Positions 1 to 64,000 of a stretch of 64,000 nt of DNA are shown here, piece by piece (position 1 is the stretch's first letter; every line of letters begins with the position of its first letter). The DNA is taken from the NCBI RefSeq assembly GCF_006345805.1, contig NC_043010.1, forward strand, positions 52,266,001 through 52,330,000, given 5' to 3'. The position numbers and the translations under genes were made by a program. The stretch is from Octopus sinensis. Lineage: Eukaryota. The notes beneath the pieces are model-generated. The model had not been told where the DNA came from. It made no database searches and was given only the letters and a program-made list of their open reading frames with translations.

Positions 1-82
1 GCAATGTGGTTACTTTCGTTACTAACCATTCTGAAGTGCACATTATATATAATGGATGGATGTATGTATACGAGGCCATGCA

Positions 83-212
83 CGACGGGCTCCACAGCTT
101 CTGTCGATTAAATTTACTTCCAAGGATCGAGTCGGCCTGATTCTAATAGATGACGCTTGCTAAAGGCACTGCACATTGAGGACTGCACCTGAAACCGTCT
201 GGTTGAGAATAC
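83..212 (-). mobile_element. Highly diverged 5' half of the tRNA-derived SINE family 1
   Basis: cgacgggctccacagcttctgtcga...ggcactgcacattgaggactgcacctgaaaccgtctggttg aligns by eye with the minus-strand SINE at 4290-4423, with many substitutions. Confidence 0.5.
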
Positions 213-459
213 TCTTTATATAAAGATTAGAAATGGGAAAAAAACTCCTACGTCTTGCTTGAACACCTGATGTAAGCCATCACGAAAATCAAAACAAGGG
301 AGGCCACTCTTATTTTTTATTTGAAAGAGTAATAGTAATGATTAATTCCCTTGCCGAAATGTACCGCGCAAAAAGAAAAAGATAACAAAAACAAATACCA
401 CTAAGTTATGCAAGGGAGACAATTAGTATTATTGTTATGTGAACCTCCTCTTGGAATAG

Positions 460-669
460 GAAGACGCAGGCTGGAAAGCGGAGCATTTTCCAATCGAAGT
501 TGGATGTAGAGGGTTTATTGGACACAGTGTGAGACGACTGTTGTTATCGTTAGGCCTAACACATCGTAAAGTCAATACTACTATGACCGATATCCAAACA
601 ACAGTGGAAAAGGCTAGCCACTGGATTTGGTTAAAAAGAGACGATGAGCGATGGCCAGAAGAGTATTGA
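460..669 (+). pseudogene. 3'-terminal fragment of a restriction-like-endonuclease (RLE) non-LTR retrotransposon ORF, HERO-like
   Basis: Frame +1 reads EDAGWKAEHFPIEVGCRGFIGHSVRRLLLSLGLTHRKVNTTMTDIQTTVEKASHWIWLKRDDERWPEEY*. GW.A...P(I/V)EVGCRGF and E.AS.W.WLKR are motifs I recognise from the C-terminus of HERO-type elements. In-frame TAG at 457-459 and no upstream ORF, so it is 5'-truncated. Missed by the ORF track. Confidence 0.65.
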
Positions 670-710
670 ACTGTATTTAATAACCAGTTGATCTAGCAAA
701 CGGGGCTTCA

Positions 711-1151
711 GGATCTTTTCGGTTTGACCGGCAGTTTTTTAAAATAATTTCCACGTAACTAAACACTTTTAAACCTCGTATACTGGTAGAATGTGTTTAT
801 AAAACATCTTTTTCTCTTGGTTTTATTGAGAAAATTCTATAGTTTGTAAGATATTTGTTATTTTTTCTTCTTCAATTTCTGCAATTTCAACCAATCAATG
901 ACGTCTATTTGAGGTGAAAACATTCTGTGCCGTATGAATATGTCCCTCGTTTAAGAAACAAATTGGGTTTATTTACATTTCTGAAGAAAAAAAAGATATC
1001 CTTCCCCCCACCCCCACCCCCACCCCACCCCTAACCCTAACTAACCCTAAAACAGATTGAAATGCAATCGATCAATACTAGGGTCATAATTATGGATGAC
1101 AATTTCATATGACACCGCTAGAAAAAACTGCCGTTCAAACCGAAAAGATCC
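711..1151. mobile_element. MITE (441 bp) with 30-bp TIRs and an 8-bp TSD; internal CCCCA/CCCTAA repeats
   Basis: Left ggatcttttcggtttgaccggcagtttttt (711-740) is the reverse complement of aaaaaactgccgttcaaaccgaaaagatcc (1122-1151) with 1 mismatch. Flanks are gggcttca (703-710) and gggcctca (1152-1159). Confidence 0.85.
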
Positions 1152-1542
1152 GGGCCTCATATTAGTGAGGTGTGCATTGATGCCGTCAAGAGGTAGGCCC
1201 CGAAACGGCGTGTATTCACTCCTGATGACCCCATACATTTGCTGGCTTCCGGTATGCGGGGTTCTCGACTGGTAGCACTTGCATGTGCAAGTTCTTCGCA
1301 AAGCATCTAACATTGTTTACCGAATCCTTTTGTACTTAACTCCGATTTCCCCCATTTTAAGCGGTTGCAACGTTATCAGCATTATAAATGGATTGTTCTG
1401 GAACTGAATATATTAAAGGTTAGCAAAGCAGATACATGTATGGCCAGCGAGGAATTTGGAAATGTTAGTAGAAAATCATAGGACAACATGATAATGTTAT
1501 AAAAAAATGTGTCCAGTTTACTCAAATATTTATTTTCGAAAG

Positions 1543-1748
1543 CAGTAATTTCTCGACTATCGCGGGTGTTACGTTCCAAAACCTCCCACAAGAATAATTC
1601 AAATCTAAAAAAATATAAATACCATTCGGCCTCAGAAACCCGTAATATACTGAGAATTCCGCGATATAAATTTATATATATTAGCCAGAAAATTCCACGA
1701 TGTACTGAATGCGCGATAGGTGAACCGCGATATAGCGAGGGATTGATG
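1543..1748. mobile_element. Degenerate Tc1/mariner (pogo/Tigger-like) MITE
   Basis: cagtaatttctcgactatcgcgg at the left and ccgcgatatagcgagggattgatg at the right are imperfect inverted repeats. A cleaner right TIR of the same type (cgcgataatcgagggattactg-TA) lies at 61467-61490. TA TSDs are not intact here. Confidence 0.45.
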
Positions 1749-2026
1749 TCTATAAAAAAAAAACAAAAACAGGACATGAAATATAAATAAAAACAACAGT
1801 AAAAATATTTAAAATGTAAATAAATAAATTGATTTAAAATAAATTTAAAATATAAATAAAAACAATCTAAATAAGAACAACAATAAAAAATAGGTTGATT
1901 GTTATGTCTGGCCTGAAAGCAACCTTTGGCCATTTGAGTTGAAGAGTCACCCATACGACTAAGCGCTTTATAGATGCGAAACCAAATCAATGGTCACTCT
2001 GATCGGCCATAAAAATCAACCTCCTA

Positions 2027-2040
2027 CTCTCTTTCTCTCC

Positions 2041-2119
<79 letters not shown>
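2027..2119. repeat. (CT)n(AT)n compound microsatellite
   Basis: Direct read. Confidence 0.95.
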
Positions 2120-2122
<3 letters not shown>

Positions 2123-2623
2123 ATATATATAAAACTGTAGTTGTGTGAGTGTCTGTCCCCTTCGATTTAGATTCCTAACTCCTCCCACATTTTGCGGTGC
2201 AGTTTAACCAAATTCGGTATCTTATAGTCGTGATTCATATCGAGCCCGTCTGACTATTAGCGCGCGTCAACGATGAGTCTACGATTTTAAAAATAATTTA
2301 ACATCATTTTTTATTCCATTTTAATGCATAAAATGCATCGTGTGTCGATGGCGGCGGAGTTGGCGTCCACGCTCACACCTGCACCTGTTTGCTTCTCCCC
2401 CTTCTTCCCTCCCTCGTGAAGCTGTGGGGAAGGGAGTGTAAAGAAATCAACGTCGTAATGCGCTGTGAAGGAGACCAGCGTTCTTTTAGAACAACGACTT
2501 CATGGCTTGAAGACAAACAAAAATGGCTAAGAAAGCCCGAATTTATAAGGGAAGTAACTCTCTAAAAATGCTTATATAGTTATTTCCCTTACAAATCCGA
2601 GCAACGCCGGGCGATACTGCTAG
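2120..2623 (+). mobile_element. Non-autonomous Helitron, copy 1 of a tandem dimer
   Basis: Starts A|TCTATATATATAAAAC and ends with the GC hairpin ccgagcaacgccggg followed by ...gatactgCTAG. Confidence 0.75.
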
Positions 2624-3126
2624 TCTATATATATAAAACTCTAGTTGTGTGAGTGTCTGTCCCCTTCGATTTAGATTCCTAACTCCTCCCACATTTTGCG
2701 GTGCAATTTAACCAAATTCGGTTATCTTATAGTCGTGATTCATATCGAGCCCGTCTGACTATTAGCGCGCGTCAACGATGAGTCTACGATTTTAAAAATA
2801 ATTTAACATCATTTTTTATTCCATTTTAATGCATAAAATGCATCGTGTGTCGATGGCGGCGGAGTTGGCGTCCACGCTCACAGCTGCACCTGTTGCTTCT
2901 CCCCCTTCCCTCCCTCGTGAAGCTGTGGGGAAGGGAGTGTAAAGAAATCAACGTATAATGCGTTGTGAAGGAACCAGCGTTCTTTTAGAACAACGACTTC
3001 ATGGCTTGAAGACACCAAAACAAAAATGGCTAAGAAAGCCCGAATTTATAAGGGAAGTAACTCTCTAAAAATGCTTATATAGTTATTTCCCTTACAAACC
3101 CGAGCAACGCCGGGCGATACTGCTAG
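2624..3126 (+). mobile_element. Non-autonomous Helitron, copy 2 of a tandem dimer
   Basis: Begins TC immediately after the CTAG of copy 1, is nearly identical to copy 1, and ends cccgagcaacgccggg...CTAG|T. Confidence 0.75.
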
Positions 3127-3158
<32 letters not shown>

Positions 3159-3334
3159 ATACATATATTATAGACATATATATATATACATATATATATA
3201 TACATATATATTATATATACATATATATATATACTATATATCATATATATATATATATACATATATATATTATATATATATATATACAATATATATAACA
3301 TATATATATACATAATATATATATATATATATAT

Positions 3335-3371
<37 letters not shown>

Positions 3372-3375
3372 ATAT
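3127..3375. repeat. Interrupted (AT)n microsatellite
   Basis: Direct read. Confidence 0.95.
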
Positions 3376-3384
3376 ACATATTTA

Positions 3385-3568
3385 CGTTTCAGTCATTTGA
3401 ATGTGGCCATGATGGAGCACCGCCTTTAGTCGAGCGAATCGACCCCAGGACTTATTCTATCGGTCTCTTTTGTCGACCCGCCAAGTTACGGGGACGTAAA
3501 TACACCAGCATCGATGGTCAAGCGATGTTGGGGGGACAAACACAGACACACACGCACACACACACACA
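3385..3568 (-). mobile_element. SINE family 1, 3' half
   Basis: gtttcagtcatttga..ggccatgatggagcaccgcc...cacagacac is the reverse complement of the 3' half of the full copy at 6612-7040. Confidence 0.85.
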
Positions 3569-3570
3569 TT

Positions 3571-3769
3571 TAGAAATGACCACTAAAGGGACATCTTTAT
3601 GCTAAACATAGACGTCAAATCGCCATTACCACGAAGAATGTGTTCTCAAGAAAAATCTCAGCTTTGGTTTTTTGCTGAGATTTTTGTTGAGAACACATTC
3701 TTCGTGGTAATGGCAATTTGACGTCTATGTTTAGCATAAAGGATGTCCACTTTAGTGGTCATTCCTCTA
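3571..3769. mobile_element. Fold-back (hairpin) MITE, ~90-bp arms
   Basis: aatgaccactaaagggacatc...aaaatctcagc pairs almost perfectly with gctgagattttt...ctttagtggtcatt around a ~12-nt loop. Confidence 0.8.
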
Positions 3770-3775
3770 AATTTT

Positions 3776-3852
3776 GTATATATATGCATGCACACACACA
3801 CACACAGGCACACACACACACACACACACACACACACCACACACACACTCAC
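3776..3852. repeat. (TA)n/(CA)n microsatellite
   Basis: Direct read. Confidence 0.9.
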
Positions 3853-3879
3853 AATTCAAATTTACAGAAAATAAAAGAC

Positions 3880-3990
3880 TAGGACAGGTGAAGGAACAAC
3901 AAATAGGTAAATTATTTTGATGCTCAGGAAAAACGGAAAAGACTTTTACGTTTCGAGCCTACGCTCGTCGACGGAAAGGATTACGAGGAG
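3880..3990 (-). mobile_element. Probable Penelope-like element terminal fragment with a hammerhead-like motif
   Basis: Minus strand reads ctttccgtcgac-GAGC-gtag-GCTC-GAAAC-GTA-aaag, the architecture of minimal PLE hammerheads. No RT ORF nearby. Confidence 0.4.
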
Positions 3991-4030
3991 GTGGGGGACG
4001 GACAGAGGAAAAATGCGTTGGGCTTAACGG

Positions 4031-4075
<45 letters not shown>

Positions 4076-4095
4076 TAAATATATATATATATATA

Positions 4096-4423
4096 TTGAC
4101 TGCGGCCATGCTGGAGCACCACCTTTAATCGAAGAATCGACCCCAGGACTTGTAATCCTAGTACTTATTCCATCGGTCGCTTTTTGCCGAACCACTAAGT
4201 TACGGGGACGTAAACACACCAGCATCGGCTGTCAAGCAGTGGTGGGGGTCAAACACAGAAACATATACATACATATACATATATACGACGGGCTTCTTTC
4301 AGTTTCCGTCTACCATATGCACTCACAAGTATTTAGTCGGCTCAAGGCTATAGCAGAAGACACTTACCGAAGGTGCCACGCAGTGAGACTGAACCCGGAA
4401 CCATCTGGTTGGGAAGAAAGCTA
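4096..4423 (-). mobile_element. SINE family 1, near full length
   Basis: Contains both halves separated by the internal (TA/CA)n tract. The tRNA-like head (gtgagactgaacccggaacc = reverse complement of the B-box region) is at 4380-4420. Confidence 0.85.
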
Positions 4424-4429
4424 CGCCTG

Positions 4430-4555
4430 CGCCTGTCTGCCATGTATGTGGAGAGCAGGCAGATGGGAGGTGACTACTTTCAAGCACCGAAACTGTATCA
4501 CTGTCATGATTCGCGGTGAACTTAATTATTTTTCTGTTGTAAAAATCATATGTAA
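4430..4555 (+). repeat. Unclassified dispersed repeat, copy 1 (copy 2 at 5985-6135)
   Basis: gtctgccatgt...gggaggtgac.actttca and ccgaaactgt.tcactgtcatgattcgcggtgaacttaattattttt are shared by both loci. Confidence 0.7.
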
Positions 4556-4562
4556 CCACATG

Positions 4563-4740
4563 TGAATCGTTGGTGATTTTCTTCCTCCGTCTTCCTTTCT
4601 ATTGGATTTGTCTATGTTTCTGAAGAAGACCGTTGCTCGAAATGTTTAACCATCTTTCCTTCCTTCCCTGTGCGTCTGCTAATACTTTACATGTACCACG
4701 TCCTCGCGTTGTTGTTTTTTTTTTGGGTTTGTTGTGCTTT
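4563..4740 (+). mobile_element. Probable Penelope-like element terminal fragment with a decayed hammerhead-like motif
   Basis: CTGAAGAAgaccgttgctcGAAAtgtt at 4620-4646. Confidence 0.4.
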
Positions 4741-4750
4741 TGTTTGGATT

Positions 4751-4798
<48 letters not shown>

Positions 4799-4915
4799 CT
4801 TTTAAAATAATAAGGGTGAAGATTGAATATTAATTTGTTTAATATCAATTTAAAACCAGTGGTCTAGCATATAGAAAAATCTGAAGATTCAGAAAAATCC
4901 TATTACATACATATA

Positions 4916-5183
4916 AGTGGGATGACCACTAAGTGGACAGCCATTATGCTAGAGGTCGACCCCATATGGTCTTACCACTAAGAAAGGAATGTTCTCCAGA
5001 AAATTTTGCAAACGCCAGAACGTAAGCGAGCGTGGCAATGTATATTTTGTATCTTTTCATTTGTCTTGCTCGCTTACGTTCTGGCGTTTGCTAAATTTTC
5101 TTGAGAACATTCCTTTCTTAGTGCTAAGACCACAGGAGGTCGACCATTAGCATAATGGATGCCCACTTAGTGGTCACCCCTCT
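4916..5183. mobile_element. Fold-back MITE with TA TSD, related to 3571-3769
   Basis: TA|agtgggatgaccactaagtggac...gcccacttagtggtcacccctct|TA, with ~115-bp arms (to gcaaacgccagaacgtaagcgagc / gctcgcttacgttctggcgtttgc). The termini share TGACCACTAA.(G/T)GGAC with the 3571 element. Confidence 0.85.
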
Positions 5184-5193
5184 TATATATATA

Positions 5194-5257
<64 letters not shown>

Positions 5258-5559
5258 TTCTTTTATTCTTTTACTTGTTTCAGTCGTTTGACTGCGGCCA
5301 TGCTGGAGCACCGCTTCTAGTCGAGCAAATCAACCCTAGGACTTATTCTTTGTAAGCCTAGTACTTATTTTATCAGTTTGTTTTGTCGAACCGCTAAGTT
5401 ACGGGAACGTAAACACACCAGTATCGGTTGTCAAGTGATGTTGGGAGGAGAAACAGACACACAAACATATACACATACATACATATATACATATATACAT
5501 ATATACATATATATATATATACATATATGACAGGCTTCTTCCAGTTTCTGTTTACCAAT
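5258..5559 (-). mobile_element. SINE family 1, 5'-truncated
   Basis: Tail ttcttttattcttttacttgtttcagtc followed by the 3' half and the internal microsatellite. Confidence 0.8.
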
Positions 5560-5639
5560 ATGCTACGGGCTTACACGCAAACACAAACACATACACATGT
5601 ATATACGTATTTGTTTTTTGAGTCCGTTCGTCCCCACAG

Positions 5640-5830
5640 CCCGTCACTTGTTAGCCGGTGTTGGTTTGTTTACGTCGGCGAAAGTTAGCGATTCAGTAAA
5701 AGAGATTGACAAAATACGTACACGGCTTAAAATAATAATAATAATAAAAAGAACTGGAGATGGAACTGTCCGGCGTAAAATCCTTGTAGGTGATGTCCCA
5801 GGGCGGCCGCAGTCCAATGACTGCAACCAA
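5640..5830 (+). mobile_element. Divergent subfamily of SINE family 1, 3' half
   Basis: ccggtgttggtttgtttacgtc...ttagcgattcagtaaaagagattgacaaaatacgtac...ggccgcagtccaatgactgcaacc parallels the family-1 3' half. Confidence 0.6.
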
Positions 5831-5984
5831 TAAAAGAATCTTTCATTTGTATTACAAAGTGTTCGGATCCAAGGGAGATTACTCTACATGGCTTAGTCTT
5901 CAATGTTTTAATCTCAAATTGCATTACAGAAATTTCAGTGTTGGATAATTTGCTGTTTATATTTATTTCATTGGATTGGACAGT

Positions 5985-6135
5985 CCCCCGTCTGCCATGT
6001 GTTTGGAGAGCGGGAAAATGGGAGGTGACGACTTTCACGCCTTTCTCTAGGAGTGTTAATGGCTTCAACTAGGGACCGAAACTGTGTCACTGTCATGATT
6101 CGCGGTGAACTTAATTATTTTTCTGCTGTAGAAAT
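5985..6135 (+). repeat. Unclassified dispersed repeat, copy 2
   Basis: See 4430-4555. Confidence 0.7.
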
Positions 6136-6495
6136 TATATCTAATTTCGTAACTGCAATAAAAAAATAATGGCCGAAATGCCACTCACACACATGTCGCG
6201 CGCGCGTTAACATAAATGTTACCTTGTTAAAGTTACTGAAAAATTCTACTGGATGCAAGGGAAGCTACTCTGAGACGACTATGTGCAAAGTCTATTTTCC
6301 TTGGAGAGCCAATGACTATGGACAATTTGGTACCGGGTCGGACAGAAAGACTAAATTTTAAAATTTTATTTCTATTTTATTGACTATCACAGTCTGTAGG
6401 GTATTTTTGCTTTATTTATGTATTATGTATTATATTTTGTTTTTGGATTTGGTCTGCAAGATTCTTTATGTGAGTTCGTGTGGTTAAGCATATTC

Positions 6496-6558
6496 TGTTG
6501 TGTCTGGGGAGAGCCATTTTCTTTTAGTGCCTTATTATTTAACACTCACCGGTAAAAT
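6496..6558. repeat. Left arm of a 63-bp inverted repeat (right arm 7046-7110)
   Basis: tgttgtgtctggggagagccattttcttttagtgccttattatttaacactcaccggtaaaat versus attttaccggtgagtgtgttaaattataaggcactaaaagagaatgactttccccagacacaaca. Confidence 0.85.
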
Positions 6559-6611
6559 TTTCGAAGCAACGAAAATTTTGCAAAAATAAATAAGTAAATA
6601 AGTAAATAGAC

Positions 6612-7040
6612 GCAGGAGTGGTTGTGTGGTAAGTAGCTTGCTAACCAACCACATGGTTCCGGGTTCAGTCCCACTGCGTGGCATCTTGGGCAAGTGTCTT
6701 CTGCTATAGCCTCAGACCGACCAAAGCCTTGCAAGTGGAGTTGGTAGACGGAAACTGAAAGAAGCCCGTCGTATATACGTATATATATATATGTGTGTGT
6801 GTGTATGTGTTTGTGTGTCTGTGTTTGTCTCCATAGCATTGCTTGACAACCGATGCTGGTGTGTTTACGTCCCCGTCACTTAGCGGTTCGGCAAAAGAGA
6901 CCGATAGAATAAGTACTGGGCTTACAAAGAATAAGTCCCGGAGTCGATTTGCTCGACTAAAAGGCGGTGCTCCAGCATGGCCGCAGTCAAATGACTGAAA
7001 CAAGTAAAAGAGTAAGAGTAAAAGAGTAAGAGTAAAAGAG
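6612..7040 (+). mobile_element. Full-length tRNA-derived SINE family 1 (octopus-type)
   Basis: A-box-like tggttgtgtgg, B-box-like ggttcagtccc, internal (TA)n(TG)n tract, conserved 3' block ggcggtgctccagcatggccgcagtc, and a (GAGTAA[AA])n tail. Confidence 0.9.
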
Positions 7041-7045
7041 TGGAC

Positions 7046-7110
7046 ATTTTACCGGTGAGTGTGTTAAATTATAAGGCACTAAAAGAGAATGACTTTCCCC
7101 AGACACAACA
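7046..7110. repeat. Right arm of the inverted repeat pairing with 6496-6558
   Basis: See the left arm. Confidence 0.85.
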
Positions 7111-7122
7111 TGATGTATTATA

Positions 7123-7320
7123 TTCTTTTCTACTCTAGGCACAAGGCCCGAAATTTTTGGGGAGCGGGCCAGTCGATTAGATCGACCCCAGTACGCAACC
7201 GGTACTTAATTTATCGACCCTGAAAAGATGAAAGGTAAAATCGACCTCGGCGGAATTTGAACTCAGAATGTAAAGACAGACGAAATACCGCTAAGCATTT
7301 TCCCGGCGTGCTAACGTTTC
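7123..7320 (-). mobile_element. SINE family 2 (tRNA head + Nin/Deu-like core), tail type a
   Basis: Minus strand has B-box gagttcaaattcc, core tttcatc..ggggtcgataaattaagtacc, and tail gggccttgtgcctagagtagaaaagaa. Confidence 0.8.
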
Positions 7321-7508
7321 TTATTTTTTTGTTGCCCACAAGGGGCTAAACATAGAGGGGATAAATAAGGACAGGCAAAGGGATTAAGTCGATTACATGT
7401 ACACCAGTGCGTAACTGGTACTTAATTTATCGACCCCGAATGGATGAAAGGCAAAGTCGAGCTCGGCGGAATTTGAACTCAGAACGTAGCGGCAGATGAA
7501 ATACCTAT
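7321..7508 (-). mobile_element. SINE family 2, tail type b, head truncated
   Basis: Same head and core as 7123-7320 but the tail is ...cctctatgtttagccccttgtgggcaac. Confidence 0.8.
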
Positions 7509-7727
7509 TTCTTTACTACCCACAAGGGGCTAAACACAGAGGAGGACAAACAAGGACATACAAACGGATTAAGTCGATTATATTGACATCAGTGCGTAAC
7601 TGGTACTTATTTAATCGAGCCCGAAAGGATGAAATGCAAAGTCGACCAAGGCGGAATTTGAGCTCAGAACGTAGCGGCAGAGGAAATACCACTAAACATT
7701 TCGCCCGGCGTGCAAACGTTTCTGCCA
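7509..7727 (-). mobile_element. SINE family 2, tail type b, near full length
   Basis: ggcagaaacgtttgcacgccgggcgaaatg head, core, and tail ...ctctgtgtttagccccttgtgggtagtaaag. Confidence 0.8.
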
Positions 7728-7778
7728 GGTTACCGTCCTCAGAATGTATTATATTATTTTATTCATTTACACGTTTCA

Positions 7779-7878
7779 NNNNNNNNNNNNNNNNNNNNNN
7801 NNNNNNNNNNNNNNNNNNNNNNNNNNNNNNNNNNNNNNNNNNNNNNNNNNNNNNNNNNNNNNNNNNNNNNNNNNNNNN
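7779..7878. other. Scaffold gap (exactly 100 N)
   Basis: Round-number N run. True adjacency and distance between the left flank and the satellite array are unverified. Confidence 0.98.
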
Positions 7879-10800
7879 AAGGAGGAGGGAATATTGAACA
7901 CTCCAGAGGGGGGATTTGAGTATGAAGGGGAGGAAGGGGAGGAAGGAATATTGAACAGTCCAGGGAAGGGGATTTGAAGGTGAAGGGGAGGAAGGGGAGG
8001 AAGGAATAATGAACATTCCAGAGAGGGGGATTTGAAGGTGAAGGTAAGGAATGGGAAGAAGGAATATTGAACATTCCAGAGAGGGGTATTTGAAGGTGAA
8101 CGTAAGGAATGGGAAGAAGGAATATTGAACATTCCAGAGAGGGGGTTTTGAAGGTAAATGGGATGAATGGGAATAAGGAATGTTGAACATTCCAGAGATG
8201 GGGATTTGAAGGTGAAGGGTAGGAAGGGGAGAAAGGAATATTGAACATTGCAGAGAGGGGGATTTGAAGGTGAAGGGGAGGAAGGGGAGGAAGGAATATT
8301 GACCATTCCAGAGAGGGGGTTTGAAGGTAAAGGGGAGGAATGGGAAGAAGGAATATTGAACATTCCAGAGAGGGGATTTGAAGGTGAAGGGGAGGAAGGG
8401 GAGCAAGGAATATTGAACATTCCAGAGAGGGGGATTTGAAGGTGAAGGGGGAAGGGTAGGAAGGAATATTGAACATTCCAGAGAGGGGGATTTGAAGGTG
8501 AAGGGGAGGAAGGAATATTGAACATTCCAGAGAGGGGGATTTGAAGGTAAAGGGGAGGAAGGGGAGGAAGGAATATTGAACATTCCAGAGAGGGGGATAT
8601 GAAGGTGAAGGGGAGGAAGGGGGAGAAACGAATATTGAACATCCAGAGAGGGGGATTTGAAGGTGAAGGGGAGGAAGGGGAGCAAGGAATATTGAACATT
8701 CCAGAGGGGGGATTTGAAGGTGAAGGGGGAAGGGGAGGAAGGAATATTGAACATTCCAGAGAGGGGGATTTGAAGGTGAAGGGGAGGAAGGAGAGGAAGG
8801 AATATTGAACATTCCAGAGAGGGGGATTTGAAGGTGAAGGGGGGAAGGGGAGGAAGGAATATTGAACATTCCAGAGAGGGGGATTTGAAGTTAAAGGGGA
8901 GGAATGGGAAGAAGGAATATTGAACATTCCAGAGAGGGGGAATTTAAGGTAAAGGGGAGGAATGGGAAAAAGGAATATTGAACATGCCAGAGAGGGGGAT
9001 TTGAAGGTGAATGTAAGGAATGGGAAGTAGGAATATTGAACATTCCAGAGAGGGGGATTTGAAGGTGAATGTAAGGAATGGGAAGAAGAAATAATGAACA
9101 TTCCAGAGAGGGGGATTTGAAGGTAAAGGGGAGAAATGGGAAGAAGGAATATTGGACATTCCAGAGAGGGGGATTTGAAGGTGAAGGGGAGGAATGGGAA
9201 GAAGGAATATTGTACATTCCAGAGAGGGGGATTTGAAGGTAAAGTGGAGGAATGGGAAGAAGGAATATTGAACATTCCAGAGAGGGGGATTTGAAGGTAA
9301 AGGGGTGGAATAGGAAGAAGGAATATTGAACATTCCAGAGAGGGGGATTTCAAGGTGAAGGTAAGGAATGGGATGAAGGAATATTGAACATTCCAGAGAG
9401 GGGGATTTCAAGGTAAAGGGGAGGAATGGGAAGAAGAAATATTGAACATTCCAGAGAGGGGGATTTGAAGGTGAAGGGGAGGAAGGGGGGAAGGAATATT
9501 CAACATTCCAGAGAGGGGGATTTGAAGGTGAAGGGGAGGAAGGATAGGAAGGAATAATGAAAATTGCAGAGAGAGGGATTTGAAGGTAAATGGGAGGAAT
9601 GGGACGAAGGAATATTGAACATTCCAGAGAGGGAGTTTTGAAGGTGAAAGGGAGGAAGGGGAGGACGGAATATTGAACATTCCAGAGAGGGGGATTTGAA
9701 GGTGAAGGGGGGAAGGGGAGGAAGGAATAATGAACATTCCAGAGAGGGGGATTTGAAGGTAAATGGGAGGAATGGGAAGAAGGAATATTGAACATTCCAG
9801 TGACGGGGATTTGAAGGTGAAGGGGAGGGAAAGGAGGAGGGAATATTGAACACTCCAGAGGGGGGATTTGAGTATGAAGGGGAGGAAAGGGAGGAAGGAA
9901 TATTGAACATTCCAGAGAAGGGGATTTAAAGGTGAAGGGGAGGAAGGGGAGGAAGGAATAATGAACATTCCAGAGAGGGGGATTTGAAGGTGAAGGTAAG
10001 GAATGGGAAGAAGGAATATTGAACATTCCAGAAAGGGGTATTTGAAGGTGAACGTAAGGAATGGGAAGAAGGAATATTGAACATTCCAGAGAGGGGGTTT
10101 TGAAGGTAAATGGGAGGAATGGGAATAAGGAATGTTGAACATTCCAGAGATGGGGATTTGAAGGTGAATGGGAGGAAGGGGAGAAAGGAATATTGAACAT
10201 TCCAGAGAGGGGGATTTGAAGGTGAAGGGGAGGAAGGGGAGGAAGTAATATTGACCATTCCAGAGAGGGGGTTTGAAGGTAAAGGGGAATAATGGGAAGA
10301 AGGAATATTGAACATTCCAGAGAGGGGATTTGAAGGCGAAGGGGTGGAAGGGGAGCAAGGAATATTGAACATTCCAGAGAGGGGGATTTCAAGGTGAAGG
10401 GGGAAGGGGAGGAAGGAATATTGAACATTCCAGAGAGGGGGATTTGAAGGTGAAGGGGAGGAAGGAATATTGAACATTCCAGAGAGGTGGATTTGAAGGT
10501 AAAGGGGAGGAAGGGGAGGAAGGAATATTGAACATTCCAGAGAGGGGGATTTGAAGGTGAAGGGGAGGAAGGGGAGGAAGGAATATTGAACATTCAAGAG
10601 AGGGGGATTTGAAGGTGAAGGGAAGGAAGGTGAGGAAGGAATTTTTAACATTCCAGAGAGATGGATTTGAAGGTGAAGGGGAGGAAGGGGAGGAAGGAAT
10701 GTTGAACATTCCAGAGAGGGGTATTTGAAGGTAAAGGGGAGGAATGGGAAGAAGGAATATTGAACATTCCAGAGAGGGGGATTTGAAGGTGAAGGGGAGG

Positions 10801-13800
10801 AAAGAGGAGAGAGAAGGAATATTGAACATTCCAGAGAGGGGATTTGAAGGGAAAGGGGGGAGGGGAGGAAGGAATATTGAAAATTCCAGGAGAGGGATTT
10901 GAAGTTAAAGTGGAGGAAGGAGAAGAATGGGAAGAAGGAATATGAACATTCCAGAGAGGGGGAATTAAGGTAAAGGGGGGAGGATGGGAAAAAGGAATAT
11001 ATGAACATGCCAGAGAGGGGGATTTGAAGGTGAATGTAAGTAATGGGAAGAAGAAGAAAATAATGAACATTCCAGAGAGGGGGATTTGAAGGTAAAGGGG
11101 AGAAATGGGAAGAAGGAATATTGGACATTCCAGAGAGGGGGATTTGAAGGTGAAGGGGAGGAATGGGAAGAAGGAATATTGTACATTCCAGAGAGGGGGA
11201 TTTGAAGGTAAAGTGGAGGAATGGGAAGAAGGAATATTGAACATTCCAGAGAGGGGGATTTGAAAATAAAGGGGTGGAATAGGAAGAAGGAATATTGAAC
11301 ATTCCAGAGAGGGGGATTTGAAGGTGAAGGTAAGGAAAGGGAAGAAGGAATATTGAACAATCCAGAGAGGGGGATTTCAAGGTAAAGGGGAGGAATGGGA
11401 AGAAGAAAGATTGAACATTACAGAGAGGGGTTTTGAAGGTGAAGGGGAGGAAGGGGAGGAAGGAATATTCAACATTCCAGAGAGGGGGATTTGAAGGTGA
11501 AGGGGAGGAAGAATAGGAAGGAATATTGAAAATTCCAGAGAGAGGGATTTGAAGGTAAAGGGGAGGAATGGGAAGAAGGAATATTGAACATTCCAGAGAG
11601 GGAGTTTTGAAGGTGAATGGGAGGAAGGGGAGGACGGAATATAGAACATTCCAGAGAGGGGGATTTGAAGGTGAAGGGGGGAAGGGGAGGAAGGAATAAT
11701 GAACATTCCAGAGAGGGGGATTTGAAGGTAAATGGGAGGAATGGGAAGAAGGAATATTGAACATTCCAGTGACGGGGATTTGAAGGTGAAGGGGAGGGAA
11801 AGGAGGAGGGAATATTGAACACTCCAGAGGGGGGATTTGAGTATGAAGGGGAGGAAGGGGAGGAAGGAATATTGAACATTCCAGAGAAGGGGATTTGAAG
11901 GTGAAGGGGAGGAAGGGGAGGAAGGAATAATGAACATTCCAGAGAGGGGGATATGAAGGTGAAGGTAAGGAATGGGAAGAAGGAATATTGAACATTCCAG
12001 AGAGGGGGAATTGAAGGTGAATGTAAGGAATGGGAAGAAGGAATATTGAACATTCCAGAGAGGGGGATTTGAAGGTAAAGGGGAGGAATGAGAAGAAGGA
12101 ATATTGAACATTCCAGAGAGGTGGATTTCAAGGTAAAGGGGAGGAATGGGAAGAAGGAATATTGAACATTCCAGAGAGGGGGATTTCGAGGTGAAGGAAA
12201 GGAATGGGAAGAAGGAATATTGAACATTACAGAGAGGGGGATTTGAAGGTGAAGGGTAGGAATGGGAGAAGGAATGAAACATTCCAGAGAGGGGGATTTG
12301 AAGAAGGTGAAAGGGGAGGAAGGGGAGGAAGGAATATTGAACATTCGAGAGAGGGGGATTTGAAGGTGAAGGGGAGGAAGGGGAAGGAATATTGAACCTT
12401 CCAGAGAGGGGGATTTGAAGGTGAAGGGGAAGTGGAGGAAGGAATATTGAACATTCCAGAGAGAGGGATTTGAAGGTGAAGGGGAGGAAGGGGGAAGGAA
12501 TATTGAACATTCCAGAGAGGGGGATTTGAAGGTAAATGGGAGGAAAGGAAAAGGGAAGAAAGGATATTGAACATTCCAGAGAGGGATTTGAAGGTGAGGA
12601 GGAGGAAGGGGTGGAAGGAAGGAAGGGGTGGAAGGAATATTGAACATTCCAGCGAGGAGGATTTGAAGGTGAAGGGGAGGAATGGGAGGAAGGAATATTG
12701 AACATTCCAGAGAGGGGGATTTGAAGGTAAAGGGAGGAATGGGAAGAAGGAATATTGAACATTAACAGAGAGGGGGATTTGAAGGTGAAATGGAGGAAGG
12801 AGAAGAAGGAATATTGAACATTCCAGAGAGGGTGAATTCAAGGTAAACGGGAGGAATGGGAAGAAGGAATATTGAACATTCCAGAGAGGGGGATTTGAAG
12901 GTGAAGGTAAGGAATGGGAAGAAGGAATATTGAACATTCCAGAGAGGGGGATTTGAAGGTGAAGGTAAGGAATGGGAAGAAGGAATATTGAACATTCCAG
13001 AGAAGGGGATTTGAAGGTGAATGTAAGGAATGAGAAAAAGGAATATAAAACATTCCAGAGAGGGGGATTGAAGGTAAATGGGAGGAATGGGAAGAAGGAA
13101 TATTGAACATTCCAGAGGGGGATTGAAGGTAAAGGGGAAGAGGGAGGATGGGAAGAAGGAATATTGAACATTCCAGAGAGGGGGATTTGAAGGTAAAGGG
13201 AGGAATGGGAAGAAGGAATATTGAACATTCTAGAGAGGGGGATTCAAGGTGAAGGGGAGGAAGGGGAGGGGGAGGAAGGAATATTGAACATTCCAGAAAG
13301 GGGATTTGAAGGTGAAGGGGAGGAAAAGGAGGAGGGAATATTGAACATTCCAGAGAGGGGGATTTGAAGGTGAAGGGGAGGAAGGGGAGGAATGATTATT
13401 GAACATTCCAGAGAGGGGGATTTGAAGGTAAGGAAGGGAGGAAGGGAAGGAAGGAAATATGACATTCCAGAGAGGGGATTTGAAGGTGAAGGGGTGAAGG
13501 GGAGAAAAGGAGGAGGGAATATTGAACATTCCAGAGGGGGGATTTGAAGATGGAGGGGAGGGGAGGAGGTGGAGGAAGGAAAGGAAGGAATATTGAACAA
13601 TCCAGAGGGGGTGATTTGAAGGTGAAGGGGGAGGAAATTGCGGAAGGAATATTGAACATTCCAGAGAGGGGGATTTGAAGGTGAAGGGGGGAGGAAGGGA
13701 GGAAGGAATATTGAACATTCCAGAGAGGGGGATTGAAGGTGAAGGGCAGAAGGGGGAAGGAAGGAATATTGAACATTCCAGAGAGGGGGATTTGAAGGTG

Positions 13801-16800
13801 AAGGGGAGGAAGGGGAGGAAGGAATATTGAACATTCCAGAGAGGGGGATTTGAAGGTGAAAGGGAGGAAGGGGAGGAAGGAATATTGAACATTCCAGAGA
13901 GTGGGATTTGAAGGTGAAGGGGAGGAAGGGAAGAAGGAATATTGGAAATTCCAGAGAGGGGGAATTTGAAGGTGAAGGGGAGGAAGGGGAGGAAGGAATA
14001 TTGAACATTCCAGAGAGGGGGATTTGAAGGTGAAGGGGGAGGAAGGGTGGAGGAAGGAATATTGAACATTCGAGAGGAGGATTTGAAGGTGAAGGGGAAG
14101 AAGAAGGGGAGGAAGGAATATGAACATTCCAGAGAGGGGGATTTGAAGGTGAAGGGGAGGTAGGGGAGGAAGAATATTGAACATTCCAGAGAGGGGGATT
14201 TGAAGGTGAAAGGGGAGGAATGGAGAAGGAATATTGAACATTACAGAGAGGGGGATTTGAAGGTGAAGGGAGGAAGGGGAGAAAGAAGGAATATTGAACA
14301 TTCCAGAGAGGGGATTTGAAGGTGAAGGGGAGGAAGGGGAGGAAGGAATATTGAACATTCCAGAGAGGGGGATTTGAAGGTTAAGAGGGAGGAAGGGGTG
14401 GAAGGAATATTGAACATTCCAGAGAGGGGGATTTTGAAGGAGAAGGGGGGAAGGGGAGGAAGGAATATTGAACATTCCAGAGGGGGGGGGGGAAGGTGGG
14501 AAGGTAGAGGTAAGGAGTGGGAAGAAGGAATTGAACATTCCAGAGAGGGGGATTGGATTTGAAGGTGAAGTAAGGAAGGGGAAAAAGGAATATTGAACAT
14601 TCCAGAGAGGGGGATTTGAAGGTAAAGGGGAGAAATGGGAAGAAGGAATTTTGAACATTCCAGAGAGGGGGATTAGAAGGTAAAGGGGAGGAATGGGAAG
14701 ATGGAATATTGGACATTCCATAGAGGGGGATTTCAAGGTAAACGGGAGGAATGGGAAGAAGGAATATTGAACATTCCAGAGAGGGGAATTTCAAGGTGAA
14801 GGGGAGGAAGGCGAGGAAGGAATATTGAACAATCCAGAGAGGGGGATTTGAATGTGAAGGGGAGGAAAAGGAGGAGGGAATATTGAACATTCCAGAGAAG
14901 GGGATTTGAAGATGAAGCGGAGGAAGGGTAGGAAGGAATATTGTACATTACAGAGAGAGGGATTTGAAGGGGAAGGGGAGGAAGGGGAGGAAGGATTATT
15001 GAACATTCCAGAAAGGGGGATTTGAAGGTGAAGGGGAGGAAGGGGAGGAAGGAATATTGAAAATTCCAGAGAGGGGAATTTGAAGGTGAAAGGGAGGAAG
15101 GGGAGGAAGGAATATTGAATATTCCAGAGAGTGGGATTTGAAGGTGAAGAGGAGGAAGGTGAAGAAGGAATATTGGACATTCCAGAGAGGGGAATTTGAA
15201 GGTGAAGGGGAGGAAGGGGAGGAAGGAATATTGAACATTCCAGAGAGGGGGATTTGAAGGTAAATGGGAGGAATGGAAAGAAGGAATATTGAACATTCCA
15301 GAGAGGGGGATTTGAAGGTGAAGGGGGAGGGAGGGAGGAAGGAAGGAATATTGAACATTCCAGAGAGGAGGATTTGAAGGTGAAGGGGAAAGAATGAAGA
15401 AGGGGGAGGAATATTGAACATTCCAGAGGGGGGATTTGAAGGTGAAGGGGAGAGGAAGGGGAAGGAAGGAATATTGAACATTCCAGAGAGGGGGATTGAA
15501 GGTAAAGGAGGAATGGGAAGAAGGAATATTGAAGATTACAGAGAGGGGGTTTGAAGGTGAAGGGGAGGAAGGGGAGAAGAAGGAATATTGAACATTCCAG
15601 AGAGGGGAATTCAGGTAAAGGGAGGAAGAGGAGGAATGGGGAAGAAGGAATATTGAACATTCCAGAGAGGGGGATTTGAAGGTGAAGGTAAGGAATGGGA
15701 AGAAGGAATATTGAACATTCCAGAGAGGGGGATCTGAAGGTGAAGGTAAGGAGTGGGAAGAAGGAATATTAAACATTCCAGAGAGATGGATTTGAAGGTG
15801 AAGGGGAGGAAGGGGAGGAAGGAATATTGAACATTCCAGAGAGGGGTATTTGAAGGTAAATGGGAGGAATGGGAAGAAGGAATATTGAACATTCCAGAGA
15901 GGGGGATTTGAAGGTGAAGGGGAGGAAGTAGAGGAAGGAATATTGAACATTCCAGAGAGGGGGATTTGAAGGTGAAGGTGAGGAATGGGAAGATGGAATA
16001 TTGAACATTCCAGAGAGGGGGATCTGAAGGTGAAGGTAAGGAGTGGGAAGAAGGAATATTGAACATTCCAGAGAGGGGGATTTGAAGGTGAATGTAAGGA
16101 ATGGGAAAAAGGAACATTGAACATTCCAGAGAGGGGGATTTGAAGGTAAAGGGGAGAAATGGGAAGAAGGAATTTTGAACATTCCAGAGAGGGGGATTAG
16201 AAGGTAAAGGGGAGGAATGGGAAGATGGAATATTGGACATTCCATAGAGGGGGATTTCAAGGTAAACGGGAGGAATGGGAAGAAGGAATATTGAACATTC
16301 CAGAGAGGGGAATTTCAAGGTGAAGGGGAGGAGGGGGAAGGAAGGAATATTGAACAATCCAGAGAGGGGGATTTGAAGGTGAAGGGGAGGAAAAGGAGGG
16401 GGAATATTGAACATTCCAGAGAAGGGGATTTGAAGGTGAAGGGAGGAAGGGAGGAAGGAATTGAACATTCCAGAGAGAGGGATTTGAAGGGGAAGAAGGG
16501 GAGGAAGGAAGGGGAGAAGGATTATTGAACATTCCAGAGAGGGGGATTTGAGGGAAGGGGAGGAAGGGAGGAAGGAATATTGAACATTCCAGAGAGGGGA
16601 TTTGAAGGTGAAGGGAGGAAGGGGAGGAAGGAATATTGAACATTCCAGAGAGGGGGATTTGAAGGTGAAGGGAGGAAGGGGAGAAGGAATATTGAACATT
16701 CCAGAGAGGGGGATTTGAAGGTGAAGGGGAGGAAGGGGAGGGAGGAAGGAATATTGAACATTCCAGAGAGGGGGATTTGAAGGTAAATGGGAGGAATGGA

Positions 16801-19800
16801 AAGAAGGAATATTGAACATTCCAGAGAGGGGGATTTGAAGGTGAAGGGGAGGAAGGGGTGGAAGGAATATTGAACATTCCAGAGAGGAGGATTTGAAGGT
16901 GAAGGGGAAGAATGGGAGGAAGGAATATTGAACATTCCAGAGGGGGATTTGAAGGTAAGGGGAGAAAGGAAGGAGGAAGGGGAAGGAATATTGAACATTC
17001 CAGAGAGGGGGATTTGAAGGTAAAGTGAGGAAGGGAAGAAGGGAAGAAGGAATATTGAACATTCCAGAGAGGGGTATTTGGAGGTGAAGGGGAGGAAGGG
17101 GAAGGAGAAGAAGGAATATTGAACATTCCAGAGAGGGGAATTTGAAGGTAGGGGAGGAAGGAGGAATGGGAAGAAGGAATATTGAACATTCCAGAGAGGG
17201 GGATTTGAAGGTGAAGGTAAGGAATGGGAGAAGGAGGAATATTGAACATTCCAGAGAGAGGGGGATTTGAAGGTGAGAGAGGAGTGGGAAGAAGGAATAT
17301 TAAACATTCCAGAGAGGGGGATTTGAAGGTGAAGGGGAGGAAGGAAGGGGAGGAAGGAATATTGAACATTCCAGAGGAGGGGTATTTGAAGGTAAAGGGG
17401 AGGAATGGGAAGAAGAAGGAATATTGAACATTCCAGAGAGGGGGATTTGAAGGTGAAGGGGAGGAAGAGAAGGAAGGAATATTGAACATTCCAGAGAGGG
17501 GGATTTGAAGGTGAAGGGGAGGAAGGGGGAGGAAGGAATATTGAACATTCCAGAGAGGGGGATTTGAAGTTAAAGGGGAGAATGGAAGAAGAAGGAAGGA
17601 ATATTGAACATTCCAGAGAGGGGGAATTTGAAGGTAAAGTGGAGGAATGGGAAAAAGGAATATTGAACATTCCAGGGAGGGGGATTTGAAGGTGAATGGA
17701 GGAATGGGAAGAAGGAATATTGAACATTCCAGAGAGGGGGATTTTGAAGGAGGTGAATGTAAGGAATGGGAAGAAGAAATAATGAACATTCCAGAGAGGG
17801 GGATTTGAAGGTAAAGGGGAGAAATGGGAAGAAGGAATATTGGACATTCCAGAGAGGGGGATTTGAAGGTGAAGGGGAGGAATGGGAAGAAGGAATATTG
17901 TACATTCCAGAGAGGGGGATTTGAAGGTAAAGTGGAGGAATGGGAAGAAGGAATATTGAACATTCCAGAGAGGGGGATTTGAAGGTGAAGGGGAGGAAGG
18001 GGAGGAAGGAATATTGACCATTCCAGAGAGGGGGTTTGAAGGTAAAGGGGAGGAATGGGAAGAGGGAATATTGAACATTCCAGAGAGGGGATTTGAAGGT
18101 GAAGGGGAGGAAGGGGAGCAAGGAATATTGAACATTCCAGAGAGGGGGATTTGAAGGTGAAGGGGGGAAGGGGAGGAAGGAATATTGAACATTCCAGAGA
18201 GGGTGATTTGAAGGTGAAGGGGAGGAAGGAATTTTGAACATTCCAGAGAGGGGGATTTGAAGGTAAAGGGGAGGAAGGTGAGGAAGGAATATTGAACATT
18301 CCAGAGAGGGGGATTTGAAGGGAGGGGTAGGAATGGGGAAGAAGGAATATTGAACATTCCAGAGGGGGATTGAAGGTGAAAGGGAGGAAGGGGAGGAAGG
18401 AATATTGAACATTCCAGAGAGGAGAATTTGAAGGTGAAGGGAGGAAGGGGAGGAAGGAATATTGAACATTCCAGAGAGGGGGATTTGAAGGTGAAGGGGA
18501 GGAAGGGGGGGAAGAAATATTGAACATTCCAGAGAAGGGGATTTGAAGGTGAAGGGAGGAAGGGAGAACATTAGGGGGATTTGAAGGTGAAGGGGAGGAA
18601 GGGGAGGAAGGAATATTGAACATTCTAGAGAGGGGAATTTGAAGGTGAAGGGGAGGAAGTGGTGGAAGGAATATTGGACATTCTAGAGAGGGGGATTTGA
18701 AGGTGAAGGGGAGGAAGGGGAGGAAGGAATATTGAACATTCCAGAGAGGGGGATTTGAAGGTGAAGGGGAGGAAGGGGAGGAAGGAATATTGAACATTCC
18801 AGAGAGGGGGATTTGAAGGTAAAGGGGAGGAATGGGAAGAAGGAATATTGAACATTCCAGAGAGGGGGATTTGAAGGTGAAGGGGAGGAAGGGGAGGAAG
18901 GAATATTGAACATTCCAGAGAGGGGGATTTGAAGGTGAAGGGGAGGAAGGGGAGGATGGGGGAAGGAAGGAGGAATATTGAACATTCCAGAGAGGGGATT
19001 TAAAGGTGAAGGGGAGGAAGGAGGAGAGGAGGAGGAGGAAGGAATATTGAACATTCCAGAGAGGGGGATTTGAAGGTAAAGGGGAGGAATGGGAAGAAGG
19101 AATATTGAACATTACAGAAAGGGGATTGAAGGTGAAGGGGAGGAAGGAGAGGAAGGAACATTGAACATTCCAGAGAGGGGGATTTGAAGGTAAAGGGAAG
19201 GAATGGGAAGAAGGAATATTGAACATTCCAGAGAGGGGGATTTGAAGGTGAAGGTAAGGAATGGGAAGAAGGAATATTGAACATTCCAGAGAGGGGGAAT
19301 TGAAGGTGAATGTGGAAGGGAAGATGGGAAGGAAGGAATATTGAACATTCCAGAGAGGGGGATTTGAAGGTAAAGGGGAGGGATGGGAGAAGGAATATTG
19401 AACATTCCAGAGAGGGGGATTTGAAAGTAAAGGGGAGGAATGGGAAGAAGGAATATTGAACATTCCAGAGAGGGGGATTTGAAGGGTGAACGAAGGAATG
19501 GGAAGAAGGAATATTGAACATTCCAGAGAGGGGATTTGAAGGAAGGGGAGGAATGGGAAAGGAAGAAGGAATATTGAACATTCCAGAGAGGGGGAGGGGG
19601 ATTTGAAGGTAAAGGGAGGAATGGGAAGAAGGAATATTGAACATTCCAGAGAGGGGGATTTGAAGGTGAATGTAAGGAATGGGAAGAAGGAATATTGAAC
19701 ATTCCAGAGAGGGGGATTTGAAGGTGAAGGGAAGGAAGGGGAGGAAGGAATATTGAACATTCCAGAGAGGGGGATTTGAAGGTGAAGGGGAGGAAGGGGA

Positions 19801-22800
19801 GGAAGGAATATTGAACATTCCAGAGAGGGGGATTTGAAGGTGAAGGGGAGGAAGGAGGAGGGAAGAAGAATATTGAACATTCCAGAGAGGGGTATTTGAA
19901 GGTAAAGGGAGGAATGGGAAGAAGGAATATTGAACATTCCAGAGAGGGGGATTTGAAGGTGAAGGGGAGGAAGGGGAGGAAGGAATATTGAACATTCCAG
20001 AGAGGGGGATTTGAAGGTGAAAGGGGGGAGGGGAGGAAGGAATATTGAAAATTCCAGAGAGAGGGGGATTTGAAGTTAAAGGGGAGGAAGGGAAGGAAGG
20101 AATATTGAACATTCCAGAGAGGGGGATTTGAAGGTAAAGGGGAGGAATGGGAAAAAGGAATATTGAACATGCAGAGAGAGGGGGATTTGAAGGTGAAGGT
20201 AAGGAAGGGGAAGAAGAAATAATGAACATTCCAGAGAGGGGGATTTGAAGGTAAAGTGGAGGAATGGGAAGAAGGAATATTGAACATTCCAGAGAGGGGG
20301 ATTTGAAGGTAAAGGGGTGGAATAGGAAGAAGGAATATTGAACATTCCAGAGAGGGGGATTTGAAGGTGAAGGTAAGGAATGGGAAGAAGGAATATTGAA
20401 CATTCCAGAGAGGGGGATTTCAAGGTAAAGGGGAGGAATGGGAAGAAGAAAGATTGAACATTCCAGAGAGGGGATTTGAAGGTGAAGGGGAGGAAGGGGA
20501 GGAGGAAGAATATTGAACATTCCAGAGAGGGGGATTTGAAGGTGAAGGGGAGGAAGAATAGGAAGGAATATTGAAAATTCCAGAGAGAGGGATTTGAAGG
20601 TAAAGGGGAGGAAGGGGAAGAAGGAATATTGAACATTCCAGAGAGGGGGAGTTTGAAGGTGAAAGGGAGGAAGGGGAGGACGGAATATTGAACATTCCAG
20701 AGAGGGGGATTTGAAGGTGAAGGGGGGGAAGGGGAGGAAGGAATAATGAACATTCCAGAGAGGGGGATTTGAAGGTAAATGGGAGGAATGGGAAGAAGGA
20801 AATTGAACATTCCAGTGACGGGGATTTGAAGGTGAAGGGGAGGAAGGAGGAAGGAATATTGAACATTCCAGAGAGGGGGATTGAGGTGAAGGGGAGGAAG
20901 GGGAGGAAGGAATATTGAACATTCCAGAGAGGGGGATTTGAAGGTGAAGGGGAGGAAGGGGAGGAAGGAATAATGAACATTCCAGAGAGGGGGATTTGAA
21001 GGTGAAGGTAAGGAATGGGAAGAAGGAATATTGAACATTCCAGAGAGGGGGAATTGAAGGTGAATGTAGGAAGGGAAGAAGGAATATTGAACATTCCAGA
21101 GAGGGGGATTTGAAGGTAAAGGGGAGAATGAGAAAGAAGGAATATTGAACATTCCAGAGAGGGGGATTTGAAGAAGTAAAGGGGAGGAATGGGAAGAAGG
21201 AATATTGAACATTCCAGAGAGGGGGATTTGAGGTGAAGGGAGGAATGGAAGAAGGAAATTGAACATTACAGAGAGGGGGATTTGAAGGTAAAGGGAGGAA
21301 TGGGAAGAAGGAACATTGAAAATTCCAGAGAGGGGGATTTGAAGGTGATGGGGAGGAAGGGGAGGAAGGAATATTGAACATTCGAGAGAGGGGGATTTGA
21401 AGGTGAAGGGGAGGAAAAGGAGGATGGAATATTGAACCTTCCAGCGAGGGGGATTTCAAGGTGAAACGGAGGAAGTGGAGGAAGGAATATTGTACATTCC
21501 AGAGAGAGGGATTTGAAGGTAAAGGGGAGGAAGGGGGAAGGAATATTGAACATTCCAGAGAGGGGGATTTGAAGGTAAATGGAGGAAGGGGAAAGGGAAG
21601 AAGGAATATGAACATTCCAGAGAGGGGGATTGAAGGTGAAGGGAGGAAGGGGAGGAGGGGAAGGAATATTGAACATTCCAGCGAGAGGGGGATTGAAGGT
21701 GAAGGGGGGGAAGGAGGAAGAGGAGGAAGGAATATTGAACATTCCAGAGAGGGGGATTTGAAGGTAAAGGGAGGGGGAAATGTGAAGAAGGAATATTGAA
21801 CATTAATAGAGAGGGGATTTGAAGGTGAGGTGAAATGGAGGAAGGGGAAGAAGGAATATTGAACATTCCAGAGAGGGGGAATTCAAGGTAAACGGGAGGA
21901 ATGGGAGAAGGAATATTGAACATTCCAGAGAGGGGGATTTGAAGGTGAAGGTAAGGAATGGGAAGAAGGAATATTGAACATTCCAGAGAGGGGGATTTGA
22001 AGGTGAAAGTAAGGAATGGGAAGAAGGAATATTGAACATTCCAGAGAAGGGGATTTGAAGGTAAAGGGGAGGAATGGGAAGAAGGAATATTGAACATTCC
22101 AGAGAGGGGGATTTGAAGGTGAAGGGGAGGAATGGGAAGAAGGAATATTGAACATTCCAGAGAGGGGGATTTGAAGGTGAAGGGGAGGAAGGGGAGGAAG
22201 GAATATTGAACATTCCAGAGAGGGGGATTTGAAGGTGAAGGGAAGGAAGGGGAGGAAGGAATTTTGAACATTCCAGAGAGGGGGATTTGAAGGTGAAGGG
22301 GAGGAAGGGGAGGAAGGAATATTGAACATTCCAGAAAGAGGGATTTGAAGGTGAAGGGGAGGAAAAGGAGGAGGGAATATTGAACATTCCAGAGAGGGGG
22401 ATTTGAAGGTGAAGGGGAGGAAGGGGAGGAAGGAATATTGAACATTCCAGAGAGGGGAGATTTGAAGGTGAAGGGGAGGAAGGGGAAGGAAGAATATTGA
22501 ACATTCCAGAGAGGGGGATTTGAAGGTGAAGGGAGGAGGGGGGAAGGAATATTGAACATTCCAGAGAGGGGGATTTGAAGGTGAAGGGGAGGAATGGGAA
22601 AAGAAATATTGAACATTCCAGAGAGGGGGATTTGAAGGTAAAGGGGAGGAATGGGAAGAAGGAATATGGAACATTCAGAGAGGGGGATTTGAAGGTGAAG
22701 GGGAGGAATGGGAGAGAAGGAATATTGAACATTCCAGAGAGGGGGATTTGAAGGTAAAGTGGAGGAATGGAAGAAGGAATATTGAACATTCCAGAGAGGG

Positions 22801-25800
22801 GGATTTGAAAGTAAAGGGGAGGAATAGGAAGAAGGAATATTGAACATTCCAGAGAGGGGGATTTGAAGGTGAAGGGAAGGAATGGGAAGAAGGAATATTG
22901 AACATTCCAGAGAGGGGGATTTGAAGGTAAAGGGGAGGAGGAATGGGAAGAAGAATATTGAACATTCAGAGAGGGGGTTTTGAAGGTGAAGGGGAGGAAG
23001 GGAGGAAGGAATATTGAACATTCCAGAGAGGGGGGATTTGAAGGTGAAGGGGAGGAAGAATAGGAAGGAATATTGAACATTCCAGAGAGAGGGATTTGAA
23101 GGTAAAGGGGAGGAATGGAAGAAGGAATATTGAACATTCCAGAGAGGGGGATTTGAAGGTGAAGGGAGGAAGGGGAGGAAGGAATATTGAACATTCCAGA
23201 GAGGGGGATTGAAGGTAAATGGGAGGAATGGGAAAAGGAATATTGAACATTCCAGTGACGGGGATTTGAAGGTGAAGGTAAGGAATGGAAAGAAGGAATA
23301 TTGAACATTCCAGAGAGGGGGATTTGAAGGTAAATGGGAGGAATGGGAAAAGGAATATTGAACATTCCAGTGACGGGGATTTGAAGGTGAAGGGGAGGGA
23401 AAGGAGGAGGGAATATTGAACACTCCAGAGGGGGATTTGAGTATGAAGGGGATGAAGGGGAGGAAGGAATATTGAACATTCCAGAGAAGGGGATTTGATG
23501 GTGAAGGGGAGGAAGGGGAGGAAGAAATAATGAACATTCCAGAGAGGGCGATTTGAAGGTGAAGGGGAGGAAGGCGAGAAAGGAATATTGAACATTCCAG
23601 AGAGGGGGATTTAAAGGTGAAGAAGAGGAAGGAGAGGAAGGAATATTGAACATTCCAGTGGGGGGATTTAAAGGTGAAGGGGAGGAAGGGGAGGAAGGAA
23701 TATTGAACATTCCAGAGAGGGGCATTTGAAGGTGAAGGGGAGGAAGAGGATGAATGAATATTGAACATTCCAGAGAGGGGAATTTGAAGGTAAATGGGAG
23801 GAATGGGAAGAAGGAATATTGAACATTACAGAGAGGGGGATATGAAGGTGAAGGGTAGGAAGGAGAGGAAGGAATATTGAACATTCCAGAGAGGGGGATT
23901 TGAAGGTGAAGGGGAGGAAGGGGAGAAGGAATATTGAACATTCCAGAGAGGGGGATTTGAAGGTAAAGGGGAGGAATGGGAAGAAGGAATATTTAACATT
24001 CCAGAGAAGGGGAATTCAAGGTAAAGGGGAGGAATGGGGAAGAGAATATTGAACATTCCAGAGAGGGGATTTGAAGGTGAAGTAAGGAATGGGAAGAAGG
24101 AATATTGAGCATTCCAGAGAGGGGGATTTGAAGGTAAAGGGGAGGATTGGGAAGAAGGAATATTGAACATTCCAGAGAGGAGTATTTCAAGGTAAAGGGG
24201 AGGAATGGGAAGAAGGAATATTGAACATTCCAGAGAGGGGGATTTCAAGGTGAACGTAAGGAATGGGAAGAAGGAATATTGAACATTCCAGAGAGGGGGA
24301 TTTGAAGGTAAATGGGAGGAATGGGAAGAAGGAATACTGAACATTCCAGAGAGGGGGATTTCAATTAAAGGGGAGGAATGGGAAGAAGGAATATTGAACA
24401 TTCCAGAGAGGGGGATTGAAGGTGAAGTTAGGAATGGGAAAGGAATATTGAACATTCCAGAGAGGGGATTTGAAGGTGAAGTTAAGGAATGGGAAGAAGA
24501 ATATTGAACATTCCAGAGAGGAGGATTTGAAGGTAAAGGGGAGGAATGGGAAGAAGGAATATTGAACATTCCAGAGAGGGGATTTGAAGGTGATGGGGAG
24601 GAAGGGGAGGATGGAATATTGAACATTCCAGAGAGGGGGATTTGAAGATGAAGGGGAGGAAAAGGAGGAAGGAATATTGAACATTCCAGAGAGGGTGATT
24701 TGAAGATGAAGGGGAGGAATGGATGGAAGGAATATTGTACATTCCAGAGAGAGGGATTTGAAGGTGAGGGGGAGGAAGGGGAGGAAGGAATATTAAACAT
24801 TCCAGAGAGGGACATTTGAAGGTGAAGGGAGGAAGGGAGGAAGGATATTGAACATTCCAGAGGGGGGATTTTAAGGTGAAGGGGGAAGGAAGGGGAGAAG
24901 GAATATTGAACATTCCAGAGAGGGGCATTGAAGTGAAGGGGAGGAAGGAGAGGAAGGAATATTGTACATTCCAGAGAGAGGGATTTGAAGGTGAGTGGGG
25001 GGGAAGGGGAGGAAGAATATTTAAAATTCCAGAGAGGGGCATTTGAAGGCGAAGGGGAGGAAGGGGAGGAAGGAATATTGAACATCCAGAGGGGGGATTT
25101 TAAGGTGAAAAGGGGAAGGGGAGGAAGAAGGGAGGAAGGAATATTGAACATTCAGAGAGGGGCATTTGAAGGTGAAGGGGAGGAAGGGGAGAGGAAGGAA
25201 TATTGAAATTCCAGAGAGGGGATTTCAGGTGAAGGGGAGGAAGGGGAGGAAGGAATATTGAACATTCCAGAGAGGGGCATTTGAAGGTGAAGGGAGGAAG
25301 GGAGGAAGGAATATTGAACATTCCAGAGGGGGGGATTTTAAGGTGAAGGGGAGGAAGGGGAAAAAGGAATATTGAAATTCCAGAGAGGGGCATGAAGTGA
25401 AGGGGAGGAAGGGGAGAGAAGGAATATTGAACATTCCAGAGAGGGGATTTAAGGTGAAGGAGAGGAAGGGGTGGAAGGAATATTGAACATTCCAGAGAGG
25501 AGGATTTGAAGGTGAAGGTGAGGAATGGGAAGAAGGAATATTGAATATTCCAGAGGGGGGGATTTGAAGGTGAATGGGAGGAAGGGGAGGAAGGGGAGGA
25601 AGGGGAGGTAGGAAAATTGAACATTCCAGAGAGGCGCATTTGAAGGTGAAGGGGAGGAAGGGAAGGTAGGAATATTGAACATTCCAGAGAGGGGGATTTG
25701 AAGGTGAATGTAAGGAATGGTAAGAAGGAATATTGAACATTCCAGAGAGGAGGATTTGAAGGTGAAGGGGAGGAAGGGGAGGAAGGAATATTGAACATAC

Positions 25801-28800
25801 AAGAGGGGGGATTTCAAGATGAAGGGGAGGAAGGGTAGGAAGGAATACTGAACATTCCTGAGAAGGGGATTTTAATTTGAATGGGAGGAGGCGAGGAAGG
25901 AACATTGAACATTCCAGAGAGGGGGATTTTAAGGTGAAGTGGAGGAAGGGGAGAAAGGAATATTGAACATTCCAGAGAGGGGCATTTGAAGGTGAAGGGG
26001 AGGAAGGGCAGGAAGGAATATTGAACATTCCAGAGAGGGGATTTCAGGTGAAGGGGAGGAAGGGGAGGAAGGAATATTGAACATTCCAGAGAGGGGCATT
26101 TGGAGGTGAAGGCAGGAAGGGGAGGAAGGAATATTGAACATTCCAGAGGGGGGAATTTAAGGTGAAGGGGAGGAAGGGGAAAAAGGAATATTGAACATTC
26201 CAGAGAGGGGCATTTGAAGGTGAAGGGGAGGAAGGGGAGGAAGGAATATTGAACATTCCAGAGAGGGGATTTAAGGTGAAGGAGAGGAAGGGGTGGAAGG
26301 AATATTGAACATTCCAGAGAGGAGGATTTGAAGGTGAAGCTGAGGAATGGGAAGAAGGAATATTGAATATTCCAGAGGGGGGGATTTGAAGGTGAATGGG
26401 AGGAAGGGGAGGAAGGGGAGGAAGGAAAATTGAACATTCCAGAGAGGGGCATTTGAAGGTGAAGGGGAGGAAGGGAAGGGAGGAATATTGAACATTCCAG
26501 AGAGGGGAATTTGAAGGTGAAGGGGAGGAAGAGGATGAATGAATATTGAACATTCCAGAGAGGGGAATTTGAAGGTAAATGGGAGGAATGGGAAGAAGGA
26601 ATATTGAACATTACAGAGAGGGGGATATGAAGGTGAAGGGGAGGAAGGAGAGGAAGGAATATTGAACATTCCAGAGAGGGGGATTTGAAGGTGAAGGTGA
26701 GGAAGGAATATTGAACATTCCAGAGAGGGGGATTTGAAGGTAAAGGGGAGGAATGGGAGAAGGAATATTGAACATTCCAGAGAGGGGGAATTGAAGGTGA
26801 AGGGGAGGATGGGAAGGAAGGAATATTGAACATTCCAGAGAGGGGATTTGAAGTTGAAGGGGAGGAGGGAGGAGGGAATATTGAAGATTCCAGAGGGGAT
26901 TTGAAGGTGAAGGGAGGAAGGGGAGGAAGGAATATTGAACATTCCAGATCAGGGGGATTTGAAGGTGAAGGGGAGGAAGGGGAGGAAGGAATATTGAACA
27001 TTCCAGAGAGGGGATTTGAATGTGAAGGGGAGGAAGGGGATGAATGAATATTGAACATTCCAGAGAGGGGGATTTGAAGGTGAAGGGGAGGAAGGGAAGA
27101 AGGAATATTGAACATTACAGAAGGGGGATATGAAGTGAAGGGGAGGAAGAGATGAAGGAATATTGAACATTCCAGAGAGGGGGATTTGAAGGTGAAGGGG
27201 AGGAAGGGGAGGAAGGAATATTGAACATTCCAGAGAGGGGGTTTGAAGGTAAAGGGGAGGAATGGGAAGAAGGAATATTGAACATTCCAGAGAAGGGGAA
27301 TTCAAGGTAAAGGGAAGGAATGGGAAGGAGGAATATTGAACATTCCAGAGAGGGGGATTTGAAGGTGAAGGTAAGGAATGGGAAGAAGGAATATTGAACA
27401 TTCCACAGAGGGGGAATTGAAGGTTAATGTAAGGAATGGGAAGAAGGAATATTGAGCATTCCAGAGAGGGGGATTTGAAGGTAAAGGGGAGGAATGGGAA
27501 GAAGGAATATTGAACATTCCAGAGAGGCGGATTTCAAGGTAAAGGGGAGGAATGGGAAGAAGGAATATTGAACATTTCAGAGAGGGGGATTTCAAGGTGA
27601 ACGTAAGGAATGTGAAGAAGGAATATTGAACATTCAAGAGAGGGGGATTTGAAGGTAAATGGGAGGAATGGGAATGAGGAATACTGAACATTCCAGAGAG
27701 GGGGATTTCAATTAAAGGGGAGGAATGGGAAGAAGGAATATTGAACATTCCAGAGAGGGGGATTTGAAGGTGAAGTTAAGGAATGGGAAGAAGGAATATT
27801 GAACATTCCAGAGAGGGGGATTTGAAGGTGAACGTAAGGAATGGGAAGAAGGAATATTGAACATTCCAGAGAGGGGGATTTGAAGGTAAATGGGAGGAAT
27901 GGGAATAAGGAATACTGAACATTCCAGAGAGGGGGATTTCAATTAAAGGGGAGGAATGGGAAGAAGGAATATTGAACATTCCAGAGAGGGGGATTTGAAG
28001 GTGAAGTTAAGGAATGGGAAGAAGGAATATTGAACATTCCAGAGAGGGGGATTTGAAGGTGAAATTAAGGAATGGGAAGAAGGAATATTGAACATTCCAG
28101 AGAGGGGGATTTGAAGGTAAAGGGGAGGAATGGGAAGAAGCAATATTGAACATTCCAGAGAGGGGATTTGAAGGTGATGGGGAGGAAGGGGAGGATGGAA
28201 TATTGAACATTCCAGAGAGGGGGATTTGAAGATGAAGGGGAGGAAAAGGAGGAAGGAATATTGAACATTCCACAGAGGGGGATTTGAAGATGAAGGGGAG
28301 GAAGGGAAGGAAGGAATATTGTACATTCCAGAGAGAGGGATTTGAAGGTGAGGGGGTGGAAGGGGAGCAGGTATATTAAACATTCCAGAGAGGGGCATTT
28401 GAAGGTGAAGGGGAGGAAGGGGAGGAAGGAATATTGAACATTCCAGAGGGGGGATTTTAAGGTGAAGGGGAGGAAGGGGAGGAAGTAATATTGAACATTC
28501 CAGAGAGGGGATTTCAGGTGAAGGGGAGGAAGGGGAGGAAGGAATATTGAACATTCCAGAGAGGGGCATTTGAAGGTGAAGGGGAGGAAGGGGAGGAAGG
28601 AATATTGAACATTCCAGAGGGGGGATTTTAAGGTGAAGGGGAGGAAGGGGAAAAAGGAATATTGAAAATTCCAGAGAGGGTTATTTGAAGGTGAAGGGGA
28701 GGAAGGGGAGGAAGGAATATTGAACATTCCAGAGAGGGGATTTAAGGTGAAGGAGAGGAAGGGGTGGAAGGAATATTGAACATTCCAGAGAGGAGGATTT

Positions 28801-31800
28801 GAAGGTGAAGGTGAGGAATGCGAAGAAGGAATATTGAATATTCCAGAGGGGGGGATTTGAAGGTGAATGGGAGGAAGGGGAGGAAGGGGAGGAAGGAATA
28901 TTGAACATTCCAGAGAGGGGCATTTGAAGGTGAAGGGGAGGAAGGGAAGGAAGGAATATTGAACATTCCAGAGAGGAGGATTTGAAGGTGAAGGGGAGGA
29001 AGGGGAGGAAGGAATATTGAACATTCAAGAGGGGGGATTTGAAGATGAAGGGGAGGAAGGGTAGGAAGGAATACTGAACATTCCAGAGAAGGGGATTTTA
29101 ATTTGAAGGGGAGGAGGCGAGGAAGGAACATTGAACATTCCAGAGAGGGGGATTTTAAGGTGAAGGGGAGGAAGGGGAGAAAGGAATATTGAACATTCCA
29201 GAGAGGGGCATTTGAAGGTGAAGGGGAGGAAGTTGAGGAAGGAATATTGAACATTCCAGAGAGGGGATTTCAGGTGAAGGGGAGGAAGGGGAGGAAGGAA
29301 TATTGAACATTCCAGAGAGGGGCATTTGAAGGTGAAGGGGAGGAAGGGGAGGAAGGAATATTGAACATTCCAGAGGGGGGGATTTTAAGGTGAAGGGGAG
29401 GAAGGGGAAAAAGGAATATTGAACATTCCAGAGAGGGGCATTTGAAGGTGAAGGGGAGGAAGGGGAGGAAGGAATATTGAACATTCCAGAGAGGGGATTT
29501 AAGGTGAAGGAGAGGAAGGGGTGGAAGGAATATTGAACATTCCAGAGAGGAGGATTTGAAGGTGAAGTTGAGGAAAGGGAAGAAGGAATATTGAATATTC
29601 CAGAGGGGGGGATTTGAAGGTGAATGGGAGGAAGGGGAGGAAGGAAAATTGAACATTCCAGAGAGGGGCATTTGAAGGTGAAGGGGAGGAAGGGAAGGAA
29701 GGAATATTGAACATTCCAGAGAGGGGGATTTGAAGGTGAATGTAAGGAATGGTAAGAAGGAATATTGAACATTGCAGAGATGGGGATTTGAAGATGAAGG
29801 GGAGGAGGGGAGGAAGGAATATTGAACATTCCAGAGAGGGTGATTTGAAGATGAAGGGGAGGAAGGGGAGGAAGGGGATGAAGGAATATTGAACATTCCA
29901 GAGAGGAGGATTTGAAGGTGAAGGGAGGAAGGGGAGAAGGAATATTGAACTTTTCAGAGAGAGGAGGATTTCAAGGTGAAGGTAAGGAATGGGAAGAAGG
30001 AAGGAATATTGAACATTCCAGAGAAGGGGATTTTAATTTGAAGGGGAGGAGGCGAGGAAGGAACATTGAACATTCCAGAGAGGGGGATTTTAAGGTGAAG
30101 GAGAGGAATGGGAAGAAGGAATATTGAACATTCCAGAGAGGCCGATTTGAAGGTAAAGGAGAGGAATGGGATGAAGGAATATTGAACATTCCAGAGAGGG
30201 GGATTTGAAGGTGAAGGTAAGGAATGGGAAGAAGGAATATTGAACAATCCAGAGAGGGGGATTTGGAGGTGAAGGGGAGGAATGGGAAGAAGGAATATTC
30301 TACATTCCAGAGAGGCGGATTTGAAGGTAAAGGGGAGGAAGGGGACGAAGGAATATTAAACATTCCAGAGAGGGGGATTTGATGATAATGGGGAGTAAGG
30401 TGAGGAAGGAATATTGAACATTGCAGTGAGGGCGATTTGAAATGAAGGGGAGGAAGGGGAGGAAGGAATATTGAACATTCCAGAGAGGGGGATTTGAAGG
30501 TGAAGGGGAGGAAAAGGAGGAAGGAATATTGAACATTCCAGAGAGGGGGATTTGAAGATGAAGCGGAGGAAGGGGAAGAGGGAATATTGAACATTCCAGA
30601 GAGGAGTATTTGAAGGTGAAGGGGAGGAAGGGGAGGAAGGAATATTGAACATTCCAGAGAGGGGGATTTGAAGGTGAAGGGGAGGAAGGGTAGGAAAAGA
30701 GACTGAACATTCCAGAGAGCGGGATTTGAAGGTGAATTGGAGGTAGGGGAGGAATGTATATTGAACATTCCAGAGAGTGGGATTTTAAGGTGACGGGGAG
30801 GAAGGAATATTGAACATTCCAGAGAGGGGGATTTGAAGGTAAAGGAGAGGAATGGGAAAAAGGAATATTCAACATTCCATAGGGAAGATTTGAAGGTGAA
30901 GAGGAGGAATGGGTACAAGGAATATTGAACATTCCAGAGAGGGTGATTTCAAGGTAAAGGGGATGAATGGGAAGAAGGAATATTGAACTTTTCAGAGAGA
31001 GGAGGATTTCAAGGTGAAGGTAAGGAATGGGAAGAAGGAATATTGAACATTCCAGAGAGGGGGATTTGGAGGTGAAGGGGAGGAATGGGAGGAAGGAATA
31101 TTGAACATTCCAGAGAGGGAGATTTGAAGGTGAAGGGCAGGAATGGGAAGGAGGAATATTCAACATTCCAGAGAGGGGGATTTGAAGGTAAGCGGGATGA
31201 ATGGGAAGAAGCAATATTGAACATTCCAGACAGGGGGATTTGAAGGTGAAGGGGAGGAAGGGGAGGAAGGGAATATTGAACATTCCATAATAAATAAATA
31301 AAACCGGTTTGAATGTGAAGGGGAGGAATGGGAAGAAGGAATATTGAACATTCCAGACAGGGGGATTTTAAGGTAATGGGGAGGAAGGTGAGGAAGGAAT
31401 ATTGAACATTGCAGAGAGGGGGATTTGAAATGAAGGGGAGGAATGGGAAGAAGGCATATTCAACATTGCAGACAGGGGGATTTGAAGCTTAAAGGGATGA
31501 AGGTGAAGAAGGAATATTGAACATTACATAGAGGGGGATTTGAAGGTGAAGGGGAGGAAGGGGAGGATGGAATATTGAACATTCCAGAGAGGAGGATTTT
31601 AAGGTGAAGGGGAGGAATGGGAAAAAGGAATATTAAACATTCCAGGGAGGGGGATTTGAAGATAAAGGGAAGGAATGGGAAGAAGGAATATTGAACATTC
31701 CAGAGAGAGGGATTTGAAGGTAAAGGGAGGATTGGGTCTAAAGGAATATTGAACATTCCAGAGAGAGGGATTTGAAGGTAAATGTGACGAATGGGAAGAT

Positions 31801-33623
31801 GGAATATTGAACATTACATAGGGGGGATTTGAAGGTGAAGGGGAGGAATGGGAAGAAAGAATATTGAACATTCCAGAGAGGGAGATTTCAAGGTAAAGGA
31901 GAGGAATGGGAAGAAGGATTATTGAACATTCCAGAGAGGATGATTTAAAGGTAAAGGGGAGGAATGGGAAGAAGGAATATTGAACATTTCAGAGAGGGGG
32001 ATTTGAAGGTAAAGGGGAGGAATGGGAAGAAGGAATATTGAACATTCCGGGGGGAGGAGGATTTGAAGGTGAAGGGGAGGAATGGGAAGAAGGAATATTG
32101 AACATTACAGAGAAGGGGATTTGAAGGTAATTGGGTGGAATGGGAAGAAGGAATATTCAACATTCCACAAAGGGGAATTTAAGGGTAAAGGGGAGGAATG
32201 GGAAGAAGGAATATCGAACATTCCAGAGGGGGATTTGAAGGTGAAGGTAAGGAATGGGAAGAAGGAATATTGAACATTCCGGAGAGGGGGATTTGAAGGT
32301 AAAGGGGAAGAATGGGAACAAGGAATATTGAACATTCCAGAGAGGGGATTTGAAGGTAATGGGGAGGAAGGTGAGGAAGGAATATTGAACATTGCAGAGA
32401 TGGGGATTTCAAGATGAAGGGGAGGAGGGGAGGAAGGAATATTGAACATTCCAGAGAGGGGGATTTGAAGATGAAGGGGAGGAAGGGGATGAAGGAATAT
32501 TGAACATTCCAGAGAGGAGGATTTGAAGGTGAAGGGGAGGAAGGGGAGGAAGGAATATTGAACATTCAAGAGGGGGAATTTGAAGATGAAGGGGAGGAAG
32601 GTTATGAAGGAATATAGAACATTCCAGAGGAAGGGGATTTTAATTTGAAGGGGTGGAAGCGGATGAAGGAACATTGAACATTCCAGAGAGGGGATTTTAA
32701 GGTGAAGCGGAGGAATGGGAAGAAGGAATATTGAACATTCCAGAGTGGGGGATTTAAAGGTAAAGTGGAGGAATGGGATGAAGGAATATTGAACATTCCG
32801 GAGAGGGAGATTTGAAGGTGAAGGGGAGGAATGGGAAGAAGGAATATTGAACATTCCAGAGAGGGGGATTTGAAGGTGATGGGAGGAAGGGGAGGAAGGA
32901 ATATTGATTATTCCAGAGAGGGGGATTTGACGGTGAATGGGAGGAAAAGGAGGAAGGAATATTGAACATTCCAGAGAGGGGGATTTGAAGGTGAATTGGA
33001 GGTGGGAGGAATTTTTATTGAACATTCCAGAGAGTGGGATTTTAAAGTGAAGGGGAGGAAGGAATATTGAACATTCCAGAGAGGGGGATTTGAAGGTAAA
33101 GGGGAGGAACGGGAAGAAGGAATATTCAACATTCCATAGGGAGGATTTGAAGGTGAAGGGGAGGAATGGGAAGAAGGATTATTCAACATTCCAGAGAGGG
33201 AGATTTCAAGGTAAAGGTAAGAAATGGGAAGAAGGAATATTGAACATTCCAGAGAGGGGGATTTGAAGGTGAAGGGGAGGAATGGGAAGAAGGAATATTC
33301 AACATTCCAGAGAGGGAGATCTGAAGGTAAGCGGGATGAATGGGAAGAAGCAAATTTGAACATTCCAGACAGGGGGATTTGAAGGTGAAGGGGAGGAAGA
33401 TGAATGGGAGGAAGGTGAGGAAGGACTATTGAACATTCCATAATAAATAAATAAAACCGGTTTCAAGGTGAAGGGGAGGAATGGGTAGATGGATTATTGA
33501 ACATTCCAGAGAGGGAGATTTGGAGGTGAACGGGAGGAATGGGAAGAAGGAATATTGAACATTCCATAGAGGGGGATTTGAAGGTTAAGGGGAGGAATGG
33601 GAAGAAGGAATATTGAACATTCC
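7879..33623 (+). repeat. Satellite A: ~57-58-bp tandem array, roughly 450 monomers
   Basis: Consensus GGAATATTGAACATTCCAGAGAGGGGGATTTGAAGGT(G/A)AAGGGGAGGAA(GGGGAG/TGGGAA)GAA. Measured period 8293->8350 = 57. Uniform orientation throughout; the count is length divided by period. Confidence 0.97.
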
Positions 33624-33818
33624 AGTTCAAACCGGTTCAAACTGGTTCAAACCGGTTCAAACTGGTTCAAATCTATAAATAGTATCTATAAATAGAATCT
33701 ATAAATAGAATCTATAAATAGAATCTATAAATAGAATCTATAAATAGAATCTATAAATAGAATCTATAAATAGTACCTATAAATAGAATCTATAAATAGA
33801 ATCTATAAATAGAATCTA

Positions 33819-33854
<36 letters not shown>

Positions 33855-35080
33855 AGAATCTATAATTAGAATCTATAAATAGAATCTATAAAAAGAATCT
33901 ATAAATAGAATCTATAAATAGTATCTATAAATAGAATCTATAAATAGAATCTATAAATAAATAAATAAATAAATAAATAAATAGAATCTATAAATAGAAT
34001 CTATAAATAGAATCTATAAATAGAATCTATAAATAGTATCTATCAATGGAATCTATAAATAGAATCTATAAATAGAATCTATAAATAAATAAATAAATAA
34101 ATAGAATCTATAAATAGAATCTACAAATAGAATCTATAAATAGAATCTATAAATAGAATCTATAAATAGAATCTATAAAAAAATAAATAAATAAATAAAT
34201 AAATAGAATCTATAAATAGAGTCTGTAAATAGAATCTATAAAGAGAACCTATAAATAGTATCTACAAATAGAATCTATAAATAGAATCTATAAATAGTAT
34301 CTATAAATAGAATCTATATATAGAATCTATAAATAGTACCTATAAACAGAATCTATAAATAGAATCTATAAATAGAATCTATAAATAAATAAATAAATAA
34401 ATAAAAAATAAATAAATAAATAGAATCTATTATTCTATAAATAGAATCTATGAATAGAATCTATTTATGGACACTATTTATTTATTTATTTCTTTATTTA
34501 TTTATTTCAAACTGGTTCAAACCGGTTCATACCGTTCAAACCGGATCAAACCAGTTCAAACACTTTCATCAAACGTTTTTCATTAGACATTTTCATCAAA
34601 CATTTTTCATCGGACATATTCATCAGACATTTTCATCAAAAATTTTCATCAAACATTTTCATCAAACATTTTCATCAGACATTTTGATCCGGTTTGAACC
34701 GGTTTTATTCGATTTGTACCAGTTTCATCCGGTTTAAACCGTATCAAACCAATTCAAACTGGTTCAAGCCGGTTCAAACCGGATCAAACCAATTCGAACC
34801 GGTTCAAACCGGGTCAAACCAGTTCAAACCGGTTCAAACTGGTTCAAAACGATTCAAACTGGTTCAAATCTATAAATAGTATCTATAAATAGAATCTATA
34901 AATAGAATCTATAAATAGAATCTATAAATAGAATCTATAAATAGTATCTATAAATAGAATCTATATATAGAATCTATAAATAGTACCTATAAATAGAATC
35001 TATAAATAGAATCTATAAATACAATCTACACATAGAATCTATAAATAGAATCTATAAATAGAATCTATAAATAGAATCTA

Positions 35081-35111
<31 letters not shown>

Positions 35112-35983
35112 CTAGTATCTATAAATAGAGTCTGTAAATAGAATCTATAAATAGAATCTATAAATAGAATCTACAAATAGAATCTATAAATAGAATCTAT
35201 AAATAGTATCTATAAATAGAATCTATAAATAGAATCTATATATAGAATCTATAAATAAATAAATAAATGAATAAATAAATAAATAAATAAATAGAATCTA
35301 TAAATAGAATCTATAAATAGAATCTATTTATAGATACTATTTATTTATTTATTTATTTATTTATAGATTCTATTTATAGATTCTATAAATAGATTCTATT
35401 TATAGATTCTATAAATAGAATCTATGAATAGAATCTATTTATGGACACTATATATTTATTTATTTATTTATTTATTTATTTCAAACTGGTTCAAACCGGA
35501 TCAAACCAGTTCAAACACTTTCATCAAACGTTTTTCATTAGACATTTTCATCAAACATTTTTCATCAGACATATTCATCAGACATTTTCATCAAAAATTT
35601 TCATCAAACACTTTCATCAAACATTTTCATCAGACATTTTGATCCGGTTTGAACCGGTTTTATTCGATTTGTACCAGTTTGGTCCGGTTTAAACCGTATC
35701 AAACCAATTCAAACTGGTTCAAGCCGGTTCAAACCGGATCAAACCAATTCAAACCGGTTCAAACAGGGTCAAACCAGTTCAAACCGGTTCAAACTGGTTC
35801 AAAACGATTCAAACTGGTTCAAATCTATAAATAGTATCTATAAATAGAATCTATAAATAGAATCTATAAATGGAATCTATAAAAAGAATCTATAAATAGA
35901 ATCTATAAATAGAATGTATAAATAGAATCTATAAATAGTATCTATAAATAGAATCTATAAATAGAATCTATAAATAGAATCTA

Positions 35984-36014
<31 letters not shown>

Positions 36015-36299
36015 ATAGAATCTATAAATAGAATCCATAAAGAGAATCTATAAATAGAATCTATAAATAGAATCTATAAATAGAATCTATAAATTGAATC
36101 TATAAATAAATAAATAAATAAATAGTATCTATAAATAGAATCTATAAATAGAATCTATAAATAGAATCTAACAATAAATAAATAAATGAATAAATAAATA
36201 AATATATAAATAAATAAATAGAATCTATAAATGGAATCTATAAATAGAATCTATAAATAGAATCTATAAATAAATAAATAAATAAATAAATAGTATCTA

Positions 36300-36467
36300 G
36301 CAGGGGTGGCTGTGTGGTAAGTAGCTTGCTAACCCACCACATGGTTCCGGGTTCAGTCCCACTGCGTGGCATCTTGGGCAACTGTCTTCTGCTATAGCCC
36401 CGGGCCGACCAATGCCTTGTGAGTGGATTTGGTAGACGGAAACTGAAAGAATCCTGTCCTATATATG

Positions 36468-36498
<31 letters not shown>

Positions 36499-36721
36499 TT
36501 GTGTGTCTGTGTTTGTTCCCCTAGCATTGCTTGACAACCGATGCTGGTGTGTTTACGTCCCCGTCACTTAGCGGTTTGGCAAAAAGAGACCGATAGAATA
36601 AGTACTGGGCTTACAAAAAGAATGAGTCCCGGGGTCGAGTTGCTCGACTAAAAGGCGGTGCTCCAGCATGGCCGCAGTCAAAATGACTGAAACAAGTAAA
36701 AGAGTAAAGAGAGTAAAAGAG
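36300..36721 (+). mobile_element. Full-length SINE family 1 inserted in satellite B
   Basis: tatcta|gcaggggtggctgtgtggtaag...gagtaaaagag|taaatagaatc. Confidence 0.92.
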
Positions 36722-36865
36722 TAAATAGAATCAATAAATAGAATCTATAAATAGAACCTATAAATAGAATCTATAAATAGTCGCTATAAATAGAAGCTAT
36801 AAATAAAAGCTATAAAATAGAAGCTATAAATAGAAGCAACAAATAGAATCTATAAATAGAATCTA

Positions 36866-36908
<43 letters not shown>

Positions 36909-37093
36909 ATAGAATCTATAAATAGAATCTATAAATAGAATCTACAAATAGAATCTATAAATAGAATCTATAAATAGAATCTATAAATAGAATCTATAAT
37001 TAGAATCTATAAATAAATAAATAAATAAATAAATAAATATATAAATAGAACCTATAAATAGAGTCTGTAAATAGAATCTATAAATAGAATCTA

Positions 37094-37136
<43 letters not shown>

Positions 37137-39218
37137 ATAGAATCTATAAATAGAATCTATTTATAGATACTATTTATTTATTTATTTATTTATTTATGTA
37201 TAGATTCTATTTATAGATTCTATTTATAGATTCTATTTATAGATTCTATTTATAGATTCTATTTATAGATTCTATTTATAGATTCTGTTTATAGATTCTA
37301 TAAATAGAATCTATAAATAGAATCTATTTATAGATACTATTTATTTATTTATTTATTTATATATTTAGTTATCGATTCTATTTATAGATTCTATTTATAG
37401 ATACTATATATAGATTCTATTTATAGATTCTATTTATAGATTCTATTCATTTATTTATTTATTTATTCATTTATTTATAGATTCTATTATAGATTCTATT
37501 TATAGATTCTATTTATAGATACTATTTATAGATTCTATTTATAGATTCTATTTATAGATACTATATATAGATTTGAACCAGTTTGAACCGGTTTGAAATG
37601 GTTTGACCCGGTTTGAACTGGTTTGATCCGGCTTGAACCGGTTTGAATTGGGTAGATCCGGTTTGAACCAATTCAAAACGGTTCAAACTGGTTCAAACCA
37701 GTTCAAACCGGATCAAACCAGTTCAGACACTTTCATCAAACACTTTCATCAACCGTTTTTCATTGGACATTTTCATCAAAGATTTTTCATCAGACATATT
37801 CATCAGACATTTTCCTCAAAAATTTTCATTAAAACATTTTCATCAAACATTTTCATCAGACATTTTGATCCGGTTTGAACCGGGTTTATTCGATTTGTAC
37901 CGGTTTGGTCCGGGTTAAACCGTATGAAACCAATTCAAACCAGTTCAAACCGGTTCAAACTGGTTCAAATCTATAAATAGTATCTATAAATAGAATCTAT
38001 AAATAGAATCTATAAATAGAATCTATAAAAAGAATCTATAAATAGAATCTATAAATAGAATCTATAAATAGTATCTATAAATAGAATCTATAAATAGAAT
38101 CTATAATAGAATCAATAAATAAATAAATAATAAATAAATAAATAGAATCTATAAATAGAATCCATAATAGAATCTTAAAATAGAATCTATAATAGAATCT
38201 ATAAATAAAATAAATAAATAAATAGTATTTATAAATAGAATCTATAAATAGAATCTATAAATAGAATCTATAAATAGAATCTATAAATAGAATCTATAAA
38301 TAAATAAATAAATGAATAAATAAATAAATATATAAATAAATAAATTGAATCTATAAATGGAATCTATAAATAGAATCTATAAATAGTAGCTATAAATAGA
38401 AGCTATAAATAAAAGCTATAAAATAGAAGCTATAAATAGAAGCAATAAATAGAGACTATAAATAGAATCTATAAATAATTAAATAAATAAATAAATAAAT
38501 AAATAGAATCTATAAATAGAATCTATAAATAGAATCTATAAATAATATCTATAAATAGAATCTATAAATAGAATCTATAAATAGAATCTATAAATAAATA
38601 AATAAATAAATATATAAATAAATAAATAGAATCTATAAATAGAATCTATAAATTGAATCAATAAATAGAATCAATAAATAGAATCTATAATAAATGAATA
38701 AATGAATAAATAAATAAATATATAAATAAATAAATAGAATCTATAAATAGAATCTATAAATTGAATCTATAAATAGAATCTAAAATAAATAAATAAATGA
38801 ATAAATAAATAAAAATAAATAAATAAATAGAATCTAAAAATGGAATCTATAAATAGAATCTATAAATAGAATCTATATATAAATAAATAAATAAATAAAT
38901 AGTATCTATAAATAGAATCGATAAATAGAATCTATAAATAGAATCTATAAATAGAATCTATAAATAGAATCTATAAATAGTAGGTATAAATAGAAGCTAT
39001 AAATAAAAGCTATAAATAGAAGCTATAATAGAAGCAATAAATAGAATCTATAAATAGAATATATAAATAAATAAATAAATAAATAAATAAATAGAATCTA
39101 TAAATAGTATCTATAAATAGAATCTATAAAAAGAATCTATAAATAGAATCTATAATAGAATCTATAAATAGTATCTATAAATAGAATCTATAAATAGATC
39201 TATAAATAGAATCAATAA

Positions 39219-39249
<31 letters not shown>

Positions 39250-40036
39250 ATAGAATCTATAAATAGATCTATAAATAGAATCTTAAAATAGAGTCTATAA
39301 ATAGAATCTATAAATAAATAAATAAATAAATAGTATTTATAAATAGAATCTATAAATAAATAAATAAATGAATAAATAAATAAATATATAAATCAATAAA
39401 TAGAATCTATAAATAAAATCTATAAATAGTAGCTATAAATAGAAGCTATAAATAAAAGCTATAAAATAGAAGCTATAAATAGAAGCAATAAATAGAATCT
39501 ATAAATAGAATCTATAAATAATTAAATAAATAAATAAATAAATAAATAGAATCTATAAATAGAATCTATAAATAGAATCTATAAATAATATCTATAAATA
39601 GAATCTATAAATAGAATCTATAAATAAATAAATAAATAAATAAATAAATATATATATAAATAAATAAATAGAATCTATAAATAGTATCTATAAATAGAAT
39701 CTATAAATAGAATCTATAAATAGAATCTATAAATAAATAAATAAATAAATAAATAAATAGAATCTATAAATAGAATCCATAAAGAGAATCTATAAATAGA
39801 ATCTATAAATAGAATCTATAAATAGAATCTATAAATTGAATCTATAAATAAATAAATAAATAAATAGTATCTATAAATAGAATCTATAAATAGAATCTAT
39901 AAATAGAATCTAACAATAAATAAATAAATGAATAAATAAATAAATATAAAAATAAATAAATAGAATCTATAATGGAATCTATAAATAGAATCTATAAATA
40001 GAATCTATAAATAAATAAATAAATAAATAGTATCTA

Positions 40037-40453
40037 GCAGGGGTGGCTGTGTGGTAAGTAGCTTGCTAACCCACCACATGGTTCCGGGTTCATCCCACTG
40101 CGTGGCATCTTGGGCAACGTCTTCTGCTATAGCCCCGGGCCGACCAATGCCTTGTGAGTGGATTTGGTAGACGGAAACTGAAAGAAGCCTGTCCTATATA
40201 TGTATATATATATATATATGTGTGTTGTGTTTGTGTGTCTGTGTTTGTTCCCCTAGCATTGCTTGACAACCGATGCTGGTGTGTTTACGTCCCCGTCACT
40301 TAGCGGTTTGGCAAAAAGAGACCGATAGAATAAGTACTGGGCTTACAAAAAGAATGAGTCCCGGGGTCGAGTTGCTCGACTAAAAGGCGGTGCTCCAGCA
40401 TGGCCGCAGTCAAAATGACTGAAACAAGTAAAAGAGTAAAGAGAGTAAAAGAG
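40037..40453 (+). mobile_element. Duplicate of the 36300 SINE, same insertion junctions
   Basis: Identical flanks and diagnostic variants (caggggtgg, gctaacccaccac, ttacaaaaagaatgagt, agtcaaaatgac); 3737 bp downstream. Confidence 0.92.
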
Positions 40454-40741
40454 TAAATAGAATCTATAAATAGAATCTATAAATAGAACCTATAAATAGA
40501 ATCTATAAATAGTCGCTATAAATAGAAGCTATAAATAAAAGCTATAAATAGAAGCTATAAATAGAAGCAACAAATAGAATCTATAAATAGAATCTATAAT
40601 AAATAAATAAATAAATATAAATAAATAAATAAATAAATAAATAGAATCTATAAATAGAATCTATAAATAGAATCTACAAATAGAATCTATAAATAGAATC
40701 TATAAATAGAATCTATAAATAGAATCTATAATTAGAATCTA

Positions 40742-40772
<31 letters not shown>

Positions 40773-43340
40773 ATAGAATCTATAAATAGAATCTATAAAT
40801 AGAATCTATTTATAGATACTATTTATTTATTTATTTATTTATTTATTTATAGATTCTATTTATAGATTCTATTTATAGATTCTATTTATAGATTCTATTT
40901 ATAGATTCTATTTATAGATTCTGTTTATAGATTCTATAAATAGAATCTATAAATAGAATCTATTTATAGATACTATTTATTTATTTATTTATTTATATAT
41001 TTAGTTATCGATTCTATTTATAGATTCTATTTATAGATACTATATATAGATTCTATTTATAGATTCTATTTATAGATTCTATTCATTTATTTATTTATTT
41101 ATTCATTTATTTATAGATTTATTATAGATTCTATTTATAGATTCTATTTATAGATACTATTTATAGATTCTATTTATAGATTCTATTTATAGATACTATA
41201 TATAGATTTGAACCAGTTTGAACTGGTTTGAAATGGTTTGACCCGGTTTGAACTGGTTTGATCCGGTTTGAACCGGTTTGAATTGGGTAGATCCGGTTTG
41301 AACCAATTCAAAACGGTTCAAACTGGTTCAAACCAGTTCAAACCGGATCAAACCAGTTCAGACACTTTCATCAAACACTTTCATCAAACGTTTTTCATTG
41401 GACATTTTCATCAAAGATTTTTCATCAGACATATTCATCAGACATTTTCCTCAAAAATTTTCATTAAAACATTTTCATCAAACATTTTCATCAGACATTT
41501 TGATCCGGTTTGAACCGGTTTTATTCGATTTGTACCGGTTTGGTCCGGGTTAAACCGTATGAAACCAATTCAAACAGTTCAAACCGGTTCAAACTGGTTC
41601 AAATCTATAAATAGTATCTATAAATAGAATCTATAAATAGAATCTATAAATAGAATCTATAAAAAGAATCTATAAATAGAATCTATAAATAGAATCTATA
41701 AATAGAATCAATAAATAAATAAATAAATAAATAAATAAATAGAATCTATAAATAGAATCCATAAATAGAATCTTAAAATAGAATCTATAAATAGAATCTA
41801 TAAATAAATAAATAAATAAATAGTATTTATAAATAGAATCTATAAATAGAATCTATAAATAGAATCTATAAATAGAATCTATAAATAGAATCTATAAATA
41901 GAATCTATAAATAAATAAATAAATGAATAAATAAATAAATATATAAATAAATAAATATAATCTATAAATGGAATCTATAAATAGAATCTATAAATAGTAG
42001 CTATAAATAGAAGCTATAAATAAAAGCTATAAAATAGAAGCTATAAATAGAAGCAATAAATAGAGACTATAAATAGAATCTATAAATAATTAAATAAATA
42101 AATATAAATAAATAAATAGAATCTATAATATAATCTATAAATAGAATCTATAATAATATCTATAAATAGAATCTATAAATAGAAACTATAAATAGAATCT
42201 ATAAATAAATAAATAAAAAATAAATAAATATATAAATAATAAATAGAATCTATAAATAGAATCTATAAATGAATCAATAAATAGAATCAATAAATAGAAT
42301 CTATAAATAAATGAATAATATGAATAAATAATAAATATATATATAAATAAATAGAATCTATAAATAGAATCTATAATTGAATCTATAAATAGAATCTATA
42401 AATAAATAAATAAATGAATAAATAAATAAAAATATAAATAAATAAATAGAATCTAAAAATGGAATCTATAAATAGAATCTATAAATAGAATCTATAAATA
42501 AATAAATAAATAAATAAATAGTATCTATAAATAGAATCTATAAATAGAATCTATAAATAGAATCTATAAATAGAATCTATAAATAGAATCTATAAATGGA
42601 ATCTATAAATAGTAGGTATAAATAGAAGCTATAAATAAAAGCTATAAAATAGAAGCTATAAATAGAAGCAATAAATAGAATCTATAAATAGAATATATAA
42701 ATAAATAAATAAATAAATAAATAAATAGAATCTATAAATAGTATCTATAAATAGAATCTATAAAAAGAATCTATAAATAGAATCTATAAATAGAATCTAT
42801 AAATAGTATCTATAAATAGAATCTATAAATAGAATCTATAAATAGAATCAATAAATAAATAAATAAATAAATAAATAAATAGAATCTATAAATAGAATCC
42901 ATAAATAGAATCTTAAAATAGAATCTATAAATAGAATCTATAAATAAATAAATAAATAAATAGTATTTATAAATAGAATCTATAAATAAAATCTATAAAT
43001 AGAATCTATAAATAGAATCTATAAATAGAATCTATAATAGAATCTATAAATAAATAAATAAATGAATAAATAAATAAATATATAAATCAATAAATAGAAT
43101 CTATAAATAAAATCTATATATAGTAGCTATAAATAGAAGCTATAAATAAAAGCTATAAAATAGAAGCTATAAATAGAAGCAATAAATAGAATCTATAAAT
43201 AGAATCTATAAATAATTAAATAAATAAATAAATAAACAAATAGAATCTATACATAGAATCTATAAATAGAATCTATAAATAGAATCTATAAATAATATCT
43301 ATAAATAGAATCTATAAATAGAATCTATAAATAGAATCTA

Positions 43341-43375
<35 letters not shown>

Positions 43376-45416
43376 ATATATATATAAATAAATAAATAGA
43401 ATCTATAAATAGAATCTATAAATTGAATCAATAAATAGAATCAATAAATAGAATCTATAAATAAATGAATAAATGAATAAATAAATAAATATATAAATAA
43501 ATAAATAGAATCTATAAATAGAATCTATAAATTGAATCTATAAATAGAATCTATAAATAGAATCTATAAATAAATAAATAAATGAATAAATAAATAAAAA
43601 TATAAATAAATATATAGAATCTAAAAATGGAATCTATAAATAGATTATCGATTCTCTTTATAGATTCTATTTATAGATTCTATTTATAGATTCTATTTAT
43701 TTATTTATTTATTTATTTATATATAGATTCTATTTATAGATTCTATTTATTGATTCTATTTATAGACACTATTTATAGATTTGAACCAGTTTGAACCGGT
43801 TTGAACCAGTTTGAACCGGTTTGAACTGGTTTGAACCAGTTTGAACTGGTTTGATACGGTTTAAACGGGACCAAACTGGTACGAATCGAATAAAACCGGT
43901 TCAAACCGGATCAAAATGTGTAATGAAAAATTTTTGATGAAAGTGTTTGATGAAAGTATTTGAACTGGTTTGATCCGGTTTGAACCGGTTTGAACCGGTT
44001 TGAATCAGTTTGAACCGTTTTAAATTGGTTAGATCCTGTTTGAATCAATTCAAAACAGTTCAAACCGGTTCAAACAGGATCAAACCAGTTCAGACACTTT
44101 CATCAAACTCTTTCATCAAACGTTTTTCATTAGACATTTTCATCAAACATTTTTCATCGAACATTTTCATCAGACATTTTCATCAAAAATTTTCATCAAA
44201 CATTTTCATCAAACATTTTCATCAAACATTTTCATCAGACATTTTGATCCGGTTTGAACCGGTTTTATTCGACTTGTACCGGTTTGGTCCGGTTTAAACC
44301 GTATCAAATCAGTTCAAACTGGTTCAAACCGGCTCGAACCGGATGAAACCAGTTCAGACCGATTCAAACCGGGGCAAACCAGTTCAAACCAGTTCAAAGT
44401 GGTTCAAACCGGTTCAAACGGGTTCAAATCTATAAATAGTATCTATAAATAGAATCTATAAATAGAATCTATAAATAGAATCTATAAATAGAATCTATAA
44501 ATAGTATCTTTAAATAGAATCTATAAATAGAATCTATAAATAGAATCTATAAATAGAATCTATGAATAGAATCTAAAAATAGAATCTATAAATAAATAAA
44601 TAAATAAATAAATAAATAGTATCTATAAATAGAATCTATAAATAGAATCTATAAATAGAATCTATAAATAAATAAATAAATAAATAAATAAAAAAAAAAT
44701 AAATAATTAAATAGAATCTATAAATAGAATCTATAAATAGAATCTATAAAAAGAATCTATAAATAGAATCTATAAATAGAATCTATAAATAAAATCTATG
44801 AATAGAATCTATAAATAGAATCTATAAATAAAAAAATAAATAAATAGTATCTATAAATAGAATCTATAAATAGAATCTATAAATAGAATCTATAAATAGA
44901 ATCTATAAATAGTATCTATAAATAGAATCTATAAATAGAATCTATAAATAGAATCTATAAATAAATAAATAAATAAATAAATATTATCTATAAATAGAAT
45001 CTATGAATAGAATCTATAAATAGAATCTATAAATAAATAAATAAATAAATAAATATTATCTATAAATAGAATCTATGAATAGAATCTATAAATAGAATCT
45101 ATAAATAGAATCTATAAATAGAATCTATGAATAGAATCTATAAATAAATAAATAAATAAATAGTATCTATAAATAGAATCTATAAATAGAATCTATAAAT
45201 AGAATCTATAAATAAATAAAAAAATAAATAAATAATAAATAAATAATAGTATCTATAAATAGAATCTATAAATAGAATCTATAAATAGAATGTATAAATA
45301 ATATCTATAAATAGAATCTATAAATAGAAGCTATAAATAGAAGCTATAAATAGAAGCTATAAAGAGAAGCTATAAATAGATGCTTTAAATAGAAGCTATA
45401 AATAGAAGCTATAAAT

Positions 45417-45544
45417 ATTGAACATTCCATAGTGGGGGATTTAATGGTGAAGGGGAGGAATGGGTAGAAGGAATATTGAACATTCCAGACAGGGGTATTT
45501 CAAGGTAAAGGGGAGGAATGGGAAGAAGGAATATTGAACATTCC
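45417..45544 (+). repeat. Satellite A island (about 2 monomers) inside the composite array
   Basis: gctataaat|attgaacattccatagtggggg...gaacattcc|atagagttcagacctgatc. Confidence 0.9.
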
Positions 45545-46644
45545 ATAGAGTTCAGACCTGATCAAACCAGTACAAACCGGTTCAAACTGGTTCAAACTGT
45601 TCAAACCGGTTAAAACCGGAACAAACCAGTTCAAACACTTTCCTCAAACACTTTCATCAAACATTTTTCATCCGACATTTTCATCAAACATTAAACCGGT
45701 TCAAACCGGCTCAAACCAGATCAACCACATCAAACAAGTTCAAACTGGATCTAACCAATTCAAAACGGTTCAAACTGGTTCAAACCGATTCAAACCGGTT
45801 CAAACTGGATCAAACCAGTTCAAACACTTTCATCAAACACTTTCATCAAACGTTTTTCATCAGACATTTTCCTCAGACATTTTCATCAAAAATTTTAATC
45901 AAACATTTTCATCAAACATTTTCATCAAACATTTTCATCATACATTTTGATCCGGTTTGAACCGGTTTTATTCGATTTGTACCGGTTTGGTCCAGTTTAA
46001 ACCATATCAAACCAATTCAAACTGGTTCAAACCGGTTCGAACCGGTTCAAACCAGTTCAAACCGGTTCAAACCGCTTCAAACTGGTTCAAATCTATAAAT
46101 AGCATCTGTAAATAGAATCTATAAATAGAATCTATAAATAGAATCTATAAATAGTATCTATAAATAGAATCTATATATAGAATCTATAAATAATAAATAA
46201 ATAATAAATATTATCTATAAATAGAATCTATGAATAGAATCTATAAATAGAATCTATAAATAAATAAATAAATAAATAAATAATAGTATCTATAAATAGA
46301 ATCTATGAATAGAATCTATAAATAGAATCTATAAATAGAATCTATAAATAGAATCTATGAATAGAATCTATAAATAAATAAATAAATAAATAGTATCTAT
46401 AAATAGAATCTATAAATAGAATCTATAAATAGAATCTATAAATAAATAAAAAAATAAATAAATAAATAAATAAATAGAATCTATAAATAGAATCTATAAA
46501 TAGAATCTATAAATAGAATGTATAAATAATATCTATAAATAGAATCTATAAATAGAAGCTATAAATAGAAGCTATAAATAGAAGCTATAAAGAGAAGCTA
46601 TAAATAGATGCTTTAAATAGAAGCTATAAATAGAAGCTATAAAT

Positions 46645-46772
46645 ATTGAACATTCCATAGTGGGGGATTTAATGGTGAAGGGGAGGAATGGGTAGAAGGA
46701 ATATTGAACATTCCAGACAGGGGTATTTCAAGGTAAAGGGGAGGAATGGGAAGAAGGAATATTGAACATTCC
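46645..46772 (+). repeat. Satellite A island, duplicate of 45417 (1228-bp period)
   Basis: Identical sequence and junctions. Confidence 0.9.
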
Positions 46773-47413
46773 ATAGAGTTCAGACCTGATCAAACCAGTA
46801 CAAACCGGTTCAAACTGGTTCAAACTGTTCAAACCGGTTAAAACCGGAACAAACCAGTTCAAACACTTTCCTCAAACACTTTCATCAAACATTTTTCATC
46901 CGACATTTTCATCAAACATTAAACCGGTTCAAACCGGCTCAAACCAGATCAACCACATCAAACAAGTTCAAACTGGATCTAACCAATTCAAAACGGTTCA
47001 AACTGGTTCAAACCGATTCAAACCGGTTCAAACTGGATCAAACCAGTTCAAACACTTTCATCAAACACTTTCATCAAACGTTTTTCATCAGACATTTTCT
47101 CAGACATTTTCATCAAAAATTTTAATCAAACATTTTCATCAAACATTTTCATCAAACATTTTCATCATACATTTTGATCCGGTTTGAACCGGTTTTATTC
47201 GATTTGTACCGGTTTGGTCCAGTTTAAACCATATCAAACCAATTCAAACTGGTTCAAACCGGTTCGAACCGGTTCAAACCAGTTCAAACCGGTTCAAACC
47301 GCTTCAAACTGGTTCAAATCTATAAATAGCATCTGTAAATAGAATCTATAAATAGAATCTATAAATAGAATCTATAAATAGTATCTATAAATAGAATCTA
47401 TATATAGAATCTA

Positions 47414-47453
<40 letters not shown>

Positions 47454-48164
47454 ATCTATAAATAGAATCTATAATAGAATCTATGAATAGAATCTATAAA
47501 TAGAATCTATAAATAGAATCTATAAATAGAATCTATAAATAGAATCTATAAATAAATAAATAAATAAATAAATAGTATCTATAAATAGAATCAATAAATA
47601 GAATATATAAATAAATAAATAAATAAATAAATAGTATCTATAAACAGAATCTATAAATAGAATCTATAAATAGAATCTATAAATAGAATCTATAAATAGA
47701 ATCTATAAATAGAATCTATAAATAGTGTCTATAAATAGAATCTATAAATAGAATCTATAAATAAATAAATAAATAAATAAATAAAGAGTATCTATAAATA
47801 GAATCAATAAATAGAATCTATAAATAGAATCTATAAATAGAATCTATAAATAGTATCTATAAATAGAGTCTATAAATAGAATCTATATATAGAATCTATA
47901 AATAAATAAATAAATAAATAAATAGAATCTATAAATAGAATCTATAAATAGAATCTATAAATAAATAAATAAATAAATAAATAGAATCTATAAATAGGAT
48001 CTATAAATAGTAGCTATAAATAGAAGCTATAAACAGAAGCTATAAACAGAAGCTATAAATAGAAGCTATAAATAGAAGCTATAAAGAGAAGCTATAAATA
48101 GAAGCTATAAATAGAAGCTATAAATAGAAGCTATAAAGAGAAGCTATAAATAGAAGCTATAAAT

Positions 48165-48523
48165 ATTGAACATTCCAGAGAGGGGATTTGAAGGTAAAGT
48201 GGAGGAATTGGAAGAAGGAATATTGAACATTTCAGAGAGGGGGATTTGAAGGTGAAGGGGAGAAATGGGAAGAAGGAATATTCAACATTCCAGAGAGGGG
48301 GATTTCAAAGTGAAGAGGAGGAATGGGTAGATGGAATATTGAACATTCCAGAGAGGGGGATTTTAAGGTGAAGGGTAGGAATGGGAAGAAGGAATATTGA
48401 ACATTCCAGAAAGGGTGATTTGACGGTAAAGGGGAGGAATGGGAACAAGGAATATCTAACATTCCAGAGAGGGGTATTTGAAGGTAAAGGGTAGGAATGG
48501 GAAGAAGGAATATTGAACATTCC
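48165..48523 (+). repeat. Satellite A island (about 6 monomers) with the same entry and exit junctions
   Basis: gctataaat|attgaacattcc ... gaacattcc|atagagttcagacctgatc. Confidence 0.9.
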
Positions 48524-51012
48524 ATAGAGTTCAGACCTGATCAAACCAGTTCAAACCGGTTTAAACTGGTTCAAACTGTTCAAACCGGTTCAAACCGGAT
48601 CAAACCAGTTCAAACACTTTCATCAAACACTTTCATCAAACATTTTTCATCAGACATTTTCATCAGACATTTTCATCAAACATTAAACCGGTTCAAACCG
48701 GCTTAAACCGGATCAACCACATCAAACAAGTTCAAACCGGATCTAACCAATTCAAAACGGTTCAAACTCGTTCAAACTGGTTCAAACCGGATCAAACCAG
48801 TTCAAACACTTTCATCAAACATTTTTCATTAGACATTTTCATGAAACATTTTTCATCAGAAATTTTCATCAGACATTTTCATCAGACATTTTGATCCGGT
48901 TTTAACCTGTTTTATTCGATTTGTACCGGTTTGGTCCGGTTTGAACCGTATCAAACCAGTCCAAACTGGTACAAGCCGGATCAAACCGGATCAAACCAGT
49001 TCAAACCGGTTCAAACCGGGTCAAACCAGTTCAAACCGGTTCAAACTAGTTCAAACCGGTTCAAACAGGTTCAAACCGGTTCAAACCGGATCAAACCAGT
49101 TCAAACCAGTTCAAACACTTTCATCAAACATTTTCCCCAAACATTTTCATCAAACATTTTCATCAAACGTTTATCACCAAAAATTTATCAACAAACATTT
49201 TCATCAAACATTTTCATAAAACATTTTCATCAGACATTTTGATCCGGTTTGAACCTGTTTTATTCGATTTGTACCGGTTTGGTCCGGTTTGAACCGTATC
49301 AAACCAGTTCAAACTGGTTCAAACCGGTTCAAACCGGATCAAACCAGTTCAAACCGGTTCAAACTGGTTCAAGCCGGTTCAAACCAGATCAGATCCAGTT
49401 CAAAGTGGTTCAAACTGGTTCAAACTGGTTCAAAACGGTTCAAACTGGTTCAAACAAGATCAAACCAGATCAAACTAGTTCAAACACATTCATCAAACAC
49501 TTTCATCAAACATTTTTCATCAGACATTTTCATCAGACATTTTAATCAGACATTTTCATCAGTAATTTTCATCAGACATTTTCATCAAACATTTTCATGA
49601 AACATTTTCATCAGACATTTTGATACGGTTTGAACCGGTTTGAACCGCATCAAACAAGTTCAAACTGGTTCAAACCGGTTCAAACCGCATCAAACCAGTT
49701 CAAACCGGATCAAACCGGGTCAAACTAGTTCAAACCGGTTCAAATTAGTTCAAACAGGTTCAAACTGGATCAAACCAGATCAAACCAGTTCAAACACTTT
49801 CATCAAACACTTTCATCAAACATTTTTCATTAGACATTTTCATGAAACATTTTCGGCAAACATTTTTCATCAAACATTTTCATCAGACATTTTGATCCGG
49901 TTTGAACCGGTTTTATTCGATTTGTACCGGTTTGAACCAGTTTGAACTGGTTTGAATTGGTTTGACCAGGTTTGAACTTGTCTGATCTGGTTGATCCGGT
50001 TTGAGCCGGTTTGAACCGGTTTAATGTTTGATGAAAATATCTGATGAAAATGTCTGATGAAAAATGTTTGATGAATGTGTTTCATGAAAGTGTTTGAACT
50101 GGTTTTATCCGGTTTGAACCGGTTTGAACCAGTTTGAACCAGTTTGAACTGGTTTGATCTGGTCTGAACCGGTTTTAAACTGTTTGATCCGGTCTGAACT
50201 TGGTTTGAACCGGTTTAAAACGGTTTTTTATTCGGTTTGTACCGGTTTGGTCCGGTTTGAATCGGTTTGAACTGGACCGATCAAACATTTATCCTCATTT
50301 ATCATCAAACATTTATCATCAAACACTTTTCATTGTCATCAAACATTTATCATCAAAAGTTTTCATTAAACATTGTCACCAAACATTTTCATCAAACATT
50401 TTCATCAAACGTTTATCATCAAACATTTATCAACAAACATTTTCATATGACAATTATCATGAAACTTTATCATCACACATTTTCATGAAACATTTTTCAT
50501 CAAACATGTATATCAAACATTTTCATCAAACATTTACCTCAAACATTTATCAACAAACATTTTCATCAAACGTTTATCATCAAACATTTATCAACAAACA
50601 TTTTCATTAGACAATTATCATGAAACATTTATCTTCAAACATTTTCATCAAACATTTATCATCAAACATTTATCATCAAACATTTTCATAAAACATTTTT
50701 CATCAAACATTTTCATCAAACATTTTCATCAAACATTTACATCAAACATTTTCATCAATCATTTCATCAAACATTTTCATCAGACATTTTCATCAAACAA
50801 TTTTGAAAGTTTTGGTCAAACCGGTTTAAACCGGATCAAACCGGATCAAATTGGTTTGACCCTGTCTCGTTCGGTGCGGTTTGAACAGATTTGATCCGGT
50901 TTTAACCGGTTTGAAGCGGTTTGAACCAGTTTCAACCGGTTTGATGCGGTTTGAACTGGTTTGATCCGGTTTGAACCGGTTTTATCCGGTTTGAACTGGT
51001 TTGATTCGCATC

Positions 51013-51893
51013 GAACATTCCAGAGAGGGGGATTTGAGGAGTGAAGGGGAGGAAGGGGTGGAAGGTTTGTAGAACATTCCAGAAAGGGGGATTTGAGAGG
51101 TGGAGAGGAGAAATGGCGAGAAAGGAATATTGAACATTCCGGAGAGGGGGATTTGAGGTGTGAAGGGGAGGAAGGGGAGGAAGGAATGTTGAAAATTCCA
51201 GAGAGGGGGATTTGAGATGTGAAGGGCAGGAAGGGGGGAAAGGAATGTTGAACATTCCACAGAGGGGGATTTGAGGGGTGAAGGGGAGGAAGGAATGTTG
51301 AACATTCCTTAGAGGGGGAATTCAGGTGTGAAGTGAAGGAAGGAATATTGAATATTCCAGAGAGGGGGATTTTTGAGATGAAGGGGAGGAAGGGGAGGAG
51401 GGAATGTTGAACATTCCAGAGGGGGGATATGAGGGGTGAAGGAGAGGAAGGGGAGGAAGGAATATTGAACATTCCTGAGAGGGGGATTTTGAGAGGTAAA
51501 GGGGAGGAAGGGGAGGAAGGAATGTTGAACATTCCACAGAGAGGGATTTCAGGGGTGAAGGGGAGGAAGGGGAGGAAGGAATGTTGAACATTCCAGTGAG
51601 GGGATTTGAGGGGTGAAACGGAGGAAGGAATATTGAACATTCCAGAGAGGTGGATTTGAGAGGTGAAGAAGAGGAAGGGGAGGAAGGAATGTTGAACATT
51701 CCAGAGAGGGGGATTTGAGGGGTGAAGAGGAGAAACGGGAGGAAGGAATATTGAACATTCCAGAGAGGGGTTTTTGAGGGGTGAAGCGGTGGAAGGGGAG
51801 GAAGGAAAATAAAACATTCCAGAGAGGGGGATTTGAGAGGTGAAGGTGAGGAAGGAATATTGAACATTCCAGAGAGGGGGATTTGAGAGGTGA
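51013..51893 (+). repeat. Satellite A' subfamily island 1
   Basis: Frequent GGAATGTTGAACATTCC core and GATTTGAG(G/A)GGTGAA spacer, distinct from the main array. Confidence 0.9.
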
Positions 51894-52240
51894 AACATTT
51901 TCATCAAACGTTTATCATCAAACATTTATCAACAAACATTTTCATAAAACATTTTTCATTAAACACTTTCATCAAGCATTTTCATCAAACATTTTCATCA
52001 GACATTTTCATCAAACAATTTTGAATGTTTTGGTGAAACCGTTTTAGACCGGATCAAACCGGATCAAACTGGTTTCACCCTGTCTGGTTCGGTCCGGTTT
52101 CAACAGGTTTGATCCGGTTTGAAGCGGTTTGAACCGGTTTGAACCAGTTTGAACCGGTTTGAACCGGTTTGATGCGGTTTGAACTGGTTTGATCCGGTTT
52201 GAGCAAGTTTTATCCGGTTTGAACTGGTTTGAACCGCATC

Positions 52241-52915
52241 GAATATTCCAGAGGGGGTATTTCAGGGGTGAAGGAGAGGAAGGAATATTGAACATTCCAG
52301 AGAGGGGGATTTGAGAGATGAAGGGGAGGAAGGGGAGGAAGGAATTTTTAACATTCCAGAGAGGGGGATATGAGGGGGTGAAGGAGAGGAAGGGGAGGAA
52401 GGAATGTTGAACATTCCAGAGAGGTGGATTTGAAAGGTAAAGGGGAGGAAGGGGAGGAAGGAATGTTGAACATTCCAGAGAGGTGGATTTGAAAGGTAAA
52501 GGGGAGGAAGGGGAGGAAGGAATGTTGAACATTCCACAGAGGGGGATTTGAGGGGTGAAGGGGAGGAAGGGGCGGAAGGAATATTGAACATTCCAGAGAG
52601 GGGGATTTGGGAGATGAAGGGGAGGAACGGGAGGAAGGAATGTTGAACATTCCAGAGAGGGTGATATGAGGGGTGAAGGAGAGGAAGGGGAGGAAGGAAT
52701 ATTGAACATTCCAGAGAGGGGGATTTGAGAAATGAAGCGGAGGAAGGGGAGGAAGGAATGTTGAACATTCCACAGAGGGGGGTTTGATGGCTGAAGGGGA
52801 GGAAGGGGAGGATGTAATGTTGAACATTCCAGAGGGGGGATTTGAGGGGTGAACAGGAGGAAGGGGAGGAAGGAATGTTGAACATTCCAGAGAGGGGGAT
52901 TTGAGAGGGGGATTT
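52241..52915 (+). repeat. Satellite A' subfamily island 2
   Basis: Same diagnostic variants; the upstream D-C junction repeats at a 1218-bp offset (50798/52016). Confidence 0.9.
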
Positions 52916-53880
52916 TTTGAAAATGCTTGGTAAAAATTTTTGGTGAAACCGGTTCAAACCGGATCGAACCGGTTAAAACTGGTCAAAATTTTTTGGAAAA
53001 TATTTTGAAAATTTCAGTCAAGCCGGTTTGGTCAAATTTTGGCTGAAATATTGGTCAAACCAGTTCAAACCAGTTTGATACGGTTTGATCGAGTTTGAAC
53101 CGATTTGAACTGGTTTGATCCGCTTCGAACCGGTTTGAACTGGTTTGATCCGTTTTGAACCGGTTTGAACCGGTTTTATCCAGTTTCCACCTGTTTGGTC
53201 CGGTTTGATCTCGTTTGAACCTGACCGATCAAAACCTGACCGAACCAGACAGGGTCAAACCATTTTTATCCGGTTTAAACAACTTTGATCAAAACTTTCA
53301 AAAAATTTTGACCAAAAATTTTCATAAAATATTTGAAAATTTTTTACATATTCCGAAATTTGGTTTGATCCGGTTTGAACCGATTTGATCCGGTTTGGAC
53401 TGGTTTGATCCGTTTTGAACCGGTTAGATACGGTTTTAACTGGTTTGATCAGTTTTGAACCGGTTTGAACCGTTTTGAACCAGCTTGAACCGGTTTGATC
53501 TGGTTTGAACTGGTTTGATCCGGTTTGAACCGGTTTGATCCGGTTTGAACCGGTTTGATCCGGTTTGAACTGGTTTGATCCGTTTTGAACCGGCTTGAAC
53601 CAGTTTGAACCGATTTGATCCAGTTTGAACTGGTTTGATACGTTTTGAACCGGATTGATCCGATTTGAACTGGTTTGACCCGTTATGAACCGCTTTGAAC
53701 CGGTTTAAAACGGTTTGATCTGGTTTGAACTGGTTTGATCTGGGTTGAACCGGTTTAAGCCAGTTTGAACTTGTTTGGTCCGGTTTGGACCGGATCAAAC
53801 CAATTCAAGCCGGATCAAACCAGTTCAAACCGGATCAAACCGGTTCAAACTGGTTCAAACCGGATCAAACCAGATCAAAC

Positions 53881-56800
53881 CAGTTCAAACACTTTCATCA
53901 AACACTTTCATCAAACATTTATCATCAAACATGTATCATCAAACATTTTCATCAAATATTTTCATCAAACATTTTCATCAAACATTTTCATCAAACATTT
54001 ATCATCAAACATTTTCATCAAACATTTTCATCAAACATTTACACCAAACATTTTCAGGAAACATCTTAATCAAACATTTTCATCAAACGTTTTCAGCAAA
54101 CATTTTCATCAAACTTTTATCATCAAACATTTATCAACAAACATTTTCATTAAACATTTATCATCAAACATTTTCATCGAACATTTTCATCAAACATTTA
54201 CATCAAACATTTTCATCTAACATCTTAATCAAACATTTTCATCAAACATTTTCATCAAACAACTTAATCAAACATTTTCATCAAACATTATCATCAAACA
54301 TCTTAAACAAACATTTTCATCAAACATTATCATCAAACATCTTAAACAAACATTTTCATCAAACATTTTCACCACATATTTTCATCCAAACACTTTCATC
54401 AAACATTTTCATCAAACATTTTTCATTAAACACTTTCATCAAACATTTTCATCAAACATTTTTCATTAAACATTTTCATCAAACATTTTCATCAAACATT
54501 TATCATTAAACAATTATCATCAAACATTTTCATCAAACATTTATCATCAAACATGTATCATGAAATATTTTTCATCAAACATTTATCATCATACATTTTT
54601 CAACATACATTTTCATCAAACATTTTCACCAAACATTTTCATCAAACACTTTCATCAAACATTTATCATCAAACATTTATCATTAAACATTTATCATCAA
54701 ACTTTTATCATCAAACATTTTCATCAAACATTTATCATCAAACATTTTTCATCAAACATTTATCATCAACGTTTTCATTAAACATTTTTCATCAAACACT
54801 TTTCATCATCAAACATTTTCATCAAACGTTTATCATCAAACGTTTTCATCAAACATTTTCATCAAACATTTATCATCAAACATTTTCATCAAACATTTAT
54901 CATCAAACATTTTTATCAAACATTTTTCATCACAACACTTTCATCAAACATTTTCATCAAACTTTTATCATCAAATATTTATCAACAAACATTTATCATC
55001 AAACATTTATCATCAAACATTTTCATCAAACATTTTCATCAAACATTTATCATCAAACATGTATCATCAAACATTCTTCATAAAACATTTTCATCAAACA
55101 CTTTCATCAAAGATTTATTATCAAACACTTTCATCAAACGTTTATCAACAAACATTTATCATCAAACATTTATCATCAAACATTTTCATCAAACATTTTC
55201 ATCAAACATTTATCATCAAACATGTATCATCAAACATTTTTCATCAATCATTTATCATCAAACATTTATCATCAAACATTTATCGTCATTTATCATCAAA
55301 CATGTATCATCAAACATTTTTCATCAAACATTTTCATCAAACACTTTCATCAAACATTTTCATCAAACATTTTCATCAAACATTTATCATCAAACATGTA
55401 TCATCAAACATTTTTCATTAAACATTTTCATCAAACACTTTCATCAAACATTTTCATCAAACGTTTTCATTAAACATTTTCACCAAACATTTTCATCAAA
55501 CATTTTCATCAAACCTTTATCTTCAAACAGTTGTCAACAAACATTTTCATCAAACATTTATCATCAAACATTTTCATCAAACATTTATCATCAAACATTT
55601 TCATCAAACATTTTCATCAAACATTTACATCAAACATTTTCATCAAACATTTTCATCAAACATCTTAATCAAACATTTTCCTCAAACATCTTAATCAAAC
55701 ATTTTCATCAATCATTTATCATCAAACATTTATCATCAAACATTTATCGTCATTTATCATCAAACATTTATCATCAAACACTTTTCATCAAACATTTTCA
55801 TCAAACATTTATCATTAAACATTTTCATCAAATATTTGTTATCAAACATTTTCACCAAACATTTTCATCAAACATTTTCATCAAACGTTTTAATCAAACA
55901 TTTATCATTAAACATTTATCATCAAACATTTATCAACAAACATTTTCGTCAAACATTTATCATCAAACATTTTTCATCAAACATTTATCATCAAACGTTT
56001 TCATTAAACATTTTCACCAAACATTTCCATCAAACTTTTTCATCAAACGTTTATCATCAAACGTTTTCATCAAACATTTTCATCAAACATTTATCATCAA
56101 ACATTTTCATCAAACATTTATCATCAAACATTTTTATCAAACATTTTCATCACAACACTTTCATCAAACATTTTCATCAAACGTTTATCAACAAATATTT
56201 ATCAACAAACATTTATCATCAAACATTTATCATCAAACATTTTCATCAAACATTTTCATCAAACATTTATCATCAAACATGTATCATCAAACATTCTTCA
56301 TAAAACATTTTCATCAAACACTTTTATCAAAGATTTATTATCAAACACTTTCATCAAACGTTTATCAACAAACATTTATCATCAAACATTTTCATCAAAC
56401 ATTTTCATCAAACATTTATCATCAAACATGTATCATCAAACATTTATCGTCATTTATCATCAAACATGTATCATCAAACATTTTTCATCAAACATTTTCA
56501 TCAAACACTTTCATCAAACATTTTCATCAAACATTTTCATCAAACATTTATCATCAAACATGTATCATCAAACATTTTTCATTAAACATTTTCATCAAAC
56601 ACTTTCATCAAACATTTTCATCAAACATTTCATCAAACGTTTTCATTAAAATTTTCACCAAACATTTTCATCAAACATTTTCATCAAACCTTTATCTTCA
56701 AACAGTTATCAACAAACATTTTCATCAAACATTTACATCAAACATTTTCATCAAACATTTTCATCAAACATCTTAATCAAACATTTTCCTCAAACATCTT

Positions 56801-58285
56801 AATCAAACATTTTCATCAATCATTTATCATCAAACATTTATCATCAAACATTTATCGTCATTTATCATCAAACATTTATCATCAAACACTTTTCATCAAA
56901 CATTTTCATCAAACATTTATCATCAAACATTTTCATCAAATATTTGTTATCAAACATTTTCACCAAACATTTTCATCAAACATTTTCATCAAACGTTTTA
57001 ATCAAACATTTATCATTAAACATTTATCATCAAACATTTATCAACAAACATTTTCGTCAAACATTTATCATCAAACATTTTTCATCAAACATTTATCATC
57101 AAACGTTTTCATTAAACATTTTCACCAAACATTTCCATCAAACTTTTCATCAAACGTTTATCATCAAACGTTTTCATCAAACATTTCATCAAACATTTAT
57201 CATCAAACATTTTCATCAAACATTTATCATCAAACATTTTTATCAAACATTTTCATCACAACACTTTCATCAAACATTTTCATCAAACGTTTATCAACAA
57301 ATATTTATCAACAAACATTTATCATCAAACATTTATCATCAAACATTTTCATCAAACATTTTCATCAAACATTTATCATCAAACATGTATCATCAAACAT
57401 TCTTCATAAAACATTTTCATCAAACACTTTTATCAAAGATTTATTATCAAACACTTTCATCAAACGTTTATCAACAAACATTTATCATCAAACATTTCAT
57501 CAAACATTTTCATCAAACATTTATCATCAAACATGTATCATCAAACATTTATCGTCATTTATCATCAAACATGTATCATCAAACATTTTTCATCAAACAT
57601 TTTCATCAAACACTTTCATCAAACATTTTCATCAAACATTTTCATCAAACATTTATCATCAAACATGTATCATCAAACATTTTTCATTAAACATTTTCAT
57701 CAAACACTTTCATCAAACATTTTCATCAAACATTTTCATCAAACGTTTTCATTAAACATTTTCACCAAACATTTTCATCAAACATTTTCATCAAACCTTT
57801 ATCTTCAAACAGTTATCAACAAACATTTTCATCAAACATTTATCATCAAACATTTTCATCAAACATTTATCATCAAACATTTTCATCAAACATTTTCATC
57901 AAACATTTACATCAAACATTTTCCTCAAACATCTTAATCAAACATTTTCCTCAAACATCTTAATCAAACATTTTCATCAAACCTTTATCTTCAAACAGTT
58001 ATCAACAAACATTTTCATCAAATATTTGTTATCATACATTTTTCATCAAACATTTATCATCAAACATTATCATCAAACATTTATCGTCATTTATCATCAA
58101 ACATTTATCATCAAACACTTTCATCAAACATTTTCATCAAACATTATCATCAAACATTTTCATCAAATATTTGTTATCATACATTTTTCATCAAACATTT
58201 ATCATCAAACGTTTTCATTAAACATTTTCCCCAAACATTTTCATCAAACATTTTCATCAAACATTTATCAACAAACATTTACACC
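53881..58285 (+). repeat. Satellite D array (13/14-mer AAACATTTTCATC / AAACATTTATCATC) with a ~1.1-1.2-kb higher-order repeat
   Basis: The rare variant cacaacactttc recurs at 54931, 56151 and 57257 (spacings 1220 and 1106). Confidence 0.95.
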
Positions 58286-58614
58286 ACTGCAATAGACCCA
58301 CTTTTCGTCACACCAGCTGCGTACTGGGACGAATATGTCGATAGCAAATAATTCATGTTTAATTGTTTTAGCTTCACAGCGTTATATATATATATATATA
58401 TATATATATTCTTTTATTCTTGGAGTCCACAGAGAGGGAGAAGAGCATATGCCCTAAAAATAGCTGGAGACAGAAACTGAGGCAAAGCTGAAAAAAAACC
58501 AGATCTAACTCGAGAAATGCAGAAAAGATGAAATGAGATTTGAGAGCAGTTGACGAAAGTCGTTGATGAATTTAGCTCCATAGGAAACAAAGGTCTTAAG
58601 AGGGTATACTCTTA

Positions 58615-58770
58615 AGAGAGAGAGGGGAAAGAGAATAAGTAAGTGAGTGAGTGAGTGAGTGAGTGAGTGAGAGAGTGAGAGAGATTGATAGAGAGTATAT
58701 ATTTATCATCTGACGGTGATAAACGTATACTGGAAGAAACCTACTCCAATTCAAACCGGGGAGAGAGAGA

Positions 58771-58816
<46 letters not shown>

Positions 58817-59210
58817 AGAGTAACAGACAGAAAGTGAGTAACAGAGAGAGGGAAAGAGAGAGCAACTGACAGACAGAGAGAGAGTAACAGACAGAGAGAG
58901 AGAGTAACAGACAGACAGAGAATAACAGACAGAAAGAGAGTAACAGATAGAGGGAAAGAGAGAGAGTAACAGACAGAGGAGTGAAAGAGAGAGAGTAACA
59001 GACAGACAGATGAAAGAGTTAAACAGACAGACAAACAGACAGACAGAGAATAACAGACAGAAAGAGAGTAACAGATAGAGGGAAAGAGAGAGAGTAACAG
59101 ACAGAGGAGTGAAAGAGAGAGAGTAACAGACAGAGGAGTGAAAGAGAGAGAGTAACAGACAGACAGATGAAAGAGTTAAACAGACAGACAAACAGACAGA
59201 CAGACAAACG

Positions 59211-59260
<50 letters not shown>

Positions 59261-59265
59261 TAAAC
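58615..59265 (+). repeat. Compound (GA)n/(GAGT)n/(CAGA)n micro/minisatellite with GAGTAACAGACA units
   Basis: Direct read; internal ~160-bp duplication at ~58990 and ~59150. Confidence 0.9.
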
Positions 59266-59369
59266 AGACCGGTGTTTGGGGTGAATCTGCAATTCTGGCT
59301 TTCGTTATCACTCAGTTTCCACACTAATAACGACTTCTTACATTAGGAAAAGGTTGGGGAGAACAATCG

Positions 59370-59470
59370 ATTATATATCGATCCCAGTACTTTATTGGTT
59401 CTTTATATTATCAACTTTTGAATGATGATAAAAGAGAGTTAACCTCAGTTGTGCTTGATATCAGAACCAT
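59370..59470 (-). mobile_element. Highly decayed SINE family 2 core
   Basis: cgattatatatcgatcccagtac...ttatcaac....aatgatgataaaag...ttaacctcag..g..ttgatatcagaac parallels 7170-7270. Confidence 0.5.
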
Positions 59471-59521
59471 TCTGAACTGAACAATGCTCAAGAGACATTC
59501 AAACAGTTCGGAAAGCCATCG

Positions 59522-59941
59522 ACTTGGTTGTGTGGTAAGTAGATTGCTTGCCAATCACATGGTTGCGGGTTCAGTCCCACTGCGTGGCGACGTCGGCAAA
59601 TGTCTTCTACTATAGCCTCGGGCTATAGAACACTGGTCACACACTATTGCTCCCACCACAACCCGCTATGTTTCGCTACATAATTATCGCCAAACCCTTA
59701 TGAGTGGATTTGATAGACGGAAACTGAAAGAAGCCCGTCGTATGTATATGTGCGTGCACGCGCGCGCGTGTGTGTGTGGGGGGGGTTGCGATGCTGGTGT
59801 GTTTATGTCACCGTAACTTGGCGGTTCAGCACAAGTGACCGATAGAATAAGTACTAGGCTTACAAAGAATAAGTCCTGGGGTCGATTTGCACGGCTAAAG
59901 GTGGTGCTCCAGCATGGCCGCAGTCAAATGACTGAAACAAT
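59522..59941 (+). mobile_element. SINE family 1 carrying a ~67-bp foreign insertion at 59624-59690
   Basis: Head, body and 3' block are present. The consensus gggc-cgac-caaagcc is interrupted by a copy of 60312-60375. Confidence 0.85.
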
Positions 59942-60522
59942 CAAACAAATAACGGAATAAGGTGTTATAATATCGTTGCTTTGGATGAAGATATATTATA
60001 TTGTTGTTGGAAATATATTTTCAAAAAAATTAAATCCAGGGGAGGTAACTATTGACATAGTCCAAGGGAGATAACTATTTGCAATTATTAATAGTTATTG
60101 CCAAGCTACTATGGCAGTCCAAAAATATAGAACGAATACTGCCGTTGATTAGCTCCAAGAGGGGATCGCCTCTAGCTAACTACGTGACACACGAACCTGA
60201 GTCCATTATAACCTTCGAACAGAGGGGTCAGCCGTTTCCTCTTGCTGGCCAGGCATCTGCAGACTATTTTCCTAATCAATGCAGAACAGCCGAACCCAGC
60301 AGGTCAATTTGAGAACACTGATCACACACTATTGCTCCCACCACAACCCGCTATGTTTCGCTACATAATTATCGCCTCACCCTTTTTTTTTTCATGTCAC
60401 TTTTCAATTTTGGAGGTGGAGGCTTTTTTTCGATGACATAATTGCTTTTTTAATTTTAGCGTTTTTTTTTCTTTCAATTACTTCTACAAAAAATCTCAAA
60501 AAATAAACAAAAGATGGAATTA

Positions 60523-61009
60523 TCGTAAATCCTCGAGTATAGTCCGCTCTTGAGTATAATACGCATGGGATTTTTAGTGGTCTGTACCTCTGAAAATCCT
60601 AAACACTTTGTATAATACGCACCCCTTCTTTAACTTGAGTAAAGGGGGTCTATTTAACGTCATTGGTTTGTAAAAATGTATACGGTAACGTCCTTTATTA
60701 TTATTGTATATATAACATAATGCAAACGTGTAGGTTTTTGTGCATTTTGTTTGCAGAAAATAAAGAAATAACAGTAATAACGTTTAATAAATGTTGCTTA
60801 CTGCAAGTTATGGATGATTCTTTTATGACTTCATTGCTTTCAGGCTTAGCTTAAGGTATTTTCGCGCCCGACATCACAAAATGCGTCTGAATAAACATTG
60901 CCCGACAGGAAATAGAGACTCGGACATTGCTTAGAAAATAATTTTCATTTTTAACCTCGTATATAGTATGCACTAGGGATTTTGACCTTTAAATTTGGGG
61001 GATTTACGG
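60523..61009. mobile_element. Tc1/mariner (pogo/Tigger-like) MITE with TA TSD
   Basis: TA|tcgtaaatcctcgagtatagtccgc ... ggggatttacgg|TA, with internal GTATA(G/A)T(C/A)CGC subterminal repeats. Confidence 0.65.
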
Positions 61010-61232
61010 TATTATTTTTAATTATTAAAAACAAGGTTGTTTCCCGTCTGTACGAAGAGTTGCATCCCTTCAATTTTTATTTTTATGATTCCTATTTTGA
61101 GAATCACAAAATTCAACCGCACGTTATTTTGTCGGACATTCAATCAATTCTTTCAGTTTACCACCTTAAATCCCAGTCAACTATTTGAAAACGTAAGACT
61201 AGAAAGACTATATTAGATAATATAATTGAAGA

Positions 61233-61466
61233 TAGTGGCGTAGCTGAGTGGTAAGAAGCTTATTTCCCAACTACATAGTTCCGGTTTCAATCCCACTGTA
61301 TGGTACTCGAGCCGGCCAGTGCCTTGTGAGTGGATTTGCTAGAGACGGAAACTGAAAGAAGGCTGTCGTATGAATGTGTATGTGTGTGTGTGTGTTCCTA
61401 TCACCGCTTGATAACCGGTGTTGGTGTGTTTACGTCACCGTAACCTTAGCGGTTCGGCAAAGAAAA
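61233..61466 (+). mobile_element. Divergent SINE family 1 member with an internal deletion, 3'-truncated by a MITE end
   Basis: tggcgtagctgagtggtaag (A box), ggtttcaatccc (B box), acggaaactgaaagaag, ttagcggttcggcaaag, then cgcgataatcgagggattactgTA. Confidence 0.7.
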
Positions 61467-61642
61467 ACGCGATAATCGAGGGATTACTGTAATGGTGATA
61501 CTTTAAAAACAAATAATTAATTCAATTCAATTAAAAAGCATGGGTAAGCTATAATTTGCGAAAAAAAATTATCTGCGCGCAGGGTATGCATCACCCCTCC
61601 AATGTGCGTGTGTGTTATTTGTTGAGACATTCAATATGAAAC

Positions 61643-61880
61643 TGAAGGCCTATCAATCTGATACATACATACATACATACATACATACATACAAACATAC
61701 GCACGTACGTACGTACGTACGTACATACGTACATAAATACGTACATACGTACGTACATACGTACATACATACGTACATACATACGTACGTACATACGTAC
61801 ATACGTACATACATACGTACATACATACATACATACATACATACATACATACATACATCATCATACATACATACATACAT

Positions 61881-61953
<73 letters not shown>

Positions 61954-61997
61954 TACATACATACATACATACATACATACATACATACATACATACA
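61643..61997. repeat. (TACA)n/(TACG)n/(CA)n compound microsatellite
   Basis: Direct read. Confidence 0.95.
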
Positions 61998-62085
61998 TTT
62001 TCAGATTTAATATAAGAATATATGGACAACAAGAAAATTGCAGGAAGCTGCGTGATAGTGGTGTCTGACGTGGCATATAACTTGT

Positions 62086-62170
62086 TTGACATGCGCATTA
62101 AGTTTCTATTCTTCTCTTCCGTTTTATTTTGACATGCGCATTGCATTTTTATCGTTCTCTTCCGTTTTAC
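62086..62170 (+). repeat. ~43-bp direct tandem duplication in unclassified sequence
   Basis: tttgacatgcgcatt...ttctcttccgtttta occurs twice. Confidence 0.75.
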
Positions 62171-62773
62171 GAATCCTTCGTGCACATGCACCTTATTCTT
62201 ATTTTACCGGTTCCATCTCAAAACTGTTCACAGATCACAGCCATCTCACGAACCTGCTGTGTTGGTTGTGAAAAAAAAAACCGGTGTAAATTAGTAGAAA
62301 TCTGTTTAATTAAAATAATCTGCTGTTTTGATTTTTTGGTTTATGTGCTTTTCGTTTTCGTAGGTTTTATTAAAAACATGGGGAGAATGTGTTTATAAAG
62401 CACCATTCGGTAACAGGAGACGCTGAGCTCCAGGAAAAAAAAAACAGAAAATCACTAACAAACAAAAATCACGACAATATTAATGTTACGTGATTGATAA
62501 TGATAATTTTTTTCCAATCATTTTAGTCAAGGATACACAAAAAAAGAATTAATATGTTCAAGGGAGATAACTCTTGTTCTTATTCAAGGGAGGTAAATAT
62601 TCCCAATAGCTGAGCTACTACTGGTAAAACGTGAAAATATTCTAATTTCAGTGTAGTTTTCGTGCTTATACTTGCTTATTATCAAGAATGTTGAATAATA
62701 ACCAAAGGAATACGATAACAAGAAGCTACATAAATGGGGTCCCTTCGAGGATATCTGGTGTAGCTTTATTCAA

Positions 62774-63165
62774 CGAGTGGCTGTGGTAAGTAGCTTGTTT
62801 ACCAACCACATGGTTCCGGGTTCAGTCCCACTGCGTGGCACCTTGGGCAAATGTTTTCTACTATAGCCTCGGGCCGACCAAAGCCTTGTGAGTGGATTTG
62901 GTAGACGGAAACTGAAAGAAGCCTGTCGTATATATGTATATATATATATATATAAATGCGTGTGTCTGTGTTTGTCCCCCTAGCATTGCTTGACAACCGA
63001 TGCTGGTGTATTTATGTCCCCGTTACTTAGCGGTTCGGCAAAGAGACCGATAGAATAAGTACTGGGCTTACAAAAGAATAAGTCCCAGGATCGAGTTGCT
63101 CGATTAAAGGCGGTGCTCCAGCATGGCCGCAGTCAAATGACTGAAACAAGTAAAAGAGTAAAAGA
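62774..63165 (+). mobile_element. Full-length SINE family 1
   Basis: gagtggctgtggtaagtagcttg...ggttcagtccc...ggccgcagtcaaatgactgaaacaagtaaaagagtaaaagag. Confidence 0.9.
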
Positions 63166-63407
63166 GGGTGCCTAGTTTCCACAGGTCGACTCGCTACTTT
63201 TTTATGGACACGGGAACGAACCGCAAGAATGATTCTTCAAAGCGAGTTAACCGATAAGAGATTTAATGGTATACTAAGAACGAAATAGTCGGATAATCTT
63301 CTACTATAATAATACTCTTGAGTGTTTCTCCGTCACAACACATGAATGAGAAAGGAAGGGGTGATAGATGAATAAGGAAGGAAGGGATGATGGCGAAACG
63401 GTAGTGG

Positions 63408-63790
63408 GGGCGTTTCAACTGTGTATGTGTGTAAAAGGGAGGTATGTGAATGCGTGCGTGTGTGCGTGCGCGCGCAATGGAAGTGGGATGGTGAACATTC
63501 AACGGTGAAAAGAAAATTCAAACAGCGTTTCAGCTTTGTGTGAGTATATGTGTGTGTGTGTGTTTGCGTATATGTATGTGTTTGTGAATGTGTGTGTGTG
63601 TGTGTCTGTTTGCGCGTGCAATGGAAGTGGGATGGTGAACATTCAACGCTGAAAGGAAAAATCAAACAGCGTTTCAGCTCTGTGTAAGTATATGTGTGTT
63701 TGTGTGTACGTGTGTGTATGCGTATGTGTGTGTGTGTGTGCGTGTGTGTGTGTATGCGTGTGTGTGTGTATGCGTGTGTGTGTGTGTGTA
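63408..63790 (+). repeat. ~144-bp tandem duplication with (GT)n-rich spacers
   Basis: gcaatggaagtgggatggtgaacattcaacg.tgaaa.gaaaa.tcaaacagcgtttcagct at 63474 and 63618. Confidence 0.85.
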
Positions 63791-64000
63791 CAAGAGAAGT
63801 ATGTGAATGTTTGTATGTGTGAACCAGCATTCTTTCAGTAACAAACGATGATCGATATCACATCTCAAAAACCAACCACTAGATAACATTGACAAGCGTA
63901 TTAATTCGATTTGCCATCCATATTCTATCCCGCATTTAGTCCCGGCCAGCTTTATGTGGCTTCAAGTCGTACAGGAAGAAAGGAAAACAAGCGGCCAAAG

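What the first reader, a model, noticed from the sequence alone, without database searches (positions are those of the whole stretch)
33624..58285. Candidate system: a composite satellite whose modules are each a consensus site for a different conserved TF family
Seen: four unrelated short repeats are stitched into recurring cassettes, and two of them (A and D) also balloon into pure flanking arrays. Knowledge: the A core is the TEAD site ACATTCCA, B contains the MEF2 site CTA(A/T)4TAG, and C is the TFCP2/LSF and Grainyhead site; D matches ATF4-AARE and GATA sites more weakly. MEF2 and TEAD co-regulate muscle genes. Inference: a homotypic/heterotypic TF-site mega-array acting as TF sponge, super-enhancer-like element or chromocenter-bundling platform, or satellites selected because bound factors stabilise them. 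Alternative: palindromic cores favour amplification and only coincidentally resemble dimeric TF sites.
Basis: partly seen in the sequence, partly recalled or inferred. Interest (0 to 1): 0.85.

Follow-up and report, generated by a model that had tools for sequence, protein, structure and literature searches.

The report
Interleaved satellite DNA block with TF-like motifs
This is a block of at least 50 kb made of four tandem-repeat (satellite) families in an animal genome; three of them spell textbook transcription-factor sites, but the sequence gives no sign that those sites are being preserved, so it looks like ordinary heterochromatic satellite DNA.

Summary
The repeats are real. There is a 58-mer A array (7881-33620, cut on the left by an assembly gap), a composite zone of A, B (13-mer), C (10-mer) and D (13/27-mer) blocks (33621-53884), and a pure D array (53885-58280).

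The consensus matches for A (ACATTCCA, TEAD), B (CTATAAATAG, MEF2) and C (AACCGGTT, Grainyhead; 10-bp CNRG spacing, CP2) are exact. D's ATF4 match fails, and its GATA match exists only in a variant.

The "recurring cassettes" were not assembled repeatedly. Every junction type has the same sequence at all its recurrences, and the copies share private variants. So one ancestral composite was amplified by segmental duplication and fold-back inversion, after a SINE had inserted.

Variation does not protect the motifs. In A, the TEAD site is no better conserved than the A/T positions around it. In B, about 2 kb has decayed to (AAAT)n. In C, the central CpG is the most mutated position, and only 76 of about 450 units keep AACCGGTT.

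Each module also fits other factors equally well (TATA, FOX, HSF, LIN54). Whether three exact matches exceed chance depends wholly on the assumed size of the motif universe (P 0.003-0.35).

The TF-platform idea has a human precedent (HSat3-TEAD). Here it remains untested.

The parts
7779..7878 (.). 100-N assembly gap directly left of the A array. The true left extent of the array is unknown.
   Evidence: sequence
7881..33620 (+). Pure A satellite array: 443 units of 58 bp, about 90% identity between units at any lag, no strong higher-order period. The + strand is purine-rich (77%). 357 units keep ACATTCCA.
33621..36290 (+). Cassette type I, about 2.7 copies: C - B - (ATTT)n/b - C - D - c - C - B. 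Units are about 955-1200 bp.
36291..36730 (+). SINE-like retroelement, about 440 bp, inserted in a B array. A 98.4% identical copy lies at 40028-40462, and further family copies lie in both flanks.
   Evidence: sequence
35822..43644 (+). Two copies of a ~3.75-kb segmental duplication (35822-39989 and 39576-43644, 91%). Each carries the SINE, a B|b fold-back, a c-C-D-c-C cassette and a ~2-kb B array.
36722..37573 (.). B(+)|b(-) macro-dyad (head-to-head inversion of the 13-mer array). For example, arms 36909-37039 and 37171-37301 are 131 nt and 97% complementary.
43641..44490 (.). Composite palindrome b-c-d-c | C-D-c-C-B. Arms 43718-43915 and 44293-44490 are 198 nt and 80% complementary.
45417..48164 (+). 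Two copies of cassette type III (A x2.4 - C - D - C - D - c - C - B). The 1229-bp unit is 95% identical overall, and its C-D-c-C core is 100% identical.
48165..50295 (+). A block (6.4 units) followed by alternating C / D / c blocks that share the same C>D and D>c junction sequences.
50296..50799 (+). D' variant array (14/27-mer CATTTATCATCAAA), which carries the TTATCA (GATA-like) variant.
51013..52920 (+). A' variant (59-mer, 285-bp higher-order period) in two blocks separated by D-C-c. It contains the 8+8 dyad GGAATGTT-G-AACATTCC.
53060..53884 (.). C array, mostly in minus orientation (20-mer period GGTTTGATCCGGTTTGAACC), flipping to plus orientation at 53789.
53885..58280 (+). Pure D array, about 330 units of 13/27 bp with a ~1128-bp higher-order period. 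It ends abruptly in non-satellite sequence.

Best explanation
This is a heterochromatin-type block made of four satellite families in an animal genome rich in SINEs. I think the genome is an octopus, but that is from memory and untested.

Inferred history:
1. One ancestral composite arose through a handful of junction events with 2-4 bp of microhomology: A>C at CCAG, C>B at AA, B>A at AATA, C>D at TCAAAC, D>c at TTTGA.
2. A SINE inserted into a B array.
3. Whole cassettes of 0.36, 0.95, 1.2 and 3.75 kb were then copied by unequal exchange or segmental duplication, and inverted by fold-back or template switching.
4. The A, B and D arrays expanded by the same processes.

The modules that flip orientation are C and B. 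They are the ones whose arrays are self-complementary and fold into hairpins, and hairpins favour slippage and strand switching.

The exact TEAD, MEF2 and Grainyhead/CP2 consensus strings are most likely by-products. Short AT-rich or dyad-symmetric repeat units often coincide with sites for dimeric TFs, and the pattern of variants shows no motif-specific protection. If the block has a role, it is probably structural (heterochromatin, non-B DNA) rather than enhancer-like.

Shown here: the anatomy, the junction identity, the duplications, the inversions and the variation pattern. Inferred: the mechanisms, the chromosomal context and the absence of a TF function.
For: - Four families and their arrays.
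- Junction sequences are identical at every recurrence: C>B 8 times, B>A 3 times, A>C 3 of 4, C>D 14 times, D>c 9 times.
- Nine C-D-c-C cassettes are 70-100% identical and share private variants such as cgtttttcattagac and ttttattcgatttgtacc.
- Segmental duplications of 3.75 kb (91%) and 1.23 kb (95%), and a 1.13-kb period in the D array. The two SINE copies inside the block are 98.4% identical, against 92% and 90% for the two best-matching flank copies (lower for the others).
- Macro-dyads with 131-198-nt arms.
- Single-strand DNA folding z-scores: C -7.45, B -3.5, A' -2.7, A -0.7, D no structure. Dyad tests: A' P=0.0005, A P=0.017.
- Variation:
  - The TEAD 8-mer is conserved at 0.971, against 0.9655 for the 24-bp block pos 6-29 that contains it. 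A/T positions are 0.970 inside the block and 0.966 outside it.
  - B positions 4-5 (the CT of CTA) are conserved at 0.886 and 0.859, and 1984 bp sit in (AAAT)n/(ATTT)n tracts.
  - C units: CCGG 53%, CCAG 15%, CTGG 11%. Only 76 exact AACCGGTT sites exist.
- Other factors fit the same modules, and HSE-like GAANNTTCNNGAR occurs 354 times.
- No RNA families, no tRNAs and no genuine ORFs.
- Closest published parallel: intermingled satDNAs with macro-dyad symmetries and conserved transition and inversion sites in Tribolium (PMC13081366).
Against: - Three exact consensus matches of about 16 bits in four modules is nominally unusual. It occurred in 0 of 3000 shuffle sets with my library, and the Poisson estimate is P about 0.03 if there are about 240 distinct specificities.
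- In B, single-base variants pile up in the 3-nt linker outside the MEF2 10-mer (85 of 162 units). This is the direction expected if the motif were protected. However, it reflects essentially two amplified subfamily variants.
- The common C variants CCAG and CTGG still satisfy the CP2 half-site CNRG.
- A GGAAT-rich satellite does bind TEAD in human cells (PMC11526998), so binding by A is plausible.
- Chromosomal location, copy number genome-wide, chromatin state and occupancy are all unknown.
- Copy counts are not independent mutational events.
Confidence: 0.65

Rival explanations
1. TF-binding satellite platform, HSat3-type. The arrays are bound in vivo by TEAD (A), MEF2 or TBP (B) and Grainyhead/CP2 (C). 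They would act as depots or sponges, as nucleators of heterochromatin, or as chromocenter-bundling sites.
For: - Exact consensus sites at very high density.
- Precedents: HSat3 binds TEAD1-4 and more than a dozen other TFs (PMC11526998); TEAD1 depots form on pericentromeric M-CAT clusters (10.1101/2025.05.02.651992); TF sites in mouse major satellite are needed for H3K9me3 (PMC13005003); D1 and Prod bundle satellites into chromocenters (PMC5957525, PMC6382350).
- Nominal rarity of three consensus hits.
- B point variants favour the linker outside the motif.
Against: - No motif-specific conservation in A or C, and decay of B to (AAAT)n.
- D has no match.
- Each module fits several unrelated factors equally well.
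- The cassette recurrence comes from duplication, not from selection for co-occurrence.
- HSat3, a simple 5-bp repeat, is itself enriched for 42 of 828 JASPAR motifs (PMC11526998), so motif matches in satellites are the norm.
- No relatives could be found to test conservation.
Confidence: 0.15
2. (Peri)centromeric satellite in which dyad symmetry and non-B DNA, rather than any TF site, is the selected feature.
For: - The 8+8 dyad in A' (P=0.0005), the 5+5 dyad in A (P=0.017) and the 8-bp palindrome in C.
- Hairpin folding of C and B arrays, macro-dyads and purine-rich tracts in A.
- Literature: dyad symmetries under 10 bp at centromeres (PMC5889037); macro-dyad satDNA networks (PMC13081366).
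- An array next to an assembly gap is typical of unresolved (peri)centromeres.
Against: - D, the second pure array, has no dyad and no predicted structure.
- The main A array folds no better than shuffles (z = -0.7).
- Chromosomal position and CENP-A occupancy are unknown.
Confidence: 0.1
3. Transposon-borne tandem repeats. The ~360-bp C-D-c-C cassette, in which a D core is flanked by inverted C arms, would be a MITE- or Helitron-like element carrying internal microarrays and spread by transposition.
For: Inverted C arms flank D at every copy, with identical boundaries. From my own knowledge, satellites carried by Helentron or MITE elements are known in molluscs.
Against: - No copy lies outside the block in either flank.
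- No recognisable target-site duplications or terminal motifs.
- The copies sit inside larger duplicated segments whose flanks are also homologous, as expected for segmental duplication.
Confidence: 0.05
4. Partly an assembly artefact: the order or copy number of the cassettes is mis-assembled in a repeat-rich region.
For: A 100-N gap abuts the A array. Some copies are 99-100% identical.
Against: Copies show graded divergence (70-100%) and consistent internal structure, which is unlike collapsed or chimeric joins.
Confidence: 0.05

Closest known systems
Human Satellite 3 as a megabase-scale TF binding platform (Franklin et al., PMC11526998); TEAD1 depots on pericentromeric M-CAT clusters (bioRxiv 10.1101/2025.05.02.651992)
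   Same: The A monomer carries GGAAT/ATTCC and a perfect M-CAT (ACATTCCA = TGGAATGT) once per 58 bp, in at least 443 tandem copies. It also matches HSF-like and LIN54-like sites, both of which appear in the HSat3 motif list.
   Different: - A is a 58-mer with one or two GGAAT(G) cores per unit, not a (GGAAT)n pentamer.
- There are no occupancy data.
- The organism is an invertebrate.
- Three other satellite families are interleaved with A.
- No sequence-level sign that the motif is protected.
Tribolium (peri)centromeric satDNA networks with macro-dyad symmetries (PMC13081366)
   Same: Different satDNAs form intermingled arrays. Orientation flips create long inverted arms. Transition and inversion junctions are conserved between copies.
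   Different: The scale here is kilobases, not tens of kilobases to megabases. There are four families with very short monomers (10-58 bp). Chromosomal location is unknown.
Mouse major satellite with embedded TF sites (Bulut-Karslioglu 2012, as cited in PMC13005003)
   Same: [quoted passage not shown] The proposed function is TF-dependent heterochromatin formation.
   Different: In mouse, loss of the TF sites was shown experimentally to abolish H3K9me3. Here nothing is tested, and the monomers are much shorter.
Drosophila D1/Prod and mouse HMGA1 satellite-binding chromocenter system (PMC5957525, PMC6382350)
   Same: Short simple satellites (5-12 bp) are recognised by sequence-specific proteins.
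   Different: The binding proteins there are dedicated satellite binders (AT-hook proteins, Prod), not classical developmental TFs. There is no evidence of such binders here.
Centromeric satellites with short dyad symmetries / non-B DNA (Kasinathan and Henikoff, PMC5889037)
   Same: A', A and C contain dyads under 10 bp. C and B arrays are predicted to form hairpins.
   Different: D lacks any dyad. Centromere identity is not established.

Membership tests
Satellite DNA (tandem head-to-tail arrays) | Head-to-tail monomers forming arrays of kilobases | tested here: met
   A 25.7 kb, D 4.4 kb, B up to about 2 kb, C up to about 0.8 kb
Satellite DNA (tandem head-to-tail arrays) | Homogenisation, higher-order repeats or segmental amplification | tested here: met
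   285-bp period in A', ~1128-bp period in D, and cassettes of 0.36-3.75 kb at 91-100% identity
Satellite DNA (tandem head-to-tail arrays) | High genome-wide copy number and heterochromatic location | not testable with these tools
   Only this window is available. No related DNA was found in the collections.
TF-binding satellite platform (HSat3 type) | Dense exact matches to a TF consensus | tested here: met
   ACATTCCA 391 times, CTAWWWWTAG 397, AACCGGTT 76. D has none.
TF-binding satellite platform (HSat3 type) | Matches exceed what comparable repeats give by chance | tested here: inconclusive
   0 of 3000 shuffle sets gave three 16-bit hits, but with a 113-motif library that I seeded after the fact. 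Poisson P is 0.003-0.35 depending on the size of the motif universe. A palindrome-matched control raises the hit rate 7-10 fold. JASPAR and the rest of the genome's satellites were not available.
TF-binding satellite platform (HSat3 type) | Variants spare the motif positions | tested here: not met
   - A: no difference for A/T positions (0.970 vs 0.966), and C23 is the weakest base of the block.
- C: the central CpG is the most mutated position.
- B: mixed. Point variants favour the linker, but about 2 kb has converted to (AAAT)n.
TF-binding satellite platform (HSat3 type) | In vivo occupancy by the factor | not testable with these tools
   Needs ChIP, CUT&Tag or DiMeLo-seq
Centromeric dyad-symmetry / non-B satellites | Dyad symmetries under 10 bp enriched over shuffles | tested here: inconclusive
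   A' P=0.0005, A P=0.017, C P=0.076, B P=0.50, D P=0.71. Folding z-scores: C -7.45, B -3.5, A' -2.7.
Centromeric dyad-symmetry / non-B satellites | CENP-A occupancy or centromeric position | not testable with these tools
   No chromosome context
Macro-dyad multi-satellite networks (Tribolium type) | Intermingled satDNAs with inverted arrays and conserved transition sites | tested here: met
   Inverted arms of 131-198 nt. Identical junctions at all recurrences.
Transposon-borne tandem repeats (MITE/Helentron type) | Dispersed copies with defined termini and target-site duplications | tested here: not met
   No copies in either flank. No target-site duplications seen at cassette edges. The genome-wide test was not possible.
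Super-enhancer-like element | Active chromatin marks and nearby target genes | not testable with these tools
   No gene-like ORFs or RNA genes in the 64-kb window. Chromatin data are not available.

The most novel reading that the evidence does not exclude
An invertebrate (probably cephalopod) genome carries a heterochromatic block in which separate satellite families are each occupied in vivo by a different deeply conserved developmental TF: TEAD on A, MEF2 on B, Grainyhead/CP2 on C. That would be an HSat3-like TF depot or heterochromatin-nucleation system that arose independently of the primate one, in modular form.
Probability: 0.07. Interest if true: 0.65.

Novelty: new member of a known kind. 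Interest (0 to 1): 0.3.

Why it matters
If the arrays were really bound, this would extend the recent human finding that satellites can act as TF platforms (HSat3-TEAD) to an invertebrate, and to several factors at once. That would suggest a general route by which satellites acquire function.

As the evidence stands, the value is more modest. The block is a clean worked example of how a multi-satellite region is built: single junction events with microhomology, a SINE insertion as a time marker, then cassette amplification and fold-back inversions. It is also a caution that perfect TF consensus strings in short repeats are weak evidence of function.

Tried and rejected
- Finding the satellites elsewhere through the long artefactual ORFs of the arrays. 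A protein search with the A'+C ORF found nothing.
- Exact-pattern scans of metagenome contigs. The A core gave no hit. The B dimer gave one unrelated 1.6-kb contig, L001, with just two units and no array.
- A SINE pattern in viral contigs gave no hit.
- A full-text search for the SINE and A sequences gave no hit. Literature searches for octopus or cephalopod satellites found nothing specific. The organism is therefore not confirmed.
- Rfam, tRNA and telomere scans found nothing relevant.
- The long ORFs in the arrays (up to 1226 aa on the minus strand of A, others on C/c blocks and on the plus strand of D) are rejected as genes. The periods (58, 13/27 and 10 bp) are not multiples of three, and, by my reading, stop codons are scarce on these low-complexity repeat strands.
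- Common descent of the modules (C and D share TCAAAC; A and D share AACATT). My hand estimate of the chance of such shared 6-mers is about 0.06 and 0.37, so this is not significant and I did not pursue it.
- Reading the CCAG/CTGG variants of C as proof of germline methylation. I have hedged this, because the flanks have CpG observed/expected of about 1, and because the variants sit in 20/30-mer periods, so copy counts are not independent events.
- G-quadruplex potential in A is weak: only 12 motifs in 25.7 kb.

Full report
**What is there**

TRF and a k-mer map show that about 50 kb of the window is satellite DNA built from four families.
- A: 58-mer GGAGGAAGGAATATTGAACATTCCAGAGAGGGGGATTTGAAGGTGAAGGGGAGGAAGG.
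- B: 13-mer AATCTATAAATAG, with frequent decay into (AAAT)n.
- C: 10-mer CCGGTTCAAA, present in both orientations.
- D: 13/27-mer TCAAACATTTTCA.

A fills 7881-33620 with 443 units. This is upstream of the coordinates given, and it begins directly after a 100-N assembly gap, so its true size is unknown. The interval 33621-53884 is a mosaic of all four families. D alone fills 53885-58280 and ends abruptly in non-satellite DNA. B also forms arrays of about 2 kb. The flanks are full of microsatellites and copies of a ~430-bp SINE-like element. There are no tRNAs, no Rfam families and no real ORFs. From memory the SINE looks like the abundant octopus SINE, but no tool could confirm the organism.

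**Motif claims**

Counts:
- ACATTCCA (TEAD/M-CAT): 357 of 443 A units, plus 34 in the mosaic.
- CTAWWWWTAG (MEF2): 397 sites.
- AACCGGTT (Grainyhead): only 76 sites in about 450 C units.
- CNRG-N6-CNRG (CP2): about 205 per strand. Any 10-bp repeat that contains CNRG satisfies this.
- D: 4 matches in total to the CARE consensus TGATGNAAT. GATA sites appear only in the TTATCA variant.

So three of the four identifications are exact and the fourth fails. The same modules also match other textbook sites. B is a perfect TATA box and a FOX site. A has a PU box, a GAGA site, a LIN54 site and an HSE-like GAANNTTCNNGAR (354 copies). C has a LIN54 site.

**How the cassettes arose**

Every junction type has the same sequence at each of its recurrences: C>B 8 times, B>A 3 times, A>C 3 of 4, C>D 14 times and D>c 9 times. 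The junctions show 2-4 bp of microhomology.

Nine copies of a ~360-bp C-D-c-C cassette are 70-100% identical and share private variants. Larger units are duplicated as blocks: 3.75 kb at 91% and 1.23 kb at 95%. D has a ~1.13-kb period.

A SINE sits in a B array at 36291-36730, and its copy at 40028-40462 is 98.4% identical. The two best-matching flank copies are 92% and 90% identical, and the others are more diverged. The order of events was therefore: array, then SINE insertion, then segmental duplication.

B and C arrays flip orientation at fold-back points, giving inverted arms of 131-198 nt. The modules that flip are the ones whose arrays are self-complementary. Single-strand DNA folding gives z = -7.45 for C, -3.5 for B, -2.7 for A', -0.7 for A, and no structure for D. 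A' carries an 8+8 dyad, GGAATGTT-G-AACATTCC (P=0.0005).

The recurring cassettes are thus copies of one ancestral composite, not repeated assembly of TF modules. The closest published parallel is the intermingled, macro-dyad satDNA organisation with conserved transition sites in Tribolium (PMC13081366).

**Do variants spare the motifs?**

I aligned each array to its consensus with a wrap-around alignment.
- A: the TEAD 8-mer is 0.971 conserved. The 24-bp block that contains it (positions 6-29) averages 0.9655. A/T positions are 0.970 inside that block and 0.966 outside it. The heterogeneity comes from hypervariable G runs. C23, a core base of GGAATG, is the weakest position of the block at 0.930.
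- B: the C and T of CTA are among the most variable positions (0.886 and 0.859), and about 2 kb has become (AAAT)n/(ATTT)n. Single-base variants do cluster in the 3-nt linker outside the MEF2 10-mer (85 of 162 units), but these are essentially two amplified subfamily variants.
- C: the central CpG is the most mutated site. Units read CCGG 53%, CCAG 15% and CTGG 11%. Transitions there run at 13% and 21%, against 1.8% and 4.7% at the neighbouring C and G. I do not claim methylation as the cause, because the flanks have CpG observed/expected of about 1 and copy counts are not independent events.

**Chance**

With a 113-consensus library written from memory, a hit of 16 bits or more occurs in 0.6-4% of shuffled units, and three such hits never occurred in 3000 trials. 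That library was seeded after the fact with these three motifs and is far smaller than the real motif universe.

A Poisson estimate over the 87 distinct 8-mers in the four consensus arrays gives P(3 or more) = 0.003, 0.026, 0.09 and 0.35 for 100, 239, 400 and 800 distinct specificities. Random C-like units with an 8-bp palindrome hit a 16-bit consensus 7.4% of the time, which is 7-10 times the unconstrained rate. A simple 5-bp human satellite is itself enriched for 42 of 828 JASPAR motifs (PMC11526998). The finding was also picked out of a genome-wide scan. I therefore regard "more than chance" as unresolved.

**Comparison with known systems**

- Human HSat3 arrays bind TEAD1-4 and more than a dozen other TFs, and act as platforms (PMC11526998).
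- TEAD1 forms inactive depots on pericentromeric M-CAT clusters (bioRxiv 10.1101/2025.05.02.651992).
- TF sites in mouse major satellite are required for heterochromatin formation (PMC13005003).
- D1 and Prod bundle satellites into chromocenters (PMC5957525, PMC6382350).
- Short dyads and non-B DNA are proposed centromere features (PMC5889037).

Module A, with its GGAAT...ATTCC dyad and perfect M-CAT, is the most credible candidate for HSat3-like behaviour, but nothing here shows binding.

**Verdict**

This is an ordinary, well-structured multi-satellite block, and a new member of a known kind. The TF-platform reading stays a low-probability hypothesis (about 0.07-0.15) that only occupancy data, genome-wide satellite controls and sister-species comparison can decide. 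Attempts to find related DNA elsewhere failed.

Noticed in passing
window 7779-7878: A run of 100 N (scaffold gap) sits immediately before the first A unit. The A array is truncated by the assembly and may be much larger.
   Followed up: yes
window 6612-7029, 36291-36730, 40028-40462, 62777-63166 (+); 4093-4424, 5262-5505, 3381-3572 (-); 59525-59940: At least eight full or partial copies of one ~430-bp SINE-like element, 74-100% identical. It has a B-box-like head, an internal (TA)n/(TG)n tract and an AGTAAAAG-repeat tail. ARAGORN and Rfam do not recognise it. From memory it resembles the abundant octopus SINE, which I did not test.
   Followed up: partly
window 7101-7723: A second dispersed-repeat type (...cgattagatcgaccccagtacgcaaccggtacttaatt...) is present as three adjacent partial copies at 82-85% identity. 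TRF reports a 185-bp period.
   Followed up: partly
window 7759-33441 (minus strand), 50846-53798 (minus strand) and 53765-57937 (plus strand): Long ORFs, up to 1226 aa, run through the A, A', C/c and D arrays. They appear to be artefacts of low-complexity repeat strands on which stop codons are scarce. The repeat periods are not multiples of 3, and a protein search found no homologue.
   Followed up: yes
window 33621-53884 (C blocks) versus flanks 1-7778 and 58281-64000: The CpG in the C unit shows about 5-fold more transitions than the neighbouring C and G, yet the flanking DNA has CpG observed/expected of about 0.9-1.05. This points either to local methylation of the satellite or to amplification of a few variants. 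It is unresolved.
   Followed up: partly
window 58761-59270 and 61661-61998: GA-rich 29/128-bp repeats grade into (ACAG)n, and there is a long (ATAC)85 microsatellite in the right flank. Long (TA)n tracts lie in the left flank (for example 3127-3381).
   Followed up: no
window 63467-63751: A 144-bp unit is repeated twice (87% matches) next to a (TG)n tract. I did not examine it further.
   Followed up: no
window 1023-1040: A short telomere-like fragment, TTAGGGTTAGGGGTGGGG, on the minus strand. It is isolated and not an array.
   Followed up: no
L001 571-596: An unrelated 1.6-kb metagenome contig (SMUY01231379.1) carries exactly two tandem B-like units (AATCTATAAATAGAATCTATAAATAG) in otherwise non-repetitive, GC-richer sequence. 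This looks like a chance match or an iteron-like direct repeat, not the satellite.
   Followed up: partly
window 50296-50799 and the D array 53885-58280: A D subfamily with TTATCA (CATTTATCATCAAA) creates GATA-like sites in about a third of D units. The canonical D unit matches none of my 113 consensus sites.
   Followed up: yes

What the first reader, a model, noticed from the sequence alone, without database searches (positions are those of the whole stretch)
33671..48164. Satellite B is a tandem array of perfect MEF2 sites
Seen: the 13-mer AAT-CTATAAATAG. Common variants alter the 3-nt spacer (GTAT, AAGCT) or stay within (A/T)4 (CTATATATAG, CTATAATTAG, CTAAAAATAG), although motif-breaking variants also occur (CTATGAATAG, CTACAAATAG, CTATAAAGAG). 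Knowledge: the MEF2 consensus is YTA(A/T)4TAR, which is 64 of 4^10 decamers (~6e-5 at uniform composition, higher in AT-rich DNA). The unit also contains TATAAA. Several hundred sites are present.
Basis: partly seen in the sequence, partly recalled or inferred. Interest (0 to 1): 0.7.

Follow-up and report, generated by a model that had tools for sequence, protein, structure and literature searches.

The report
AT-rich 13-bp satellite matching MEF2 motif
A 14.5-kb stretch really does carry about 475 copies of a sequence matching the MEF2 binding motif, but they are copies of one amplified 13-base unit in an ordinary composite satellite, and their mutations show no sign of selection to keep the motif.

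Summary
YTAWWWWTAR occurs 482 times in the window, 475 of them inside 33671-48164. That compares with about 21 in whole-window shuffles and about 36 in local Markov-1 simulations. 397 sites fit the strict CTA(A/T)4TAG.

The region is not one homogeneous array. It is about ten blocks of the 13-mer AATCTATAAATAG, some inverted, broken every few units by (ATAA)n slippage runs. Recurrent modules of two other short repeats, three short stretches of the 58-mer satellite and two SINE copies separate the blocks. All were amplified together as 1-3.7-kb modules with identical junctions. The hundreds of sites are therefore effectively one observation. A random tandem 13-mer of this composition carries the motif 3-5% of the time.

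Motif-preserving changes are 18-28% of core substitutions, against 17-20% expected. The four invariant T/A positions vary as much as the four W positions. About 22% of units have a broken motif.

Best reading: a neutrally evolving composite satellite whose MEF2/TATA match is incidental. In-vivo binding could not be tested. No related sequence from another species could be found.

The parts
33625..33671 (+). Short GTTCAAACCG (T10) array linking the 58-mer satellite to the first B13 block. The junction is CTGGTTCAAA|TCTATAAATAG.
   Evidence: TRF. The junction sequence is identical at 33660, 34860, 37960 and 46085.
33670..34464 (+). B13 block 1: AATCTATAAATAG, 62.5 copies, 86% matches, interrupted by (ATAA)n runs.
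34465..34868 (.). Spacer module: a short inverted B13 stretch with (TATT)n, then T10, TCAAACATTTTCA (C13, 10 copies), inverted T10 and T10.
34867..35438 (+). B13 block 2, 43.5 copies. Its 3' end turns into inverted units.
35439..35823 (.). Spacer module (TATT)n/T10/C13/T10. It is a paralogue of 34465-34868.
35822..36284 (+). B13 block 3, 35.9 copies.
36284..36722 (+). Copy of a dispersed SINE-like element inserted inside one B13 unit (TATCTA|SINE|TAAATAG), splitting a MEF2 core.
   Evidence: 91% identical to 6586-7029 and 90% to 62777-63166. Flanks read.
36722..37573 (.). B13 block 4. It runs + up to about 37150, then inverted (ATAGATTCTATTT) to 37573. The flip is at ...AATAGAATCTATTTATAG...
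37572..37969 (.). Spacer module: inverted T10, T10, C13, T10.
37968..40029 (+). B13/(ATAA)n block 5, about 2 kb, 12.6% G+C, heavily invaded by ATAA runs.
40030..40454 (+). Second SINE copy, 98.5% identical to 36284-36722. It was copied with the 3.7-kb segmental duplication.
40454..41207 (.). B13 block, + then inverted. It is a paralogue of 36722-37573.
41207..41601 (.). Spacer module T10/C13. It is a paralogue of 37572-37969.
41602..43781 (.). B13/(ATAA)n block, about 2 kb, a paralogue of 37968-40029. It ends in inverted units at 43659-43781.
43780..44440 (.). Spacer module of T10 and C13 arrays in both orientations.
44440..45417 (+). B13 block with (ATAA)n runs.
45414..46091 (+). 2.4 copies of the 58-mer satellite followed by T10/C13/T10/C13/T10. 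The B13-to-58-mer junction is AAGCTATAAATA|TTGAACATTCC.
46090..46645 (+). B13 block, 42.9 copies.
46642..47318 (+). Paralogue of 45414-46091, part of the 1.23-kb duplication 44861-46645 / 46090-47891. That pair is 95% identical by blastn and 97.4% over the ungapped columns of a global alignment.
47317..48165 (+). Last B13 block, 67.9 copies. It abuts 6.4 copies of the 58-mer at 48162-48529.

Best explanation
Satellite B is one member of a 50-kb composite satellite cluster (7881-58280) and evolves by the usual mechanics of tandem DNA. It is not a selected battery of MEF2 sites.

**Proposed history**
1. An AT-rich, nearly palindromic 13-bp unit (TCTATAAATAGA + A) was amplified by replication slippage and unequal exchange.
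2. Its own TAAATA stretch repeatedly seeded (ATAA)n microsatellite runs.
3. Its near-palindromy allowed strand switching, which flipped parts of the array into the inverse orientation.
4. Single junction events at short microhomologies joined it to the neighbouring 10-mer, 13-mer and 58-mer satellites.
5. The resulting 1-3.7-kb modules, including one SINE that had landed inside a unit, were then duplicated several times.

The core equals CTA(A/T)4TAG, and also contains the TATA-like TATAAATA. This is an incidental property of that one founder 13-mer. MEF2, TBP or AT-hook proteins may well bind it in vitro, but the sequence shows no evidence of being kept for that.

**Shown:** the architecture, the module duplication, the shared junctions, the SINE insertion and the neutral pattern of substitutions.

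**Inferred:** the slippage and strand-switch mechanisms, the heterochromatic or neutral status, and the animal (probably cephalopod) origin.
For: **Architecture**
- TRF and the k-mer map show about ten B13 blocks of 0.4-2 kb. They are separated by T10/C13/58-mer modules of roughly 380-670 bp and two SINE copies of about 440 bp.
- The token map records about 60 (ATAA)n runs of three or more repeats among the units.
- 44 of the 68 CTATAAATAA sites run straight on into ATAA repeats.

**Module amplification**
- 35822-39989 matches 39576-43644, 44861-46645 matches 46090-47891, and 33870-35334 matches 34867-36261.
- These pairs are 87-95% identical by blastn and 95-99% identical over the ungapped columns of a global alignment.
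- The T10-to-B13 junction is letter-identical at four places, the B13-to-58-mer junction at three, and the orientation flip at two.
- The commonest variant, TAT for AAT, sits at fixed places: the second unit of a block and the first unit after an ATAA run. It is therefore inherited, not recurrent.

**SINE**
- It splits one unit exactly (TATCTA|SINE|TAAATAG). It was then copied at 98.5% identity.

**Substitution tests**
- Preserving fractions are 28%, 18% and 26%, against 17-20% neutral.
- Invariant positions vary as much as the W positions, and there is no W-to-W enrichment at the W positions.
- 22% of units are broken.

**Neighbouring satellites and structure**
- T10 and C13 show the same mixture of hot and cold positions without any motif being invoked.
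- Five units of single-stranded B13 fold at -9.3 kcal/mol, z = -3.9. Long inverted arms of 140-217 nt at 75-94% complementarity lie within the region.

**Prior chance**
- A tandem 13-mer of this composition carries the motif in 2.9-5.2% of random draws.
Against: - The 3-nt spacer is more variable than the 10-bp core. The rates are 0.080 against about 0.033 per site in sandwiched units. In paralogue differences the split is 29 against 61 events, p=0.045. This is the direction expected if something constrains the core.
- B13 units are also more homogeneous (4.4% non-consensus per site) than C13 (7.7%) or T10 (15%) under the same sampling.
- Selection on single units of a redundant array would be weak. 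Homogenisation blurs the count of events. A neutral substitution pattern therefore cannot exclude a function of the array as a whole.
- No binding, chromatin or expression data could be consulted, and no other species could be compared.
Confidence: 0.78

Rival explanations
1. A functional MEF2 platform. The array is kept because MEF2 (MADS/MEF2 domain) dimers bind its hundreds of CTATAAATAG cores. It would act as a tissue-specific enhancer cluster, a promoter for satellite transcripts, or a sink that titrates MEF2.
For: - There are 397 strict-consensus sites.
- The consensus is conserved across eukaryotes (PMC3250504).
- The same decamer was identified as a MEF2 binding site in the human PRL-3 promoter (PMC3206935).
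- The spacer is more variable than the core.
- Transcription-factor sites that work inside satellites have precedent: PAX3, PAX9 and FOXD3 on mouse major satellite, and HSF1 on human satellite III (PMC9324158).
Against: - Within the core the substitution pattern ignores MEF2 degeneracy.
- 22% of units are broken.
- A SINE sits inside a core and was tolerated and duplicated.
- ATAA slippage freely destroys the unit phase.
- The sites are not independent.
- No gene-like ORF lies in the window: the 202-aa ORF translated from the left flank is low-complexity and looks non-coding, and the remaining long ORFs lie within repeats.
- Sites 13 bp apart centre to centre may not be occupiable side by side. 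This last point is an inference and was not tested.
Confidence: 0.06
2. A structural satellite bound by some other protein that reads the near-palindromic AT-rich core. Candidates are an AT-hook or HMG-type satellite binder, TBP, or a lineage-specific factor. Its role would be heterochromatin bundling or centromere-proximal organisation.
For: - The core is less variable than the spacer.
- B13 is more homogeneous than the neighbouring satellites.
- The unit is a 5+5 inverted repeat around AA and contains TATAAATA (read directly from the sequence; fold).
- It sits in a 50-kb block of several satellites.
- From general knowledge rather than from a test here, AT-rich satellites in flies and mice are bound by D1, Prod and HMGA1.
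Against: - The spacer excess is mostly two inherited variants, A1>T (38 of 40) and T3>G (14 of 20). Spacer position 2 varies like the core.
- T10 and C13 have similar hot and cold positions.
- No protein or localisation data exist.
Confidence: 0.1
3. Remnant of foldback-type or other transposable elements. In this reading the inverted arms are built of short tandem repeats, and the B13/T10/C13 modules are element copies rather than a classical satellite.
For: - Arrays flip orientation around T10/C13 cores, giving b-t-T-C-t-T-B arrangements.
- The region holds many inverted pairs of 140-217 nt.
- T10 shows periods of 10, 20 and 30 bp.
- The recurrent modules of 1-3.7 kb have identical junctions.
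Against: - All copies are contiguous in one cluster. There are no dispersed copies in the 14 kb of non-satellite flanks.
- No target-site duplications or element ends were recognised.
- No coding remnant was found.
- Tandem segmental duplication explains the same facts.
Confidence: 0.06
4. Assembly artefact. The array, or its size and module order, was produced by mis-assembly of low-complexity reads.
For: A 100-N scaffold gap at 7779-7878 abuts the start of the satellite cluster. Long AT-rich arrays are hard to assemble.
Against: - Paralogous modules differ by 1-5% in substitutions plus indels. They are not identical collapsed or duplicated copies.
- The junctions are coherent.
- Array lengths may be wrong, but the existence of the repeat is not in doubt.
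Confidence: 0.03

Closest known systems
Composite satellite DNA with higher-order or segmental structure, in which several short-unit families are interleaved and amplified as larger modules
   Same: - Head-to-tail copies of a short unit, in arrays of 0.4-2 kb within a 50-kb cluster.
- Variants inherited with larger repeat modules.
- Microsatellite invasion and a retroelement insertion copied along with the array.
- Inversions within the arrays.
   Different: Genome-wide abundance, chromosomal position and species range are unknown here. As far as these searches show, this 13-mer family is undescribed: 50 papers contain the decamer, and none of the 20 listed concerns a satellite of this kind.
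MEF2 sites of muscle and neuronal enhancers and promoters, CTA(A/T)4TAG
   Same: The 10-bp core is an exact strict-consensus site. The identical decamer was identified as a MEF2 binding site in the human PRL-3 promoter.
   Different: - The one documented case read here, the PRL-3 promoter, has two MEF2 sites within about 130 bp of a gene's promoter.
- Here there are hundreds of sites at 13-bp spacing with no gene in 64 kb.
- There is no motif-shaped constraint, and a fifth of the units are broken.
Satellites that carry working transcription-factor sites: mouse major satellite with PAX3, PAX9 and FOXD3, and human satellite III with HSF1
   Same: A tandem unit contains a recognisable factor motif. 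If B13 were bound, it would be a further example of this known kind (PMC9324158).
   Different: Those cases rest on binding and expression experiments. Here there is only a motif match, and the test of constraint came out neutral.
AT-rich satellites of Drosophila and mouse bound by D1, Prod and HMGA1 (from general knowledge, not tested here)
   Same: A short AT-rich unit in long arrays. It is a plausible substrate for minor-groove or AT-hook binders.
   Different: No binder is known for B13, and the unit sequence is unrelated.
Foldback (FB-type) elements whose inverted arms are built of short tandem repeats (from general knowledge)
   Same: Inverted blocks of short tandem repeats flank a central segment, and the short repeat shows 10/20/30-bp periods.
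   Different: No defined element ends, no target-site duplications and no dispersed copies were seen. The modules are tandem.

Membership tests
MEF2 binding site (sequence level) | Match to CTA(A/T)4TAG, or to the relaxed YTA(A/T)4TAR. | tested here: met
   There are 397 strict and 475 relaxed matches in 33671-48164. The consensus is as given in PMC3250504.
Functional MEF2 cis-regulatory element | Substitutions are filtered according to the motif: invariant positions conserved, and W positions free to change only within A/T. | tested here: not met
   Preserving fractions are 18-28% against 17-20% neutral. Invariant positions vary at least as much as W positions. Fisher p is 0.37 for W-to-W enrichment.
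Functional MEF2 cis-regulatory element | Occupancy by MEF2 in vivo and MEF2-dependent activity. | not testable with these tools
   This needs EMSA, ChIP or CUT&RUN, and reporter assays.
Functional MEF2 cis-regulatory element | Conservation of the sites at orthologous loci in related species. | not testable with these tools
   - No eukaryotic genome collection was available.
- Exact B13 dimer or trimer scans found only one unrelated two-copy contig in metagenomes. They found nothing in the viral or prokaryotic collections.
- A protein-level search using an ORF from the adjacent 58-mer satellite found nothing.
Functional MEF2 cis-regulatory element | Placement near a regulated gene or promoter. 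| tested here: inconclusive
   The window has no gene-like ORF. The 202-aa ORF translated from the left flank (1382-1990) is low-complexity and looks non-coding, and the other long ORFs listed lie within repeats. Genes beyond the window are unknown.
Satellite / tandem-repeat DNA | Head-to-tail copies of a unit in arrays of hundreds of bases to kilobases. | tested here: met
   TRF finds eight discrete 13-mer arrays of 34-68 copies at 82-86% matches. A further call spans 37968-45417, with 572 copies at 73%.
Satellite / tandem-repeat DNA | Variants spread with higher-order or segmental repeats (concerted amplification). | tested here: met
   Shown by the module duplications, the identical junctions and the fixed positions of the TAT variant.
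Satellite / tandem-repeat DNA | High copy number in the genome and heterochromatic or (peri)centromeric location. | not testable with these tools
   Only this one window is available.
Foldback-type transposable element | Discrete element with terminal inverted arrays, target-site duplication and dispersed copies. | tested here: inconclusive
   Inverted arrays are present. No element ends or target-site duplications were recognised, and there are no dispersed copies in the flanks of the window.

The most novel reading that the evidence does not exclude
B13 is a lineage-specific, very high-density binding platform for a MADS/MEF2 factor, or for TBP. The array as a whole, rather than each unit, would be used as a tissue-specific factor sink or as a promoter for satellite transcripts in muscle or nervous tissue. 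Homogenisation rather than per-site selection would keep the consensus intact.
Probability: 0.05. Interest if true: 0.6.

Novelty: new member of a known kind. Interest (0 to 1): 0.15.

Why it matters
It matters mainly as a caution. A short AT-rich, nearly palindromic satellite unit will often coincide with some transcription-factor consensus. Amplification then turns that single coincidence into hundreds of apparently perfect sites.

If MEF2 really did occupy such an array, it would join PAX3/PAX9 on major satellite and HSF1 on satellite III as a satellite read by a developmental factor. It could then matter for factor dosage in muscle and neurons. The sequence gives no positive sign of that.

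The architecture itself is a tidy small example of how composite satellites are built. It shows founder junctions copied with modules, ATAA invasion from within the unit, orientation flips at the palindromic centre, and a SINE carried along by a duplication.

Tried and rejected
- **Wraparound local alignment.** Aligning the region to the cyclic consensus ran through the whole region as one segment and could not delimit units. I replaced it with units sandwiched between good in-register neighbours.
- **Exact-pattern scans for B13.** The metagenome scan gave one 1.57-kb contig with two copies in otherwise unrelated, non-repetitive sequence that has no other similarity to the window. I judged it a chance match. 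The viral and prokaryotic genome scans gave nothing.
- **Protein search with an ORF read through the adjacent 58-mer satellite.** The aim was to reach other assemblies that carry this cluster. It gave no hit.
- **Rfam and ARAGORN on the whole window.** Neither found anything. The tRNA-derived origin of the SINE-like element therefore rests only on reading a B-box-like GGTTCAGTCC in it.
- **Literature search for printed SINE fragments.** It returned nothing, so the organism is not identified.
- **Literature search for MEF2 together with satellite DNA.** None of the listed titles or abstracts concerns MEF2 sites in a satellite. The papers were not opened.
- **The 202-aa ORF at 1382-1990.** Its translation is low-complexity and looks non-coding.
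- **One literature query failed on term length.**


Full report
**1. The observation**

The region 33671-48164 does contain the 13-mer AATCTATAAATAG in large numbers. There are 247 exact copies in the window, 246 of them in the region. TRF puts the first array at 33670 and the end of the last at 48165.

The relaxed MEF2 pattern YTAWWWWTAR matches 482 times in the window. Dinucleotide-preserving shuffles of the window give 21.4 +/- 4.5. 475 matches fall in the region, where a first-order Markov model of that 79% A+T stretch gives 35.6 +/- 5.8. 397 matches fit the strict CTA(A/T)4TAG. There are essentially no matches elsewhere in the window.

**2. What the region is made of**

It is not one homogeneous array. 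A k-mer map and TRF show about ten B13 blocks of 0.4-2 kb. Several turn into the inverse orientation (ATAGATTCTATTT) at their 3' ends.

Recurrent modules separate the blocks. They are built of a 10-mer (GTTCAAACCG), another 13-mer (TCAAACATTTTCA) and, three times, a few copies of the 58-mer that fills 7881-33399.

By exact 8-mers the region is 46% B13, 19% (ATAA)n, 8% T10, 5% C13, 1% 58-mer and 20% other.

The (ATAA)n runs start inside the unit, as CTATAAATAAATAA. 44 of the 68 CTATAAATAA 'sites' on the + strand are simply the start of such a run.

A token map of the region gives about 594 recognisable units:
- 246 consensus units
- 43 with the TAT spacer variant
- 48 with other spacer-only changes
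- 127 with a changed but still matching core, which includes the ATAA starts and the inverted units
- 130 (22%) with a broken core

The whole satellite cluster runs from 7881 to 58280. It begins directly after a 100-N scaffold gap.

**3. The sites are not independent**

Large parts of the region are copies of each other:

| Copy 1 | Copy 2 | blastn identity | Identity over ungapped aligned columns |
|---|---|---|---|
| 35822-39989 | 39576-43644 | 91% | 98.7% |
| 44861-46645 | 46090-47891 | 95% | 97.4% |
| 33870-35334 | 34867-36261 | 87% | 94.8% |

The junctions are letter-identical wherever they occur:
- T10 to B13 (CTGGTTCAAA|TCTATAAATAG) at four places
- B13 to 58-mer (AAGCTATAAATA|TTGAACATTCC) at three places
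- the orientation flip (AATAGAATCTATTTATAGATAC) at two places

Each junction was therefore made once and then copied.

A 440-bp SINE-like dispersed element has at least eight full or partial copies in the window. One copy sits exactly inside a unit, as TATCTA|SINE|TAAATAG. It was duplicated with the 3.7-kb module, and the two copies are 98.5% identical.

The commonest variant, TAT for AAT, is found at fixed places: the second unit of a block and the first unit after an ATAA run. It is inherited with the higher-order repeat and does not arise again and again.

**4.

Of the 30 possible single substitutions in CTATAAATAG, 6 keep YTAWWWWTAR. That is 20% under a uniform model, or 5 of 29 (17%) if G>A is left out.

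I counted in three ways.

*(a) Units included only because both in-register neighbours are within one mismatch of the consensus, so the unit's own sequence does not decide its inclusion (n=286).*
- Non-consensus counts per position are [40, 9, 20 | 3, 13, 11, 12, 11, 11, 2, 14, 9, 8].
- In the core, 26 changes preserve the motif and 68 break it (28%, p=0.07 against 20%).
- The invariant T5, A6, T11 and A12 change at 0.041 per site. The W positions change at 0.032 per site.
- W-to-W against W-to-S changes are 18:18 at the W positions and 29:18 at the invariant positions (Fisher p=0.37).

*(b) All decamers one step from the core, on both strands.*
- With the slippage product CTATAAATAA set aside, 19 are preserving and 85 are breaking (18%).
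- The most frequent single changes include the breaking CAATAAATAG (18), CTATGAATAG (11) and CTATAAAAAG (7), alongside the preserving CTATATATAG (11).

*(c) Differences between the three pairs of paralogous modules, which are closer to independent, recent events.*
- There are 90 differences within B13 units, distributed per position as [15, 5, 9 | 8, 14, 2, 2, 5, 13, 0, 7, 7, 3].
- In the core, 16 are preserving and 45 are breaking (26%, p=0.26).
- The invariant positions have 30 events and the W positions 20.

All three counts say that motif-breaking substitutions occur at about the neutral rate.

**5.

The spacer varies more than the core. The rates are 0.080 against about 0.033 per site in (a). 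In (c) the split is 29 against 61 events, p=0.045.

Most of this is two variants: A1>T (38 of 40 changes at position 1) and T3>G (14 of 20 at position 3). Spacer position 2 behaves like the core.

The neighbouring satellites T10 and C13 show the same mixture of hot and cold positions under the same sampling.

B13 is nevertheless the most homogeneous of the three, at 4.4% non-consensus per site against 7.7% and 15%.

I take this as weak, non-specific evidence. It does not point to MEF2, because the pattern inside the core ignores the motif's degeneracy.

There is also a limit to the power of the test. In a redundant array selection on any one unit is weak, and homogenisation confounds the counts. 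A function of the array as a whole therefore cannot be excluded from sequence alone.

**6. Prior chance**

A random 13-mer repeated in tandem carries YTAWWWWTAR in the following share of draws:
- 0.08% at uniform composition
- 0.5% at 63% A+T
- 3.4% at 80% A+T
- 5.2% at the unit's own A+T content
- 2.9% in shuffles of its own letters

That is for one motif. Many other AT-rich consensus motifs are known (general knowledge). The same core is also a TATA-like TATAAATA. The neighbouring 58-mer contains CATTCC, which I recall as the core of the muscle M-CAT/TEAD site. That recollection is a lead from memory, not a test. A match of some unit to some factor is therefore unremarkable.

**7. Mechanism**

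The unit is a 5+5 inverted repeat around AA (TCTAT-AA-ATAGA) plus one base. Five units of single-stranded DNA fold at -9.3 kcal/mol, against -3.6 +/- 1.5 for shuffles (z=-3.9). The region holds many inverted pairs of 140-217 nt at 75-94% complementarity.

This fits, by inference, strand switching at the palindromic centre as the origin of the inverted blocks. It also fits slippage at TAAATA as the origin of the ATAA runs.

I conclude that B13 is an ordinary member of a composite satellite. It grew by slippage, unequal exchange and segmental duplication. Its MEF2 match is incidental.

**8. Comparison with what is known**

- The decamer is a bona fide MEF2 consensus (PMC3250504). It was identified as a MEF2 binding site in the human PRL-3 promoter (PMC3206935). 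In-vitro binding is therefore plausible.
- Satellites with working factor sites are a known kind: PAX3, PAX9 and FOXD3 on mouse major satellite, and HSF1 on human satellite III (PMC9324158).
- None of the listed hits from the search for MEF2 together with satellite DNA concerns MEF2 sites in a satellite, judging by titles and abstracts.
- None of the 20 listed papers, of the 50 containing CTATAAATAG, concerns a satellite of this kind.
- No related sequence could be fetched from the available collections.
- The organism could not be identified with the tools.

**9. Verdict**

- Novelty is that of one more satellite family.
- Interest is low.

Noticed in passing
window 7779-7878: A run of 100 N (a scaffold gap) lies immediately before the start of the 25.5-kb 58-mer array at 7881. 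The left edge and true size of the satellite cluster are therefore not established by this assembly.
   Followed up: no
window 7881-33399, plus short blocks at 45414-45550, 46642-46778, 48162-48529 and 51013-52905: The 58-mer satellite (439 copies, 85% matches) has an extreme purine strand bias, with GC skew about +0.75. It contains the near-palindrome GGAATATTGAACATTCC. CATTCC is, from memory, the core of the M-CAT/TEAD site, so the same caution about motif matches in satellites applies.
   Followed up: partly
window 7759-33441, minus strand: Very long ORFs (up to 1226 aa) run through the 58-mer array because its pyrimidine-rich strand lacks stop codons. A protein search with one of them found no relatives. 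They are artefacts, not genes.
   Followed up: yes
T10 arrays, for example window 33625-33671, 34729-34868 and 48936-49116: In the GTTCAAACCG repeat the hot positions are the CpG. C9>T occurs 19 times and G10>A 32 times among 87 sampled units, giving alternating CCGG / CTGG / CCAG and 20- and 30-bp periods. This looks like CpG decay, which would suggest the array is or was methylated.
   Followed up: partly
window 6586-7029, 36284-36722, 40030-40454 and 62777-63166. Partial copies: 3381-3569(-), 4093-4424(-), 5256-5505(-), 59525-59940 and 61308-61474.: A dispersed SINE-like element of about 440 bp. It has a tRNA-like head (B-box-like GGTTCAGTCC), an internal (TA)n/(TG)n stretch and an (AGTAAAAG)n tail. 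Rfam and ARAGORN do not recognise it. From memory it resembles the abundant octopus SINE. This was not verified.
   Followed up: partly
window 7335-7690: A 185-bp unit present 1.9 times in tandem (87% matches). It looks like part of a second SINE-like family (…CGACCCCGAAAGGATGAAAGGCAA…). A related stretch lies just upstream, at about 7160-7330.
   Followed up: no
window 53885-58280: A 4.4-kb array of TCAAACATTTTCA with a 13/27-bp period, 329 copies and GC skew about -0.89. It closes the satellite cluster. Unique sequence resumes at about 58281.
   Followed up: no
window 37150 and 40800. Inverted pairs such as 35900-36108 / 37247-37455.: B13 arrays switch orientation at the palindromic centre (…AATAGAATCTATTTATAG…). 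This creates long inverted repeats that could extrude as hairpins or cruciforms. The b-t-T-C-t-T-B arrangement recalls foldback elements.
   Followed up: partly
L001 571-596: The only match to a B13 dimer in the metagenome collection is a 1.57-kb contig with just two copies in otherwise unrelated, non-repetitive sequence. I judged it a chance match.
   Followed up: yes
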